Shown piece by piece: positions 1 to 64,000 of a DNA stretch of 64,000 nucleotides. The notes below the pieces were generated by a model. That model was not told where the DNA came from and made no database searches. It saw only the letters and a list, made by a program, of their open reading frames with translations. The position numbers and the translations under genes are program-made. The DNA is from an uncultured delta proteobacterium. Lineage in GTDB: Bacteria > Myxococcota_A > Polyangia > Polyangiales > Polyangiaceae. The DNA is taken from contig CAVOKF010000007.1 of NCBI GenBank assembly GCA_963696385.1, forward strand, positions 1,383,783 through 1,447,782, in the 5' to 3' direction. Positions within the stretch are counted from its first letter, which is position 1, and every line of letters begins with the position of its first letter.

Positions 1-78
1 GCGAGGGTGGTGATGAGGATCAGCACGACCATGAGCAGCGTTTCAAGCAACAGCGGCAGCGGAAAGACATCCTTCGCT

Positions 79-200
79 CAATTGGACGGCACTTTCAATG
101 GCAACGGACGCTCCTAAGACGCAGATTAAGACGCGATATGTTTTCGCGCCCGCCTCCGCGGGCTCTTCGTCGACCGGCAGGCTTTGAATGGGCTACTCGC
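79..200 (+). repeat. ~110-bp IS91/ISCR oriIS-like module (M1), with an internal 12-bp duplication
   Basis: Starts CAATTGGACGGCACTTTCAATG and ends GCTTTGAATGGGCTACTCGC; aligns with 37814-37923 and 50300-50398. Confidence 0.8.
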
Positions 201-810
201 GACAACGGCGCATCCGGAGGCACGACGGGCGGTGGGACGGAGACGGCCGGAAGCGGGGGCCGGCGGCGCCACCATTACCGGGACGTTTTAAGGAACTCCC
301 CTCACCGAAGCTTCTGGCGGCACCATTGCGCAACTCATAAACACTGTGGGTACTACCCTGCAGTACGGCGGGTACGGCATGATGACCTACACGGTCGCTG
401 TCGCAATCACCAATGTACCCAACCTTTGCTCCAATGGTAGCGTCGCCGACCTCGCCAACGTCGCCGACGTACCGAGGACGACGAAGAACATTCGTTCATT
501 GGGGTTTTCCTGGCAGGGAAATTGGCCGATCGCCGCCGGTACTTATGATTATTTCAATAATGAAGTCGCCGCGAGGTTTTACGCTACCGATTCGAGCTGC
601 AATGTCTCGGTTTCCGAGATTACGGACGGCGAAGGCATGGTGACCCTGACCACCGCGAGCAGTACGTTGCTTGTCGGCACCTTCGACTTCTTGCTGTTCG
701 GTACGACTGGGTCCGACCATGTCACAGGCGCCTTCAGCGCTCCTTTCCGCGCCGCGCTTCCTTTCGGAGAGCCCGCTATGGACGGGTCGATCCTTTGCGC
801 AAGTTTCTAA
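201..810 (+). pseudogene. 5'-truncated secreted/lipoprotein-like gene (Gly/Thr linker then beta-rich domain)
   Basis: GGTTGGGT linker begins right at the module end; ORF 346-810 is a plausible globular domain with no signal peptide left. Confidence 0.55.
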
Positions 811-823
811 CTCTGGAGCATCG

Positions 824-1901
824 CTAGTGCACCGCCGTCGAGATGCGATCAAGCATTCGGCGGTGGCTCTTGATGATCGCGTTGGCCGGCTTGGTCCATG
901 CGAATGGCGTCGGGTTTGAGTTCCAACTCCGCGTGTAGGCGGCGAGATGTTCGCGGAGGCCCTTCTTGGAGGGGAAGTCCGTCTCACTCAAAGCTGCTTG
1001 CCCAGGATGCCGAAGAAGCCCTCCACCTGGTTGAGCCAGGATGCACTGGTCGGGGTGAAGTGAAAGGTCACGCGGGGATGCTGTTCGAACCAGGTCTTGA
1101 CCTCGGGAGTCGAGTGGGACGACGAGTTGTCGAGGATGACGTGAAGCTCCTGCGAAGGATAAGCGCGGTCGACCTTGTTCATGAACGCGAGGAAGTCGGC
1201 CGCGGTGTGCGATTCACTGACGCGGTGAGTTACTTTACCGGTTGCGACTTCGAGCGCCGCGTAGAGGTCGACAACGCCGTGGCGCTTGTAATCGTGCGTG
1301 CGGCGCCGCGCGCGTCCGACGCGCAAAGGCAAAGGCAGCTGCGTGCGCTCGAGGGCTTGGATCGAGGTTTTCTCGTCAACCGAGAGGACAACCGCATGCT
1401 CGGGCGGGGCCACATACAGGCCGACGACGTCCTTCACCTTCGCGACGAACTCCGGGTCGCGGCTCACCTTGTACGTCCGCGACAGATGCGGCTTCAGTTC
1501 GCATCGACGAAGGACATCGGACACGCACCCGCTCGTGAGACCGACCTGCTTGGCGAGCAGGCGCGTCGTCCAGCGACTGCGTCCCGCCGGCGGAGGCGAC
1601 ATGGCAAGCTGCACCAGGCGCTCCACTGTGTCGACAGGCACTGCGTGATCTTTGCGACCGGCCTTCGGCCGCTCGAAGATCCCTTCGACGCCCTCGCTGC
1701 GGAAGCGGGTCCGGATGCGTGATACCGCCTCGACGGACAGATCGAGACGGCGCGCATCTCACTGCTCGACACCCCTGCAGCGCTCAGCAGAATCACCCTC
1801 GCACGTCGGACAAGCCCCGCAGCCTCGGACGGCCACGCGACAATTCTCTCAAGCTCCAGGCGTTGTGCAGCATCGATCTTGACCAACGGCGTTGCGGGCA
1901 T
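824..1901 (-). pseudogene. IS630 transposase with frameshifts
   Basis: VDEKT, HDYKRHG, ILDN, SWLNQVE motifs; frame changes near 1740 and 995; stop codon uses the target TAG. Confidence 0.88.
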
Positions 1902-1953
1902 GATGCCAGAACCCGCGACGCTCGCCGTTGATTCCATCTCGACGGCGGTGCAC
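827..1953 (-). mobile_element. IS630-family element A
   Basis: Terminal IRs GTGCACCGCCGTCGAGATG / CATCTCGACGGCGGTGCAC, each end in a CTAG (TA target). Confidence 0.92.
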
Positions 1954-1955
1954 TA

Positions 1956-3150
1956 GTACCCCGATTCTACGGAATGGAAGGGTAGAGGCGGCGCAGCTTG
2001 ATGCGTGCGTCCGCCGTGGTGAAGCGCCAGTTGACCTTGCGGTCGGGTCGCGAAGCCTGCCACGCGGAGACGATCGTGTGGAGCGCGCCGATGCTGCCGA
2101 CGCGCTGGTCGAGACACTGTATCGATAGGGTCGAGAGGAAGATTTCGGCGACGTTGAGCCAACTGCCGTGCTTGGGGGTGTGGTGAACCTCGAACCTCTC
2201 GACCAGACGACGAGCCTCTTTGGGCGCGAATGCTTCGTACAGGCACGAAAGATCGTGGATGTTGAGGTTGTCCATGACCAAGACGATGACGGTCGCGGTT
2301 GCGTAGGTCTCGTCGGACAGGCGGGCTAAGAAATGCGCCATGTCGACGGCCGTGCGTCGCTCGGTCACTTCGACGACGGATTGCCCGGTCAGCGGTTCCA
2401 CGGCAGCGAAGATGTTGGCTGTGCCGCACCGCTTGTATTCGTCATCGACGCGGGCCGGTGTGCCGGGGCTCGCAGGAACGGGCTGGCGGGTGTGCTCGAG
2501 CAACTGCTTGCTGGTCTCGTCGAGACAGACCTGCGGCCGGTCCGGATCATAGGGTCGATGGTAAACGTCGAGCACATCCTCCATGCACTTTACGAACGCC
2601 GCGTTTTCCTCAGGCGGAATGCAGAAGCGCTCTACAAGCCAGGGCTTGATTTCGTTTTTTTTAGACCGCGCTGGACCGTGCTCGGGCTGACGGAGTCGAA
2701 CACCTTCAGCTCGACGAGTCGGTCCGCGAGAAGCGAGATGGTCCACCGTGCCCGCCCTGCGGGCGGCTCACTGCAAGCAATCTGAACCAGCCGCGCCTCC
2801 GAGGCCCCGTCGAGCTTTCGCGGCCGCGACGGGGTGTCTTGGGGCTTGCGCTCCAGGCACGCTTCGACGCCGCGCTCGCAGCAGCGCTTGCGCACGCGCT
2901 CCACCGTGACGAGCCCGGCCTCCAAGTCGTCCGAGATTTCCTGATCGGTCAGCCCTTCGTCGGCTTTCAGCAAAATGCTTGCGCGAAGCCTTTTCAGGCC
3001 CGAGACGCGCTCACGCTTCACGAGCTGCGTCAGCGCCGCCCGCTCGTCCACCGTCAGATTCACTACGTAGCGCTTTTTCATGGCCCACCATGGAGCACGC
3101 CCTCGTCGCCATGGAAAGCAAAACCCGTCGCGTCAATGGATTCGAGGTAC
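1956..3150 (-). mobile_element. IS630-family element B
   Basis: Ends GTACCCCGATTC...GATTCGAGGTAC flanked by CTAG; shares CTAG 1953-1956 with element A. Confidence 0.92.
1967..3081 (-). CDS. IS630 transposase, two ORFs joined by a probable programmed -1 frameshift
   Basis: HTH ORF 2632-3081 plus DDE ORF (CLDETSKQ, MDNL, SWLNVAE); A8 slippery run at KKNEIKPW (~2655-2662). Confidence 0.9.
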
Positions 3151-3153
3151 TAG

Positions 3154-3500
3154 TTACCGGAGCAGGGTCTTCGGGTTTGCGCCGAGCGCTTCCTGCGCAC
3201 CAGACCGAACGCGTCGATCGCCCAAGCCATGGCGGCCAGAACGGCCTCCGTCGCCATGCCGCGGCCCCACCATGCCCGTCCGATCGCGTAGCCGATCATC
3301 GCAGTGTGCGTTGCTGCGTCGACCTCGAAGTTCATCGTGCCGATGACCATGTGCGGGAGGAATCGCGCGAACTCGGCGTCGTCCCGATAGGCCAGCGCAT
3401 CGTCGATGTCGCCGATGCGAAAAGGACGAAGGACGAGGCGTTCGGTCGTGATCGCCGCCGGTATCCCTGTCATCGTCGCCGATGGTATCTCTATCGACGA
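3154..3500 (-). pseudogene. RimJ/RimL-type GNAT acetyltransferase relic
   Basis: TERLVLRPF...IGYAIGRAWWGRGMATEA; appears internally deleted and cut by IS630. Confidence 0.7.
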
Positions 3501-3615
3501 GCAGATCGCTTGCCGAGACGGTCCCGCCTTGCGCAAGAGGTGACGCGCACGCGGAAGCGGCGCGCGCGCGGCGCTATGCTCGCTTTTCCGGGGCCGCTTG
3601 TCCCGGGCGATCGCC

Positions 3616-5073
3616 ATGACCTTCCCTCCTTGCGAGCCGTCTTCTCCCGGGTCCACCGATGCTCTGGAGGGATGCAGTGTCGTCGTCGCGGATCCTACCG
3701 GAGAGGTCCATCGCCTGCTGGAAGAGGCGCTCGCTGGCCGCGGCGCGAACCTCGTTCACGGGCGCCGGTGGGAAGACGCCCTCGCGGCACTGGAAAGGGG
3801 CGCGGCGGACATCCTGGTCGCAGCTTCTCCTCTCGCCGGTGCCCTCGATTGGCTCCGGGCGTCCCAGGCGCGCTGGCCCGGGATGCCTGTCTTGTTGGTC
3901 ACCGACCCGGCCTCGACGCGCGACGTCGCGGACGCGATTGGCGCCGGCGCGGACGACATCCTCGTTCGGCCAGTCACGGCGGGCCAGCTGGCGTTTGCGG
4001 TGCACAAGGCGCTCGTCGTGGCGCGCCGAACCGCGCCCGGGCCCCCGCCTCCCGCCGCGGGTTCGGAGATCGTCTTCGGTCGCTCCCGTGCCATGGCCGC
4101 CTTGCGCGTCTTGCTGCAGCAAGTGGCGCCCGCATCCTCGACGGTACTGGTGCGCGGCGAGAGCGGTACGGGCAAGGAGCTCGTGGCACGCGCACTCCAC
4201 CGCCTCAGCCCGCGAAGCCAGCGGCCCTTCATCAGAATCGATTGCACGTCTCTCCCGGAGACGCTGATCGAGAGCGAGCTCTTTGGTCACGAGAAGGGCG
4301 CCTTCACGGGCGCGGCGGCCGCGAAAGCGGGGCGGGTGCAGCTCGCGGATGGGGGGACGCTATTTCTCGACGAGATCGGAGAGCTGGGCTTGCCGATGCA
4401 AGCCAAGCTCCTCCGCCTCCTCCAGGACCGGGAGTTCGAGCGCCTCGGCGGAAAGAAGACGATTCGCGTGGACGTACGCGTCGTCGCGGCAACGCACCGC
4501 GATCTGGAAGGCATGGTGGCGAGTGGTACGTTCCGCCAGGATCTCTTCTATCGCCTGAACGTCGTCCCGCTCTGGATCGCGCCCTTGCGCGCCCGGCGCG
4601 ACGACATAGAAGAGCTGGCCGGCCATTTCTGTCGTCAGGTCGCGGTCGCCAACGCCAAACCGGACTTGCGCCTGGAGGACGAGGGCTTGCGGCTGCTCGC
4701 GTCGCAGCGGTGGCCCGGCAACGTTCGCCAGCTTCAGAACTTCGTCGAGCGGCTCGTCGTGCTTTGCGCGGGTTCCCGCATTTCCGAGGCCGACGTGCGC
4801 GCGGAGCTGGGGCGTCCTGTGAAGTTTGCGACGGATACGGGCTTGTCGGTGGGAGGCACCGCCAAGGAATCGAGTCGGGGCGGGCCCGTTGTTCCGCTGG
4901 ACGAAGCGCGCCGCCGGGCCGAGCGCGAGGCGCTGCTGCGCGCCTTGAATCACACGGCAGGCAATCGCAGCGCCGCCGCCCGCCTCCTCGGAGTGAGCCG
5001 ATCGACTTTCTACGCCAAGCTCGAAGAATACGGCCTCCTTGGAGCGCCGCCGAGTCCGGAGAAGATCGTATAG
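3616..5073 (+). CDS. sigma54-dependent activator with a degenerate receiver domain, AAA+ and Fis HTH
   Basis: GESGTGKE, GAFTGA, LFLDEIGE, WPGNVRQL, C-terminal HTH. Confidence 0.95.
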   Translation: MTFPPCEPSSPGSTDALEGCSVVVADPTGEVHRLLEEALAGRGANLVHGRRWEDALAALERGAADILVAASPLAGALDWLRASQARWPGMPVLLVTDPASTRDVADAIGAGADDILVRPVTAGQLAFAVHKALVVARRTAPGPPPPAAGSEIVFGRSRAMAALRVLLQQVAPASSTVLVRGESGTGKELVARALHRLSPRSQRPFIRIDCTSLPETLIESELFGHEKGAFTGAAAAKAGRVQLADGGTLFLDEIGELGLPMQAKLLRLLQDREFERLGGKKTIRVDVRVVAATHRDLEGMVASGTFRQDLFYRLNVVPLWIAPLRARRDDIEELAGHFCRQVAVANAKPDLRLEDEGLRLLASQRWPGNVRQLQNFVERLVVLCAGSRISEADVRAELGRPVKFATDTGLSVGGTAKESSRGGPVVPLDEARRRAEREALLRALNHTAGNRSAAARLLGVSRSTFYAKLEEYGLLGAPPSPEKIV

Positions 5074-5089
5074 GATAGCGCGACGCGCG

Positions 5090-6593
5090 GTGAAGTTATC
5101 GTCCGGTCTCGTGCTTGGTGAGCGGTACCGCTTGGATCGTCCCCTGGGCGCCGGGGGTATGGGCGAAGTCTGGGCCGCCACGCACATGGTTACCGGGCGC
5201 CCGGTGGCCCTCAAGCGCCTGCTCCCGGCCCTGAGCACGGGCGCGGACAATCAGGCGCGGGCCCGGTTCGTGCTCGAGGCGCAGGCCGCATGCGCGGTCG
5301 AGCACCCCAACGTCGTCGAGATCCTCGACTACATGGAACCTGAGGACGAGGCGCCGGTGATCGTCATGGAGCTGCTGCAGGGTGAGACCCTCGCGGCTCG
5401 GCTCGCGCGCGAGCACGTGTTGTCGCTCGCGGAGACGGCGAATGTGATTCTTCCGGTGGCCTCGGCGGTGGGGACCGCGCATGCGCGCGGAGTGGTGCAC
5501 CGCGACTTGAAGCCGGCCAACATATTCCTGACCCGCCGCGGCGAGGGCGAGCCCGTCGTCAAAGTGCTCGACTTCGGGATCGCCAAGTGGCTGGTCCCGC
5601 GCGCCGGGGAGGCTGCACCGCGAACGCAGACCGGGTCGACGCTCGGAACACCCTCCTACATGGCGCCGGAGCAGGCCGTGGGCGACCGGCGCATCAATCA
5701 TCGGGTCGATGTCTGGTCGCTCGGGGTCGTGCTCTACGAGTGCCTCAGCGGCGCGCGCCCGGTGGAGGGGGAGAACGCCGCGCACATGATGATGCGCCTC
5801 ATGAGCACCGGGATCATCCCGATCGGGCAACTCGTCCCCGGCCTTCCGCGCGAGCTCGGGGATCTCATCGGCCGGATGCTCGCGCGCCAGCCTTCGCGGC
5901 GGCCTCGGGATATGCGTGAAGTCTGCGCGGCCCTGGCGCCGCACGCCAAGAGATCGGTCCCGTCCTTTGGAGAACCGCAGGTCCAGTCGGTCGGTGCCGA
6001 CAATCTCGCCGTCGCGTCTTCGACGGTGGCCCCTCACGTTTCATGGGGGGAGACCGCATCGCACGCGGGCGCCACACGGGCAGGCGAGCGCGGAGGCCGT
6101 GCTTCCGGGCAAGGGCCCCCGCGCGCGCGCCTGTTCGCGACGGCAATTGCCCTGTGCGGCTTTGCCCTCGCGGCCATGGAGTGGCATCGGGCGGCATCGT
6201 CCTCGATTCGTCCCGCGATTGCCGCCCCCACGGCGTCGGCGCGGTCCACGGACGTGCGCGACGACCGCGCCGTCGCACCGGCGGCGCCCGGGCCGAGCGC
6301 GGAGTTGCCGACGGCAGAAGTCGACTCCGAGTCCCGTCCGGAGCTCGCCGCGGCAGTCGCTTCTTCGCGAGCGACGGCGATTCTGGGCCTGACCGTACAC
6401 CCGAACGCAAGACCGTGGCCCGCGACCTCGGGCCACGTCGAGACGCGGGACGCCCCCCGCGCTGCGCCGCGCAGCCCACTCGCGTCCCCCCCCCGTTGCG
6501 CCGGCGGCGGCGAGCGCCAGCGCGATCTCCGCGGGCAGGACTGTCCCGCCGGCCCCGGCGCCGCACGACCCGCTCGACATTCACCTGAAGTGA
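5090..6593 (+). CDS. Membrane Ser/Thr (Hanks) protein kinase; frameshift in C9 run at 6486-6494
   Basis: GAGGMG, VALK, HRDLKPAN, DFG, GTPSYMAPE, TM segment; removing one C gives the tail ...PHDPLDIHLK*. Confidence 0.9.
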
Positions 6594-6608
6594 GGAGGGC
6601 CCGCTCGC

Positions 6609-7613
6609 ATGCGCAATCTCCGCTACGTTCTCGTGGTCGCCGGCCTCTTCGCGTCCGCACCCGCGCGAGCGGACGCGCCGCCGGACCGGACGACCGCGAG
6701 CGTCGCCGCGGATCCTCCCGACGCCGGACCCGACGCCGCTCCCCCCGCGCTCGCAGACGTGCTCGTGGGCCCGGCCCGAGAAGACTACTTTGCGGCACGG
6801 CAGCTCTACGGAGACGGAGAGTTCGCGCGCGCACTCGCTCGATTCAAGGCGGCTTACAATGCCTCTCAGGATCCGCGCCTGCTGTGGAACGCTGCGGTCT
6901 GCGAGAAGGCGATGGGCCACTATGCGGCGGCAATCGCGCTCGTGCAACGCTACCTCGAGGCGGGAGCACCGCGCGTGACTCCGGAGGCCGAGCACGAAGC
7001 CCGGGCCTTCGTGACGGCCGCCGCCACCCGCACCGGGCGGCTCGACGTGGTCTCGAGCGAAGGGGAAGCGCGGGTCTACGTCGACGGTGTCGCGGTCGCG
7101 CAAACACCTCTACGCCCGGCCCACGTCGTATCGGTCGTCGACGAGGGCCTCCACCAAGTTGCGCTGGAGAAGAGTGGATTCGCCCCGTTCGCGACCCAGG
7201 TCGCCGTGCGCGCGGAGAGCGAGGCGACGGTGGTCGCCGTGCTCGTGCGAGTCGACCCTCACGGCCGCGTCGCGGTGCACGCCGGTCCGGGCGATGCGAT
7301 TGCTATCGATGGTCGCGTCGTCGCGGGGGGCACCTGGGAGGGCGAGCTCTCTGCCGACACCCACTCCGTGCGGGTGACCGCCTCCGGAAAGCGGACCTTT
7401 CGGACGGATCTGCTCGTCGGCGAAGGAGAAACGCGGGAGCTCGACGTCAGACTCGAGCCCAGCGCCGCCGGCTCGCTCCCCGCCTGGGCATGGATCGTCG
7501 GGGGAACCGTACTCGCCGCCGGAGCCACGACCGCCGCATACTTTCTCTTCCGCACCGGCGGCGAGCCGGCCACTCCTGCCCAAGGGACCATCGCAACCGT
7601 ACATTCGCCTTAG
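6609..7613 (+). CDS. Secreted TPR + PEGA-domain protein
   Basis: Signal peptide, TPR-like helices (ALARFKAAY..LLWNAA), PEGA-like ARVYVDG/GLHQVALEKSG, C-terminal hydrophobic segment. Confidence 0.85.
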   Translation: MRNLRYVLVVAGLFASAPARADAPPDRTTASVAADPPDAGPDAAPPALADVLVGPAREDYFAARQLYGDGEFARALARFKAAYNASQDPRLLWNAAVCEKAMGHYAAAIALVQRYLEAGAPRVTPEAEHEARAFVTAAATRTGRLDVVSSEGEARVYVDGVAVAQTPLRPAHVVSVVDEGLHQVALEKSGFAPFATQVAVRAESEATVVAVLVRVDPHGRVAVHAGPGDAIAIDGRVVAGGTWEGELSADTHSVRVTASGKRTFRTDLLVGEGETRELDVRLEPSAAGSLPAWAWIVGGTVLAAGATTAAYFLFRTGGEPATPAQGTIATVHSP

Positions 7614-7619
7614 CCCTGA

Positions 7620-9354
7620 ATGCCTTCACGGTCCTGCTCCCTGGCTTTCCTAGCAAGCGTCATCGCTTGCGGCGCGGTTGGTTCCTGCAGCCGCGAGCCA
7701 GTGGGCGAGCTCCTCCTGGTCGTCACGACGGACCTGTCCATCCCCAAGGACCTCGATACGCTCCACGTCAGTATAACGCTCCCGGGAGGCGGGACGCTTC
7801 TGGACCAGGACTATCGGCTGGACGTCGCGGACCCGTGGTTGCCGGGAACGATCGCCGTGGTCTCGGGCCCGAAGACGACGGGGCCGGTGACCGTTCGTGC
7901 TGCCGGACTTCTCGCGGGGGTCGAGCGGATTTCGCGAGAGGTGATCGCGACGGTGCCCGACGATCACGTGGTGACCTTGCCGCTCCCGCTCGACTGGCTG
8001 TGCATCGGCGTTCCATGTGCCGAAGGCGAGACGTGCCAGGCGGGCGCGTGCGTTTCTGCGACCGTCGACGCCGCGGCGGCGAGCGGCGTGCCCCCGCTGG
8101 CCTCTCCGGGCGCGGGCGCAGCGAGCGCCGCGGAAGGAGGCGCGGCATGCTTCGAATCCCGCGGCGTGCTTCACCTCGGCGACGCTGTGGCCGTTGCCCC
8201 TGGGAGCGGGCTGCTCATTGCCCAAGCCGGGCGGAGGCGCGGGGGTCGACGTGGCGCTCCTCGTGCGCGGAGGAGACGGGGTCTGCCAGGGGGGAAGCTG
8301 TCTCGTGGTCCTCGAGGGGGAAAGCGCGGAGGGATGGCGGAGCAGCGCGGACGGGGCGCAGATCGAGCTTCCGCCGGCCGTCTGCGAGAACGCCGCCGTC
8401 GCCGCGGTGGAAGTGACGACGGCGTGCGCGGGCAACGAAGACAACGTCGTCCTCTGCGCCGGTGATCCCGACCTCGGCACCGGGTGTACCGGAGATGCAG
8501 GCAAGGCGTGTCCCGAGGGCTACGCCTGCGCGAACTTCGGTCGCCAGAGCCGGTGCGTTCCTTCGAATCCCCCGGTCGTCGTCGGTGTCGTCGACGCCGG
8601 GTCTGCGCCCGATGGCGAGGATGGCGGCGAGTGCACCCCGGAGGCGGGCCCGGGAGCGGTCCTGATCGACGACATGACCGGATCAGCCCAGATCAAGCTA
8701 GCGATTCCCGCGGGGTCCGGTACGCCCGGCTTCTGGTTCACGTTCGACGGGGCCGGTGAGGCCGGTGAGATTGAGCCCGCGATGGGCAGTGCTTTCAGCT
8801 ACGCCGCGGTGACGCCGACCGCGGTGTGCGCGCCCCCGGTATCGCGCGCCGCGTGCATGCGCAGCGCAGTGGCCGTCGTCGACTTCGCGGGGATGGGTTT
8901 CAATTTCAGGACGGCGGGGACCAACGCCGACGGCGGCCCGTCGCAGCCGATCCCCCTCGATGTGAGGGCCTACAAGGGCATCCGTTTCTGGGCAAGGGCC
9001 GCTGCCGGCGGTATGCAGAATCTATCGGTCCAGTTCCCCGACGGGTCCAACTACGCCTCTTCCCCTGGCGCCGCGTGCTTGTCCGCGCAGCCGCTCACAT
9101 GCGGCAACTACTTTCAGTCGACGGTGGCGCTCACGGACCTCTGGCAGCCTTACGAGGTCGATTTCGCCTCGCTCTCGCTGCTCTTGAACGAAGCGGACGG
9201 GTTCTATTCGGCAAGCGCGTTCGACGACGCCGCGGCGATCGGCGTGGAGTTCTCGCTATTCCCCTCTGGACCGGATGCGGGGGGCGTGCCCGACGCGAAC
9301 GCCGGGCTGGGCTTCGACGTCTGTGTCGCGTCAATCTACTTCGTACCGCAATAG
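7620..9354 (+). CDS. Cys-rich lipoprotein with a C-terminal CBM11-like domain; 1-nt frameshift near 8155
   Basis: Signal + Cys; the two ORFs join as CFDPAAC; LIDDM, GFWFTF, YKGIRFWA motifs. Confidence 0.75.
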
Positions 9355-9578
9355 CGGCAGCGGGCTTGCTCTCTGCGACGGGCGAGGTGTCCGGAACGCC
9401 GGACAGTGTACGGGCCGCCGCACGGCCGCACGAGGCCTCACGAGAAGAGCGCGCCCGAACCCCGGCCGATTCGGAACGCCCGCGCGCGACGCCGCACGCG
9501 GGCGAAGAGAGCTAGAAACGCGGCCTTCACGGCGCCATCATGATCCGAGATTCGAAGGTCCCCCTGCGGTCATCGACG

Positions 9579-9594
9579 CGGCACGGAAGCTGCG
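9579..9594 (+). promoter_or_regulatory. Putative sigma54 -24/-12 promoter
   Basis: CGGCACGGAAGCTGC (GG-N10-GC) upstream of the 9661 lipoprotein. Confidence 0.55.
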
Positions 9595-9660
9595 ATGACC
9601 GAGACCCCGGGGCCACATGCTGCCTTGCCGGCAGCGCACGACGGCCAAGAGGAAACAGTC

Positions 9661-10527
9661 ATGTCGAAAAGTCGCATCTCACAAGTGTTGGCGTTTGCCG
9701 GAACATCGGGCCTGGCCCTCGTTCTCGGATGCTCGAGCGCGGGTGGGGCGCCATCCGCCGAAACGGACGGGGGAGGCCTGTCCTCCGGCCCGGATCCGAC
9801 CGAGGGCGGAGCGCCGCAGGTCGTGGAAGACGCCGGGGGCAACGCCCCTGTAAGTTACACCCTACTGGACGACATGGAGCGAGCGGACCAGTTCGCGACC
9901 TGGGCTCCCCCAGGCTCAACGGGCTTCTGGTCTACCCATACGGACCCCGCCCAGGTGGACTCGATTTCGCCCGGAGCGACCTGGTCTTACTCCGCCGTGC
10001 CGACGCCTTACGAGACGTTCCCTGGAATCACCAGTACTCACGCGGCGCGCTTTCGTACCCTCCAGCCCCTCGTGAACACGTTCGGCGGCTCGATGGGCCT
10101 CGCCTTCGTCGACGCGACCCGCGCGGCCGCGGGGGACTTCAGCATGAGTCTTCCGGTCGACCTGACCAAATACCGAGGCCTCACCTTCTGGGCAATGGCC
10201 GATCAGAGCGAAGACGCGACGATCCTTCTCGAGCTTTTCGACAAGAATACGTATCCGAGTGGAGGCGTGTGCACGGACAGCGATGGCGGCACCGCCAATT
10301 GCTACAATGGGTTTGGGACGACGCTGACGCTGACGGGCGCATTCACCCAGTACACCGTGGACTTCTCCACCCTCGCGCAAGACCCCACGTGGGGTTTTCA
10401 ACCCTTGCCCGACGTGCCGGATCTGGAGAACACGTACGTGCTGGTCGTGCAGGTCAATACGCCGGCGGGCGCCGCGAGCGTCACGTTCGACGTCTGGATC
10501 GACAATCTCTACCTCATCGACAAATAA
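9661..10527 (+). CDS. Lipoprotein with a CBM11-like carbohydrate-binding domain
   Basis: LVLGC lipobox; LLDDME, DLTKYRGLTFWA, FDVWIDNL; paralogous to the preceding C-terminal domain. Confidence 0.8.
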   Translation: MSKSRISQVLAFAGTSGLALVLGCSSAGGAPSAETDGGGLSSGPDPTEGGAPQVVEDAGGNAPVSYTLLDDMERADQFATWAPPGSTGFWSTHTDPAQVDSISPGATWSYSAVPTPYETFPGITSTHAARFRTLQPLVNTFGGSMGLAFVDATRAAAGDFSMSLPVDLTKYRGLTFWAMADQSEDATILLELFDKNTYPSGGVCTDSDGGTANCYNGFGTTLTLTGAFTQYTVDFSTLAQDPTWGFQPLPDVPDLENTYVLVVQVNTPAGAASVTFDVWIDNLYLIDK

Positions 10528-10847
10528 CGCCGCGAGCGCGGCCGACGCGCGATTGCGGGCAACTTGTCGAGCGCGCCGCCGCCCGCTCGACGCGCAGCGG
10601 CGCCCGCTCTTCAAGAGCAGTCGGCGGCCCCGCCGACCCGGAGTCGTACCATGAGGCCGACTCGGTCCCAGAGAACGGCGCGCCGGCATCTGCGGAGGGC
10701 GGCGAGCAGTCAGCCGTAGCAGGCTACGCGTGATGGCGGAAGCAAGGGAGCAGGCAAGGCCGCGATTGCGGTCGACGGGAGCGGATTGGAGAAGTCCGGG
10801 ATGCCTCGGCTGAGGGCAATAGCCTCAGAAGAAGGAGGTCATCCAGG

Positions 10848-10952
10848 ATGAAAGCCAAACGTACGTATGCCGCGGTCGATGTCGAGCAATTCGATCTGGC
10901 GGCGGTTCTGCCCCTGGTCGCACTGGGCTTACTACTCGCCCTCCATGTCGCG
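10848..10952 (+). pseudogene. Possible IS110 transposase N-terminal fragment
   Basis: Strong RBS GAAGGAGG; MKAKRTYAAVDVEQFDL...LALHVA resembles the IS110 start (xIDVAK). Confidence 0.35.
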
Positions 10953-11049
10953 TGACCTGACTCTGTACCGGCGCTTCGATCAAGGGCGCGGCTGCGACTT
11001 TCCCTCTTTTCTTCGTTTTCTTCGGAGCGATCGGAGTGAGGTGTTTGAG

Positions 11050-11398
11050 TGGCAGCGTCAGCATCCGTGACCGTGCCGCGCCATGATCTCGACAATCGCT
11101 GCCAGTCCGCTCGGGGGCCAGATCCTCGCGAACGCGAATGGTCACGCCGCCGGCGGTGATCTCGACCTGCTCCGGCCCTCCCGACGTCACCGGGACGGCA
11201 ACGAACGCCGGCGCCACCACCTCGGCTATGCGCTTCTGCCGCCAGCGCCGCTACGGCCACGATCGTGCGCCGAGCGCCGTCCGACGCGAACGGCGCCATG
11301 ACGAGAGCGGCCGCCGCCGCAAGTTGAACCGCCGACCCCTCGCCGAGGGATCGGCCTGACGAAGTCGATAGCCCGTCACATCCTACGTTCCGTGCTAC
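11050..11398 (-). mobile_element. IS66 remnant (left end, tnpA, first codons of tnpB)
   Basis: GTAGCACGG end at 11398; APAFVAVPV..IRVREDL then MLTLP, homologous to 33795-34125. Confidence 0.75.
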
Positions 11399-11584
11399 GG
11401 TGATCCCCGACGGGCGCTCACCGGCCCGGCAGCTGGGGGGGCGGCCCATGGCGGAAGCGTGTAGCGTCGAGCCGGTCGCACGAGATGGACATGCGACAGC
11501 GCGGTCGCGCCCGGTGCTCGGGCTGCGCGGTCCCGTGCCGGACGGTGCGGCCAGCAGGGCGAGACCGAAGGGTTTCGCGCCGGA

Positions 11585-13735
11585 GTGGACGTGACCTCGC
11601 CGGAGGATGCGACGGTCCGACGTCTCGAGGAGAGACTCCGGTTCCTATCCGGCGCGTTGCGGACGTTCGCCGAAGCGACGAGCCATTACGAACAGCTGCT
11701 GGACGTGATCGCCCGCACACTGGGCGGCCAGGATGGCTGCGTGCTCCGCCTTCTGTCCGACGGGGGATGGCTCTCCGCGGTCGCCACCCATCTCCCTGTT
11801 CAGGATCACCTGGGTGATGCGGAGGCCGTTGCCCGGATTCGAGCGCACGTTGCCGCTTCCCACAACGTGGCCGAGCACGCCGGCTTACGGCGCGTGGTCG
11901 AGACGGGAGAACCGGTGCTCGTCGCAGTCGTGGACCTGGACCAGCTGCGAACTGAGGCCACACCCGAGATGGTGCAGATCTACGAGCTTCTAGGCATTCA
12001 CAGCCATCTGCTCGTTGCCCTCCGCGCCCGAGGCAAGTCCATCGGATCGCTCGCCATACTTCGGTTCGATCCGACCTTGCCGCCCTTTGACGCGTACGAT
12101 CTGGACATGGTGCAAGCTCTGGCCGACCACGCTGCGCTCGCTGTCGGCAACGCCCGCTCGTTCGCCGCCGAACGAGCCGCACGAGATGCTGCCGAGAGGG
12201 CGAAAGAGGACTTGCGGGCGTCGGAGGCCCGCTATCGATTGATGTTCGAGAACAGCCCCTTACCCAAGTGGTTGTACGACGTGGAGAGTCTCCGGTTCCT
12301 GGAAGTCAACGACGCCGCCGTTCGCAACTATGGATACTCGCGCGAAGAGTACCTGGCGATGACGATCGAGGACATTCGTCCGCCGGAGGAGGTGCCCACC
12401 TTGCTCGAGTCCGTGCGTCAACCGACCCTCCAGTCCAGGACCCAAACGTCGAGGCACCGAAGAAAAAGCGGCGAGGTTTTCCCCGTCGAGATCACGGTGC
12501 ACGGCATCACGCTCGGAGGTCGCTCATGCGCACTCGCGGTCGGCAAAGACATCACGGAGCGACTTGGGCTGGAGGAGCAGCTCCGCCAATCGCAGAAGAT
12601 GGAGGCCGTGGGGCGGCTAGCCGGGGGAGTGGCGCATGACTTCAACAACGTGCTGTCGGTCATCCTCAGCAACGCAGAGATGCTGCTGGCCGACATGAAG
12701 CCCGACGACCCCATGCACGAGGATATCGAGGAGATCAAAAAGGCCGGTCTGCGCGCAGCCGATCTCACGCGGCAGCTTCTCATGTTCAGCCGCCAGCAGG
12801 TGCTCGCACCGAAGGTCCTCGACCTGAACGACGTGCTTACCAGCATGGACAAAATGCTTCAGCGCATCCTGGGGGCAGACATCGATCTCCTTTCGATCCC
12901 CACGCGCCCGCTAGGCAGGGTGCGTGCCGACCCGAGCAGCGTGGCGCAGGTCATCCTGAACCTCGTCGTGAACGCGCGCGACGCCATGCCTACCGGCGGC
13001 AAGCTCACCATGGAGACCGCCAACGTCGTACTCGACGAGGTTTATGCGCAAGCTCATCTAGGGGCGGCGCCAGGCCCGCACGTCATGCTCGCGGTGACCG
13101 ACACCGGCACGGGAATCGACAAGTCCATTGTGGCGCACATCTTCGAGCCGTTCTTTACGACCAAGGAGAGCGGCAAGGGTACGGGGCTTGGACTTTCGAC
13201 CGTCTTCGGAGTCGTTCGGCAGAGCGGCGGCAGCGTCTGGGTCTACAGCGAAGTGGGGAAAGGGACGACCTTCAAGATCTACCTGCCGCGCGTGGATGCG
13301 GCCGTCGAAGTGGCCCGCGAAACCCAACCACCCGCTTCACTGCGAGGCTCCGAGACGATATTGCTCGTCGAGGATGACGATCAAGTGCGGCTCGTGGCTC
13401 ACAGCATCCTCAGCAGAAGCGGTTATCACGTCATCGAGGCGCGTAACGCTGGAGAGGCGCTCCTGCACTCCGAGGAGCATGCCGGCACGATCGATCTGCT
13501 GCTCAGCGATGTCGTCATGCCGCGGATGAGTGGCCCTGCGCTTGCGAAGCGGCTCGCGAGCGCCCGACCCTACATGAAGGTGCTCTGCATGTCCGGCTAC
13601 ACCGATGACAGCATCGTCCGCCACGGCGTCCTTGAAGCCCACATCGCCTATCTTCAGAAGCCCATCACCCCGGAGGCGCTGACCACGAGGGTGCGCGAGG
13701 TGTTGGACGAGGCGTCGACCGGACAGGGTGGGTGA
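11585..13735 (+). CDS. Hybrid sensor histidine kinase (GAF-PAS-HisKA-HATPase-REC)
   Basis: AGGVAHDFNN, NARDAM, DTGTG, FFTTK, GTGLGL, ILLVEDD, SDVVMP, QKP. Confidence 0.96.
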   Translation: MDVTSPEDATVRRLEERLRFLSGALRTFAEATSHYEQLLDVIARTLGGQDGCVLRLLSDGGWLSAVATHLPVQDHLGDAEAVARIRAHVAASHNVAEHAGLRRVVETGEPVLVAVVDLDQLRTEATPEMVQIYELLGIHSHLLVALRARGKSIGSLAILRFDPTLPPFDAYDLDMVQALADHAALAVGNARSFAAERAARDAAERAKEDLRASEARYRLMFENSPLPKWLYDVESLRFLEVNDAAVRNYGYSREEYLAMTIEDIRPPEEVPTLLESVRQPTLQSRTQTSRHRRKSGEVFPVEITVHGITLGGRSCALAVGKDITERLGLEEQLRQSQKMEAVGRLAGGVAHDFNNVLSVILSNAEMLLADMKPDDPMHEDIEEIKKAGLRAADLTRQLLMFSRQQVLAPKVLDLNDVLTSMDKMLQRILGADIDLLSIPTRPLGRVRADPSSVAQVILNLVVNARDAMPTGGKLTMETANVVLDEVYAQAHLGAAPGPHVMLAVTDTGTGIDKSIVAHIFEPFFTTKESGKGTGLGLSTVFGVVRQSGGSVWVYSEVGKGTTFKIYLPRVDAAVEVARETQPPASLRGSETILLVEDDDQVRLVAHSILSRSGYHVIEARNAGEALLHSEEHAGTIDLLLSDVVMPRMSGPALAKRLASARPYMKVLCMSGYTDDSIVRHGVLEAHIAYLQKPITPEALTTRVREVLDEASTGQGG

Positions 13736-13882
13736 CGTGTCCAAAGCGGCGACCGTACGCTTCGCGCGGGGCGATGGTCCACGAGCGAGCCAGGCCGCCT
13801 CGACGGTTGAGCGAGTAGGCGCTCCAAAGCTTGTCGGCCGACGAAGAGACGCGGAAACCGCCGCGGTCACATATAACCCGTT

Positions 13883-15358
13883 CATAAGTTGGTACTTAGG
13901 GATTCGGGATGGCGCTCGCTACCACACAAGTGCGAGTGGCTCGAGGCCCATAGCGAGACGTCCGCGCTTTCGATCGCGAGCAGGATGAGCGCGGCGCGCG
14001 TTGGAATCGAGGAACTTGAGCGTTTCGGCGAGGGCACGACGTAGTTGGCGCGGCGAGTCGAGAAGGCCGCGGAGGACATCGTCGAAGTAATGCTTGCCGG
14101 ACGCGGCGGCTCGCTGGGTCGAAAGCTCCACCCCCAGCGACGCTTCCGCGAAGTGTGCGAGCGAGCGTTTCAGAAGGGCTGCGAGCAGGCTCGCCCATAT
14201 CATCGCTTTCGCGATAGCGGCCTTGCCCGTATCGAAGGCATGAAGGTTGGCGTGGGATTTGAACTCTTTGAACAGGAGTTCCACCTGCCAGCGGAGGCGA
14301 TACAAGCCGGCCACGTCGGCGGCGGAGAAGCGCTTGCGGGCGAGGTTGCTGTGCAGGTACACGAACGTCTTCGCGTTGCGCTTGCCGCGCTTGTAGATCG
14401 CCACAATTCGCCCGCGATACACGAATGAATTCGCCTGCCATTCGATGTCGAGATCGACCGTCTGGGCCGGAAGCAGGTCCCAGTTCAACTTCTGGCCGAG
14501 CAACTTGGGGATGGATTTGCCGGCGCTGTCGAAAGCGGCCCGAATGGTGGGTCGAATGTTTTTGGTTCCGCGGACGATGAAGGCGCCGCCCGCTTGGTCG
14601 ACGTCGAAAAAGAATGTTCGCTCCTCGTACCCTCGGTCGGCCAGAAAGAGCCGCTCGCGAAGACTCGCGGCCTCGGGACGGTAGGTTCGCTCGGTCTCCT
14701 TGTCGGCCGTCAGGGCGACGATGCGCACATCGTCTTGGAGCAGACTCATCGTGACGTGCAGTTCCACGGCGGCTGGCGAGATTTTCGTAAAGCGGCCCGG
14801 CCATGTGCCTTTCAAGTCGTCCTTGAGCGCGAACGACGTCCCGTCGTGAATGACGATGTCCCGAAAGGTCGACAGTTTGGGGGACACGGCGTGCAGAACC
14901 GGCTGGCTCATCTTCTGTACCGTCGCTTCCAGCAGCATCCGAAACATCTCTGGAAAGGACGCTTGCGCGAGCCGGTTGTGAAAGGGCTTATATCGCAGCG
15001 AAAGGCCCGCGAATTTCCGGAACGTCCGCAGAATATCGGCCAACCACTTGGCGTGGCCCGACCCGAGCGTGGACAGCACCGCCACGACCATCGCCAGCGG
15101 CATCACCTTGCGCACTCGCCGTAGCCAGCCGCTACGTCTCGCGATCGCGGTCACCTGCTCCTCGCCGAGTACTTCCGTAAGCCGTTTCGCATACACGCCG
15201 ACTCCGGCGCGTGTACTGTTTGATCCGTGCATCGGGGGTCTCCTTTCGCGTTGTCTCACAACAGCGTCTAGAGAATCCCCGATGCCTTTGACTATCCAAT
15301 TCGTGCACTATGCACGTAAGTGATCGAGATCACTCGGGAAATAAAGATCCTACCTATG
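13883..15358 (-). mobile_element. IS4-family element copy 1 (1476 bp)
   Basis: IRs CATAAGTTGG / CCTACCTATG; 10-bp TSD ATAACCCGTT. Confidence 0.95.
13919..15232 (-). CDS. IS4 transposase
   Basis: HDGT, ADRGY, YRLRWQVELLFKEFK (YREK); RBS AAAGGAG. Confidence 0.95.
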   Translation of the reverse strand: MHGSNSTRAGVGVYAKRLTEVLGEEQVTAIARRSGWLRRVRKVMPLAMVVAVLSTLGSGHAKWLADILRTFRKFAGLSLRYKPFHNRLAQASFPEMFRMLLEATVQKMSQPVLHAVSPKLSTFRDIVIHDGTSFALKDDLKGTWPGRFTKISPAAVELHVTMSLLQDDVRIVALTADKETERTYRPEAASLRERLFLADRGYEERTFFFDVDQAGGAFIVRGTKNIRPTIRAAFDSAGKSIPKLLGQKLNWDLLPAQTVDLDIEWQANSFVYRGRIVAIYKRGKRNAKTFVYLHSNLARKRFSAADVAGLYRLRWQVELLFKEFKSHANLHAFDTGKAAIAKAMIWASLLAALLKRSLAHFAEASLGVELSTQRAAASGKHYFDDVLRGLLDSPRQLRRALAETLKFLDSNARRAHPARDRKRGRLAMGLEPLALVW

Positions 15359-15469
15359 ATAACCCGTTAGGGGCTTCCGCCGTCGCTGTAATGGCGAACC
15401 GATTTGAACAGATCCAAAGCGCACGTCGCCCGCGCGGCGCCGCATCAGCGCGCCGCAATCGGGGCTCGT

Positions 15470-15800
15470 CGTTCCAGGCGAGCTGCAGCTCGAGTTGATC
15501 TGGCCGCTCGGCGTCTTCTGCGTCGGTTGGGTCGCGCGCCCGGGTGACGGGCGGCGCCTCGGTCGGCAGGCCGAGATGGGCGAGGATCTGGCGCACGGGC
15601 TCGCGCTCGGTGATCACGGCGAGCACCCGCAGTCGGCCGTGGCACTTCGGACATTGCAGAACGTCCACGTCAAAGGTCCGTTTCAAGAGCGTGGGCCAGT
15701 CCACGCGAGGGGAGGCCGCGTAGATGGCGCCGCCAAGCAGCCGTTCCCAGTGGCTGACAGCAAGCACATTGGGCGTGAGCGGGATGACCTCGCTCCGATG
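15470..15800 (-). pseudogene. IS91-family (Y2 HUH) transposase C-terminal remnant
   Basis: DWPTLLKRTFDVDVLQCPKCHGRLRVLAVITEREPVRQILAHLGLP. Confidence 0.8.
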
Positions 15801-15811
15801 CGCGTTGAGCG

Positions 15812-17635
15812 TGGAGGCTTTCGCCGGCTGGTGACGGACGTGTCGCTGGGTCAGGTGGGTGCTGTCGCGGCACGCGAGGTATCCCGTTTCGCGCGCAACA
15901 GTCGGGACTGGCAACAGCTGATCGAGATTTGCCGCGTCGTAGATACGCTCCTCGTCGATCACGACAGCGTCTACGCCCCACGACTCAGCAATGATCGACT
16001 ATTGCTCGGACTCAAAGGAAGTCTGAATGAATATGAGCTCGAGCTCTTGCGCTTGCGCGGCGCAGAAGCTCGCCGCGAGAAAGCGGCTCGCGGAGAACTG
16101 TTCGCGAGAGTGGCGGTCGGTTACCGCTAGGGGGACGATGGGGGCATCGAAAAGAGTCCCGACGCCCGCGTCGGACAGGTCATCGACTTGGTGTTTGCCA
16201 AATTTTTCGAACTGGGCAGCGCACGACAGGTGATGCTTTGGATGCGCGGCGCGGGCATGAAGCTCCCGGCCAACCGCTCTCGCCGACAAGTCGTATGGAA
16301 AGAACCAAATTACGATGACGTATATCGGATATTGACGAATCCTGTCTACGCGGGCGCATATGCGTATGGGCGAACAGTCCAGCGCCAGCGCGTGGTCGAG
16401 GGTCAGTTGCGTTCCGAGGTGGTCAGGCAGCACCGGGCCGACTGGTCGGTCTTGCTGCGCGACCATCACGAGGGGTACATCAGTTGGCAGCAGTTCGAAC
16501 GGATCGAGCAGATGCTAGCGAAAAACACACAGGGTCGAGGAGGACACGGGGCCGCGCGCCGCGGCTCGACGCTGCTCACGGGGCTCGTGTCCTGCCGGCG
16601 TTGCGGTCACCGTCTTGGCGTCAACTACAGCGGGACGTCCCAGAGCGTGCGTCGCTACACCTGCGACGGGCGGAACGCCAAGTTTGGCGATCCGAAGTGC
16701 ATATCGTTCAGCGCAATTGATGTGGACGTGCAGATCGCAAAGCGAGTGCTCGCGATAACGCGACCGGCCGCGATCGAGGCGGCGCAGCGCGCGTGGGTAG
16801 AGTTCGCTGGTGCACGCGACCAAGCAATTGAAGCACTCGAGCTCGAGTTGGAGCAGGCGCAATACCAAACGCGCCGCGCCGAGCGTCAATTCGATGCTGT
16901 CGATCCCGAGAACCGCACAGTCGCTCGTGAACTCGAAAAGCGCTGGAATGCCGCTCTCGAACTCGAGCGCTTGATTGAAACTCGGATCGATGCAGCACGC
17001 GAAATAAACCGTCGTGTGGATCCGCCCAGCGTCGATCACTTCACGGAGCTGGCGAGCGATCTCGAACTCGTCTGGAACGCGGCCACAACCGATATGGCAC
17101 TCAAGAAGCGCATCGTACGTGCCGTCATTGAACAAATCTGGGCAGACGTCGATGAAGCGCGCTCCGAAATCGTGCTCACCGTGCACTGGAAGGGAGGCGC
17201 GCATACGGATTTGCTAGTTCCGAAGCGCCGCAGCGGGGAGCGTGGCCGAACGACATCGTCGGATGTCGTCGAAGCCGTGCGCGTCCTCGCGCGAATCTTT
17301 CCCGATCACGAAATCGCTGCGTGGCTCGGCAAGGCCGGGATCCGAACGCCGAACGGTGCAAACTACACGCGTGCATTGGTTGCTTCGCTTCGCCATACAA
17401 GAGGGATCCCCGCGCACTCGATCGAGCGTCGTCGCGCCGACGGCTGGTTATCCCTCGAGGAGGCGGCCGGGCTGATGGACGTATCCACCAGAACGCTGCG
17501 CCGTGCCGCTCAGGCCAACGAGGTGCCCGCATGCCACCCCCTCGCAAACGGCCCTTGGATCTTCGCAAGGAGCGATCTCGAGAACGAGGTCGCCAAGCGA
17601 GTCACGACGCACGTGCGGGTGCGAGAGCAGCCACG
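15812..17635 (+). pseudogene. Large serine recombinase (recombinase + Zn-ribbon), N-terminally truncated, amber stop at 16128-16130
   Basis: EVSRFARN, DRLLLGLKG, LTNPVYAG, CRRCG, coiled coil, C-terminal HTH. Confidence 0.88.
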
Positions 17636-17775
17636 GACGCTCGAACACGCCCATTTTCGTGCCATGCTCATGCGACTGGATTTCACGGCGAAAGCCGTTC
17701 GCCTCGGGTGCCCCGGTCATGTCCGGGGGGTGACGCGGCCACCGCCGCAATCAGCCCCGCTGGAAGGGGGCCTTC

Positions 17776-18770
17776 TCACGGTCGGGACCGATCCGACTCG
17801 CCTTTGGCGTGACCCATCGCGGCGGATTCGGCCACCGCGGCGAGCTCGCCTTCGTCGCCGATCGCTTCGTGCGGCAAGTCGTCGAGGAAGCGCTGGCCGC
17901 CAGAGAACTGTTCGGCGACGTGCTCGACGAACCGCCGGTACCGGCTCTCGGCGCTCGCGCGAACAGAGCCCTTCGCGGCTTCGGGGATCGCCGGCGTATG
18001 CGGGTGTCCTTCTCTCCGGCGGGGTCGACGAGCAGATCGGCAACGTTCTGGGCGTCGCGCACCTCGTTCCAACCTTTCCGGATTTCCAGGAGCGGATTGA
18101 AGCGGAGCGAATCGAGGGCCGTCGGCTCGAAGCGCCAGACGCGGCTGAATTGGCGGCGCCAGCCCGCGGTAAGCGCCCAGTTTTCCTTCTTGATATCGTA
18201 GACGAGGACCGAGTGCGGCCAGCTAAGGAGCGTTGGGACGACCAGGCCGACGCCCTTACCCGATCGGGTGGGGGCGAAGCAGAAGACGTGCTCGGGGCCG
18301 TCCTGACGGATGAGGTGACCCGCTTTGCGAAAGGTGGTCTGCGTTCGGCCGGCGGCGTCGACGGTGTGTCGAAAGACGGCGTCGCCCGTCTGGCCGAGGA
18401 CGACGCCGGCCTCGCGCAAGAGTCCCGCGCGTCGCATCTCGGTCGTCGTGGCCCAGCGAGAACTCCCGTGCGAGCGACTCGGGCCGGTGGGCTTGCGGCA
18501 TACGGCTGCGAGGGCGGCAGCCGCGCAGCCGGCGATCGCCCCGATCGTCGTGATGCCCCTCGCGTCGCGAAAGACGGTGGGTGCACGCGACTCGGCGATC
18601 GGATCCCATAGGAGCCAGCCCCAGGGCGGGTAGAGAGGCCACGATCCGACGACGGCCCAGGGCACCCCGATCTCGGGTGGGTCGTGAAGCTTGGCGGCGA
18701 CGTACTCGGTCGAGGCCCAGAGGCCGGCCAGAGACAGCACGAAGAGCGACAAGAGCGCCAACACACGCAT
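17776..18770 (-). pseudogene. traG: VirD4/TraG type IV coupling protein with an internal deletion near 18000
   Basis: N-terminal TMs, SHGSSRWA, APTRSGKGVGLVVP, DIKKENW, FNPLLEIR. Confidence 0.88.
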
Positions 18771-19259
18771 GGGTCCTCCGCTCGGCCTGAAAACACGTGC
18801 CCCGCGTCCGGGCACCATTCGCGGGAAAGCGCCGGTGCTCGGGAGCCGCCAACATGAGTCCGATATTCAAACTTGTCAAATCGGATATCGACCGATTCTC
18901 TCCGATCCGTCGGGCATAGGCTTTGGGGCAACCGCCGGAGTCGCGCTCGCTCGCTCCCGCGAGCGGCAGACCCGAGCGCGTCTCGCGGGACTCGTCCGGT
19001 CGCTGATTCACCTGTGCCGGTCAACAATCAACCGGATGGGTGTTCCGACGCCTCAGTCCACACTCAAGCATTTCAAGCAGTTGGCGATCTCGGCGCCCCG
19101 AACATGGGCTGGCGCCGTTTGCCTATAGGCGCATGATGCCCCAAAGCGCGATTCGCGGACCCCCATCCGCGTAGCGATCTTTCGAGCCCCCACCCCACCA
19201 GGGCCGCCCTGATCCTGCACGCTGTCGAATACACGAGCGGTGTGTCGATCAAGCGTAGT

Positions 19260-19369
19260 GTGAATAGGCGTGTTCGAACGCTGAACGGTGGCTTATGGCC
19301 TTTTTTCAATCGCAAGATCGATCGACCGCAGACGGAAGTCCCGCACCATGCTCCGCGCCGGACAATTTA
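19260..19369 (-). repeat. Divergent oriIS-like module M3
   Basis: Minus strand TAAATTGTCCGGCGC ... GCGTTCGAACACGCCTATTCAC, 110 bp; interior not alignable. Confidence 0.5.
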
Positions 19370-20004
19370 TCTGGTTCGTCTCTGAATGCCTGACCCTCGT
19401 GTCGTGTTCTCGGCGGCATGAATCGGCGTCCGACGTGGATGCCACGACGGATACCACCGACGTCGTCTGCGAGCCAGGGCCGTGTTTCTGTCTTCCCAAG
19501 GACGGTGCGGCCGCGTGCCGGGTGGATGGCTCGGCAGGCGGCGATTGCACCTGCAGAGCCGGTGCGGAGGGCGCCGGCGACGACACCAACGATGCGCCAG
19601 AAGCGGACCTCACGGACGCGACCGGGGCGGAGAGCGCGTCAGAGCCCTTCGTCGGCACCTGGACGCTGAGCGGAACCGAAACCTTCGTCTGCTCCACCGA
19701 GTCCGCCCAGGCGGCGCCGATCGCCGCCGCGGTGACGTTCAGCCGGGGGTCCGAAGCGAGCGACGCCGGCGAGGTGGACTTGCTCTTCAACGCGGGCCTC
19801 GGCTGTTCGCTCGCGATGTTCGTGAGCGGCGGAGTCGCCCGGCTCGTCTCCGCTCCCCAAACGTGCGCGCCTGCCGGTCAACCCGTCGACCGCGAGTTCA
19901 CGGCCGTGCAAGCGCAGCCCTCTGGCGCATCGCTCGACCTCACCGAGACGTTCACCGATGCCCCGGGCTACCAGTATCAGGTGCAAGGCACCCTCACGCG
20001 CTGA
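19348..20004 (+). CDS. Lipoprotein, paralog of 56162-56878
   Basis: LVSC lipobox; shared PFxGTWTLxGxET, GEVDLLFxAG, YxVxGxLTR. Confidence 0.75.
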   Translation: MLRAGQFIWFVSECLTLVSCSRRHESASDVDATTDTTDVVCEPGPCFCLPKDGAAACRVDGSAGGDCTCRAGAEGAGDDTNDAPEADLTDATGAESASEPFVGTWTLSGTETFVCSTESAQAAPIAAAVTFSRGSEASDAGEVDLLFNAGLGCSLAMFVSGGVARLVSAPQTCAPAGQPVDREFTAVQAQPSGASLDLTETFTDAPGYQYQVQGTLTR

Positions 20005-20213
20005 CCGCGCTCGGCGATAAAAAACCTGGCCGGCCGCCGGATCTCGTTCGCTCACGCATTCGCTTGCCACTCACCACATGCGAGGAGATCGAGCCACGGT
20101 CTCGAACGTGGCGCCACCTCCACCGTCGCAAGGGCGAATCCGTCTCCCGGATGGATCATTCGAGATCGCGTGGGTCTGGCCTCGGTTCCTCTCGCGCGTT
20201 TGAGGTCCGAAAA

Positions 20214-20486
20214 ATGGGGCGCCCTCGCACATTTCTATCGGACAACTGTAGTTTGCCGTGGTGCGGGGACGACGACGAACGCGCACTTATCGATCGCGTA
20301 GTCGAGCCGCTCGGCGTCGTCCTGAACAACCAGAACCTTGCAGGCGAGGGTTGCCGCTACTGGTTCGAAGGCCCCAACCGTGGGCATCCATTCGACGGGG
20401 CGCTCAAGCGGCAGGTGTACCAAGCGCTCGCCGAGACAAGCATTACGCGATGGCTAGAGCAAGCGCACGGAATCGAAGTGGGTTGA
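20214..20486 (+). CDS. Small hypothetical protein
   Basis: Protein-like composition only. Confidence 0.35.
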   Translation: MGRPRTFLSDNCSLPWCGDDDERALIDRVVEPLGVVLNNQNLAGEGCRYWFEGPNRGHPFDGALKRQVYQALAETSITRWLEQAHGIEVG

Positions 20487-20707
20487 CGCCCGCCGAAACG
20501 CGTTCGCAAGGGCGCGTCTGCCGGGACTCGAACGCCCAGCACTGAACGACGAACTACAAGCAGGGCCGAAAGGCTCGAGAGCGTCGTCGGCCCGACGCAA
20601 CTGCATGCGCAGCAATCGCAGGCGCAAGGTCCGGCAACGAGGCCGAGCCCCCCGCGCCCCTCCGCCGATGAACTCGAAAAGTACCTACGGGGCATAAGCC
20701 CCTCGTC

Positions 20708-20977
20708 TCAGCGGCAGCGTCCGGGACTCGACGGACCGCGGCGACGTTCACACACGGGACAAGCTCGGCGCGGTTCTGGGCCGGCGGCGAGAGACCGGAG
20801 CTTGTCCTCGGCGACGTCCACGGGGATGAGAGCGCTCTTGCCCACCCGCACGACGAAGCCGCGACACATGGGCACAAGCACCTCGCGAAACTTGCGGGGC
20901 GCAATGCCCAGGACGGCGAAGGCCGTGTCTTGGCTCACAAACAGAGGGCGTACGACGAGCGGCGGTCGCGTCTTCAT
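20708..20977 (-). CDS. Excisionase-like HTH protein
   Basis: VSQDTAFAVLGIAPRKFRE...RVGKSALIP winged-helix pattern; near an integrase. Confidence 0.5.
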   Translation of the reverse strand: MKTRPPLVVRPLFVSQDTAFAVLGIAPRKFREVLVPMCRGFVVRVGKSALIPVDVAEDKLRSLAAGPEPRRACPVCERRRGPSSPGRCR

Positions 20978-21347
20978 CGCGCGCGCGTCCTTGAAACGGT
21001 TGAAGAAGGCACGGTGTCCTCGTGAAGGGCCCGGAGTTCCTGCCCTTGGAAAAGCCGCAACGGCGGCGTCCGGCATCGGCCAAACGGTGATGCGAAAGCG
21101 AATCGTTGAAACACCCACGACGGAGAAATGCCCCCGTCAGAACTTGTCGGGATGGAAGCGCGAGCGGCTATACGGCTATCGGGGTGCCGATCGTGCCTAT
21201 TGCGACGGCGTGCGTCTCGAGGTGCTCGTCGCCCGGCTCGACTGACTGGCTTGGCCGTGATCGGTGGCGCGACGCCTCCGGAAGGGCGCCGTCCGATGCC
21301 GCGGGACGCGGGCGTTCCAGCCTTCGGACACCAAAGGTCGGACCACC

Positions 21348-21620
21348 CCAAATCCAGTGACGAAAATGACGAAACTCGGACCGGTGGGGGGTCTCCCCCC
21401 TCATGAGGTACTTGTCGGGTCCCGAGACCGGGGCGAGGTACGCCGAATCTAAAGATCAGTCCCCTCCAAATGCAGTGACGAAAATGACGAAACTCGGATC
21501 GTCGTGGGTGGAAGCCCCCATCCAACGACGGTCCGCCCAGTCCGACGCCCCCGTCCGAGGGCCTCCATCGCCCCAAGCGAAGAATCGGCCTCTCCAGATC
21601 CTTTGACGAAAATCGGATCG
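21348..21620 (+). repeat. Two 33-bp direct repeats plus one partial copy, containing TGACGAAAA-TGACGAAAC
   Basis: CCAAATSCAGTGACGAAAATGACGAAACTCGGA at 21348 and 21466; partial copy near 21593. Confidence 0.85.
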
Positions 21621-22133
21621 ACATGGGCTCACTGCCTCGCGCGGGGGTTGATTGGTCGTACGTTTGGAGCATGCCCTTTCTTAGGCAATCACCGCGCCAG
21701 AGCCGCGCCCCAAGCTAAGTATTGGAAACCATGGACTCCCGGATCCGGTTTTCCCACCCAAACGGTCGCTCGTTGACCTGTACCGGTCAATCGACGCCCG
21801 GCTACCTCATGAGAAGGCGTCGACGAGGAGCACGACCGCGAGCTCATGGAGGACACACCGGATGACGAACAACCGCAAACGGCCGACGCCATCCTGCACG
21901 CCTTGGGGCGTAGGAGGGCAAAATGACTGCCCTTATTTGCCATTTCGCACCGAAGCGAAGGAGCAAACGTCGTGAGCGGGAAACCGAGCAGGGCCGGGAG
22001 GAAGCAAAGAACAACGCGCTCGATGAGCCCCTGCGTCTTGATTTGCACGCGTGCGTGGGAAACAAACCAAAGGCTTCCGAGCAAGACGACGATGGCCTCG
22101 CAACGATTTCGACCCATAGCCGACAGGTAAACC

Positions 22134-23614
22134 ATGGCCAGACAAGCCACCGGAGAGCTGCGACATTTGTCCGACGGGTTCGCGGCCGTCATCACGATCG
22201 AAGGCCGGGCGCGTCGCGCGTTCCGCCTCAGCGCGTGCCGAACCGACGACGAGGCCCGGGCACCTGCAAGGCGCTCTCGGCGATGGCCGTACGGCTCCGC
22301 CACGCGGGGCATGGCGGCCAGATCGAACAGGTGCTCGGCATCGGCGCAAAGGCGCGTGCTGGCCGGCCCTGGGATGCCGTTTGCGCGGCGGTGGATGCAC
22401 TCTGCTCGGGACAAACGCGGGAGTGCGCCGAGCAGGTTCCGACGTTCGAGGATTTCGCGCACGAATGGACGAGCGGACGGCTTGCCCGCAGGCACCCCGA
22501 CCACGTCCCGACGAAGAAAACGTCGGATGACGATGAGCGGCTGCTCAAGCTCTACGTCAATCCGGTGCTCGACGGGCTTGGCCTCGATCGAATCACGTTG
22601 TCGGAAGCCGACCAGGTGATGGCCAATCTGCCCGAGCACCTCTCTCCTTCGTCGCGCCGGCACGTCGGCCAAGTCGTGCGGCGTGTTCTTTCGCTCGCCG
22701 TTTACCCGGCGCGGCACATCAAGGAGAACCCGATCCCCCGCGGATGGCTTCCTCGGGGCCGAAGCGTCAAGGCCTTCACGTGTCTGTGGCCCCAAGAAGA
22801 GACCGCGCTCATGGCCACCCAGAGCGTCCCTCTCGTGCGCCGGCTCTTTTTCGGGATGCTCGCGCGGGAGGGCATGCGCCGAGACGAGGCTGCCAGTCTT
22901 CGTTGGTGCGATCTGAACCTCGATCGCGGAGTTATCCGCCTCGACGAGAACAAGACGGACGACCCTCGTGCATGGGCGTTGGATCCGGGCGTTGTGCGTG
23001 CGCTCAAGGCGTGGCGCTCCGGTCATGGCGTGCGCGATAGGCCCCAAGACCCCGTCTTTCAGGAGGAAGGACGCCGGCTGTACGTCGATCAACTCGCGAG
23101 GCAGTTGCGGGGGGACCTGAACGCCGCGGGCGCGACGCGGGCGGAGCTCTTCGAGCGCAGCGCGGTTCGCCAGCCCATCCGCGTTCACGATCTCCGCGCC
23201 ACTTTCGTGACGGTGTCGCTCGCCAACGGCAAGACCGAGACGTGGGTCGCCGACCGACATCGCTCTAGCGCGATGATCAATCGATATCGGCGGGCCGCCC
23301 GGACATGGGCTGAGCTCGCTCTCGGATCGCTCGCGCCCCTCGACGAAGCCCTCCCCGAACTGTCATTGCCACTCGAGGCGCCGTCCGGCGTGGGTCCGAC
23401 CACCGCTAAGTGCAGCGGAGAGCAAGGGATTCGAACCCTTGGTACCCTTGCAGGTACACCTGATTTCGAAGCGACCAAGCATGTGCGAGCCTTCCGCGAT
23501 AAGCGAGAAATCAAGGGTGATCGGCGATCCGAGTGGACCCCAGATCGACCCTGTTGGACCCGACGCGGGGCAATATTGGGGCAATCCGGTAGGGCAGAAC
23601 AAGGAGTCTACTGA
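22134..23614 (+). pseudogene. int: Tyrosine integrase 1 (frameshift near 22260; reads through the tRNA att site)
   Basis: REGMRRDE, ENKT, HDLRA, HRSS, NRY catalytic motifs. Confidence 0.9.
23415..23470 (-). tRNA. 3' half of tRNA-Ser(CGA); att core, not an intact gene
   Basis: rc TTCGAAATCAGGTGTACCTGCAAGGGTACCAAGGGTTCGAATCCCTTGCTCTCCGC: anticodon loop, long variable arm, T-arm; no 5' half. Confidence 0.88.
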
Positions 23615-23759
23615 CCCTGTGGAGTACTCACTCGCCAAGGCGCTGGAGGCGGCTGCCGCGGCCGGGCACTTTGAGGTGGTGATGCAACTTGCGAGAGAGC
23701 TTGAGGCACGCCGGTTGGCACGTATTGTCGACGCCGTCGGCAACCGATCTCGAGCCTGA
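23481..23759 (+). CDS. Small helical protein next to the att site
   Basis: DPVEYSLAKALEAAAAAGHFEVVMQLARELEARRL. Confidence 0.5.
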   Translation: MCEPSAISEKSRVIGDPSGPQIDPVGPDAGQYWGNPVGQNKESTDPVEYSLAKALEAAAAAGHFEVVMQLARELEARRLARIVDAVGNRSRA

Positions 23760-23973
23760 TAGACCTACCAAGTACTTCGGCGTCAGGCCGCTGGAGTCTG
23801 GCCGCCCCGGCGGGGGGGGTCGCGATCAACGGTACGTTCCGACGTCGTAGCAAGTAAGTCCGGTGGCGTTGCTCGCACGCAGGATCAAGGAAGCCATTAA
23901 TGCCCTCGTCCGCCTCACTCCGTGTGACTCCAGTGTCGATGACGCGTCCCGTCGTCTGTGACGCACCGCGATT

Positions 23974-24086
23974 TGGATTCCGTCCTCACTGTCGCGAGAA
24001 GGCTCGCTGAAGTGAGCTCGGCCGTGGCTGCCCGGGGATTTTCAAAATCAGAACCCGAGAAAATAAATGACACAAATGACAAAACT
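23974..24086 (+). repeat. Conserved post-integrase DNA block, copy 1
   Basis: TGGATTCCGTCnnCACTGTCGCG ... TTTTCAAA ... AAATGACACAAATGACA; matches 29326-29406. Confidence 0.7.
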
Positions 24087-24206
24087 CCGCTTCGGGGTCC
24101 CGAGGCTCGCGGCGCGACGAAAGAATCCGTGCTCGCGAAGATCAAACGCCCTCGGCAGGAATCGCGGTAAGCCGCGCATCAAGTCCTGGTGCACGCGGAG
24201 CTGAGG

Positions 24207-25340
24207 TCACTGATCCTTCGGTGTGCATTGCAGCACTATGCTCGACGTCTGGCCCGAGCAAGTGCCGCTCGGCACGCTACCGAGGAAGGTCAGGTAAAGC
24301 GTGGTGCCGTCCGTCGTCAGAGCGCCGGCGCTGACCTGGGTGACCGTCGGGTCATTCGGGGACATCATCGTGGTTGGGTCGATCCCGCCGCAGGCGACTT
24401 CGATGTTCTGCCCGGGGACGGGATTGGCCGAGCTGTCGCTCGTGATGGTAAAGTAGAGAGTTCCGCTCGTGAGTGTACCCAAGCTGTAGGCCGCGTTAAG
24501 GCTGGAGCCGTCCGCGTTCAGCGTGAGCGTCCCGGCGCCCCCGGACGAGACAACGTTATCTTGCACGCCGTCGTAGGTGACGACCGTAAATACGGTGCTG
24601 CTGCAGTCGTAAGAGCCTGTCACGAAGGCGGAAGTCGCAGACGTGGGCGCTTCAGCATCGCCCGCACCGGTGCCGCCATCGCCCGTGCTCGACGCCTCGC
24701 AGACGAGCAGCGCGGATGTAGGGCCAGTTGGAGGCCCGTCTGGTGCGCAACCGGGCTGGCCTTGAACGTCGACGACCGCCCCGTTCATCTGGACGAAGAC
24801 GACGCCCTGGTCGACCGTGAGCTCCGCCGACGACAGGCTCAGTGTTGCTTGCGTCGGCGCAGGACTCCCGACGGCGACGTCACCGCTGTCGAGCACCACG
24901 ACCCCGCCGCCACAGTAGCCCCACCGCCCCGCGAATCCCTGGCCCGATGCGGTCAACGTCGCCGAGCTATTGCTCGTCGCGCGCAGGTCGAAGGTGGCGG
25001 TCGGCTGGCCCTCGGACTGAAACGTAGCCACGACGGACGGCCCATCTGGCACGAGCGTGAGGCTTGCGGACGATGCTGCGCTTTCGGCAGTGCCGGTGGT
25101 CAAGAGCCAGGTACAGTCAGAGTACACGCCGAAGGGAAACGAGCTCCCGTCGCTCGAGGATCCTCCGTCGCTCGAGGATCCTCCGTCGCTCGAGGATCCT
25201 CCGTCGCTCGAGGATCCTCCGTCGCTCGACGAGTCGTCGGGGTTCGACGAGCCGGATTCGATGCGGGCGCCGCAGGCAGCCAGCCCCACCGCTGTCGTGA
25301 GGAGAAGAGGTGCGGTCGCAAGTGCACGAGACGCTTTCAT
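24207..25340 (-). CDS. Lipoprotein with a DGGSSS repeat linker and two beta-rich domains
   Basis: MKASRALA...GLAAC lipobox. Confidence 0.85.
   Translation of the reverse strand: MKASRALATAPLLLTTAVGLAACGARIESGSSNPDDSSSDGGSSSDGGSSSDGGSSSDGGSSSDGSSFPFGVYSDCTWLLTTGTAESAASSASLTLVPDGPSVVATFQSEGQPTATFDLRATSNSSATLTASGQGFAGRWGYCGGGVVVLDSGDVAVGSPAPTQATLSLSSAELTVDQGVVFVQMNGAVVDVQGQPGCAPDGPPTGPTSALLVCEASSTGDGGTGAGDAEAPTSATSAFVTGSYDCSSTVFTVVTYDGVQDNVVSSGGAGTLTLNADGSSLNAAYSLGTLTSGTLYFTITSDSSANPVPGQNIEVACGGIDPTTMMSPNDPTVTQVSAGALTTDGTTLYLTFLGSVPSGTCSGQTSSIVLQCTPKDQ
25146..25228 (+). repeat. In-frame 18-bp tandem repeat (CCGTCGCTCGAGGATCCT, about 4.5 units)
   Basis: Seen directly; encodes (DGGSSS)n on the minus strand. 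Confidence 0.95.
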
Positions 25341-25353
25341 CCTGGGTGGCGCC

Positions 25354-25369
25354 TGCAGGCAATGTGCCG
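25354..25369 (-). promoter_or_regulatory. Putative sigma54 promoter
   Basis: CGGCACATTGCCTGCA (GG-N10-GC) just upstream of ATG 25340. Confidence 0.55.
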
Positions 25370-25564
25370 CGGGTTTCTTCGGCCTTATTTCCAAATGTCG
25401 CTGCGCCAACCTGGGCCAGACCGGACATGGTTTCCACTCATCGGCTTTTTAGCCCCGAGGAGAGCGGCCAAGCGGCCAGCACGGGGCCACGGGTGCGGAA
25501 ACACCGATCGCACCACGCGCTCACGAGGCGATCGACGAGGCCCTTGGCGGAAGCGCACCGACGT

Positions 25565-26257
25565 CTATTTCTCGCCCGGCTCGGGCTTGCGCAACGGACG
25601 CAAAGGTCCGCAGGCCTCGCTCGGAAGAATGAAGCCGACGCGGCGAAGCCACTCGGGGTCCTCGCCGGGCTCCCGCAGCAGCTCCCGCACGCGTTCGTCG
25701 GTGATTTTCATCAGGCGGCTGTGGTCGGCCTTGTCCAGACCGGTAGGTGCACTCGCAACTCCGACGCGGTCGGTCTTTCGGATGTGCGAGTTCAGATGCG
25801 AGCCGCCCCAGACGACGATCGCCATGTACGGCGCCCGACGAGTGACGGGCATCGTGCCGAGCGGAGCGACGCCCATCGCATCGGAGACATCGCCGCTGGA
25901 CGTCTTCCAGGTGAGAGAGAGAGCGACGGAATCGGGCCGCTCGCGACCTTTCGGCCAGCTCTCTTCGCCGAGCTGCCATCGCGGCTCCTTGCACAGCGCT
26001 GCCAGCGTGTGCGCCAGATCGGTGGGCGTACGCACTGACGGGAACAGTACGATGGCGACCACCTCGTTCGTAGCGGTCCCGTCGATGAAGCCGGCAATGG
26101 CAGGGAGGTCGATCGTTTCGCTGATCGGCGTGTAGTAGTCGAGCTTGAGCGGCCTGGTTGAGCTGAACGACGTGGCGAAGTGGCAACCCGTCAGCGAGCT
26201 TCGCAGCCAGAGGCTCAGGTGCTCCTGACACCTCTTGAAGCGGTCAAACTCGCCCAC
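25565..26257 (-). CDS. Hypothetical protein
   Basis: 230-aa ORF with globular composition. Confidence 0.7.
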   Translation of the reverse strand: MGEFDRFKRCQEHLSLWLRSSLTGCHFATSFSSTRPLKLDYYTPISETIDLPAIAGFIDGTATNEVVAIVLFPSVRTPTDLAHTLAALCKEPRWQLGEESWPKGRERPDSVALSLTWKTSSGDVSDAMGVAPLGTMPVTRRAPYMAIVVWGGSHLNSHIRKTDRVGVASAPTGLDKADHSRLMKITDERVRELLREPGEDPEWLRRVGFILPSEACGPLRPLRKPEPGEK

Positions 26258-26681
26258 CCCGGGGGGTCTACTCTACGACAGGCTCGTCTCGGGGCGCCGA
26301 AACAATTGCCGTCGGTCTCCCGCCGCTGTCCCTAATCACGATGGGACCCTCTGTCTCCGCGCGGCGGAGAACGGTGGCCGGATCTCGGAGGAACTCCTCG
26401 CGCGCCACGGAGGCCGCGGCCGTCTCGCTGTTCTGGCGCTTAGTCATGCTCCACCTCGGCTTCGCTTGGTACTCTACGTAAGCGCGCTGGATCCGCCAAC
26501 TGGAAGGTTGCGCTCACCCTGCGCCCAGGGCGAGCGGTGTCCCCCAAGTGCATGAATTTGTTCCATCAACGACCACGCCTGAGCGTAGCCAGCGAGCGGT
26601 CTCCGGCGCTTTTCTCCGCAAGCGTTGCGGTACATGAACACGCCGACGCGGGCGACCGTGCGCGGCTTAGTTCAGTGGGCC

Positions 26682-26969
26682 AAGCAGTTGCGAGCGGATC
26701 TGAACACCGCGGGGGTGACTCGGGCGGAGCTGTTTGAACGCTCAGCGGTACGGCGTCCGGTCCGGGTGCACGACTTGCGGGCCACGTTTGTCACGATCAG
26801 CCTTGCCAACGGCAAGAGCGAAACGTGGGTGGCCGACCGTTTGGGACACCGCTCGAGCGCCATGATCAACCGCTACCGGAGGCAAGCTCGCACCTGGGCC
26901 GAACTCGGCCTGGGCGAGCTGGCCGCGCTCGACCGAGCGCTGCCCGAGCTGGCCGCCATGACCGCGTGA
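26682..26969 (+). pseudogene. Tyrosine integrase 2, C-terminal remnant
   Basis: VHDLRATF...DRLGHRSSAMINRY, homologous to integrase 1. Confidence 0.88.
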
Positions 26970-27133
26970 CTCACGGCGGAGAGCCCCGAGGGCGCAGATC
27001 GAAACGGCATCCGGTAAGGCGCGCTTTCGACCGGTGCGCCGGTTCGGGACGTATACCCATGAGCGGCTCTAGGGTGGCCGATGTCACGCCGCCGCGGCGG
27101 ATCCACCGGCCTGCTACAGTGAATGCGTCCGTT

Positions 27134-27352
27134 ATGTTCGACCGCATCACGTTCCAACCGCAGGTTCTCGGAGGCCGCGCGTGCATCCGCGGGATGCGTA
27201 TTCCCGTCTCGGTCATCGTAGGCGCGATTGCGCACGGCGCGAGCACTGCGGAGGTTCTTAGGGACCATCCGGATCTCGAGGAGCAGGACGTCCGCCAAGC
27301 CCTGGAGTACGCGGCCTGGCTCACGACGGAAGAGGTTCATTCGGCCGAGTAG
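27134..27352 (+). CDS. DUF433 antitoxin
   Basis: VLGGRACIRGMRIPV...HPDLEEQDVRQALEYAA. Confidence 0.92.
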   Translation: MFDRITFQPQVLGGRACIRGMRIPVSVIVGAIAHGASTAEVLRDHPDLEEQDVRQALEYAAWLTTEEVHSAE

Positions 27353-27355
27353 CCC

Positions 27356-27721
27356 GTGCGCTTTCTTGTCGACATGGGTGTGAGCCCGCGCGTGGTGCAT
27401 TGGCTGATCGAGCACGGACACGACGCCGTGCACCTTCGCGACCAAGGCCTCCATCGACTTGCCGACGACGCCATCTTCGCCAAGGCTCGCGCCGAGGACC
27501 GCATCGTGCTCACTTGGGATCTCGATTTCACCGAAATCGTGTCGACTTCGCAGTCGAAGACGAGCGCCATCGTCTTTCGACTTCGCAATACGCGTACGGA
27601 TCATTTAATCGCGCGCCTCGCCGTCGTCCTCGAGAACGCTGCCGGCGCACTCGACGCGGGAGCGATCGTGAGCGTCGAGGACACGCGCTACCGCCTGCGC
27701 AGGTTGCCCGTCGGACACTGA
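27356..27721 (+). CDS. DUF5615 PIN-like toxin
   Basis: MRFLVDMGVS...DDAIF...LTWDLDF. Confidence 0.9.
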   Translation: MRFLVDMGVSPRVVHWLIEHGHDAVHLRDQGLHRLADDAIFAKARAEDRIVLTWDLDFTEIVSTSQSKTSAIVFRLRNTRTDHLIARLAVVLENAAGALDAGAIVSVEDTRYRLRRLPVGH

Positions 27722-27881
27722 CGGCTCAACCGCCACAATTCCGCGCGCGGCGTGGCACAATCCCGTTGACATCGTTACGGACTGAGCTCGCAATCGGGAT
27801 GATGGATAGGCCACGAGCCAGCCGATGCGTATCCGCGGGGGCGACATGGCTTCAGTGCAACGAACGTGGATGAGGTGACCG

Positions 27882-28985
27882 ATGCCCAGAGCAGCGACTG
27901 GAGAACTCCGCAAGCCGGCCGACGGTTTCGCTGCGCGCATCACGCTTCGCGGCCGCGCTCGACGAGACTTCGTGTTGACGAGCTGCGAGACCGAACGCGG
28001 AGCCGCCGACCGATGCCGCGCGCTCGCTTCTCTGGCCAGTCGGCTGCGTCGCAGCGGTCACGACGACGAGATCGAGGGCATTCTGCAAATGGGAGCCCGG
28101 GCACGACCGGGACGCCCGTGGGAGAGCGTCGTCGGTGCGGTGGATGCTCTCTGCGCGGGGCGGACCCGGGATGCGGGCGGTCCCGTGCCCACGTTCGCGG
28201 AGTTCGGGAAGCAATGGACGAGCGGCGAGCTCGCTCGCACCTCCCCCGACCACGTGACGGCCAAGGCCACGGCGGATGATGACGCGCGACTGCTCAAGCT
28301 CTACGTCGAGCCCTTCTTGGGCGCGCTTCGGCTCGACGAGGTGACGGTCGAGGATGCCGATCGCGTGATGGCGAGCTTACCGGAGCACCTCTCGTCGTCT
28401 TCGCGCCGCCACGTGGCCCAAGTCGTGCGGCGCGTGCTGACGTTGGCGGTCTACCCGGCGCGGCACATTCGGGAGAACCCGATTCCGCGAGGGTGGTTGC
28501 CGCGCGTCAAGACGACGAAGGCCTTCACGTGCCTCTGGCCCGCCGAGGATGCGAACTTGATGGCGTGTCGGGCGGTGCCCCTGGTCCGACGGCTCTTTTT
28601 CGGGGTTCTCGAGCGAGAGGGGATGCGGCGGGAGGAAGCGGCCGACTTGCGCTGGAGCGACATGGATTTGGCCCGCGGCGTCGTGCGTCTCGATGAGAAC
28701 AAGACCGAAGATCCCCGAGCCTGGGCGCTTGACGCGGGCGTGGCAGCCGCGCTCGGAATCTGGCGCAGCCGCTTTCAGGCCGACGTAGCGGAGCACGAAC
28801 ACGTGTTCCGCCACGCGGGCAAACCCCTTTACGTCGACCAGATGGCCGAGCATCCGCGGGCCGACCTCAAGGCCGCCGGCGTGACCCGCTCCGAGCTCTT
28901 CGAACGGACGGCCATGCGCCGTCCCATTCGGGTGCACGACTTGCGGGCGACGTTCGTCACGATCAGCCCGGCCAATGGCGAGACC
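27882..28985 (+). pseudogene. int: Tyrosine integrase 3, truncated before the catalytic Tyr
   Basis: Paralog of integrase 1; homology stops at ANGET. Confidence 0.88.
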
Positions 28986-29325
28986 ATCCCAAATCGCACC
29001 TATGGACCCCTCCCAATGGCAATTCAGTGGAAATCCAGAACGTCTCGCCGAGCTCGAAATAGCCATTACGAACCTAACACGATTGCTCGGATTGACGGAT
29101 AACCCAAATACGGCCGCGGTCCTTGTGACGGAGCGCCGCGCCATGCGCGAAGAGCTCGAAGAACCGCGCCGCAGAGCGCTAGCCCACCGCAGCTCGGAGC
29201 GGGAGAACGCGGGCTCGAAAGATTTGGCGCTCAGCTCCGCGGCCCTCCCGTCCTGACCGGCCGCGGGGGGACTGGATGCCGAGGGCCTCCTAGATGGGTC
29301 GGGCGAACTGAGACCGGTTTTCTGG

Positions 29326-29406
29326 TGGATTCCGTCAGCACTGTCGCGCGCCAAGCCGTTTTTCAAATCGTCTCGGCCGAAACAAATGACATAAATGACA
29401 GAATTC
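29326..29406 (+). repeat. Conserved post-integrase DNA block, copy 2
   Basis: TGGATTCCGTCAGCACTGTCGCG...AAATGACATAAATGACA. Confidence 0.7.
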
Positions 29407-29704
29407 GAGTCTGGCGATCGCTTTGGGGGGCATCTCCCCCTAATCGCCCTACGGTGCCAAGCACTAAGCCCTCGACGTCTGCTCATTGTACCCTCGGGAA
29501 CCGGTGGTGACAGCTCACGGAAGACGACGTTCGCGCCCTTCATCGCGTTCACCCCGGCGCGCCACTGCGGCCTTCGCTGCCCTCGCCCGCACTCCCTTGA
29601 TCGCGGGCTTCGCGGCAAACATCTGACTCGCCGGGAGTGCGGCGGCGTCAACGGGCACCTCGAGCGCCGCGCGAGTCGACAGGTGGCTGGAGCCCGGTCG
29701 TCCC

Positions 29705-30118
29705 TCACGCTTCGAGGACACGAAGCTCCTTGCCCGAGGAAGCGAGTTCGAGGATCGCAGCGTCGCGCGTCACGAGAACGGCGTCGCTCGCGAGCGCCGT
29801 GGCGATGATCAAGCGATCGGCCGGATCGCCGTGGCACCTGAGTCCCGCTGCGATAATGGCGATTTTAGGGGTGATCGCCGCGAGATCCCCCGAAACCGTC
29901 GCGAGCGCGGCGTCGAACCAGCGTTCGAGGCGTTCGCCGAGCTTCAGCCGCCCGTCCTGAGCCAAGCGGGCGATCTCCCAGAGCGAGATCGCCGGAATGA
30001 GGACGCCGCGCTCTGCCCCCGCAGCGCGTTCGATCGTCCTGCGTGCACGTTTGGACAGCGAGGCACCTGCCACGAACTTCACCCACACGTGCGAATCGAG
30101 GACAAGCACGCTACTCAA
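29705..30118 (-). CDS. vapC: VapC PIN toxin
   Basis: LDSHVW, ISLWEI, HGDPADRLIIATA, LVTRD. Confidence 0.92.
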   Translation of the reverse strand: MSSVLVLDSHVWVKFVAGASLSKRARRTIERAAGAERGVLIPAISLWEIARLAQDGRLKLGERLERWFDAALATVSGDLAAITPKIAIIAAGLRCHGDPADRLIIATALASDAVLVTRDAAILELASSGKELRVLEA

Positions 30119-30347
30119 CGGACCAGCCGTCGCCGGCCGACAGAAGGTCGTCCGACGCATCAACGATCGTTGTTACGCTCCGAAGCGCCCCGAAGCGGGA
30201 GGCCGGCGGCTCACCGACGGGTACGATGCGGGCTACGGGTTTGCCGCGCTTGGTGACGAGGACCTCCGTTCGCGCTGACGCGACCGTATCGAGCACCTGA
30301 AGGCATTCCGCGCGAAATTTCGCGGCCGTCATGGTCCGTTTCGACAT
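30111..30347 (-). CDS. Phd/YefM antitoxin
   Basis: AAKFRAECLQVLD..VTKRGKPVARIVP. Confidence 0.92.
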   Translation of the reverse strand: MSKRTMTAAKFRAECLQVLDTVASARTEVLVTKRGKPVARIVPVGEPPASRFGALRSVTTIVDASDDLLSAGDGWSVE

Positions 30348-30573
30348 GTGTACACATTATCATGCTCACGGCGAGCACGCCCATGAGGGCCGCCCCTCTG
30401 CCGGTGCGGGCCGAGCGAGTTCGTCGTCACGGGCAAAGCTGCTCGCCGGAGGAAAAAGCCTCACCACGCTGACCTACGCCGCTTCGCATGTCCAGCACAC
30501 ACCGCCCATCGCCGCGTAGCCCGCATGCGGCATGAGGGCTGACGCAACGCCCCGGTCGTGCTTGGTTGCACCC

Positions 30574-31029
30574 ATGCTGCCGCTTGAAGGAACGCTGCTC
30601 GAGAAGTTGCGCAAGATCGAGGCCCTGCACGCCGGCACAACGGTCGATGGCGAACGAGAAGCCGCGCGGCGGGCCGCCGAGCGCATTCGCGCCCGTCTCG
30701 CCGAGCTCCGGGGTAGCGAACAGGACACGGAGCTGCTTTACAGCCTTCCCGATCCGTGGAAGCGCAAGCTGTTCCTCGCCCTCTGTCGTCGCTATGGGCT
30801 CAAGCCCTTTCGCCAGCCGGGTCGGCGCTACAGCACGGTGCAGCTGCGCGCGCCCAAGGCGTTCCAGGAGCAGACCTTATGGCCGGAGTTTCTCGCGCTG
30901 TCCGAAGAGCTCCATGCCCATCTCGACGAGCTCACGACACGCGTCATCCGCGAGGCGATCGATGAGGACATCAGCGAACCGACCGACCAGGCTCCGCCCA
31001 AGGCATTGCCTGCCCCAGAAGCCGGTTGA
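30574..31029 (+). CDS. Hypothetical protein with a DUF2786-like N-terminus
   Basis: LEKLRKIEALHAG.T.GEREAA; LFLALCRRYGLKP. Confidence 0.75.
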   Translation: MLPLEGTLLEKLRKIEALHAGTTVDGEREAARRAAERIRARLAELRGSEQDTELLYSLPDPWKRKLFLALCRRYGLKPFRQPGRRYSTVQLRAPKAFQEQTLWPEFLALSEELHAHLDELTTRVIREAIDEDISEPTDQAPPKALPAPEAG

Positions 31030-31278
31030 CGAGCGCCGCGTCGCGCCCTCGTCTGCCTCATACAGACAAGGGCCGAGCTGCACGCGCAGGACTTCTGCAT
31101 CACCGTGCGAGAGCAGGACGAAGTGCCGGACTTCGCATGCCTCGGGCCGAACGAGCGAAGGGCGGCGGTCGAGCGTCTTCGGAACGAAATCCTGGCGACG
31201 TGCCCGGCGGAGAAGCGCGATCGCAAGCTCGGGATCGGCGAACGGGACACGAATCGGCGAGGCGCCCAGGCAGCCGGC

Positions 31279-31306
31279 TTGCGCGTACACCATACAGGTG
31301 TACAAT
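31279..31306 (+). promoter_or_regulatory. sigma70-type promoter with a palindromic operator for higBA
   Basis: TTGCGC-N16-TACAAT with the inverted repeat GTACACC-ATACA-GGTGTAC between them. Confidence 0.65.
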
Positions 31307-31313
31307 GATCCGA

Positions 31314-31592
31314 GTGATCAAGCGGGTCCTTCTGTCCAAGAAGGCAGAGAAAGACCTGGCGACGGTCCCGGTACACGTAGCGTTGAAACTTCAGAACTGG
31401 GTGGAGGATGTGGAAGAACGAGGCGTCGAGGCCGTGCGCAAGATCCATGGCTACCACGACGAGCCGCTCAAGGGAGCCCTGAAGGGGCAGCGCTCGATTC
31501 GGCTGAGCAAGGGATATCGCCCCTATTACCGGGTCGTGAAAGACGCGGTCGAGTTCCTACGCGTTGAAGGAGTCGACAAGCATGTCTACTAA
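31314..31592 (+). CDS. higB: HigB/RelE-type mRNase toxin (start GTG 31314 or ATG 31305)
   Basis: GYHDEPLKG..GQRSIRLSKGYR; toxin-first gene order. Confidence 0.85.
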   Translation: MIKRVLLSKKAEKDLATVPVHVALKLQNWVEDVEERGVEAVRKIHGYHDEPLKGALKGQRSIRLSKGYRPYYRVVKDAVEFLRVEGVDKHVY

Positions 31593-31893
31593 GAAGAGTA
31601 ACGCTCGACGATTTCTCGAAAATCTGACGGGCGGCCCCGTGACTTTGGGCCGCTTCCTCGAGGCGGTGCGGCTCGGCGAGGAGCTGACGCAGGCCGCGTT
31701 CGCGGACAAGCTCGGTCTTTCGAGGTCGCATCTCAACGACATCGAGAAGGGCCGCAAGGCGGTTAGCCCGGAGCGCGCAGTCCGGTTCGCCGAGATCCTC
31801 GGTTACTCCGAGGCCCGCTTCGTCCAGCTTGCTCTCCAAGACCTGATCAACCGTGGGGGCCTGAAATTCCAGGTCGACGTGAAGGCCGCGTAA
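31582..31893 (+). CDS. higA: HigA XRE-HTH antitoxin
   Basis: LTQAAFADKLGLSRSHLNDIEKGRK. Confidence 0.88.
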   Translation: MSTKKSNARRFLENLTGGPVTLGRFLEAVRLGEELTQAAFADKLGLSRSHLNDIEKGRKAVSPERAVRFAEILGYSEARFVQLALQDLINRGGLKFQVDVKAA

Positions 31894-32101
31894 ACCACCT
31901 TGGCCGGGTGAAATGATCGCGGGGGAAACGAGCATCACCGGCTGGACCGAGCCGAGTCCAGGTCCGCCTGTCGGCACACGATGCGTAGGCGAAGCTGTGC
32001 GACGCGGTCGAAACCATTCGGTTGGACCTTTCCACCGGCGAGATGATCGCCCTGCCGATGCGCGCCATAACGGGGCCGAGGCAGCCCCCGAATCCCCTGG
32101 T

Positions 32102-32137
32102 TCTTACTGCGGATCTTACTGCGCGTCTTACTGCGGG
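32102..32137 (+). repeat. 3x TCTTACTGCG at 12-bp period (putative integrase arm sites)
   Basis: Seen directly, about 40 bp from the tRNA-Arg fragment. Confidence 0.75.
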
Positions 32138-32173
32138 TCACAGTAAGCGACGTAGAAATCCCTAAGGATTCCA

Positions 32174-32220
32174 GGCACGCCCGGCAGGACTCGAACCTGC
32201 GACCCGCGGCTTAGAAGGCC
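32174..32220 (-). tRNA. 3' part of tRNA-Arg(TCT); att core
   Basis: rc GGCCTTCTAAGCCGCGGGTCGCAGGTTCGAGTCCTGCCGGGCGTGCC; no D-arm beyond IS4. Confidence 0.85.
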
Positions 32221-32222
32221 CT

Positions 32223-33698
32223 CATAAGTTGGTACTTAGGGATTCGGGATGGCGCTCGCTACCACACAAGTGCGAGTGGCTCGAGGCCCATAGCGAGACG
32301 TCCGCGCTTTCGATCGCGAGCAGGATGAGCGCGGCGCGCGTTGGAATCGAGGAACTTGAGCGTTTCGGCGAGGGCACGACGTAGTTGGCGCGGCGAGTCG
32401 AGAAGGCCGCGGAGGACATCGTCGAAGTAATGCTTGCCGGACGCGGCGGCTCGCTGGGTCGAAAGCTCCACCCCCAGCGACGCTTCCGCGAAGTGTGCGA
32501 GCGAGCGTTTCAGAAGGGCTGCGAGCAAGCTCGCCCATATCATCGCTTTCGCGATAGCGGCCTTGCCCGTATCGAAGGCATGAAGGTTGGCGTGGGATTT
32601 GAACTCTTTGAACAGGAGTTCCACCTGCCAGCGGAGGCGATACAAGCCGGCCACGTCGGCGGCGGAGAAGCGCTTGCGAGCGAGGTTGCTGTGCAGGTAC
32701 ACGAACGTCTTCGCGTTGCGCTTGCCGCGCTTGTAGATCGCCACAATTCGCCCGCGATACACGAATGAATTCGCCTGCCATTCGATGTCGAGATCGACCG
32801 TCTGGGCCGGAAGCAGGTCCCAGTTCAACTTCTGGCCGAGCAACTTGGGGATGGATTTGCCGGCGCTGTCGAAAGCGGCCCGAATGGTGGGTCGAATGTT
32901 TTTGGTTCCGCGGACGATGAAGGCGCCGCCCGCTTGGTCGACGTCGAAAAAGAATGTTCGCTCCTCGTACCCTCGGTCGGCCAGAAAGAGCCGCTCGCGA
33001 AGACTCGCGGCCTCGGGACGGTAGGTTCGCTCGGTCTCCTTGTCGGCCGTCAGGGCGACGATGCGCACATCGTCTTGGAGCAGACTCATCGTGACGTGCA
33101 GTTCCACGGCGGCTGGCGAGATTTTTGTAAAGCGGCCCGGCCATGTGCCTTTCAAGTCGTCCTTGAGCGCGAACGACGTCCCGTCGTGAATGACGATGTC
33201 CCGAAAGGTCGACAGTTTGGGGGACACGGCGTGCAGAACCGGCTGGCTCATCTTCTGTACCGTCGCTTCCAGCAGCATCCGAAACATCTCTGGAAAGGAC
33301 GCTTGCGCGAGCCGGTTGTGAAAGGGCTTATATCGCAGCGAAAGGCCCGCGAATTTCCGGAACGTCCGCAGAATATCGGCCAACCACTTGGCGTGGCCCG
33401 ACCCGAGCGTCGACAGCACCGCCACGACCATCGCCAGCGGCATCACCTTGCGCACTCGCCGTAGCCAGCCGCTACGTCTCGCGATCGCGGTCACCTGCTC
33501 CTCGCCGAGTACTTCCGTAAGCCGTTTCGCATACACGCCGACTCCGGCGCGTGTACTGTTTGATCCGTGCATCGGGGGTCTCCTTTCGCGTTGTCTCACA
33601 ACAGCGTCTAGAGAATCCCCGATGCCTTTGACTATCCAATTCGTGCACTATGCACGTAAGTGATCGAGATCACTCGGGAAATAAAGATCCTACCTATG
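32223..33698 (-). mobile_element. IS4-family element copy 2
   Basis: Same IRs; 10-bp TSD AGAAGGCCCT. Confidence 0.95.
32259..33572 (-). CDS. IS4 transposase
   Basis: Protein identical to copy 1. Confidence 0.95.
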   Translation of the reverse strand: MHGSNSTRAGVGVYAKRLTEVLGEEQVTAIARRSGWLRRVRKVMPLAMVVAVLSTLGSGHAKWLADILRTFRKFAGLSLRYKPFHNRLAQASFPEMFRMLLEATVQKMSQPVLHAVSPKLSTFRDIVIHDGTSFALKDDLKGTWPGRFTKISPAAVELHVTMSLLQDDVRIVALTADKETERTYRPEAASLRERLFLADRGYEERTFFFDVDQAGGAFIVRGTKNIRPTIRAAFDSAGKSIPKLLGQKLNWDLLPAQTVDLDIEWQANSFVYRGRIVAIYKRGKRNAKTFVYLHSNLARKRFSAADVAGLYRLRWQVELLFKEFKSHANLHAFDTGKAAIAKAMIWASLLAALLKRSLAHFAEASLGVELSTQRAAASGKHYFDDVLRGLLDSPRQLRRALAETLKFLDSNARRAHPARDRKRGRLAMGLEPLALVW

Positions 33699-33794
33699 AG
33701 AAGGCCCTAAGGAATGGGTGCAGGGTATCCCATCCCCGACTGACGTGGTTTCGAGCCCGGCCAGGGTCGTGTACGCGCGATACCGGAGGTCGCG

Positions 33795-34118
33795 ATGGAC
33801 CGACGGCTGCGAAGTGGCGGGCAACAGTGGACGGAGCGGGAGGCGCGGGAGGCTTTGGCGGAGCTGCAGGACCGCGGCGAGAGCGTGGCGGCCTTCGCGC
33901 AGCGACGGGGGATGTCGGTGCAGCGGGTTTACTACTGGCGAAGGCGCCTGAGGGAGACGGCTGCGCCGGCGTTCGTGGCGATGCCGCTCACGGCGGTGGC
34001 GAGCGATCAGATCGAGATCTGCTCGGAGGGCATCACAGTGCGCGTTCGCGAGGGCATTGCGGCCGAGCATCTGGCCAACGTCGTAGAGGCGCTGACGCAG
34101 CGTGGGCGCCGATGCTGA
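33795..34118 (+). CDS. tnpA: IS66 accessory protein TnpA
   Basis: [21 protein letters not shown]. Confidence 0.9.
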
Positions 34119-34474
34119 CGCTGCCTCCCGGTGTCCGGGTGTTCGTGGCGACCGCGCGAGTCGATGGTCGCAAGGGCATTGACGGTTTATCCACGCTGGT
34201 GCGATCGCAATTCGCCGAGGATCCGCTGTCGGGTTCGATGTACGTGTTCTTCTCGCGGCGCGCCGATCGTGTTCGAGTTCTCTATTTTGACCGCGACGGA
34301 TACGTGCTGATCACAAAGCGATTGGAGCGCGGCACATTTCGCCTTCCCTGGCCCGCGGAGCGGGGACGCATCGTCCTGGAGGCCGCCGAGCTGCTGCTCG
34401 TGCTCGAGGGAATCGAGTTGCGGGGCGCGCGACGTCGACCGCGGTGGTCATCCCCATCGCGTGCCGCGTTGTAA
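34112..34474 (+). CDS. tnpB: IS66 accessory protein TnpB
   Basis: [22 protein letters not shown]. Confidence 0.92.
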
Positions 34475-34599
34475 CGGACACAGCGCAGGACCCGCTCGAC
34501 GGCTTGCGTGTGCGGGTGCGGCGCACTTTGTGAGATCGATCGACAAGCCACAATCGAATTGCCTTTCCATAATTGCGCGACTGCGGCAAAGCAGATCTC

Positions 34600-36204
34600 G
34601 TGTCCACGCCGCGAGAGCCGCCGGTGACCAACGTGATCGATCCCGACCTCGACACGGTTCGCCGCTTCATCCTGGACATGCTGTCGCGTGGCGCCATCGC
34701 GGAGCTGATCGCCGCAATCCTCGGTCTGCTGACGCGCATGCGCGACCTCAACACGGAGCTGATGAGGAAGCTGTCGAGTCAGTCGCGCAAGCGTCCACCG
34801 AATGAGACGATGCGGCGGCTGCAGCTCGAGCTGCCGCTGCTGTGGACGCCAGCGGCCAACGACGGTGCGAAGCCGGCGGGCCCACCGGCGGGCGACAAGC
34901 CCAAGAGCAAGCGGGAGCCCAAGAAGCGTCACGCGCATGGGCGACCGCAACTGCCTGCACATCTGCCGCGAGTCCCGCAGAAACACGAAGTGCCGGAGGC
35001 TCAGCGCATCTGTCCGCACTGCGGCGTGGAGCTCAAGTCCTTGGGCTTCAAGACCACCGCCGAGAAGCTCGATATCCGGCCCGCCGAATACATCGCCGTG
35101 CAGACCCAAGTCGAGACCTGCGCGTGCCCCAAATGCCGACATCATATTTGCACCGCACCCAAGCCCGACGAGGTGGTCGACCGCGGCATTGTCGGCAACG
35201 AGTTGCTCGTGCAGGCGATGGTCGACCATTACGAAGACGCGGTTCCGTTCGAGCGCATGGAGCGCCATGCCAGGCAGCAGGGGGTTCCTCTCGCCGCCAA
35301 CACGCTCGCGTCGAGCGTCGGACGCCTCATCGACCTGTTCGATCCGGTCGTCCAACACATCCGTGCGGCGTGCCTGACATCGGCCTATACGGCGCTGGAC
35401 GCGACGCGCATGCCGGTGCTCGACTCGCTGCACCCGCTCGGGATCAAGAGCGGCGCGTTGTGGCTGATCGAAGGCGACCATCGCTATGCGTGCTTCGTGT
35501 ATGCGCCGACGGGCCACGACGATTACATCGAGGACCTGTTGTTCGGGCACACGCTCGGCAGCGTGATGTGCGACGGCTCGCCCACTAACAATTGCGTTGA
35601 GCGCGCGGGCGGACGGCGAGGCGGCTGCAACGCGCACGGCCGCCGCAGGCTCGTGGCCGCCCTGCGTGCAGGCGATACGCGCGCCGCCGATGGCCTGAAG
35701 CTCTACGGCATGCTCTTTCACATCGAGGCGGAGTCCAAGCGCCTCGGTGAGAGTATCGAGCAGCGCTTCGCCCGCCGGTGCAACGACAGCGTGCCGCTAG
35801 TCGGCGCGCTTCGCGCGTGGATCGATGAGCTTCGCCCGCAGGTCGAGCCCAAGAGCCAGCTGGGCCAGGCACTCGGTTATTTGCACAGGCAGTGGGAGCG
35901 TCTGACCGCCTTTTTGCGCGACCCGCTCATGGAGATGACCAATAACGAGGTCGAGGGGGACCTGCGCACCTGGATCCTCAATCGAAAAACGTGGCTATTC
36001 GTGGGCCACGACGAAAGCGCGGGCCGCGCCGCCGCCGCCCTCACTCTGATCGTCACCTGCAAGAAGCTCGGCATCCAGCCGCGCCGCTACCTGCGCGAAA
36101 CCCTCGCGAAGATCCTCGGCGGCGAAAAGGATCTCACCGCACTCTTGCCCGAGACGTATGCCGCCTTGCAGGCCGAGCGTGCCGCTCCGGCCGCTGCGGC
36201 GTAG
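34600..36204 (+). CDS. tnpC: IS66 transposase TnpC
   Basis: GRPQLPAHLPR, CPHCG, LDAT, CDG, CNAHGRR, TNNEVE, RKTWLF. Confidence 0.93.
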   Translation: MSTPREPPVTNVIDPDLDTVRRFILDMLSRGAIAELIAAILGLLTRMRDLNTELMRKLSSQSRKRPPNETMRRLQLELPLLWTPAANDGAKPAGPPAGDKPKSKREPKKRHAHGRPQLPAHLPRVPQKHEVPEAQRICPHCGVELKSLGFKTTAEKLDIRPAEYIAVQTQVETCACPKCRHHICTAPKPDEVVDRGIVGNELLVQAMVDHYEDAVPFERMERHARQQGVPLAANTLASSVGRLIDLFDPVVQHIRAACLTSAYTALDATRMPVLDSLHPLGIKSGALWLIEGDHRYACFVYAPTGHDDYIEDLLFGHTLGSVMCDGSPTNNCVERAGGRRGGCNAHGRRRLVAALRAGDTRAADGLKLYGMLFHIEAESKRLGESIEQRFARRCNDSVPLVGALRAWIDELRPQVEPKSQLGQALGYLHRQWERLTAFLRDPLMEMTNNEVEGDLRTWILNRKTWLFVGHDESAGRAAAALTLIVTCKKLGIQPRRYLRETLAKILGGEKDLTALLPETYAALQAERAAPAAAA

Positions 36205-36268
36205 TCCGACGCTCGCGGCTTCTCGCTCGGACTTGACGCTCACGGCCGACCCATTCACCGTCGCCGGG

Positions 36269-36682
36269 ATGACGACCGACTCGACGGCCCGAGTGCTCGA
36301 CGTCGGCGGCCCATTGTTCCTGCACGAGCGCCCGCCCTACGAGCCGATGCCGGCTTGCGGCCGGGGCGTGTGCGTTGAAATGGCCGCCGACGTGGCTACG
36401 GCCGGCGATTCGATCCTCGTATCGCTCCGTCCTATGGAGCGGCACGACGGGGGACCGGCCGTGGTGGATCTCCAACGCGTTCACGCGGCCGTGTCGCTCA
36501 CGACCGGTCAGTGCGCCCCACGCGACGCGACCGCCGAGCGCTACCTCGCCGAGCATCCGTGGATCGTCGCCGCCCTGGCATCTCAGCTCGACCTGTTTCG
36601 GCGACGCCGCTGCACTGGGCCGCACAACGCGATCGCAGCTCGTCCCGAGCCGCGCTCAACCGCGTTCAACCCGGTGCGATGA
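36269..36682 (+). CDS. Hypothetical passenger protein
   Basis: ATGA overlap with the next ORF; inside the IS66 ends. Confidence 0.55.
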   Translation: MTTDSTARVLDVGGPLFLHERPPYEPMPACGRGVCVEMAADVATAGDSILVSLRPMERHDGGPAVVDLQRVHAAVSLTTGQCAPRDATAERYLAEHPWIVAALASQLDLFRRRRCTGPHNAIAARPEPRSTAFNPVR

Positions 36683-37134
36683 TCCCGCACGACCGGCTGT
36701 TTCCCCACGATTGGGATCTGATTGTCGGGCATCACGGACGCATGTATTGGGCAACCGATCAGCACTGCCCCAACGCGGCGTGCTCCTGCCGTGAGATCGT
36801 CGTTCAGCTCCACGACCTCAACGCCGCCTCTACCCGACCGGTGGGCCAGCTACGGATCGACCTGCAATCCGGCAAGCCTCATTCGAAGGCATCGTCGCCG
36901 TTGGCCGCGCAATTGTTCGATCCCCTCTGGGCTCAATACAGTGTTGAGCTGACCCGGCGTCACGACGAAGTCCGGCGAGTCGTTGTCGCGCATGCGGCTT
37001 CCCGCGGTGAAACTCGAGCGACCACCCCGGGCCGCAACGCGCCCTGCCCATGCGGCTCAGGCAACAAGTTCAAACGGTGTTGCGCGCTCGACGAAAGCGC
37101 CGGCAGCCACCACTCTCCCAGCACCCAACGCTAG
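36679..37134 (+). CDS. SEC-C motif protein
   Basis: HCPNAACSC and GRNAPCPCGSGNKFKRCC. Confidence 0.85.
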   Translation: MIPHDRLFPHDWDLIVGHHGRMYWATDQHCPNAACSCREIVVQLHDLNAASTRPVGQLRIDLQSGKPHSKASSPLAAQLFDPLWAQYSVELTRRHDEVRRVVVAHAASRGETRATTPGRNAPCPCGSGNKFKRCCALDESAGSHHSPSTQR

Positions 37135-37191
37135 CCGGCGCCTGCCAGAAAATTCGCACCCCTTCAAGCACGGCAACCGCCGAGGGGATAC

Positions 37192-37746
37192 GACGCGACG
37201 TGGTGCCGAGCCCGCCCGAGACGGCTCCCGCCTGCCCCCGCGCGCCCACTTCACCGCCGGTGTCGAGCGCGGCCAAGCCGATCACCGGCCCGATAACGCA
37301 TCCGAGCTCTGCGCGCCCCGAGGCGGCGGCGCCGACAGCGGGCAAAGTCGAGAGTGCGGCGCCGGCCGGCGTTTCCTCGACGAAGGCGGGGCCGGCCACA
37401 CTGCCCATCTTCGCGCTCCGGGGAGAGGTCATCGCGCTCGCGCCAAACGTGCTTGCCGTCAGCCACTGGGAACGGCTCCTCGGCGGCGCCATCTACGCGG
37501 CCTCGCCTCGCGTGGACTGGCCCACGCTCTTGAGGCGAACGTTTGACGTCGACGTTCTGCAATGTCCGAAGTGCCACGGCCGACTGCGGGTGCTCGCCGT
37601 CATCACCGAGCGCGAGCCCGTGCGCCAGAATCCTCGCCCATCTCGGCCTGCCGACCGAGGCGCCGCCCGTCGCCCGGGCCCGCGACCCGACCGACGATGC
37701 GCAAGACGCCGAGCCGTCAGACCAACTCGAGCTCCAGCTCGCGTGA
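37192..37746 (+). pseudogene. IS91 transposase C-terminal remnant
   Basis: DWPTLLRRTFDVDVLQCPKCHGRL...QLELQLA*; cut by IS66. Confidence 0.82.
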
Positions 37747-37813
37747 ACGACGAGCCCCGAGAGCGGCCACGCGGATGCGGCGCCGCGCGGGCGACGTGCG
37801 CTTTGGATGTGGT

Positions 37814-37923
37814 CAATTGGGACGGCGCTTTCAATGACAACGAGCGCCCCAAAGGCCTTTTATGTGACCGCGGCGGTTTCCGCGTCTCTTCGTCGGCCGA
37901 CAAGCTTTGCGCCGCCTACTCGC
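37814..37923 (+). repeat. oriIS-like module M4 (native end of the IS91 remnant)
   Basis: Identical to 52953-53062. Confidence 0.9.
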
Positions 37924-37932
37924 CCCCGCCTT

Positions 37933-38041
37933 GGCCGGTCGGGAATTTCACCCGCGGACGGTTACGTGAGGTTTCCGCTCTTACATGTCTTCCTCCTCAC
38001 CCAGGCTTCGCCTGGCGCACTTGAAAGCGCCGTCCCAATTG
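37933..38041 (-). repeat. Divergent module M5, head-to-head with M4
   Basis: First 21 nt identical to M4 (CAATTGGGACGGCGCTTTCAA); far end GCGGGTGAAATTCCCGAC. Confidence 0.65.
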
Positions 38042-38055
38042 ACCGCCCGTCGCAT

Positions 38056-38412
38056 CTACTCGTCGCCTGAGGCGTCGCCACCTCCCAAGTCTGCCGAACT
38101 CGTCTCGATCGCGCACCCCCACTCACCTCCGGACGACGGGCAGATGAACGGTGCGCCGTCGGGATGTGTCGGCGGGCACATCCCTTCCGGATGACTCTGA
38201 GTGCATTGTCCGTTTGAATACCCGGCTGGCGGACAAAGCGTTCCGTCGTCGACGCCTACCGCTTCGGTCGCCGTGAGTGGCCCACGTGATGCCGAACAAT
38301 ACACCGAAGGTGTGGCTGCCTGTTCAGTCGATGCCGACGTCATCGGACTATGACCAGCACAAGATGCCAGACAAAGAACCGTCACCGTCGATAAGATCTG
38401 CCGCATGGCCAT
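38056..38412 (-). CDS. Small Cys-rich lipoprotein
   Basis: VLCLASC lipobox. Confidence 0.75.
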   Translation of the reverse strand: MAMRQILSTVTVLCLASCAGHSPMTSASTEQAATPSVYCSASRGPLTATEAVGVDDGTLCPPAGYSNGQCTQSHPEGMCPPTHPDGAPFICPSSGGEWGCAIETSSADLGGGDASGDE

Positions 38413-38517
38413 TGTCTTTCCACCCTCCTCAGGTGCGCCGTCAGACCCCCGAGAGCTTTTCGAGCTCCTCCAATCCACTTGGAAAGCTTACCCCACCCCA
38501 AGACGAAGCGCAAGTCG

Positions 38518-39525
38518 CTAATTCACCCAGTTTAGAACTGTTTCATATTCATCTACGAATGGATCGTACTGGCACTGCGGCGACAACCCGGTGTTTTTAA
38601 ACCAAAACCATTGCACGAGAGACTGAGCGTTGTTGAAGCTGTTCCAGGAAGGACCAGCCTCCTGGACAGCATTCATAAAAAAACTGACGGAGTTCGAGGG
38701 AGAGAGGTCTACGCAAGAGCTCAGAGGACCGAGGTTGCTCCCATAGCCCTCAAGTATACCCATCTGGGCAAAATTGAACTTGGGCCACGACGACGGAAGG
38801 TTATAGACATCGAGCGAGGCCCAGGCGCCGCTGTCCTCATCGGTCACTTTGATATTCCAGGCGTCGAGATTGGCGGCATACTGCGTCATTGCGCCCTCGA
38901 TGTAGTCACCAGGCTGGACCGTCTCAGAACCCGTGTGAAAGAAGACCTGCGGGCCGCTGCCTGTATTTTCTACCATCCACGAGCCGATGGTCCAATACTC
39001 CCCCGATTGATATCCCGAAACATTGCTGTTCCCCCATTGGAGCACGGGTTGAATGATAGCAACCCAACTATTGCTGACATTTTCAAGACCCGGGAACAGA
39101 TACACGATGTTAGGGTCATTGGCGGGAAGATTCGGTTTTGCAGGAACCACCCAGTCCACTGAAAGGGAATCAAACTGCGTAAGCCCGCTTATGGTGGTGG
39201 CATTTCCTTCCGCACCTTCGTACCAACCACCGCCTCCCGTCGGAGCGACTCCGTTTGAAGACACGTAATTCGGATTCTGAACCGGGACGGTAACGGTAAT
39301 GGTGCACGGATCGTAGTGGGCTACAAGAGCACCGTTCAACATCACGTTCATCGCTCCCACATCGACGCTACCACCCGCCGGGACCTCGTGCACGCAGCTT
39401 TCATCAGCGGGCCCGAAGGGTGTTATGGCCACTCCGGCGAGCACCTGGACGGGAATCGCCACGCTTCCCAAAGCCGTAGCGAGTCCGACACTTAATCGCT
39501 TCGTTGTGCACAACATGAAACTCAC
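38518..39525 (-). CDS. Secreted protein, possibly a G1/eqolisin-fold glutamic peptidase
   Basis: Signal peptide; TPFG..SCVHEVP pro-region; WVVP, LFPGLE, IIQPVL, VQPGD, ILEGY; lower GC. Confidence 0.7.
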   Translation of the reverse strand: MSFMLCTTKRLSVGLATALGSVAIPVQVLAGVAITPFGPADESCVHEVPAGGSVDVGAMNVMLNGALVAHYDPCTITVTVPVQNPNYVSSNGVAPTGGGGWYEGAEGNATTISGLTQFDSLSVDWVVPAKPNLPANDPNIVYLFPGLENVSNSWVAIIQPVLQWGNSNVSGYQSGEYWTIGSWMVENTGSGPQVFFHTGSETVQPGDYIEGAMTQYAANLDAWNIKVTDEDSGAWASLDVYNLPSSWPKFNFAQMGILEGYGSNLGPLSSCVDLSPSNSVSFFMNAVQEAGPSWNSFNNAQSLVQWFWFKNTGLSPQCQYDPFVDEYETVLNWVN

Positions 39526-39829
39526 CCCTTTTTTGTTGACTTCGTTATTGGTTATAGATGAGGAAAGTCAAAAGCGCATCCCTCCTTCGGGGCGCACTTG
39601 ATGACAGAACCGTTCCACCCGGCGGCATCGGATACGTCACATGAGACGATCATTCGTCAACTGACAAAATCGAGCGTCGCGAGTACAGGTGATTACATTT
39701 GGCTCTTGTCTAAAAGGGTATTCACCTGGAAATTGGGCCCGCGGAGCGGAGGATATTTTCAAGCGGAGTGGGATTATTTGCAATTCGCGGAAGGACTCTC
39801 TTCTCAGTGGTGAACTTATTCTTGAGGAA

Positions 39830-40570
39830 CGTACCGGGTCCAGGTGCAAATGCACTATGTGGCGGGGTCGCATCCGCAATATAGTCAAGATGCAGGCCGC
39901 CAAGCACCGGAAATCGGACGACCTTCCCGTCGCTGGGGCGCACGGCGGGCACAGGCGTCTGCCGGCGGAGGCCCTGGTGAGGGCGTGCGGCGTTGAAGTA
40001 GCGGATGTACTCGGCGACCACGCGGTGGTGCAAGTGCCGGTCGTCAAGCACCAGGATGTGGTCGAGGCACTCGCTACGCAGCGAGCCGAGAAAGCGTTTG
40101 CAGATGGCGTTCATGTTGGGGCCGCGCACCGCCGTGTGGATCACGCGGAGGCCGGTGGCAAGGGCCAGCGCATCAAGGGCGGTCCCAAACTTGTCGTCTC
40201 GGTCGGGAATCAAGAACTTCGGTGCCACGCCGAGGGGGGTCGCGTTACGAAGCGGCTGCGCGACCCATGCCTGTGACTGCATAGGCGTCGTTGCGGCGAA
40301 CACGACGTTGCGCGTGGCCAGTTCGATGAACACGAACATGAAGATGGGCGGAAGAACAAGTCGTAGGCTTACAAGAATCGCAAGCCCAGACGTCGCACGC
40401 GTGGTTTCGCAGAAACGTGGACCGGCGCTGCCCCCAGGCGGATGCGGTCGCGCCGCGCGCATGTACTTCTGCACCGTGCGCTTGCTGGCTTTGATTCCGA
40501 GCTTGCTCATTCTCCGCGAATCCTCTCCGCACCCCAAGCAAGTTTTCACGCGCCATCGAGCGGATCAGCG
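39830..40570 (-). pseudogene. rve/integrase-core transposase relic
   Basis: KLGIKASKRTVQKY, DRDDKF, PNMNAIC.RF.GSLR.ECLD, YFNAARPHQGL; frameshifted. Confidence 0.85.
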
Positions 40571-40688
40571 CCCTAATGGAGCCGCATCCCCCGCACGGGC
40601 GCAGCTGCCTCAGCAGTGACGAATTCCCGCGACTCAAGTGTTGCCGCGTGGCAACACTTCAATCCTCAGCGTGTGGTACGGTGGGGGC

Positions 40689-40886
40689 ATGTCGACGTCT
40701 GGGGGAGGGCACGAACTCGGGCACGCTGCGGCGGATGCGGTCGAGCTGGCGGTCCGACAGCTAAACGCCGTTTGCAGGCGCGCGACTTTGGAATTCGCGC
40801 TTTCGGTCGGTAAGGTCGTCCTTGACCGCATCTACGAAGGCGACCTGTCGCTGTTGCGAAGCCGAAACCCGCACAAGCAGGCGTCG
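40689..40886 (+). pseudogene. Hypothetical gene truncated by module M6
   Basis: Helical N-terminus runs straight into the module. Confidence 0.55.
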
Positions 40887-40995
40887 GTGAATAGGAAGTC
40901 CAAAGGCCGTCGACCGACGAAGAAACGCGGCGACCGCCGCAGTCACGTAGAACGGGGTAGGGCGTTCGTTCTCACTGCACCGGCGAACCGATTTG
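40887..40995 (-). repeat. oriIS-like module M6
   Basis: 109 bp identical to 41912-42020 and 55679-55787; rc ends GGCCTTTGGACTTCCTATTCAC. Confidence 0.92.
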
Positions 40996-41014
40996 GCGAC
41001 CGTCCACGCGAGGA

Positions 41015-41711
41015 TTCTTCCGTTCAGTGCGACGAGATCTGGTCGTTCGTAGGCGCGAAGGACAAGAACGTCCTTCCGGACGAAGCTGGCTTTGGAACCG
41101 GCTCGGTCTGGACGTGGACCGCGATCGACGCGGAATCGAAGCTCGTCGCAGCGTATCACGTCGGAGACACGCGACGCGGGATGCGCGTACGAGTTCATGC
41201 AGGACCTGGCCTCGCGCATCGCTACGCGGATCCAGCTCACCAGGGATGGCCATAAGGCGTACATCAGCGCGGTCGCCGATGCGTTCGGGCCTGGCGGCAT
41301 CGATTACGCAATGCTCGTGAAGCTGTATGGTGAGGTACCGCCTGGCGCCGCGCGTTACTCGCCAGCACAATGCATCGGCGCGAATTTGACGCCAATCGCA
41401 GGCGAGCCGGAGATGCAATACGTGTCGACGTCCCATGTCGAGCGGCAAAACCTGACGATGCGCATGTCGATGCGCCGTTTCACGCGATTGACCAACGGCT
41501 TTTCAAAGAAGGTCGAGAACCTCGGCCACGCTGTCGCGCTGCATTTCATGCACTACAACTTCTGCGGCATCCACCAGACTCTGCGCGTGACGCCTGCGAT
41601 GGTTGCTGGACTCGCCGACCACGTGTGGGAACTGAGCGAACTAATCGCGCTCATGCCGACGCCGATCGCGAAGGCTGGGGACGCGTCAAGCGGGCCGCCG
41701 CGACCGCGTAG
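41015..41711 (+). pseudogene. IS1-family transposase, N-terminally truncated and frameshifted
   Basis: QCDEIWSFV, WTWTAID, STSHVERQNLTMR..RFTRLTNGFSKK, TPAM. Confidence 0.85.
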
Positions 41712-41754
41712 CGGTACCATTGCGCTGCGCTCGGCTGCGCTTCAGCATGGGGCC

Positions 41755-41911
41755 ATGAAAAACTTATCTTGGATCGTTCTTATCCTCGCCGACTTCTGCA
41801 TCCCATTCCTCGGAGCAGGCTGCAGCACCGGCCCCTGCGGATCTGGCTCGCACCCCTACGGTGCTTGCCCCGGAGAGACGCTTCCCAACTCGTGCCCCGG
41901 CGAATCTGACG
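41755..41911 (+). pseudogene. Lipoprotein N-terminus truncated by module M7
   Basis: MKNLSWIVL...GAGC then the module. Confidence 0.6.
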
Positions 41912-42020
41912 GTGAATAGGAAGTCCAAAGGCCGTCGACCGACGAAGAAACGCGGCGACCGCCGCAGTCACGTAGAACGGGGTAGGGCGTTCGTTCTCAC
42001 TGCACCGGCGAACCGATTTG
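41912..42020 (-). repeat. oriIS-like module M7
   Basis: Identical to M6 and M10. Confidence 0.92.
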
Positions 42021-42235
42021 AGTAGAGGACGGCCGCCACAGCCGCCAACCGCTCTGCGCGCTCCGGCGCGCCCGGCGTCTCGAAGGGGATGTCCTCCGCG
42101 GCAACGCGGTTCTTGGCCCTTGTGATCGGCTGCTCCATCGCGACGTCGGTCACCAGGAACGCGCGCGCGATCTCCGGGACGGTGAGGCCGCAGACGATCC
42201 GCAACGCGAGAGCGATCTGCTGGGTGGCGAGAGGG
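42021..42235 (-). pseudogene. Internal fragment of an ECF sigma factor (region 4 plus start of a DUF6596-like domain)
   Basis: ALALRIVCGLTVPEIARAFLV...ITRAK...RLAAVAAVLY. Confidence 0.8.
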
Positions 42236-42412
42236 CGAGAATGTGCGCCGTACTCGGGCTCGAACCGTGGCTTCTTGCGCGGTTCGATATGTTGTTTCGG
42301 CAAACCGAAGCAAACGCTGAAGACGAGAGACGAGTCGCGCGCGCCTGTCGAGCCGAGCGTCGCCGGTCCTTGCGCTTGATCTCGACTCACGGCACATTGG
42401 TCAGCAAGGGAA

Positions 42413-43726
42413 ATGTTCCAAAGGCGGGTGCGGGTGATCACGGCCGCGATCTGGGTCGTTGCCGCCTTGGATGAATGCGGAGGACGAGTCGAGCCGAATG
42501 GCGGCACGTCGGCGTCGGAGTTGGAAGGCGGCGTGCTCGGCCAGAGCGTGGCAGTCAGCTCGACCCAAAGCAGTTCGGGCGCCACCGAGGCCGGTTCAAG
42601 CGGTTCCTCGGTCACGATCGTTTCAGGCGTAAACGAAGCCAGTTCAAGCGCTTCCAGTTCGAGCGCTCTCAGTTTGGGTCCGTCGACTTCGAGTCGTTCC
42701 TCCGGTCCAGCAATCATCCCACCCAGCTGCCAGGTGGGCGGGCCGGGAATGACCGATTGCGGACCCGGGGGAAGCGGCAGCGAGAGCTGCTGCATGAGCT
42801 TGGAGGTGACGGGCGGGACCTATTACCGAACCTACGATGAACCGATCGTGATCGGCACGCCCGACGGCGGTCCGACCCTCGCCGCCGACGGAGGTCCCGC
42901 CGGGTTGGCCGACCCGGCGACGGTGAGTGGACTGCGCCTGGACAAGTATCTCGTGACGGTGGGACGGTTCCGGCAATATGTTAGCTATTTAATGGGCCCT
43001 ACGGGGGCGCCACCCGCGAACGGCAGCGGCATCCATACGCACTTGAGTGGGGGCCTTGGACTGGCCAACAGCGCAAGCTCGGCGACGTACGAGACGGGCT
43101 GGGACGCGGCGGACTGGAACACGCAAATCGGAGCGGGGGCCCGCGCGGCGGGCACATGGAACACGAACCTGGCGTGTGGGGCGCCGGTCTTCCTGTCCAA
43201 CGACACGTGGACGAGCACGGCGGGCGGTCAGGAGAACCTTCCGATCAACTGCGTGACTTGGTATGAGGCGTACGCGTTCTGTATTTGGGACGGGGGCTTT
43301 TTGCCGAGCGAAGCGGAGTGGGAGTACGTGGCGGCGGCGGGAAGCCAGCAGCGTGAGTATCCGTGGGGCTCGACGGATCCGGGGACTGCGAACCAATATG
43401 CGATTTACCAAGACTATTATACGGCCAATCTCACCCACATCGCACCGGCGGGAACGGCGACACTGGGAGCGGGTTACTGGGGTCAACTGGATATGGCGGG
43501 GGAAGTCTGGGAATGGGCCTTGGATTGGTACATGCCCTACGTGAATCCGTGCACAGATTGCGCCTTTGTTCCGATATCCTCCGTACCAGGAAACCCGAAC
43601 CGGGTGATCCGGGGCTGCTCCTGGGGGAACGGTCCGGCAGGCCTCTTGCTGCCCCCTTGGCGCGACCAGATCGACCCGGCGACGCGCAGCGTTTCCACGG
43701 GGTTCCGGTGCGCGAGGACGCCCTGA
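42413..43726 (+). CDS. Exported FGE-sulfatase (SUMF1-like) domain protein
   Basis: LDKYLVTVGRF, PINCVTW, LPSEAEWE, YPWG, DMAGEVWEW, GFRCAR. Confidence 0.92.
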   Translation: MFQRRVRVITAAIWVVAALDECGGRVEPNGGTSASELEGGVLGQSVAVSSTQSSSGATEAGSSGSSVTIVSGVNEASSSASSSSALSLGPSTSSRSSGPAIIPPSCQVGGPGMTDCGPGGSGSESCCMSLEVTGGTYYRTYDEPIVIGTPDGGPTLAADGGPAGLADPATVSGLRLDKYLVTVGRFRQYVSYLMGPTGAPPANGSGIHTHLSGGLGLANSASSATYETGWDAADWNTQIGAGARAAGTWNTNLACGAPVFLSNDTWTSTAGGQENLPINCVTWYEAYAFCIWDGGFLPSEAEWEYVAAAGSQQREYPWGSTDPGTANQYAIYQDYYTANLTHIAPAGTATLGAGYWGQLDMAGEVWEWALDWYMPYVNPCTDCAFVPISSVPGNPNRVIRGCSWGNGPAGLLLPPWRDQIDPATRSVSTGFRCARTP

Positions 43727-44097
43727 ACGCAATCCGCAACTGCCGTGCGGCGAAGCCGTGCTCGGCGACCTCGACGAGTCGGGCAATCTGCGGGTGGGCA
43801 GCGCGCTCACGGCGAAGTACTGACGTTCGGACCGCGGTTGCGCGCGAGCTCTTCGACCGCATCCGGTTGGACGCGGGCTTGCCTTAGCCATCGTATGTCG
43901 GGTCCCACGCGTCGCGCCCGTCTGTTACCGTGGACAACATCGAGCATCTTGGGAGGAAAGGTCGAACGATGATCCGGACAGACACGATGGCCCGCGCGAA
44001 TTGTGGGATCGCCGCGCTCCCCGCAAGGAGCGTTGCGCGCGTTGCTTCGTTGAGGCGATCATCGGCTCGGCATCGGCGCATACCGTGCCGATCGACT

Positions 44098-45237
44098 TTA
44101 CGGGCTGAGGGGCATAGCGGCCGGCAAGACGCACGTGTTGCCCACGCAGGAAGGCGCTATTTCGAGAGGGCAAGCGCACTCGCCAAATGCGATTCCGCTC
44201 GTGGCCTCTTCGTAGCGAGCCTGCTCGGCGGCATTCACGGGAGAACCGCCGCAGGCGCACTCCGAGCTGCAAACCTGTCCCGTAAGGATGACGATGCAGT
44301 CGGTCGCGACGACACACGATTGATCGTAGGTCGACAGATCGATGTCGACGCACAGGCCCCCGTCTGCCGCAGGAGGCGTGGTGGCCGCGTCGGCGCAGCC
44401 CGCAGGCTGAGTGCTTCCGGCCGCGCAAAGCGTGCACTGACCGGCCAGGCAGCGGGCTTCTCCCTGGAAGGCGCACGGGCAGCTCTCCAACTTCAAGGGC
44501 GCCGTATCGGACGCGAAGCGCGCGGCCGCGCCCGCGTTGACGGGCGTATCGCCGCATGAGCACTGGCCTATGCAGACTGCGCCCGAGCGGACGAGCTCAC
44601 AATCTTGATCGCTGCCGCAGGTGAGGTCCGATGGGGCCGGTTCGAAGTCGATGCACTGCGATCCCCCGTCGGTCGTCCCCGCGTCGACGCCCGAATCGGC
44701 GGTTTTGACTCCCGAGTCCCTGTCGCCTGCTTCCTCGACGCTGCCGTCCACGACGCCGCCGTCGGCTCCACCCTCCTTGGCCAATGGGGTGCCGGAGTCG
44801 GAGCAACCCGACGGCTGATTCGTGATGTCCAGCCCGCAAAGCGTGCACTGACCGGCTAGACAACGCGGCTCTCCGTCGAAGGCGCAAGGGCAGCTCTCCA
44901 AGTTCAAGGTCGCCGTATCGGACACGAAGCGCGCGGCCGCGCCCGCGTTGACGGGCGTATCGCCGCAGGCGCATCCGCCTTGGCAGACCTGCCCCGTGCG
45001 CACGACCGTGCAATCCTGGTCTTGCTCACAAACCAAGTCGGCCGCGGTGGCTTCGAAATCAACGCATGCGGCACCGCTGTCGGTCGTGCCGGCCTCGGCG
45101 CCCGAATCGGCGGTTTGGGGTCCCGAGTCCTTGCCGGAGGGCGCTGCTGCGCTGAAAGCGTTGCCCCCACATCCGGCGCCAAGCCACGTCACGAAAAGGA
45201 TGCGAGCGATGCGGTGAAGAGTGGCGGAGAGGGGCAT
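44098..45237 (-). CDS. Lipoprotein with three Cys-rich repeats
   Basis: GAGC lipobox; CxxDQDC...CxCGDTPVN...CPC...RCLAGQC repeats. Confidence 0.88.
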   Translation of the reverse strand: MPLSATLHRIARILFVTWLGAGCGGNAFSAAAPSGKDSGPQTADSGAEAGTTDSGAACVDFEATAADLVCEQDQDCTVVRTGQVCQGGCACGDTPVNAGAAARFVSDTATLNLESCPCAFDGEPRCLAGQCTLCGLDITNQPSGCSDSGTPLAKEGGADGGVVDGSVEEAGDRDSGVKTADSGVDAGTTDGGSQCIDFEPAPSDLTCGSDQDCELVRSGAVCIGQCSCGDTPVNAGAAARFASDTAPLKLESCPCAFQGEARCLAGQCTLCAAGSTQPAGCADAATTPPAADGGLCVDIDLSTYDQSCVVATDCIVILTGQVCSSECACGGSPVNAAEQARYEEATSGIAFGECACPLEIAPSCVGNTCVLPAAMPLSP

Positions 45238-45251
45238 TGCCCGTGAACGGC

Positions 45252-45267
45252 AGCAAGATCAGCGCCA
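45252..45267 (-). promoter_or_regulatory. sigma54 promoter (near-consensus)
   Basis: TGGCGCTGATCTTGCT about 15 bp upstream of ATG 45237. Confidence 0.7.
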
Positions 45268-45274
45268 CAACCTA

Positions 45275-45368
45275 GTACCTCGATTCCGCGGAATGGAAGG
45301 GTCGTTTTCCGCGATATTCCCGACGGGATCGGGTCGTCTCACCCCTCCGTTTCATGGAATCGGGGTAC
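45275..45368. mobile_element. 94-bp MITE of the IS630-B type
   Basis: GTACCTCGATTCCGCGGAATGGAAGGGT...GAATCGGGGTAC between CTAGs; matches the ends of 1956-3150. Confidence 0.85.
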
Positions 45369-45608
45369 TAGAGCTTCAGCGGCGCCTTTAGAGTGATCCA
45401 CTTCTGGCGACCGAAGTGATCCACCCGTCGCCGGGGTCGGGGTGGCGGCAGCGGCGGGATCGTGACCCACCCCTGGCTATCGGAAAGGGCGCGCGTCAGG
45501 GCCGGTGGCTCACCCCGAGGTGCTCGGCCGGGCGAAGGGGGGAACCGCCAAGACGCCGGTAGGACTCGCGAGCGCTCGGGCTCGCGGCTCAGCGTGGGAG
45601 TCCGGCTA

Positions 45609-45923
45609 TCAGAAGGAGTTGTCGTCCGTGGGATCGTGCGCGGGTGGCATTGCCGCTTCGCGGACGGCGTGGCGGTAGCGCCAGAGCGTTTCGCGCAAGG
45701 TGGCGGCCCTGCGGCAGATCGTGTGGGCGAGGAAGACGACAGGGCCTTGGTCGCGTGGCCTATGGAAGTCGTCGATGAGCGTCTGGTGCTCGGCCAAGAG
45801 CGCGTCGGCAGCGAGGTCGAGCGCGTGTTCGAGCAAAATGATGGAGGCGAGCTCCGGCGCGACGACGAGGTCCGGGACGCGGGGCGGAGGCGGAGCGGGT
45901 GGAACGCGGCGCGTGCGCTTCAC
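45609..45923 (-). CDS. Small accessory protein coupled to istB
   Basis: GTGA overlap with the istB stop; helical ORF. Confidence 0.6.
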   Translation of the reverse strand: MKRTRRVPPAPPPPRVPDLVVAPELASIILLEHALDLAADALLAEHQTLIDDFHRPRDQGPVVFLAHTICRRAATLRETLWRYRHAVREAAMPPAHDPTDDNSF

Positions 45924-46783
45924 GGCGCCGTCGCCCGAGTGGGTGCGACCGGCTTGCCGGCACGCTCGGCAGCGACGTGCTGGCGGTAGCTCGGTCCGTC
46001 GATGTCGATACGAATGGCATGCATGGCGAGCCGATCGAGAATGGCGGCGGCGACGGTCGCGTCTCCCAGGTAGCGTCCCCACTGGCGCAAATCGATATTG
46101 GAGGTGACCGCGGTCGAGAGCTTGCCGTGCCTGCGATCGACGAGGTTGAAGAGAGTATGGGCGGCGGTGGGCTCGTCGTCGCGCTGGCGCACCTGCCCCA
46201 GGCCGACGTCGTCGATGACGAGCAGGTCGGGTCGTGCCCAGGCCTTCAGGCGTCGGGGGTAGGTGCCGTCGGCGAGGCCGGCGTGCAGATCGGCGAGCAG
46301 GTCGACGCACCGCGCGTAGCGCAGGGAGATGCCCTGCACGCAGGCGCGCAGGGAGAGGGCCTTGAGGATGTGACTCTTGCCGGTGCCGCTCTTTCCCGTG
46401 ATGACCAGGTCGTCGTGGCGCCCGACGAAGTCGAGGCGGGCGAGCTCCAGCACGAGGCTCTTGTCGATCGAGGGTTGAAAGTCCCAGTCGAAGGCCTCGA
46501 GTGTCTTTTGCTCGACCAGGCCGCTGACCCGGATACGCCGGTCCAGGCGTGCGGCCGACTTGTGATCGACCTCAGCGGCCAGGACGTGCTCGAGCAGGGC
46601 GGTGTGTCCGGGTCGCTCGCGGGTGGCCCACGCGAGCCAGTCGTCGAGCGTGGAGAGCGTATGGGAGAGGCCCAAGTAGCCGAGGTGCCGGCGCAGGCGC
46701 TCGATCACCACGACGGCCTCGTCAGAGGCCGGGCCGGTCACCCGGTCATTGGAGTCTGGTTTATCCGTTTTGGTCTTGGCCAT
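45920..46783 (-). CDS. istB: IstB AAA+ helper ATPase
   Basis: LEAFDWDFQP, GKSGTGKS, LVIDDVG, TSN, ILDRL, GPSYR. Confidence 0.93.
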   Translation of the reverse strand: MAKTKTDKPDSNDRVTGPASDEAVVVIERLRRHLGYLGLSHTLSTLDDWLAWATRERPGHTALLEHVLAAEVDHKSAARLDRRIRVSGLVEQKTLEAFDWDFQPSIDKSLVLELARLDFVGRHDDLVITGKSGTGKSHILKALSLRACVQGISLRYARCVDLLADLHAGLADGTYPRRLKAWARPDLLVIDDVGLGQVRQRDDEPTAAHTLFNLVDRRHGKLSTAVTSNIDLRQWGRYLGDATVAAAILDRLAMHAIRIDIDGPSYRQHVAAERAGKPVAPTRATAP

Positions 46784-48336
46784 CGGCGGTCTCCACGGGG
46801 CGGCGGGTGGCGAGCGGCAGAGCGTCGTACTCGGCCAGATCGCGGGGGCGTGTGACGACGGGACCGAGCGCGTCATCGATGCGCTTGGCGGTGTCTTCGG
46901 CGACGTACTCGTCGAGGGTCCGGGGCGGAGCGCGTTGGGCAAGGATGCGTTCGACAGAGGCCGCGTCGAGCGCGCCGAACCGAACGGCGTGCGCGAGGGC
47001 GGCGTCGACGTCGGCGCTGTCGTAGCGGGCACGCAAGACCAGGATCTGCCGGGCGTGGTGGGTCCAGACACGGGTCACGTGGGCGCCCGAGAGCTGGAGC
47101 AGGAACGCGGCGGCCCCGTCGCCCATCTGCTCGAAGGTGGCGCGCAGCTTGTCGACGTCGATGGGCGACCGGCTCTCTGGGCGAGGATGCAGCCCGAGCG
47201 GGTCGATCTTGTCGCCGCGTCCGCGCGGTCGCAGCTCATAGCGCGCCAGGCAAGCGAGATTCGGCCCGTAGACGAACAGCTCCGTCTGCGTGATGCGCAG
47301 CGGCAGGAAGTCGGTCACATGGTCGTACGGCACGGCGTAGCGGTTACCGAGCCATTCGACGTACCCGTCGATGCTGCAGAGTCGATACGTGACCCGGGCG
47401 GTGTCGTACGGATGCTTGGGCAGCGGCCGCAGGTGAGGCGCCTCGTCGCGAAACCAATCGAGGGCGGACAGCCCGTGACGCTTGCGCGGGTCGACGACGC
47501 GAACGAGCCAGTCGGCGAGCTGCGCGGCGAAGTCGTCGCGATCGCGGAAATGAGCGGCCGTTGAGAAACGACCGCTCGTGCTCCCAGAAGCTGCGCTCGA
47601 CGCGCGGCTTGGCGTTGGGTTTTCCTCGCACGGCGGCGGGCTGAATGCCGTAGTGCGCGGCAAAGGCGAGATACCGAGGATTGTAGATGGGCTGGTGGCC
47701 TTCCCACCGGAGCACGACGGGCTTTTGGCTGTCGTACTTGCAGCCCGCGGCGCAGCCGCCGAAGCGCGCGAAGGCGCGCTCGTGGCCGTCCATGAGCGCG
47801 AACAAGTCCGGCGAGCCGAAGACGTCGAAGGACTTGCGCTTCGAATAGACCAGGACGTACGAGAACAGCTGCACAGTCTCGGAGAGGCCGGTCGTATACG
47901 TGAGCGTGTAGGGCGACCAATCGTTTTCGGCCATCTCACCCGGTCCGAACACCGGAGCTTCGAGGCTCGGCGTCGGCTTGGCCGCTGGCCGCACGCGCCG
48001 CATCTGCTTCTTGACGGCGGTGTAGCCGCCTTGGAATCCCTCGTCCTTGAGGATCTCCAGCACGCGCTGCGCGGTGATGTCCGGGTAGCGCGCGAGCAAC
48101 TCGCTCACGCGACCCTGGTAGGCGTCGATCTTGCGGGAACGCGGCGCGCGCACGGGCGCAGCGGCCAGCGCGGCGTGCCCGTCGTCGCGCTCGCGACCGT
48201 GGGTCCGAAGGATCTTCTTGATCGTGTTCCGACTGACCCCCAGCGCCCGCGTGATGGCGCGCCGGCTCATCCCCTGGGCCGTCAACACGACGACCTGGTG
48301 GATCAACTCCTCGCGAGAGCGCCAGTGCGCCGTCAT
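46761..48336 (-). CDS. istA: IstA transposase, frameshift near 47550
   Basis: HTH N-terminus, GGYTAVK, ENDWS, YDSQK, KPRVER, C-terminal DGYV..NRYAVP. Confidence 0.88.
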
Positions 48337-49223
48337 GGGACGCCCGCTCTCTCGGTCACGGAGGTGATCGTTTTCATCAGGCCGCCCAGCACGCCATGGA
48401 GGTTGCTGAGATCGGGGCCAACGATGTCCGCGGCGGGTCCCAACGCGGCGAGCGGCATCCCGGCCAAACAGGCTTGAAGTCGCCCCGCGCTCCGTCGAAT
48501 GGTCGCCACGTCGAGCGCGATCGTCTCGGCGATGCTCCTTGCCATGCGTGGGCGGCCGCGGCGCGCAGGCCGACCCCCGTCGCGCCAGCGCGCCAGCACC
48601 GCCTCATGCCCCGGCCCCGAGTCGTCCGCGAGCTCGCGCACCAAGAGGGCCGTCTGCCGCACGGTGAGCCCGCGACGGATGACGACCGCGGAGACCGCCG
48701 GCTGGTTGCCACGTGGCAACGCGCCGACGAGGATCGCTGCCCGCGGCGCGAGCAGCCCGAGTCGAACGTCGGCTTGGACCGACGAATCGAGCGCTTCGAC
48801 CAGCATCAGGCGGCGACAGACCCAGCTCTTGTGGCAACGAAGCAGCGCAGCGATCGCCCCTTGCGTCACGTGATGCTCTCGATGCAGGGCGCGCACGATC
48901 CACGCCTCCTCGAGCGCGGTGAGCCCGCGGCCAGCGTGCAGCTCGCGCATCTGCACGGTGGCATCGACGGCGCCAAGGTCGGTGACGACGGCGCGCAGAT
49001 CGCGAAGGCCCAGCCCTCGCGCGGCGCGTAGCCGCTTGAAGCCGTCGAAGATCTCGACGGCGCCATCCCGCTCGAACGCGCGCACGGCGGAGAGCTGGCC
49101 GTGCTGCTTGAGCGACGCGCGCATGGCGGCCAGCGCGCAGGCGTCGGCGAGGCGCAGCCGCGACAGGCCCTCGCCGAGATCGGCGACGGCGACGAGGCGC
49201 TCGGCTTGAGCAGCGGCGGTCAC
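48333..49223 (-). CDS. ParB/Srx N-domain plus HTH protein
   Basis: SLKQHGQL, IFDGFKRLRAA, LTALEEA, TQGAIAALL..KSWVCRRL; overlaps the istA start. Confidence 0.85.
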   Translation of the reverse strand: MTAAAQAERLVAVADLGEGLSRLRLADACALAAMRASLKQHGQLSAVRAFERDGAVEIFDGFKRLRAARGLGLRDLRAVVTDLGAVDATVQMRELHAGRGLTALEEAWIVRALHREHHVTQGAIAALLRCHKSWVCRRLMLVEALDSSVQADVRLGLLAPRAAILVGALPRGNQPAVSAVVIRRGLTVRQTALLVRELADDSGPGHEAVLARWRDGGRPARRGRPRMARSIAETIALDVATIRRSAGRLQACLAGMPLAALGPAADIVGPDLSNLHGVLGGLMKTITSVTERAGVP

Positions 49224-49246
49224 GGCCGCGAATCCACCACGACTCG

Positions 49247-49717
49247 TCACCCGGCACGAGACCGGCCCGTGACGCTGTCCAGGTCCAGGCCCGATCGGCA
49301 GCCGTTTTCCCCAGCTTCCAGCGCGCAGGGTAGCTCGTGACATAGGCCCGCTCTGTCCACTTTGGCGGGCCCAAAAGGGCCGATTTTCCGCAGAATTCGC
49401 CCCAGATCGCGGCGGAGGGTAGCTCGTGACAGGCTCGCGGCCTTGTCCACGATCTGCTGTACTTTACGCAATAAATCCACGCTGTTGCCGTCCGAGGGTA
49501 GCTCGTGACATCCGGCTGCCTTGGCGCCGTCCCGGCGCCTTTGCTGGCGTGCGCGCTCGTCGGCCCGCTGCTCGTCCAGGTCGTTGCGCCGCCTCCGGCG
49601 CGCCTGACGGTTGCGGCGCTGGCCGCGGCACCCCTCTCCGCACACAACTTGGTGATCGAGCGCGCTCACGGCAGGTGTGAACCACTTCCGGCACTCGCTG
49701 CATCGACGCCTGGACAT
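49247..49717 (-). CDS. Small Zn-ribbon / Arg-rich protein
   Basis: CSEC...CGEGC then an Arg-rich helix. Confidence 0.6.
   Translation of the reverse strand: MSRRRCSECRKWFTPAVSALDHQVVCGEGCRGQRRNRQARRRRRNDLDEQRADERARQQRRRDGAKAAGCHELPSDGNSVDLLRKVQQIVDKAASLSRATLRRDLGRILRKIGPFGPAKVDRAGLCHELPCALEAGENGCRSGLDLDSVTGRSRAG
49327..49510 (+). repeat. 3x perfect 16-bp AGGGTAGCTCGTGACA
   Basis: At 49327, 49416 and 49495. Confidence 0.9.
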
Positions 49718-50069
49718 CGACGCCAGCGTCCGGCGAGACGCCCTCGATCGCGCATTCCACGGCGCCCCCCTGGATCACGATCCCGCCGCCCGCGGGCACC
49801 CCTTCAGGCCGGGCCGTGGATCACGATCCCGCCGTGCAGTGGATCACGACGAGGGCGCCGCTGAAGTACTAGAGCGTCGGGAAAGAGCCTTTGAATCGTG
49901 GGTTCCCCCGCCGATGGCACAGTCGAAGTGGCGCAACATGGGCGCAACTGTCGCGGGGCTCGCCCCGTTGTTCCGTTCCGCGCGTCGTGTCGAGTGCGAC
50001 GGTTTCCCACTCGCGTCGAGCGCTGTCCAAGCGGGAGCCGAGGTGATCACCCTTGCGCGCCGGGAACTT

Positions 50070-50300
50070 TTACCGTCGAAAGCGCCCGGGGGAAAAATGC
50101 CCTCGTCGACCCTCGTGAGCCCAAGCAGCAGCCGCCCAATGCCTGCCGGGCCGCTCGAGCTCCCAGCGCCCTCCGTACCACACGCGACCGCGCGGTCCCC
50201 ATGCCCAGTAGCCGGGGATCCAAAAGTGATTCGGGGACGGGCGAAGAGGGGCGACTTCCAGCCGGCGAGGGCCCCGGGGCCAGTAAGCGCCCGGGGCTAC
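50070..50300 (-). pseudogene. YXWGXW-repeat protein fragment
   Basis: FWIPGYWAW...WYGGRW; 5' part replaced by module M8. Confidence 0.7.
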
Positions 50301-50398
50301 TCGACAAGTGCGTCGGTCGACGAAGAGCCGCGGAAGCGGGCGCGGAAACATATCGCGTCTTAGGGGCGTTCGTTATCGCTGAATCGGCGAACGATTTG
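50300..50398 (-). repeat. Module M8 (ori end eroded)
   Basis: GTCGACGAAGAGCCGCGG..ACATATCGCGTCTTAGGGGCGTTCG..GAACGATTTG. Confidence 0.75.
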
Positions 50399-50737
50399 GC
50401 TCACTCCGGGTGCTCGCCGTGACCACCGAGCGCGAACCCGTCCGCCGATCCGTGGCCATCTGGCCTACCGACCGAAGCATCGCCCGTTGCCCGGGCGCGC
50501 GATCCGACCGGCGATGCAGACCTCGTCGAACTGAACGACCGTCGTCCACGCACGCGAAGATGCCCCATGCCGCTTCGGCACGCCATAACGTCTCTTCGTG
50601 CAGCGCTTACTCCGCGGATGCATCCGATGATTCCGGCTCGCAACCTACGGTGTCCTGTGCCACGAGAGCGCACCGCCATTCACCCGCACCCGCACAACTG
50701 CACATGTAATATTGTCGTGGCCATTGTAGTGGCCCTT
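50352..50737 (+). repeat. 386-bp direct repeat, copy 1 (includes a degenerate IS91 tail at about 50404-50535)
   Basis: Identical to 52214-52599. Confidence 0.95.
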
Positions 50738-52213
50738 CATAAGTTGGTACTTAGGGATTCGGGATGGCGCTCGCTACCACACAAGTGCGAGTGGCTCGAG
50801 GCCCATAGCGAGACGTCCGCGCTTTCGATCGCGAGCAGGATGAGCGCGGCGCGCGTTGGAATCGAGGAACTTGAGCGTTTCGGCGAGGGCACGACGTAGT
50901 TGGCGCGGCGAGTCGAGAAGGCCGCGGAGGACATCGTCGAAGTAATGCTTGCCGGACGCGGCGGCTCGCTGGGTCGAAAGCTCCACCCCCAGCGACGCTT
51001 CCGCGAAGTGTGCGAGCGAGCGTTTCAGAAGGGCTGCGAGCAGGCTCGCCCATATCATCGCTTTCGCGATAGCGGCCTTGCCCGTATCGAAGGCATGAAG
51101 GTTGGCGTGGGATTTGAACTCTTTGAACAGGAGTTCCACCTGCCAGCGGAGGCGATACAAGCCGGCCACGTCGGCGGCGGAGAAGCGCTTGCGAGCGAGG
51201 TTGCAGTGCAGGTACACGAACGTCTTCGCGTTGCGCTTGCCGCGCTTGTAGATCGCCACAATTCGCCCGCGATACACGAATGAATTCGCCTGCCATTCGA
51301 TGTCGAGATCGACCGTCTGGGCCGGAAGCAGGTCCCAGTTCAACTTCTGGCCGAGCAACTTGGGGATGGATTTGCCGGCGCTGTCGAAAGCGGCCCGAAT
51401 GGTGGGTCGAATGTTTTTGGTTCCGCGGACGATGAAGGCGCCGCCCGCTTGGTCGACGTCGAAAAAGAATTTTCGCTCCTCGTACCCTCGGTCGGCCAGA
51501 AAGAGCCGCTCGCGAAGACTCGCGGCCTCGGGACGGTAGGTTCGCTCGGTCTCCTTGTCGGCCGTAAGGGCGACGATGCGCACATCGTCTTGGAGCAGAC
51601 TCATCGTGACGTGCAGTTCCACGGCGGCAGGCGAGATTTTTGTAAAGCGGCCCGGCCATGTGCCTTTCAAGTCGTCCTTGAGCGCGAACGACGTCCCGTC
51701 GTGAATGACGATGTCCCGAAAGGTCGACAGTTTGGGGGACACGGCGTGCAGAACCGGCTGGCTCATCTTCTGTACCGTCGCTTCCAGCAGCATCCGAAAC
51801 ATCTCTGGAAAGGACGCTTGCGCGAGCCGGTTGTGAAAGGGCTTATATCGCAGCGAAAGGCCCGCGAATTTCCGGAACGTCCGCAGAATATCGGCCAACC
51901 ACTTGGCGTGGCCCGACCCGAGCGTCGACAGCACCGCCACGACCATCGCCAGCGGCATCACCTTGCGCACTCGCCGTAGCCAGCCGCTACGTCTCGCGAT
52001 CGCGGTCACCTGCTCCTCGCCGAGTACTTCCGTAAGCCGTTTCGCATACACGCCGACTCCGGCGCGTGTACTGTTTGATCCGTGCATCGGGGGTCTCCTT
52101 TCGCGTTGTCTCACAACAGCGTCTAGAGAATCCCCGATGCCTTTGACTATCCAATTCGTGCACTATGCACGTAAGTGATCGAGATCACTCGGGAAATAAA
52201 GATCCTACCTATG
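50738..52213 (-). mobile_element. IS4-family element copy 3
   Basis: Same IRs and length; flanked by the 386-bp repeat instead of a 10-bp TSD. Confidence 0.95.
50774..52087 (-). CDS. IS4 transposase
   Basis: 2 aa differences from copies 1 and 2. Confidence 0.95.
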   Translation of the reverse strand: MHGSNSTRAGVGVYAKRLTEVLGEEQVTAIARRSGWLRRVRKVMPLAMVVAVLSTLGSGHAKWLADILRTFRKFAGLSLRYKPFHNRLAQASFPEMFRMLLEATVQKMSQPVLHAVSPKLSTFRDIVIHDGTSFALKDDLKGTWPGRFTKISPAAVELHVTMSLLQDDVRIVALTADKETERTYRPEAASLRERLFLADRGYEERKFFFDVDQAGGAFIVRGTKNIRPTIRAAFDSAGKSIPKLLGQKLNWDLLPAQTVDLDIEWQANSFVYRGRIVAIYKRGKRNAKTFVYLHCNLARKRFSAADVAGLYRLRWQVELLFKEFKSHANLHAFDTGKAAIAKAMIWASLLAALLKRSLAHFAEASLGVELSTQRAAASGKHYFDDVLRGLLDSPRQLRRALAETLKFLDSNARRAHPARDRKRGRLAMGLEPLALVW

Positions 52214-52599
52214 ATCGCGTCTTAGGGGCGTTCGTTATCGCTGAATCGGCGAACGATTTGGCTCACTCCGGGTGCTCGCCGTGACCACCGAGCGCGAACC
52301 CGTCCGCCGATCCGTGGCCATCTGGCCTACCGACCGAAGCATCGCCCGTTGCCCGGGCGCGCGATCCGACCGGCGATGCAGACCTCGTCGAACTGAACGA
52401 CCGTCGTCCACGCACGCGAAGATGCCCCATGCCGCTTCGGCACGCCATAACGTCTCTTCGTGCAGCGCTTACTCCGCGGATGCATCCGATGATTCCGGCT
52501 CGCAACCTACGGTGTCCTGTGCCACGAGAGCGCACCGCCATTCACCCGCACCCGCACAACTGCACATGTAATATTGTCGTGGCCATTGTAGTGGCCCTT
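52214..52599 (+). repeat. 386-bp direct repeat, copy 2
   Basis: Identical to 50352-50737. Confidence 0.95.
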
Positions 52600-52894
52600 G
52601 GGTGCCCGGGCACGGCAAGATCGCGCAGAACGAGCAACTGGCGCTTGCTGAACAACTGCCGGTTGGGATTGAGGACGGGGGGTAGCAAATAGTCCCACCA
52701 CCATCCGTGCCTTGAACGGAAGAAACCGTGCATGCCGGAAGCGTCATCGTGCTCGACTCCTCAGCACTTGCCTCTACGTCCACTTCGGTCTGTTTGTACG
52801 CGATGGGAATATTGCTGGAACTGCATCCGTCACAGAATGACGCAAACACCAAGCCTAAAGCGCCAAACGCAATAGCCGAGCACATATGGTTCAT
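52469..52894 (-). CDS. Small Cys-rich lipoprotein
   Basis: Hydrophobic signal + DGCSS; many Cys. Confidence 0.7.
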   Translation of the reverse strand: MNHMCSAIAFGALGLVFASFCDGCSSSNIPIAYKQTEVDVEASAEESSTMTLPACTVSSVQGTDGGGTICYPPSSIPTGSCSASASCSFCAILPCPGTQGPLQWPRQYYMCSCAGAGEWRCALVAQDTVGCEPESSDASAE

Positions 52895-52952
52895 GGGTAG
52901 ATTCTCATGATCGTAGCACATCGCTTCTGTAGTGCAGGACCGCGAAGGAGCT

Positions 52953-53062
52953 CAATTGGGACGGCGCTTTCAATGACAACGAGCGCCCCAAAGGCCTTTT
53001 ATGTGACCGCGGCGGTTTCCGCGTCTCTTCGTCGGCCGACAAGCTTTGCGCCGCCTACTCGC
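52953..53062 (+). repeat. Module M9
   Basis: Identical to M4 but with no transposase attached. Confidence 0.92.
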
Positions 53063-53420
53063 ACCTCCCGCGCTTCGCTCATTGCCTTGTCGAACTGACC
53101 GCTCTCGCGCAATGCGGCGACGAGCAGAGTCCGCGCCGTGAGCGCCCCCGGGTGGTTCCGGACGAAATCGGCGAGGCCCTTCGCGGCGAGGGGGTATTCG
53201 CCACGGCGTCTGCGGACTTCGGCCAAGGCCACGGCGATGTCCTGAACGTCCGGAGCCGGCGACTGGGCGATCGTGAGCTCGTCCTCGGCCCCCGCGAGAT
53301 CTCCAGCGTTGGCCAGGACGATGCCCAAATCGTAGCGCGCTTCCCACAGAGTGCCGTCGACCTGAATCGCCGCGCGCAGAAGTGCCACGCTGCGGTCTGT
53401 GTCCTTGCGGGGAGCGTGCG
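53063..53420 (-). pseudogene. Internal fragment of a TPR protein (GltE/AglT-like)
   Basis: WEARYDLGIVLANAGDLAGA...; cut by M9. Confidence 0.7.
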
Positions 53421-53547
53421 TAGGAGGGCGATTCCTGAAGCGGGATCCGTGTCTCTGGGGGGCGGAGAGGGCGACGGGGTAAGGCTGCCGGGGGGGACGA
53501 AAGTTTAGGGTTGCGTTCTATCGCGTTGCGCGGTACGTGTCGCGCTC

Positions 53548-54423
53548 GTGGAAGCGGTACTTCGGCATAGGGGACGCGCAGTCGACACGGACGATGTCGC
53601 GTTTGTGCGAGAGCTGATCGCGCAAAACCCGGGAGCGAGTCGTCGGGCGCTGTCGTTCAAGATTTGCCAGGCATGGGGGTGGGCTCAGCCCAATGGGATG
53701 TGGTGCGACGCGATTTGCCGTGGGCTGATGCTGCGACTGCACCGGGAAGGCCATGTGGAGCTGCCTGCGGCGCGATGGCGAAGCAAGCAGCCCCGTCGCC
53801 ACGCGGTGGTGCAGCACATTGAGGTCCGCGTCGCCCCGCTGGTGGCGCGTCTTGCGGATCTCGGGCCACTGGACATCCGCCAGGTTCGCCGCACGCCGGA
53901 GGAGACGCTGGTCAAGTCTCTCGTCGAGCAGCATCACTACCTGGGCTACGCGCATCCGGTCGGCGAGCACCTTAAGTACCTCGTGTCCGCCGGAGGGCGA
54001 CCGATCGCGTGTTTCTGTTGGTCGTCGGCGGCGCGCCATCTGGGGCCACGCGATCGATACATCGGTTGGTCCAAGGAGCAGCGAAAGGCCCAGATTCGCT
54101 TGGTCGCCTACCAGAGCCGATTTCTCATCCTGCCGTGGGTCGAGGTGCCGCACCTGGCGTCGCATCTGCTCGGCGCGATCTCGCGCAGGCTGTCGGACGA
54201 TTGGCAGCAGGTCTACGGGCATCCGATTTACTTTACGGAGACATTTGTCGATCCGACCCGTTTTCGCGGCACGTGTTACCGCGCCGCCAACTGGACGGTT
54301 CTCGGGATGACCGCCGGCCTCGGCAAGGACGCTCGCGGCTCGATTCCCAATCGTTCCCTCAAACAGCTGTTCGGATATCCGCTGGTCGGCGACTTCCGAA
54401 AACGCCTGCTCGGTGGGTACTGA
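53548..54423 (+). CDS. DUF4338 (DruA-like) protein
   Basis: HHYLGY, RDRYIGW, RFLILPWV, ETFVD..F.GTCYRAANW. Confidence 0.9.
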   Translation: MEAVLRHRGRAVDTDDVAFVRELIAQNPGASRRALSFKICQAWGWAQPNGMWCDAICRGLMLRLHREGHVELPAARWRSKQPRRHAVVQHIEVRVAPLVARLADLGPLDIRQVRRTPEETLVKSLVEQHHYLGYAHPVGEHLKYLVSAGGRPIACFCWSSAARHLGPRDRYIGWSKEQRKAQIRLVAYQSRFLILPWVEVPHLASHLLGAISRRLSDDWQQVYGHPIYFTETFVDPTRFRGTCYRAANWTVLGMTAGLGKDARGSIPNRSLKQLFGYPLVGDFRKRLLGGY

Positions 54424-54424
54424 C

Positions 54425-55678
54425 GTGGATCGCACGCCCGTCCGTGACGTCGACCTGAACGACCTGCCGCCGATGCTGGAGCGCATCCGGGCGGTCGTCT
54501 GTGACGACGACTACCACCTCATCGAAGCGCTTGCGACGACCGTGATCGAGACGACCCGCGAGCTGCGCAAGACCCACGCCACGCTGACGCGGGTGCGGCG
54601 CCTCTTCGGACTCACGGGCAATGAGAAGACCGCTCACATCAAGGCCGACGTGGCCAACCCTGCGTCGCAGACGGCCCATCCGGCGGTCGAGCCGCAAGAC
54701 GCGCCCGCGAGCGATCCCAGCGCCACCCCCGCGGCCGCGGCGAATGCGCCGGAGCCATCGGCGCCCCCCACGAAAGAAAAGCGCAAGGGTCACGGACGCG
54801 TGCCCGCCTCCGCCTATCGCGCGGCGCAGCACGTCACCGTGGATCACGAGTCGCTGCGGCGGGGAGACTCGTGCCCGCTCTGCACACAAGGCCGTGTCTA
54901 CGAGCTGGCCGCCCCCGCGACCCTCGTTCGGATCGTCGGGCGGGCTCCGCTGGGGGCCGCCTGCTTTCACTGCAAGCAGCTTCGCTGCGGCGCCTGCGGC
55001 CACGTGTTCACCGCTCGTCCGCCGCCCGAGGCCCAGGGAGAAAAGTGCGACGAGTCCGCCAGCAGCATGATCGCCGTGATGCACTACGGCGCGGGCGTTC
55101 CCTTCCATCGACTCGAGAAGCTCCAGGACAATCTCGGTACGCCCGTTCCTGCGTCGACCCAGTGGGATGTCCTGCGCGATCGCGTCGATCGGGTCGAGCC
55201 GGTCTACAAGGAGCTCAAGCGCATCGCCGCCCAGGCCGAGCTCTTGCACGTCGACGATAGCCACATGCGCATCTTGAGCCTCATGGGCAAGCGCCGCGCC
55301 GACTTGCTCGCGAAAGGAACACTCGAGGCTCCCGAGCGCACGGGCTTGTTCACGACCGCCATCGTCTCGATCCTCGCGTCACTCGGCGTCATCGCGCTAT
55401 TTTTCACGGGGCGAAAGCATGCGGGAGAAAACCTCGCCGAGCTGCTGAAACAACGAGCCCCAGACCGGCCTGTCCCTCTGCTCATGAGCGATGCCCTTTC
55501 GCGCAACGTCCCCGACGGCCATGACGTTATCGAGATCAATTGCATCTCCCACGGGCGACGCAAGGTCGTCGACGAGGTCGCCAACTACCCCGACGAGTGC
55601 CTCGCGCTTCTCGAGCGGCTCGCGGCGGTTTACAAGGTCGACCACGACTGCAAAAAGCAAGGCCTCTCGGACGACGAG
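54425..55678 (+). pseudogene. tnpC: IS66 TnpC truncated by M10
   Basis: KGHGR, CPLC, PFHRLE, HVDDS, RKHAGENL, MSDA, HGRRK. Confidence 0.88.
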
Positions 55679-55787
55679 GTGAATAGGAAGTCCAAAGGCC
55701 GTCGACCGACGAAGAAACGCGGCGACCGCCGCAGTCACGTAGAACGGGGTAGGGCGTTCGTTCTCACTGCACCGGCGAACCGATTTG
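55679..55787 (-). repeat. Module M10 (attached to an IS91 tail)
   Basis: Identical to M6 and M7. Confidence 0.92.
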
Positions 55788-55852
55788 ACCACATCCAAAG
55801 CGCGCGTCGCCCACGCGGCGCCGCATCGGCGCGCCGCTCTCGGGGCTCGTCG

Positions 55853-56090
55853 TTCAGGCGAACTGGAGCTCGAGTTGAGCCAACGCTCGGCATCTGCCGC
55901 ATCGTCGGTCGGCTCGCGCGCCCGAGCAACGGGCGATGCCTCGGTCGGTAGGCCAGATGGCCGAGGATCTGGGGCACGGGTTTGCTCTCGGCGGCCACGG
56001 CGAGCACCCGGAGTTGGCCGTGGCACCTTGGAAAATTCCATAACGTCCACGGGCGTCTGCACGCTGCTCACCCGTCATCGCGGGTGCACG
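55853..56090 (-). pseudogene. Degenerate IS91 transposase C-terminus
   Basis: LPTEASPVARAREPTDDA...QLELQFA*. Confidence 0.72.
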
Positions 56091-56161
56091 CGAGGCGTGC
56101 TCCCTGTCGTAGCGTCATGTCGTGCTTCGGCTCGTGTTGGCGAACGGTTGCGCCGAAAATG

Positions 56162-56878
56162 TCAGACGCCGCCGTCTGGTCGCGTCAATCTACCTTCGAC
56201 CTCGTATCGGCATCCCGTAGAGTCGGTATACATTTCCGTGATTCTGAACAATCCCATCGACGACGAAACTTGCACTGACGTAAAGTCCCAATCGACGAGT
56301 TGACCACCCAAAGCGCACGACTGCGGCTCGAAGACGAGCGTAGCGACGCCCGCGTCGACGATCATGGCGAGCGCGCACTCCTCCCCCGCGTCGAACAAGA
56401 GGTCGACCTCGCCCGTGTCCGTCAGCCCAGGGCCCGTACGGAACGTCACCGTAGTCGGCATCAGATCGGCGGTGCTCGAAGCGTCTGCCACGAATCCACC
56501 GGAGTCGGAGCAGTCGTACGTCTCCATTCCGTTCAGCGTCCAGGTCCCGAGAAAGGGTCCGGCGACGCCGGCATCGGACACAGGCGCACCGCCATCCCCG
56601 GTATCTGCGGCGCCTTCGGGAGCCATCCCGTCCGCCCCTTCGTCGAAGCCACCATCGAACCCCCCGTCAGTGCTCGAGGCATCCGCCAGACCCAGGGCTG
56701 TCGCGCCGTCCGCGTCAGCGTCAGCGTCCACAACCGTGGCGTCCACGTCGGCTCCGGCGTTTTCCGTCGGGCACACGCGATCTTGCTGACATGAGGGGTC
56801 AGTCACACAGCCGGCGACGAGCACGGCTGCGGCGCCCGCGGCCGCGCCGGCGACGATCCAACGCAGGCTTCGCCTCAT
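56162..56878 (-). CDS. Lipoprotein, paralog of 19348-20004
   Basis: LVAGC lipobox. Confidence 0.85.
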   Translation of the reverse strand: MRRSLRWIVAGAAAGAAAVLVAGCVTDPSCQQDRVCPTENAGADVDATVVDADADADGATALGLADASSTDGGFDGGFDEGADGMAPEGAADTGDGGAPVSDAGVAGPFLGTWTLNGMETYDCSDSGGFVADASSTADLMPTTVTFRTGPGLTDTGEVDLLFDAGEECALAMIVDAGVATLVFEPQSCALGGQLVDWDFTSVQVSSSMGLFRITEMYTDSTGCRYEVEGRLTRPDGGV

Positions 56879-57061
56879 GGAGCAAGCGAGCCCAGCGTTC
56901 GCGACCCGCCGGGCCCGAAGCAACAATTCTCTCCGACTCCGAGCCGCAAAATGGCCCTCCATGGGCGGTCCCCGCAGCCCCTTTCTCGGCGACGAACCCC
57001 CGCAATCCGCGGCACCCACGGGATGCTGAAGTAGGCCACGGGTCAAGGGCGCGTCTCGCAT

Positions 57062-58477
57062 TCACTCGTCCTTCCGATCGGACGGTCTCGCCACGTCGGG
57101 CCGCTGCTGCGGATCCGCGACTTCTTGCCCGTCGTCCTCCGGCGAGTCGCCCGGGGCTGCGAGCAATCCCAAGGATCGCAAGGCCGTGCGCACCGTGCTC
57201 CGTTCCCTTCCGGAGACCCGCGCGATCCGCGCCACGCTGCCGCGGCACTGGCGGTACAGCGCCACGTAATATTGTCGCTCGAACTCTCGCTTGGCGACAT
57301 CGTAGGCGCCCTGCTCCTGCGTGGTTTCCTTGTGAACTTGAGTGGCCGGCAACGCGTCCTTGAGCGAGATCACTTTGCCCTTCGCGCCGTAAAGGGCGAC
57401 TTCCACCAGGCTTTTGAGCTCCCGGATGTTGCCGCGCCAGCTGCGGGCCTTGACCATCTCGAGACTCGCGTCGTCGATCTTCACGTCGGGACGGCCGAGT
57501 TCTTCGAAGATGCTTTCGAGCAAGAGCTCGATGTCGTCCATGCGCTTTCGGAGCGGGGGGATTTCGACGGCCACCCTCGAGATCCGAAACAGGAGATCCT
57601 CGCGGAAGCGTCCGAGGTTCACGGCATGGTTCAGGTTCGTGTGCGTGGCGAAGAGGGCGCGCACGTTGACCTTGCGCGGCTGATCGCTTCCGACGGCGCG
57701 AAGCTCCTTGTTTTCGAGCACGCGCAGGAGCTTCGCTTGCAAGGCCGGGGGCATCTCGGCCACCTCGTCGAAAAAGAGCGTTCCACCATGGGCTTCGACG
57801 AAGAGGCCTTTGCGTTCGACTTCGGCTCCGGTGAAGGCGCCGCGGACGTGACCGAAGAGTTCCGATTCGAGAAGCGCGTCGGTCATATTGGCACAGTTGA
57901 TGGCGAGAAAGGGCCGGTTACGGCGGGGGCTTGCGTCGTGAAGGGCGCGCGCGACGCGCTCCTTGCCGGTGCCGGTCTCGCCGTAGATCAGGACGGACAG
58001 GGAGCTCGGGGCGAAATGGCGCAGGATGCGCATGAGCTCAAGCATCTCGGGGGTAGTGCCGAGCAGGCCGCCGAAGCGGGGGCGCCGGTCAATGGCGACG
58101 TCGTGCGGGGGATCGGGAATGAAGCGGAGCGCCTTCGCGCCGCAACGAAAGTCGCACGAATCGGTCAGGTAGCCTTCGGTGAACCGGCCATCGTTGAAGA
58201 ACGTGCCGTTGCGTGAGTTCTGGTCGACGACGTGCACCCCCTTGGCGGTGGCTTTCACCTGCAGGTGCACGGCGCTGACGGTGGTGTCGTCGAGGACGAG
58301 ATCGCACCGTGCGGAACGGCCAATCCGGAGCGGTTGCGTGCCGATCTGCAGGCGGCGGTCTTCGTCCAAGACTTCGATGCGGCCGCCGCGGACGGAAACA
58401 ATGCCAGTGTTCTCGGTGAGCGGCTCAGTGGAGTCGGCCGCGGCTCGGGTGGTGTCCATCGCTTCCATGCCTTTCAT
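57062..58477 (-). CDS. FHA-domain sigma54 enhancer-binding protein
   Basis: IGRS..D..VSAVH..SRNGT (FHA); GETGTGKE, GAFTGA, WRGNIREL. Confidence 0.95.
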   Translation of the reverse strand: MKGMEAMDTTRAAADSTEPLTENTGIVSVRGGRIEVLDEDRRLQIGTQPLRIGRSARCDLVLDDTTVSAVHLQVKATAKGVHVVDQNSRNGTFFNDGRFTEGYLTDSCDFRCGAKALRFIPDPPHDVAIDRRPRFGGLLGTTPEMLELMRILRHFAPSSLSVLIYGETGTGKERVARALHDASPRRNRPFLAINCANMTDALLESELFGHVRGAFTGAEVERKGLFVEAHGGTLFFDEVAEMPPALQAKLLRVLENKELRAVGSDQPRKVNVRALFATHTNLNHAVNLGRFREDLLFRISRVAVEIPPLRKRMDDIELLLESIFEELGRPDVKIDDASLEMVKARSWRGNIRELKSLVEVALYGAKGKVISLKDALPATQVHKETTQEQGAYDVAKREFERQYYVALYRQCRGSVARIARVSGRERSTVRTALRSLGLLAAPGDSPEDDGQEVADPQQRPDVARPSDRKDE

Positions 58478-58537
58478 CTCGGGGGGGTCGTGGTTTTCGA
58501 GGCCGATCGCGGGGTTTCCTTTGCGAAGGCGTACGCC

Positions 58538-59581
58538 CTACCAGGCCCCGGTGAGCGCGGCGCCTGCGGTTTGCGGACCCATGAGGGGCACGGGACGCAC
58601 CGCGCCGGCGGACGTCATCGGGGGCGGCGGCCACAGAAACCATGTCGCTACTCCGATCACGGCAAGGGCTCCGGCCGCCGCAAACAACCAGTTGGCCGTG
58701 ATGCCGCTGATGCGTTCGGCTTGGCGGTCCTGGTTGGCGGGGCCGCAGGCGACGGCCTGGTTCGGGGGCAGACACCCCGAATCGCTCGTCACGCTTTGAA
58801 ACGCGCGATTGGCGTCTGACCTGTGGCTCTCGTACGCGACGCCAAAGCCAATCGCCACGCCGGCCGTCGCGACTGCCGCCGCTCCCAATCCCAAGGCGGT
58901 GATCCAGCGGGCGCGGGAGCGGCCGGCCCGAGCCTTGTCCGGGGCGGTCGTCGCCGTCAGAGAGTCGGGCTGCCGAAACTGGAGTTCGATGATCTCACCA
59001 GCGCTTGCAACGACATGCCGCGACCGGACGGACGTGCCCCATCGAACGCGGACCTCGTGCTCTCCGGGCGCGATCACGAAAGAGACGAGCGGAGTTCCGG
59101 TCGGGGGACCGGTCGGGGCCAAGCGAGCCGCCTCCTCCGGGACGCGGCCATCGACTCGGATCTCCTCCGTGCCGGGCGGGACAACGAGGTTGAGGCGTAC
59201 GGTCCGGGCTTCGGCGCGGGGCAGCCATCGCGTGCGAACGGCGTCGAGGTTCGCCGCCGTTGCGTCGGTTCGGCCCAAGTACTGCCTCAGGTGGGCATAG
59301 GCCTCGACCGCGTGCCCGGCTTCGAGCTCGGTCACACCGAGCTCCAGCAGCGTCTCGGTCTGCGGGTCGAGCGTGTAGGCGCGCGACAGCGCGTCGCGTC
59401 CCGCCTCGTACTTCTGGGCTCGGTAGTCCCTCGTGCCTTGCAGCGCCAAGCCCCTCGCGAGCTCGCGGGGCGTCACCGTCTCGTCCGGCGTTGCAGCGGG
59501 CGTCGCGGGGTCTGCCCACGCTCCGGCTGGACCGTGCAGCAGCCCCACGGCAAGGCCGGCGGTCGCCACACGCCGTCGCAT
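58538..59581 (-). CDS. Secreted TPR/PEGA-like protein with a C-terminal membrane region
   Basis: AWA signal, TPR helices, IRVDG, PGEHEV, ends ALTGAW. Confidence 0.85.
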   Translation of the reverse strand: MRRRVATAGLAVGLLHGPAGAWADPATPAATPDETVTPRELARGLALQGTRDYRAQKYEAGRDALSRAYTLDPQTETLLELGVTELEAGHAVEAYAHLRQYLGRTDATAANLDAVRTRWLPRAEARTVRLNLVVPPGTEEIRVDGRVPEEAARLAPTGPPTGTPLVSFVIAPGEHEVRVRWGTSVRSRHVVASAGEIIELQFRQPDSLTATTAPDKARAGRSRARWITALGLGAAAVATAGVAIGFGVAYESHRSDANRAFQSVTSDSGCLPPNQAVACGPANQDRQAERISGITANWLFAAAGALAVIGVATWFLWPPPPMTSAGAVRPVPLMGPQTAGAALTGAW

Positions 59582-59647
59582 GCGGATTCGTCGATGCAGC
59601 CGCTGAGCTCTTTCCGAAAGCACTTCAACCCCCGTTCCGTTCAAGGC

Positions 59648-61378
59648 CTACGGCATGTCCACGATGATGACCCGCTTCACCGGCGCCTTGCGATCCCCCG
59701 CGAGCTCGGGAGGGGGTCCGGCCAAGACGATGTCGTCGAGGTTGGTCGGCACGGGGGCGGGTGGACTGGGTTTCGTTTGAGACGGCACTCCGGGAGGCGC
59801 TCCGGCCACAAGCCTGGCGAGATTCGTCGGCGCGGGGGCGGGTCGGCGGGGTGTGCGACGCGGCGGTGGCGCAGGTGGACTCTGTCCGATCGAGCCTTCG
59901 GCCCCGGCCGGGATCGCTGGGGGATGCGATACCGAGCCGCCCGCATCCAGCGCGGGGCTCTCAGGGTTCCCTTCACGCCGCACTTCAGGCGCCGCCACTG
60001 GATCCGCCGCCCGCGCCCACGCTAGCGAAAGCGCGGGCGGGGGCCCGACGGGGGACGCGGACTCGATCGCCGGCGCCGAGTGCCGGATCTTCCAGCCACC
60101 CCACGTGACGGCGGCCACCAAGGCGCCCGCGCCGAGCACGAGAGCGGCCGGTGGGACACGGCCGCGCCGATGCGTCCGAAGCGGCATGTCCCCGGTCACG
60201 GGCGTGTCTACACGTCCCCCGCGATCGGAGGCCGGGGCGGCCCGTTCCTGATCCGGTTTCGCGCGATGCGGCCGTCGGTCTTGCCGGTCGTTCGTCGATA
60301 CGCCGCTGGTTCCGATGGACACCCGGGTGTCCCGGAGACGCGATCGCGCGGCATCAAGCCATGCCGCCTTCTGCGCCCGCCGGCCGCGGACGTGCGGGTC
60401 GGCCTCCCGACCGAACTCCGTCACCGGCGCCAGGCGGCCGCGTGCCATCGTGTCCACGGTGAAGGGTGTGGGGGCGTCCTTCCGGAATCTCGCCGACCCG
60501 TCGTTGACGAACTCGAGGTCGGCGAGCTCGTCGTAGAACTCGGCCACGCTCCGCTGCCGGTCGGCGGGGTCCTTCGAGAGGGCCCGCAGCAAGCACGCAT
60601 CGACGCTGTTCGGGATCCAGGTCTTCCAGCGCGACGGTGCGAGGGGCTCGAGGTGCCGATGCGCTTCGATCAACTTCATCCGGTCGAGCGATCCGACATC
60701 CACCCGCCACGGGAAGCCTTGCGTCAGCAGCTCGTAGACCACGACGGCGAGGGCATAGAGATCGGCCTTCGCGCGGATCGGCTGGTGGTCCAGCACCTCG
60801 GGCGCGGCGTAGCGGAGGGTTCCGACCGGCGACTCGGGGGAGGGTGACGCATCGAGCACCTCGGCGATGCCGAAGTCGAGCAGTTTGATCTGGGCTTCGA
60901 CGTGGCGAGGGGCGTGCAGGAAGATGTTGTCGGGCTTGACGTCGCGATGGATCACGGGGGGCTCGTGTCCATGGGCATGGCCCAACCCGGCACAAATCTG
61001 GCTGACGATCTGCCGGACGGCCCGGGCGGTGAACGGGATGGGCATCCGGTGGACGACCTCTCGAAGGGTCCGCCCCTGGAGCAGCTCCATGAGCAGAAAC
61101 GGCGAGCCGTCGGCGAGCACGCCGCAGTCCGCGACATCCACGATGTTGGGGTGGTGCACCCGCGCCAACACCTGGACCTCTTCGGCGAAGCGGGCTTCGA
61201 AGTGGGGATTGCGGACGAGGGCAGGCTGCAGGACCTTCATGGCCTTGCGCAGGTGGGGACCCTTGCGCACCTCGAAGACGATCCCATGGCCGCCCTGGCC
61301 GAGGACCCGGCGCATCACCCAGTCCGTGCCGGGGACCCGTTCGCCCACGCGAAACTCGGTCGAAGTTGCCGACTTCAT
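59648..61378 (-). CDS. Membrane Ser/Thr kinase
   Basis: GQGGHG, HRDVKPDN, DFG, GTLRYAAPE, TM, Pro-rich tail. Confidence 0.93.
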   Translation of the reverse strand: MKSATSTEFRVGERVPGTDWVMRRVLGQGGHGIVFEVRKGPHLRKAMKVLQPALVRNPHFEARFAEEVQVLARVHHPNIVDVADCGVLADGSPFLLMELLQGRTLREVVHRMPIPFTARAVRQIVSQICAGLGHAHGHEPPVIHRDVKPDNIFLHAPRHVEAQIKLLDFGIAEVLDASPSPESPVGTLRYAAPEVLDHQPIRAKADLYALAVVVYELLTQGFPWRVDVGSLDRMKLIEAHRHLEPLAPSRWKTWIPNSVDACLLRALSKDPADRQRSVAEFYDELADLEFVNDGSARFRKDAPTPFTVDTMARGRLAPVTEFGREADPHVRGRRAQKAAWLDAARSRLRDTRVSIGTSGVSTNDRQDRRPHRAKPDQERAAPASDRGGRVDTPVTGDMPLRTHRRGRVPPAALVLGAGALVAAVTWGGWKIRHSAPAIESASPVGPPPALSLAWARAADPVAAPEVRREGNPESPALDAGGSVSHPPAIPAGAEGSIGQSPPAPPPRRTPRRPAPAPTNLARLVAGAPPGVPSQTKPSPPAPVPTNLDDIVLAGPPPELAGDRKAPVKRVIIVDMP

Positions 61379-61699
61379 GACCACTCCCCTGCGAACCGGC
61401 CGGGTGGCGCGTTCCCTTTTCTGGTTGCGCTACCGACATTCTCTCACATTGCGACATGGAAGGAAGGACGATTTCACCGGCGTCAGTTCCCGGGGCTGGA
61501 TCACACCCGAGGTGGGTTCAGTGCGGGCGGAACGGCGGCCGATCCAAGGCTCGTCCGGCTCATCCGTTGAGAGGGTGGCCATGCGACGGATCCTTCCACC
61601 GTTGCGTCAGGCGGTCGGAGAGCACCTGGCGGACCCTGCCAGCGCCCGCGTCCGAGCTTGGCGCCGCTGCCAATAGAACAAACCGGCGGCGGCGAGGTG

Positions 61700-61931
61700 A
61701 ATGCAACCGTCACGCTCGTCGAGGTCCACGACGTCCGCGTGGACCAGGTCCTCGTTACGCTCGCAGGACGTCCGGGTTGGTGCTGTCGCCCTCAACCCGC
61801 AGCACGGTGCGCCCTTCCGACAGCAGGACGTTGACCGCCGCGCCGGGCATCATGGGTTGGCCGACGCCGCCTTTGGCGCCGTCGCTCCAGTCAATCCGGC
61901 TGGTCGCTTGGTCTTTGGTCGTACCGTTCAT
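61700..61931 (-). pseudogene. MobD/StbB-like ATPase relic
   Basis: GAKGGVGQ, VEGDSTNPDV, then DLDERDG after a frame break. Confidence 0.6.
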
Positions 61932-62117
61932 GGGACCGACCTCCTGAATGAGCCGTCGGGCGTCGTCGGACTGTTGTCGTACGGTTCATGGGAATCAGAC
62001 CATCCTGGATGCCGTGTGGACGTCTTCGCGTCGGCAGGATCGCCGCACGGACCACGTGGTGACCGCGTCGTGCCGACGGTCGCTCCTGCGACGGGCCAGG
62101 CGCCCCAGGGCCCGCCT

Positions 62118-62633
62118 TTAGACCTTCTTGGCTTCTGGATGCGCGCCGGACTCCGATCGACGGGCGGTCGGCTCGCTCTGCCGCTCGACGACGGACGTCA
62201 GGGGAGGCAGCCGGGCCGGCGATGCCTCCGGCGCCGGGGAGGCGGTTCCGTTCGCGGTCGACGTCGGCTGCGGCGTCGACCCGGCTCTCTGCGCAGGAGC
62301 GGGAGGAGGGACGCCCGTTGCAGCGGTGTCCAGCACGCGCGAGCGCCCTTTGCGGGCTGCACTCCGACGGCCCTCCGCCTCGGCCTTACGAATGTGTCCG
62401 AGATAGCGCTCCAGCGCGTGCTGGCTCACGCTCAGGCCGTGGTCCATGAGCCAGGCCGCAATAGCCCTCCACGTGTAGCCCTTGGCTCGCATCGCGTGCA
62501 GCCGCGGAGCCAGCATCGCGATCGCCTGCTGCTTACTGACGGTCGTAGCGCGGTGGGCGGGAACCTCGTCGAGAAGCTCTCGGAGGGTCTCCACATCGGA
62601 CAGGGCGATCTTGGTCGGTTGGGTGTCGGTCAT
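62118..62633 (-). CDS. MobC/StbA-like oriT accessory protein
   Basis: VSKQQAIAML..LHAMRAKGYTWRAIA..GLSVS..LERYL; divergent from the relaxase. Confidence 0.7.
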   Translation of the reverse strand: MTDTQPTKIALSDVETLRELLDEVPAHRATTVSKQQAIAMLAPRLHAMRAKGYTWRAIAAWLMDHGLSVSQHALERYLGHIRKAEAEGRRSAARKGRSRVLDTAATGVPPPAPAQRAGSTPQPTSTANGTASPAPEASPARLPPLTSVVERQSEPTARRSESGAHPEAKKV

Positions 62634-63164
62634 GGCGGGCGCTCCAGGTAGAGACCGTGGACGAGCCGATGGATGCGTCACCGCCGTGCAGATGACCGTT
62701 CCAGGCGCTCGTTACGCCCCGCCCGCGCCCGCCTCCACCCGCACCGCCGCGACAAGCGCGCCCGTTACCCTGGCCGGAGGGGGTTGAATGGCGCCAGCGC
62801 CGACCAGTACCGATAGGCTACGACGTGCAGGGCACACCGTCAACGGATGATCCGGTGGTTTGTCTTCCAACCGGGCAGTCCGATCACGGGATAGCATGGG
62901 GGCTATCGCGTATACGTCGTGGTGGTTGCGGTGTCTCTCGGATCGCGGGGCGGCTGTCGGGCCAGGCGTCCGAAAAGTGCCGGCAATCGTGTCGGTCGAG
63001 AGGGGGCAAACCCGGAGCAAAGCGGAGGGCAAGATAAAGGAGTAGAGCTACGCGGGTCTTAAGTCTGCAGAACTATTTAGGAAAAGATAGAGCTAAGGGC
63101 CTATGCCGTAGCTCCACGACTTCGATAACGTCTGGAAAGCAATCGTGAAAAGGTGGAGCTCATC
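62634..63164. other. Candidate oriT / divergent promoter region
   Basis: Position between mobC and the relaxase; AT-rich 63050-63100; nic site not identified. Confidence 0.45.
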
Positions 63165-64000
63165 GTGATCGACCCCGACGATCTCCCTATTTTTAGGCCT
63201 CGGATGGGCCGAGGGCCCAAACGCGCGTCCCGCGACGGTACGGGGTCGTTTCGCAGCGCGCTTTTGTCGCGGATGGTGCGCGGCACCCGGGTGACGCTGC
63301 GGCGAGCGGCGCGGTCGCGCGTCGCCGTGGGACGACCGAATGCGAGCGCCCGTCGGGTCGTTGTGAAGGCTCATGTCGCGCGCTTGGGTGCAGGCGGGGC
63401 GAAAGCCGCCGCCCTACACCTGCGATACATCGAGCGTGACGGCGTCGAGAAGGACGGATCCAAGGGAGTGCCGTACACCGCCGACGGACGGGCGCGCGTC
63501 GAGACCTTCGACCAGCCCCGCCCGGGGGAGCGACATCAATTTCGCCTGATCGTGTCGCCGGAAGACGCCAAGGAGCTCGACCTCACCGAATATGTTCGGC
63601 GCTTGATGGCGCGCGTCGAGCGCGATCTCGATCGCAAGCTCGAGTGGTCGGCCGTCAATCACTTCGATACCGATCATCCGCACGCGCACCTGGTGATCCG
63701 CGGCGTCGACCGAAGCGGTCGCGAGGTTCGCCTCGACCGCGGGTACATCTCGAACGGCTTACGCTGGTCGGCGCAGGAGATCGCGACTCAGGAGCTCGGG
63801 CCGCGCCACGATCTCGACATCCAACGGGCCTATGCCCGGGAGATCACCCAGGAGCGGTTCACGTCGCTCGACCGCGAGGTGGAGCGGCGCGCGGTCGAGA
63901 ACCGCATCGAGGTTCGGTCTCGCCAGCGGTCCGGGCGGATCGACGACTCCACACTCGTGGCGCGGCTTGAGCACCTCGAGGCGATGCGCCTCGCGGAGCG
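63165..64000 (+). CDS. MOBP relaxase of the RlxS/DUF3363 type (runs off the window; absent from the ORF track)
   Basis: RRVVVKA, HLRYIERDGV, HQFRLIVSPED, VNHFDTDHPHAHLVIRG, ATQELGPR. Confidence 0.92.
   Translation, partial: MIDPDDLPIFRPRMGRGPKRASRDGTGSFRSALLSRMVRGTRVTLRRAARSRVAVGRPNASARRVVVKAHVARLGAGGAKAAALHLRYIERDGVEKDGSKGVPYTADGRARVETFDQPRPGERHQFRLIVSPEDAKELDLTEYVRRLMARVERDLDRKLEWSAVNHFDTDHPHAHLVIRGVDRSGREVRLDRGYISNGLRWSAQEIATQELGPRHDLDIQRAYAREITQERFTSLDREVERRAVENRIEVRSRQRSGRIDDSTLVARLEHLEAMRLAE

Follow-up and report, generated by a model that had tools for sequence, protein, structure and literature searches.

Short repeats that lie exactly where unrelated genes meet raise the question of whether they helped to make these junctions, were carried to them, or are what earlier insertions left behind. 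This question arises in a window of 64,000 nucleotides from an uncultured member of the Polyangiaceae, where a preliminary description listed ten copies of a ~110-bp module at gene junctions, likened one end of the module to the origin (oriIS) of IS91/ISCR insertion sequences, and proposed that it belongs to a dedicated system which stitches foreign segments together.

A short repeat family and its neighbours in the window

An nhmmer model built from five module sequences found 88 matches in the genome (39 complete, 32 distinct), with E-values down to 1e-31 that place this repeat far beyond chance, and a transposase gene or tail adjoins 6-7 of the 39 complete modules. Within the window the model matched positions 79-199, 13812-13925, 37815-37922, 40888-40995, 41913-42020, 50306-50398, 52954-53061 and 55680-55787, plus a partial module at 52214-52260 (minus strand, inner 47 nt, profile 2-48) that was absent from the earlier list. 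One family thus accounts for eight of the ten listed copies, and the other two lie outside it. M3 (19260-19369, no strand assigned) gave no profile match even without filters and at E up to 100; it is a single-copy sequence in the genome whose likeness to the module is confined to 6-9 nt at each tip. M5, listed at 37933-38041, is one of four genomic copies of a separate 122-bp repeat (37924-38045, minus strand), and has in common with the module only a 21-nt inner tip, which is inverted relative to that of the adjacent M4.

Three modules were described as the native downstream ends of transposase tails, and this arrangement is borne out in each case. M4 (37814-37923, plus strand) directly follows the 3' third of a transposase gene (37191-37813, plus strand) that is 86% identical to a full-length copy on C4 and 84-88% identical to transposase residues 383-567 by tblastn. 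M10 (55679-55787, minus strand) follows a 3' tail at 55788-56051 (minus strand; 84% to 15393-15669), and at its outer edge an IS66-family transposase gene is cut short. The third, M2, is split by an IS4-family element: its outer half, the oriIS end (13811-13876, minus strand), is 94% identical to 37858-37923, while its inner part (15363-15406, minus strand) is common to 52217-52260, and the right flank of the IS4 element matches profile positions 2-40. The tail that is native to M2 (15404-15804, minus strand) is 90% identical to 37412-37816, matches positions 444-487 of the NCBIfam ISCR_clade_Ia model (E 7e-7), and is 91% identical to residues 454-567 of the intact transposase (tblastn). The intervening IS4 copy (13882-15362, minus strand; NCBIfam transpos_IS4_1, E 2.5e-53), whose end adjoins M2 at module position ~44, is the first of three 1.48-kb copies that are 99.6-100% identical. 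The partial module described above lies at the right end of the third, which is flanked on both sides by a 386-bp direct repeat; this repeat includes a diverged transposase tail fragment (50399-50737, plus strand) that is inverted relative to its neighbour M8. M8 itself (50306-50398, minus strand; profile 2-94) lacks the outer ~15 nt, and its break, common to four copies, adjoins an inverted CTACTCG-type end.

The remaining modules are solo copies. M1 (79-200, plus strand; profile 2-109, E 6e-25) is complete and 122 bp long owing to a 12-nt internal insertion, and no paralogue was found for either of its flanks. The sequences of M6 (40887-40995, minus strand), M7 (41912-42020, minus strand) and the native M10 show 100% identity over 109-111 bp, as do those of M9 (52953-53062, plus strand) and the native M4 over 110 bp, so the identities reported earlier stand; the M4 sequence also occurs as two identical copies on C4. 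M7 truncates an ECF-sigma-like gene at its inner edge, and its outer edge adjoins a 470-bp segment that is duplicated at C7:101472-101941. Genome-wide, seven solo copies are 100% identical to native modules and another seven are at least 94.6% identical. In addition, 7 of 32 modules are mosaics of inner and outer parts, which indicates plain recombination between copies.

An IS91/ISCR transposase and the two edges of its module

Although the window contains the transposase only as 3' tails, the genome has three uninterrupted frames, and the search for an intact Y2 enzyme recommended earlier found HUH-Y2 copies on two other contigs. The 567-aa protein contains the Pfam domains Zn_Tnp_IS91 and Y2_Tnp (E 3e-17 and 2e-23), its closest transposase models are those of ISCR elements (NCBIfam ISCR clade Ia, E 4e-84), and it is 32-38% identical to IS91-family, ISVsa3 and ISCR1 transposases (ISCR1 35.5%). 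Since its scores fall under the NCBIfam curated cut-offs, it is a distant member of the IS91/ISCR family. A module follows each of the six transposase 3' ends seen in this genome (G000), collinear with the last 109 nt of full-length copies. No module-like start was found upstream of the transposase gene, where the sole matches were modules in inverted orientation that break up two of the copies. For the full-length element, the left end is placed from two independent contexts only.

The outer end of the M6-type module matches the end of an ISCR-like element (NZ_CP050735.1) at 16 of 18 nt, a score that none of 2000 shuffles equalled. In this comparison, which used ISCR ends taken from plasmid records, only the M6 type reached significance, so the oriIS-like terminal motif proposed earlier holds for that type, and the other types, individually not significant, are linked to it through the module alignment. 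Of 63 genomic outer flanks, 42 start with C and 17 with T, and no consensus follows. They do not show the canonical GTTC/CTTG tetranucleotide that abuts oriIS, their agreement with CTTG being limited to its last base (G, on the other strand). Taken together with the position of the module behind the transposase gene, the homology of the outer end supports its assignment as the oriIS-bearing end of an IS91/ISCR-type element.

The inner edge is exact too. The break that was said to be common to solo copies, Y|CAAAT or CAATT, is shared by 41 of 46 distinct genomic flanks, which have C directly before AAAT/AATT; the base ahead of this position is C in 22 flanks and T in 21. The module therefore has the two precise edges that were claimed for it, cutting at these points being a plausible reading of them, and the ragged inner boundaries that had been named as contrary evidence are not found. 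This regularity bears on the proposal that solo modules are leftovers of full-length copies, reduced by deletions and IS insertions and incapable of movement. The region is indeed crowded with truncated IS4, IS66, IS21, IS630 and IS3 copies, IS4 has inserted in the module itself, and 15 of 31 IS4 ends abut a module. However, random decay predicts ragged inner ends, identical copies occur in unrelated contexts, and four other lineages show this edge too, which makes passive decay very improbable as the source of the solo copies.

A MAFFT alignment suggested that the inner end is homologous to terIS, the other end of such elements, but shuffling gave no support for this: compared with ISCR-like terIS, the inner end was not significant, as 412-1642 of 2000 shuffles scored as well. 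One module type has a 6-bp palindrome at this end, and neither module end is an inverted copy of the other. Predicted single-strand DNA folds of four module types, on both strands, were no better than those of shuffles (z -1.2 to +0.4), and RNAalifold gave no consensus fold for the 32 modules or for eight sequences from five lineages. Because CTCG is described as the IS91 terminus (PMC13181058), a top-strand model was also considered, in which the inner end is the origin and the outer CTCG the terminus; it was dropped, as the outer end is homologous to the ISCR oriIS. A box, G[T/C]GC[C/T]TTG..., that resembles the first half of the origin precedes the inner edge T|CA.

This box could also mean that the module is an independent small repeat used as a target, in which case the inner edge would be the terminus of an IS that inserts beside the module; on the opposite strand the edge tetranucleotide reads TTTG/ATTG, likewise near the CTTG target described for IS91 (PMC13181058). 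Yet the upstream box lacks the terminal half, and it is the outer end of the module that carries a full oriIS-like terminal motif. Of the transposase 3' ends seen, none lacks a module, and module and transposase diverge in parallel, the module length staying at 109-110 nt. A target is thus a quite unlikely identity for it.

The evidence from relatives comes from four other genomes of the genus (G044, G012, G011 and G006), whose related transposases are 68-93% identical. In all four the module follows the 3' end of the transposase gene, a half-origin-like box lies directly upstream of the unit, and the unit measures 109, 109, 110 and 110 nt. Each of these genomes also has solo units, which start at the predicted edge in 3 of 3 copies (G044), 2 of 3 (G012), 1 of 1 (G011) and 2 of 8 (G006), the other six G006 copies starting 2-10 nt earlier; six solo copies taken from these relatives have six different flank pairs. 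A single BLAST query with the module against 31 genomes of the genus matched only G000 and G003, a count that is too low, since diverged versions are present in the four genomes above. The second edge is thus conserved in four further lineages of the IS clade, five in all, and with the same layout and solo copies that start at the edge, its best reading is a second built-in point of cutting or termination. On these grounds, the module is probably the right (oriIS) end of an IS91/ISCR element that is released as a 109-110-nt mini-element by way of a second defined inner site.

Unrelated flanks and the origin of the seams

The preliminary description held that the DNA on the two sides of a module is unrelated, and this is so: none of 17 informative junction sides fits a simple insertion, and flanks that rejoin into one gene, which had been named as evidence against the proposal, were seen at none of them. 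When both 150-bp flanks of the 39 complete copies were compared with the genome, only self-matches were found, and the comparison of 15 module loci of the close relative G003 with G000 also gave no empty site, shared loci carrying the module in both genomes and the other G003 loci having no G000 counterpart. Movement of the unit is consequently inferred rather than observed.

Seams of this kind could be artefacts, that is, assembly chimeras at a repeat, in an 8-contig assembly of an uncultured organism, and public short-read contigs do break at module edges: among the contigs of four public runs over 40400-42600, none reaches at least 31 letters beyond a module edge in both directions. On the other hand, the independent G003 assembly reproduces module loci together with both flanks (2408 bp at 99.96% with three module matches, and 3035 bp at 99.4% with one), these loci being outside the window's own junctions. 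A 109-bp repeat is, moreover, short for long-read assemblies, and we regard chimeras as an extremely remote explanation.

If the seams are real, solo modules might be portable origins of a dedicated capture system that chiefly gathers foreign gene segments and joins them, a role put forward for ISCR elements. Besides the absence of simple insertions, several junctions favour this idea. For example, a 337-bp internal fragment of a TPR gene (53061-53397, no strand assigned; full gene at C7:1073820-1076589) begins exactly at the outer edge of M9 and ends in GGTC, one unit of an 863-bp gene and a module occurs at two loci that differ in their outer flanks, and a G003 module sits at a breakpoint that has no module in G000, beside 1055 bp of 100% identity; when this breakpoint was followed up, its other side was missing from G003. 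Against capture, the 863-bp gene with its module is the one recurring cargo unit among 32 solo copies, and the orientations of neighbouring modules (31 same, 23 opposite) are without clear bias, a count on which cassette arrays were also rejected. The TPR gene fragment is on the side not carried along in IS91-type transfer, the mosaic modules reflect ordinary recombination, no junction of a circle was seen, and IS801 is already described as producing such deletions and miniatures (PMC3189936, PMC6354349). A dedicated stitching system is accordingly not established, and it is an unlikely account of the locus. Ordinary routes, namely one-ended transposition and deletions as for IS801, together with recombination between copies, would explain the unrelated flanks.

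Known relatives and what the module may mean

The closest precedent is IS801 of Pseudomonas syringae, which is described as shedding right-end miniatures of 229, 360 and 679 nt, any ori801 fragment being mobilisable by the transposase in trans, able to cause deletions and to act as a recombination site (PMC3189936, PMC6354349). The module shares with these miniatures an IS91-family parent, a constant origin end and a stop internal to that parent. In contrast, the IS801 pieces were caught in trap assays at several lengths, and those accounts give no fixed genome copies for the 360- and 679-nt pieces, whereas the module, known from sequence, has one fixed length of 109-110 nt in five lineages, is present in tens of fixed copies, and is bordered at its inner edge by a conserved origin-like box. 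ISCR elements (ISCR1, ISVsa3/ISCR2 and relatives), at 35-36% transposase identity, have the same oriIS motif downstream of the gene and, as one account describes, unrelated DNA beyond the origin (PMC6218425); no solo 110-nt units occur in the ISCR right ends compared (232-245 bp after the gene), and the host here is an environmental myxobacterium with no resistance genes involved. The laboratory mini-IS91 (terIS-marker-oriIS) similarly lacks a transposase, has one terminating and one initiating end, and is reported to move in trans as a bottom-strand circle (PMC13181058), but it is man-made, with ends of 89 and 82 bp, and the inner end of the module has no significant similarity to terIS.

Classical bacterial MITEs are also short, non-coding, multi-copy and IS-derived. 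The module was rejected as one of them, as it has no terminal inverted repeats and its flanks do not rejoin (no paralogous empty site for any of 39 complete copies). Non-autonomous Helitrons, which move by a rolling-circle route, provide a further parallel in that their short derivatives keep their ends and sit beside gene fragments, although Helitrons are eukaryotic and use a Rep-helicase enzyme.

Considering the module as a mini-element with two defined sites, the transposase may nick the strand opposite to that of the gene at oriIS, displace 109-110 nt, and end at the inner site rather than at the distant left end, after which the short single strand or circle would be inserted elsewhere. 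Solo modules would not move on their own and would keep a usable-looking origin, from which transposase supplied in trans could start one-ended events such as read-through and adjacent deletions. Recombination between near-identical copies, together with such events, might then leave modules at seams between unrelated DNA. It is also possible, though rather doubtful, that the second site is programmed, so that bursts of transposase shed origin-bearing circles which seed new origins and, with transposase in trans, drive deletions, joining of gene fragments and occasional gene pick-up.

Right-end miniatures of the IS91 family are already known from IS801, so the module is best seen as a variant whose new aspect is a fixed length and a conserved inner edge; a search of the full-text literature, subscription journals being outside its scope, yielded no account of an IS91-derived mini-element that is multi-copy and of fixed length. 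How IS91/ISCR transposases recognize a stop site is poorly understood, and, according to one account, transposition has yet to be demonstrated for any ISCR element (PMC6218425). Two exact sites held 109-110 nt apart while the sequence between them drifts would constitute a small natural initiation and termination substrate for a Y2 transposase. The module also illustrates how a single IS can scatter tens of portable origins through a genome, where they mark, and possibly make, the seams of rearrangements, and if the second site is indeed programmed, soil myxobacteria would contain a natural and measurable ISCR-like shuffling system.

Copies of the module and their mobile-DNA setting

The ~110-bp repeat is real, and a module profile built from five variants matched nine places in the window (G+C content, 65.5%), but two of the ten copies in the preliminary description (M1-M10) do not belong to it. 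The sequence at 19260-19369 gave no match to this profile with all filters off and is single-copy in the genome, and that at 37933-38041 shares only 21 nt, inverted, with M4 (37814-37923), being part of a separate 122-bp repeat (37924-38045, four copies). This repeat has sharp ends, one tip being the same 21 nt as the inner tip of M4, and could likewise represent a mini-element from a related IS. In addition, the copy at 13811-15406 (M2) is a single module interrupted by a 1.48-kb IS4-family element, and an unlisted partial module lies at 52214-52260. The reported identity of M6 (40887-40995), M7 (41912-42020) and M10 (55679-55787) holds, as does that of M4 and M9 (52953-53062), and the transposase tails beside M2, M4 and M10 do come from the 3' end of an IS91/ISCR-type transposase gene.

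The modules lie amid the debris of mobile DNA, which includes IS630, IS4 (three copies), IS66, IS21, IS3, serine and tyrosine recombinases, and fragments of a coupling protein, ParB and a relaxase; across the genome, module copies are concentrated in IS-rich stretches at contig ends. Public contigs end at the repeat. In G003, an independent assembly of a close relative, four module matches recur together with both flanks (99.4-99.96% identity), a recurrence that speaks against wholesale assembly error.

Other elements were observed in this region. The IS4-family element (13882-15362, 32222-33702 and 50737-52214; 20 BLAST places in the genome) prefers the module centre, with 15 of 31 IS4 ends adjoining module positions ~40-46, and at one module locus common to both genomes it is present in G003 and absent from the genome under study. 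A 4.5-kb repeat at 45373-49872, with IstB/IS21-like, Mu-transposase-like and ParB-like genes, matches at least six other places in the genome at 98-99%, and a G003 contig (C113) has its flanks joined without it, an empty site; directly beside it, at 45271-45371, is a different ~100-bp repeat with about 30 near-identical copies on all contigs. A large serine recombinase gene (15408-18608; Resolvase, Recombinase and zinc-ribbon domains) is missing ~43 initial profile positions of its catalytic domain at the point where the IS91 tail begins. The region also contains an 18-bp unit in six tandem copies inside a long ORF (25129-25271), an ORF amid IS debris that matches the DruA (Druantia) domain (53509-54420; E 5e-32), and small DUF433/DUF5615 and PIN-domain ORFs (26738-27718 and 29708-30172) that are probably toxin-antitoxin pairs.

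The parent IS and its outer end

Only 3' pieces of the IS91/ISCR-type transposase gene were found in the window, but a PF04986 search of the genome recovered the intact gene, as three uninterrupted frames (585, 578 and 532 aa) on contigs C6 and C4, and also detected a split copy on C2. A 567-aa transposase has Zn_Tnp_IS91 and Y2_Tnp domains; its best NCBIfam model is ISCR clade Ia (E 4e-84, below the curated cut-off), and identity to plasmid IS91-family, ISVsa3 and ISCR1 transposases is 32-38% (ISCR1, 35.5%). Upstream of the transposase in full-length copies lies a 156-aa ORF (contig C4, 35795-36265) with weak ribbon-helix-helix/RelB-like matches, possibly part of the IS, whose divergence from copy to copy far exceeds that of the transposase. 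The alignment of full-length copies stops at the module outer end, which is therefore the end of the IS.

This outer end reads CTACTCGC, or CTATTCAC in the M6 type. Reference right ends were taken from real ISCR1 and ISCR-like elements in plasmid records, located by comparing copies across contexts, and their termini on the gene sense strand are ...TTTATACTTCCTATACCC and ...GTTTGAACTTCCTATACGCA, respectively. The M6-type terminus, ...CCTTTGGACTTCCTATTCAC, is identical to the ISCR-like end at 16 of 18 positions, a match that none of 2000 shuffles equalled, so the oriIS motif given in the preliminary description is borne out; as judged from sequence, homology and position both identify the module outer end as oriIS. 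In shuffle tests against the ISCR ends, none of the other module types was individually significant, and their connection to the M6 type is via the module alignment. No canonical GTTC/CTTG target was found adjoining the origin among 63 distinct outer flanks genome-wide.

An inner edge conserved across the clade

Genome-wide, the profile gave 88 matches, 39 complete and 32 distinct; six complete copies follow a transposase tail, a seventh has no more than ~26 nt left of the native upstream box, and the rest are solo. The shared inner breakpoint proposed earlier proved exact, with C before AAAT/AATT in 41 of 46 distinct inner flanks; preceding that C position, 22 flanks have C and 21 have T. Of the 63 distinct outer flanks, 42 begin with C and 17 with T; both junctions are thus placed immediately 5' of a C on the gene sense strand. 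IS91 sites are described as CTTG and CTCG, with the junction 3' of G on the transferred strand (PMC13181058), and by analogy we infer that the module junctions would also lie 3' of G on that strand. Similarity of the inner end to terIS was not significant in a shuffle test, and folds of the module were unremarkable.

In native copies, the module directly follows a box with the sequence GTGCGCTTTGGATGTGGT or a near variant, itself preceded by a GC-rich palindrome; the box resembles the first half of the origin, without its terminal half. The transposase clade is present in 20 of 30 other genomes of the genus searched (a tally that includes the unpublished genome G010, which enters into no other result), and the DNA 3' of the gene was read in four relatives (protein identity 93%, 69%, 68% and 68%). 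All four have the same box, then T|CA, then a unit of 109, 109, 110 and 110 nt that ends in CCTAC(T/C)C(G/T)C and is heavily diverged in its interior. Solo copies were sought with 60 nt of tail plus each genome's own unit, which places the predicted edge at position 61. All three copies in G044 start there and are 100% identical, as do two of three in G012 (the other at 55), the one in G011, and two of eight in G006 (six at 51-59, plus one 32-nt fragment). Six solo copies fetched from relatives lie between six different, unrelated pairs of flanks, all with C before CA. At the level of sequence, these features argue that the clade has conserved a defined second site, one unit-length inside the origin, rather than one genome having it by accident. 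A whole-module query against the genus matched only the genome under study and G003, because of sequence drift rather than absence of this layout.

Origin of the solo units and of their unrelated flanks

On rolling-circle plasmids, a second origin serves as terminator. The origin-like box could similarly provide an efficient early stop in this clade, so that a 109-110-nt unit would be shed. The IS91 transposase is described as nicking oriIS and displacing the bottom strand towards terIS, with a single-stranded circle as the insertion intermediate and termination failure in 1-10% of events (PMC13181058). For IS801, termination at internal tetranucleotides is reported to yield right-end miniatures of 229, 360 and 679 nt, which accounted for 26% of the events trapped (PMC3189936). 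Among the solo copies, seven match a native module of one of three types without a difference, seven others match a native module at 94.6% identity or more, and another matches a fourth native type at 99.1%; these identities fit repeated shedding from several parent IS lineages. An alternative is that the unit is a deletion derivative that later landed at the parent's origin nick.

Simple insertion fits none of 17 informative junction sides, in agreement with the earlier claim that the flanks are unrelated. At 13 loci, the outer flank has a paralogue that continues past the junction into DNA absent from the module's other side, and in four cases the inner flank has one that does likewise; no empty site paralogous to any of the 39 complete copies was found in the genome. 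For example, the M7 inner edge cuts an ECF-sigma-like gene inside a 3.25-kb segment whose counterpart at C6:101989-105244 (99.5% identity) has the gene running on; the M9 outer edge adjoins 337 bp from the interior of a TPR gene (full copy at C7:1073820-1076589), and M10 truncates an IS66 transposase gene. Deletions that share one fixed border, at ori801, are reported to arise by one-ended IS801 transposition, and each IS801 copy is reported to serve as a recombination site (PMC6354349); by analogy, such known IS91-family behaviour would cover the unrelated flanks. Recombination is visible in mosaic modules (7 of 32 distinct modules), whose inner and outer halves each match a different partner at ≥95%, and in the third IS4 copy. 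The two flanks of that copy are mismatched, and it lies between 386-bp perfect direct repeats (50352-50737 and 52214-52599), an arrangement that looks like recombination between two IS4 copies.

As for the proposed capture system, one gene-plus-module unit does recur (an 863-bp gene and module at two loci, 92.4% identical, with different outer flanks), but neighbouring modules show no clear orientation bias genome-wide, and there is little evidence for true cargo pick-up. Miniatures derived from the right end of an IS91-family element, and origin fragments mobilisable in trans, are already known from IS801; no fixed-length, multi-copy IS91-derived mini-element of this kind was found described in the full-text literature searched. 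Unlike the IS801 pieces, the module keeps one fixed length in five lineages, bears a conserved origin-like box at its inner edge, and is present in tens of fixed copies.
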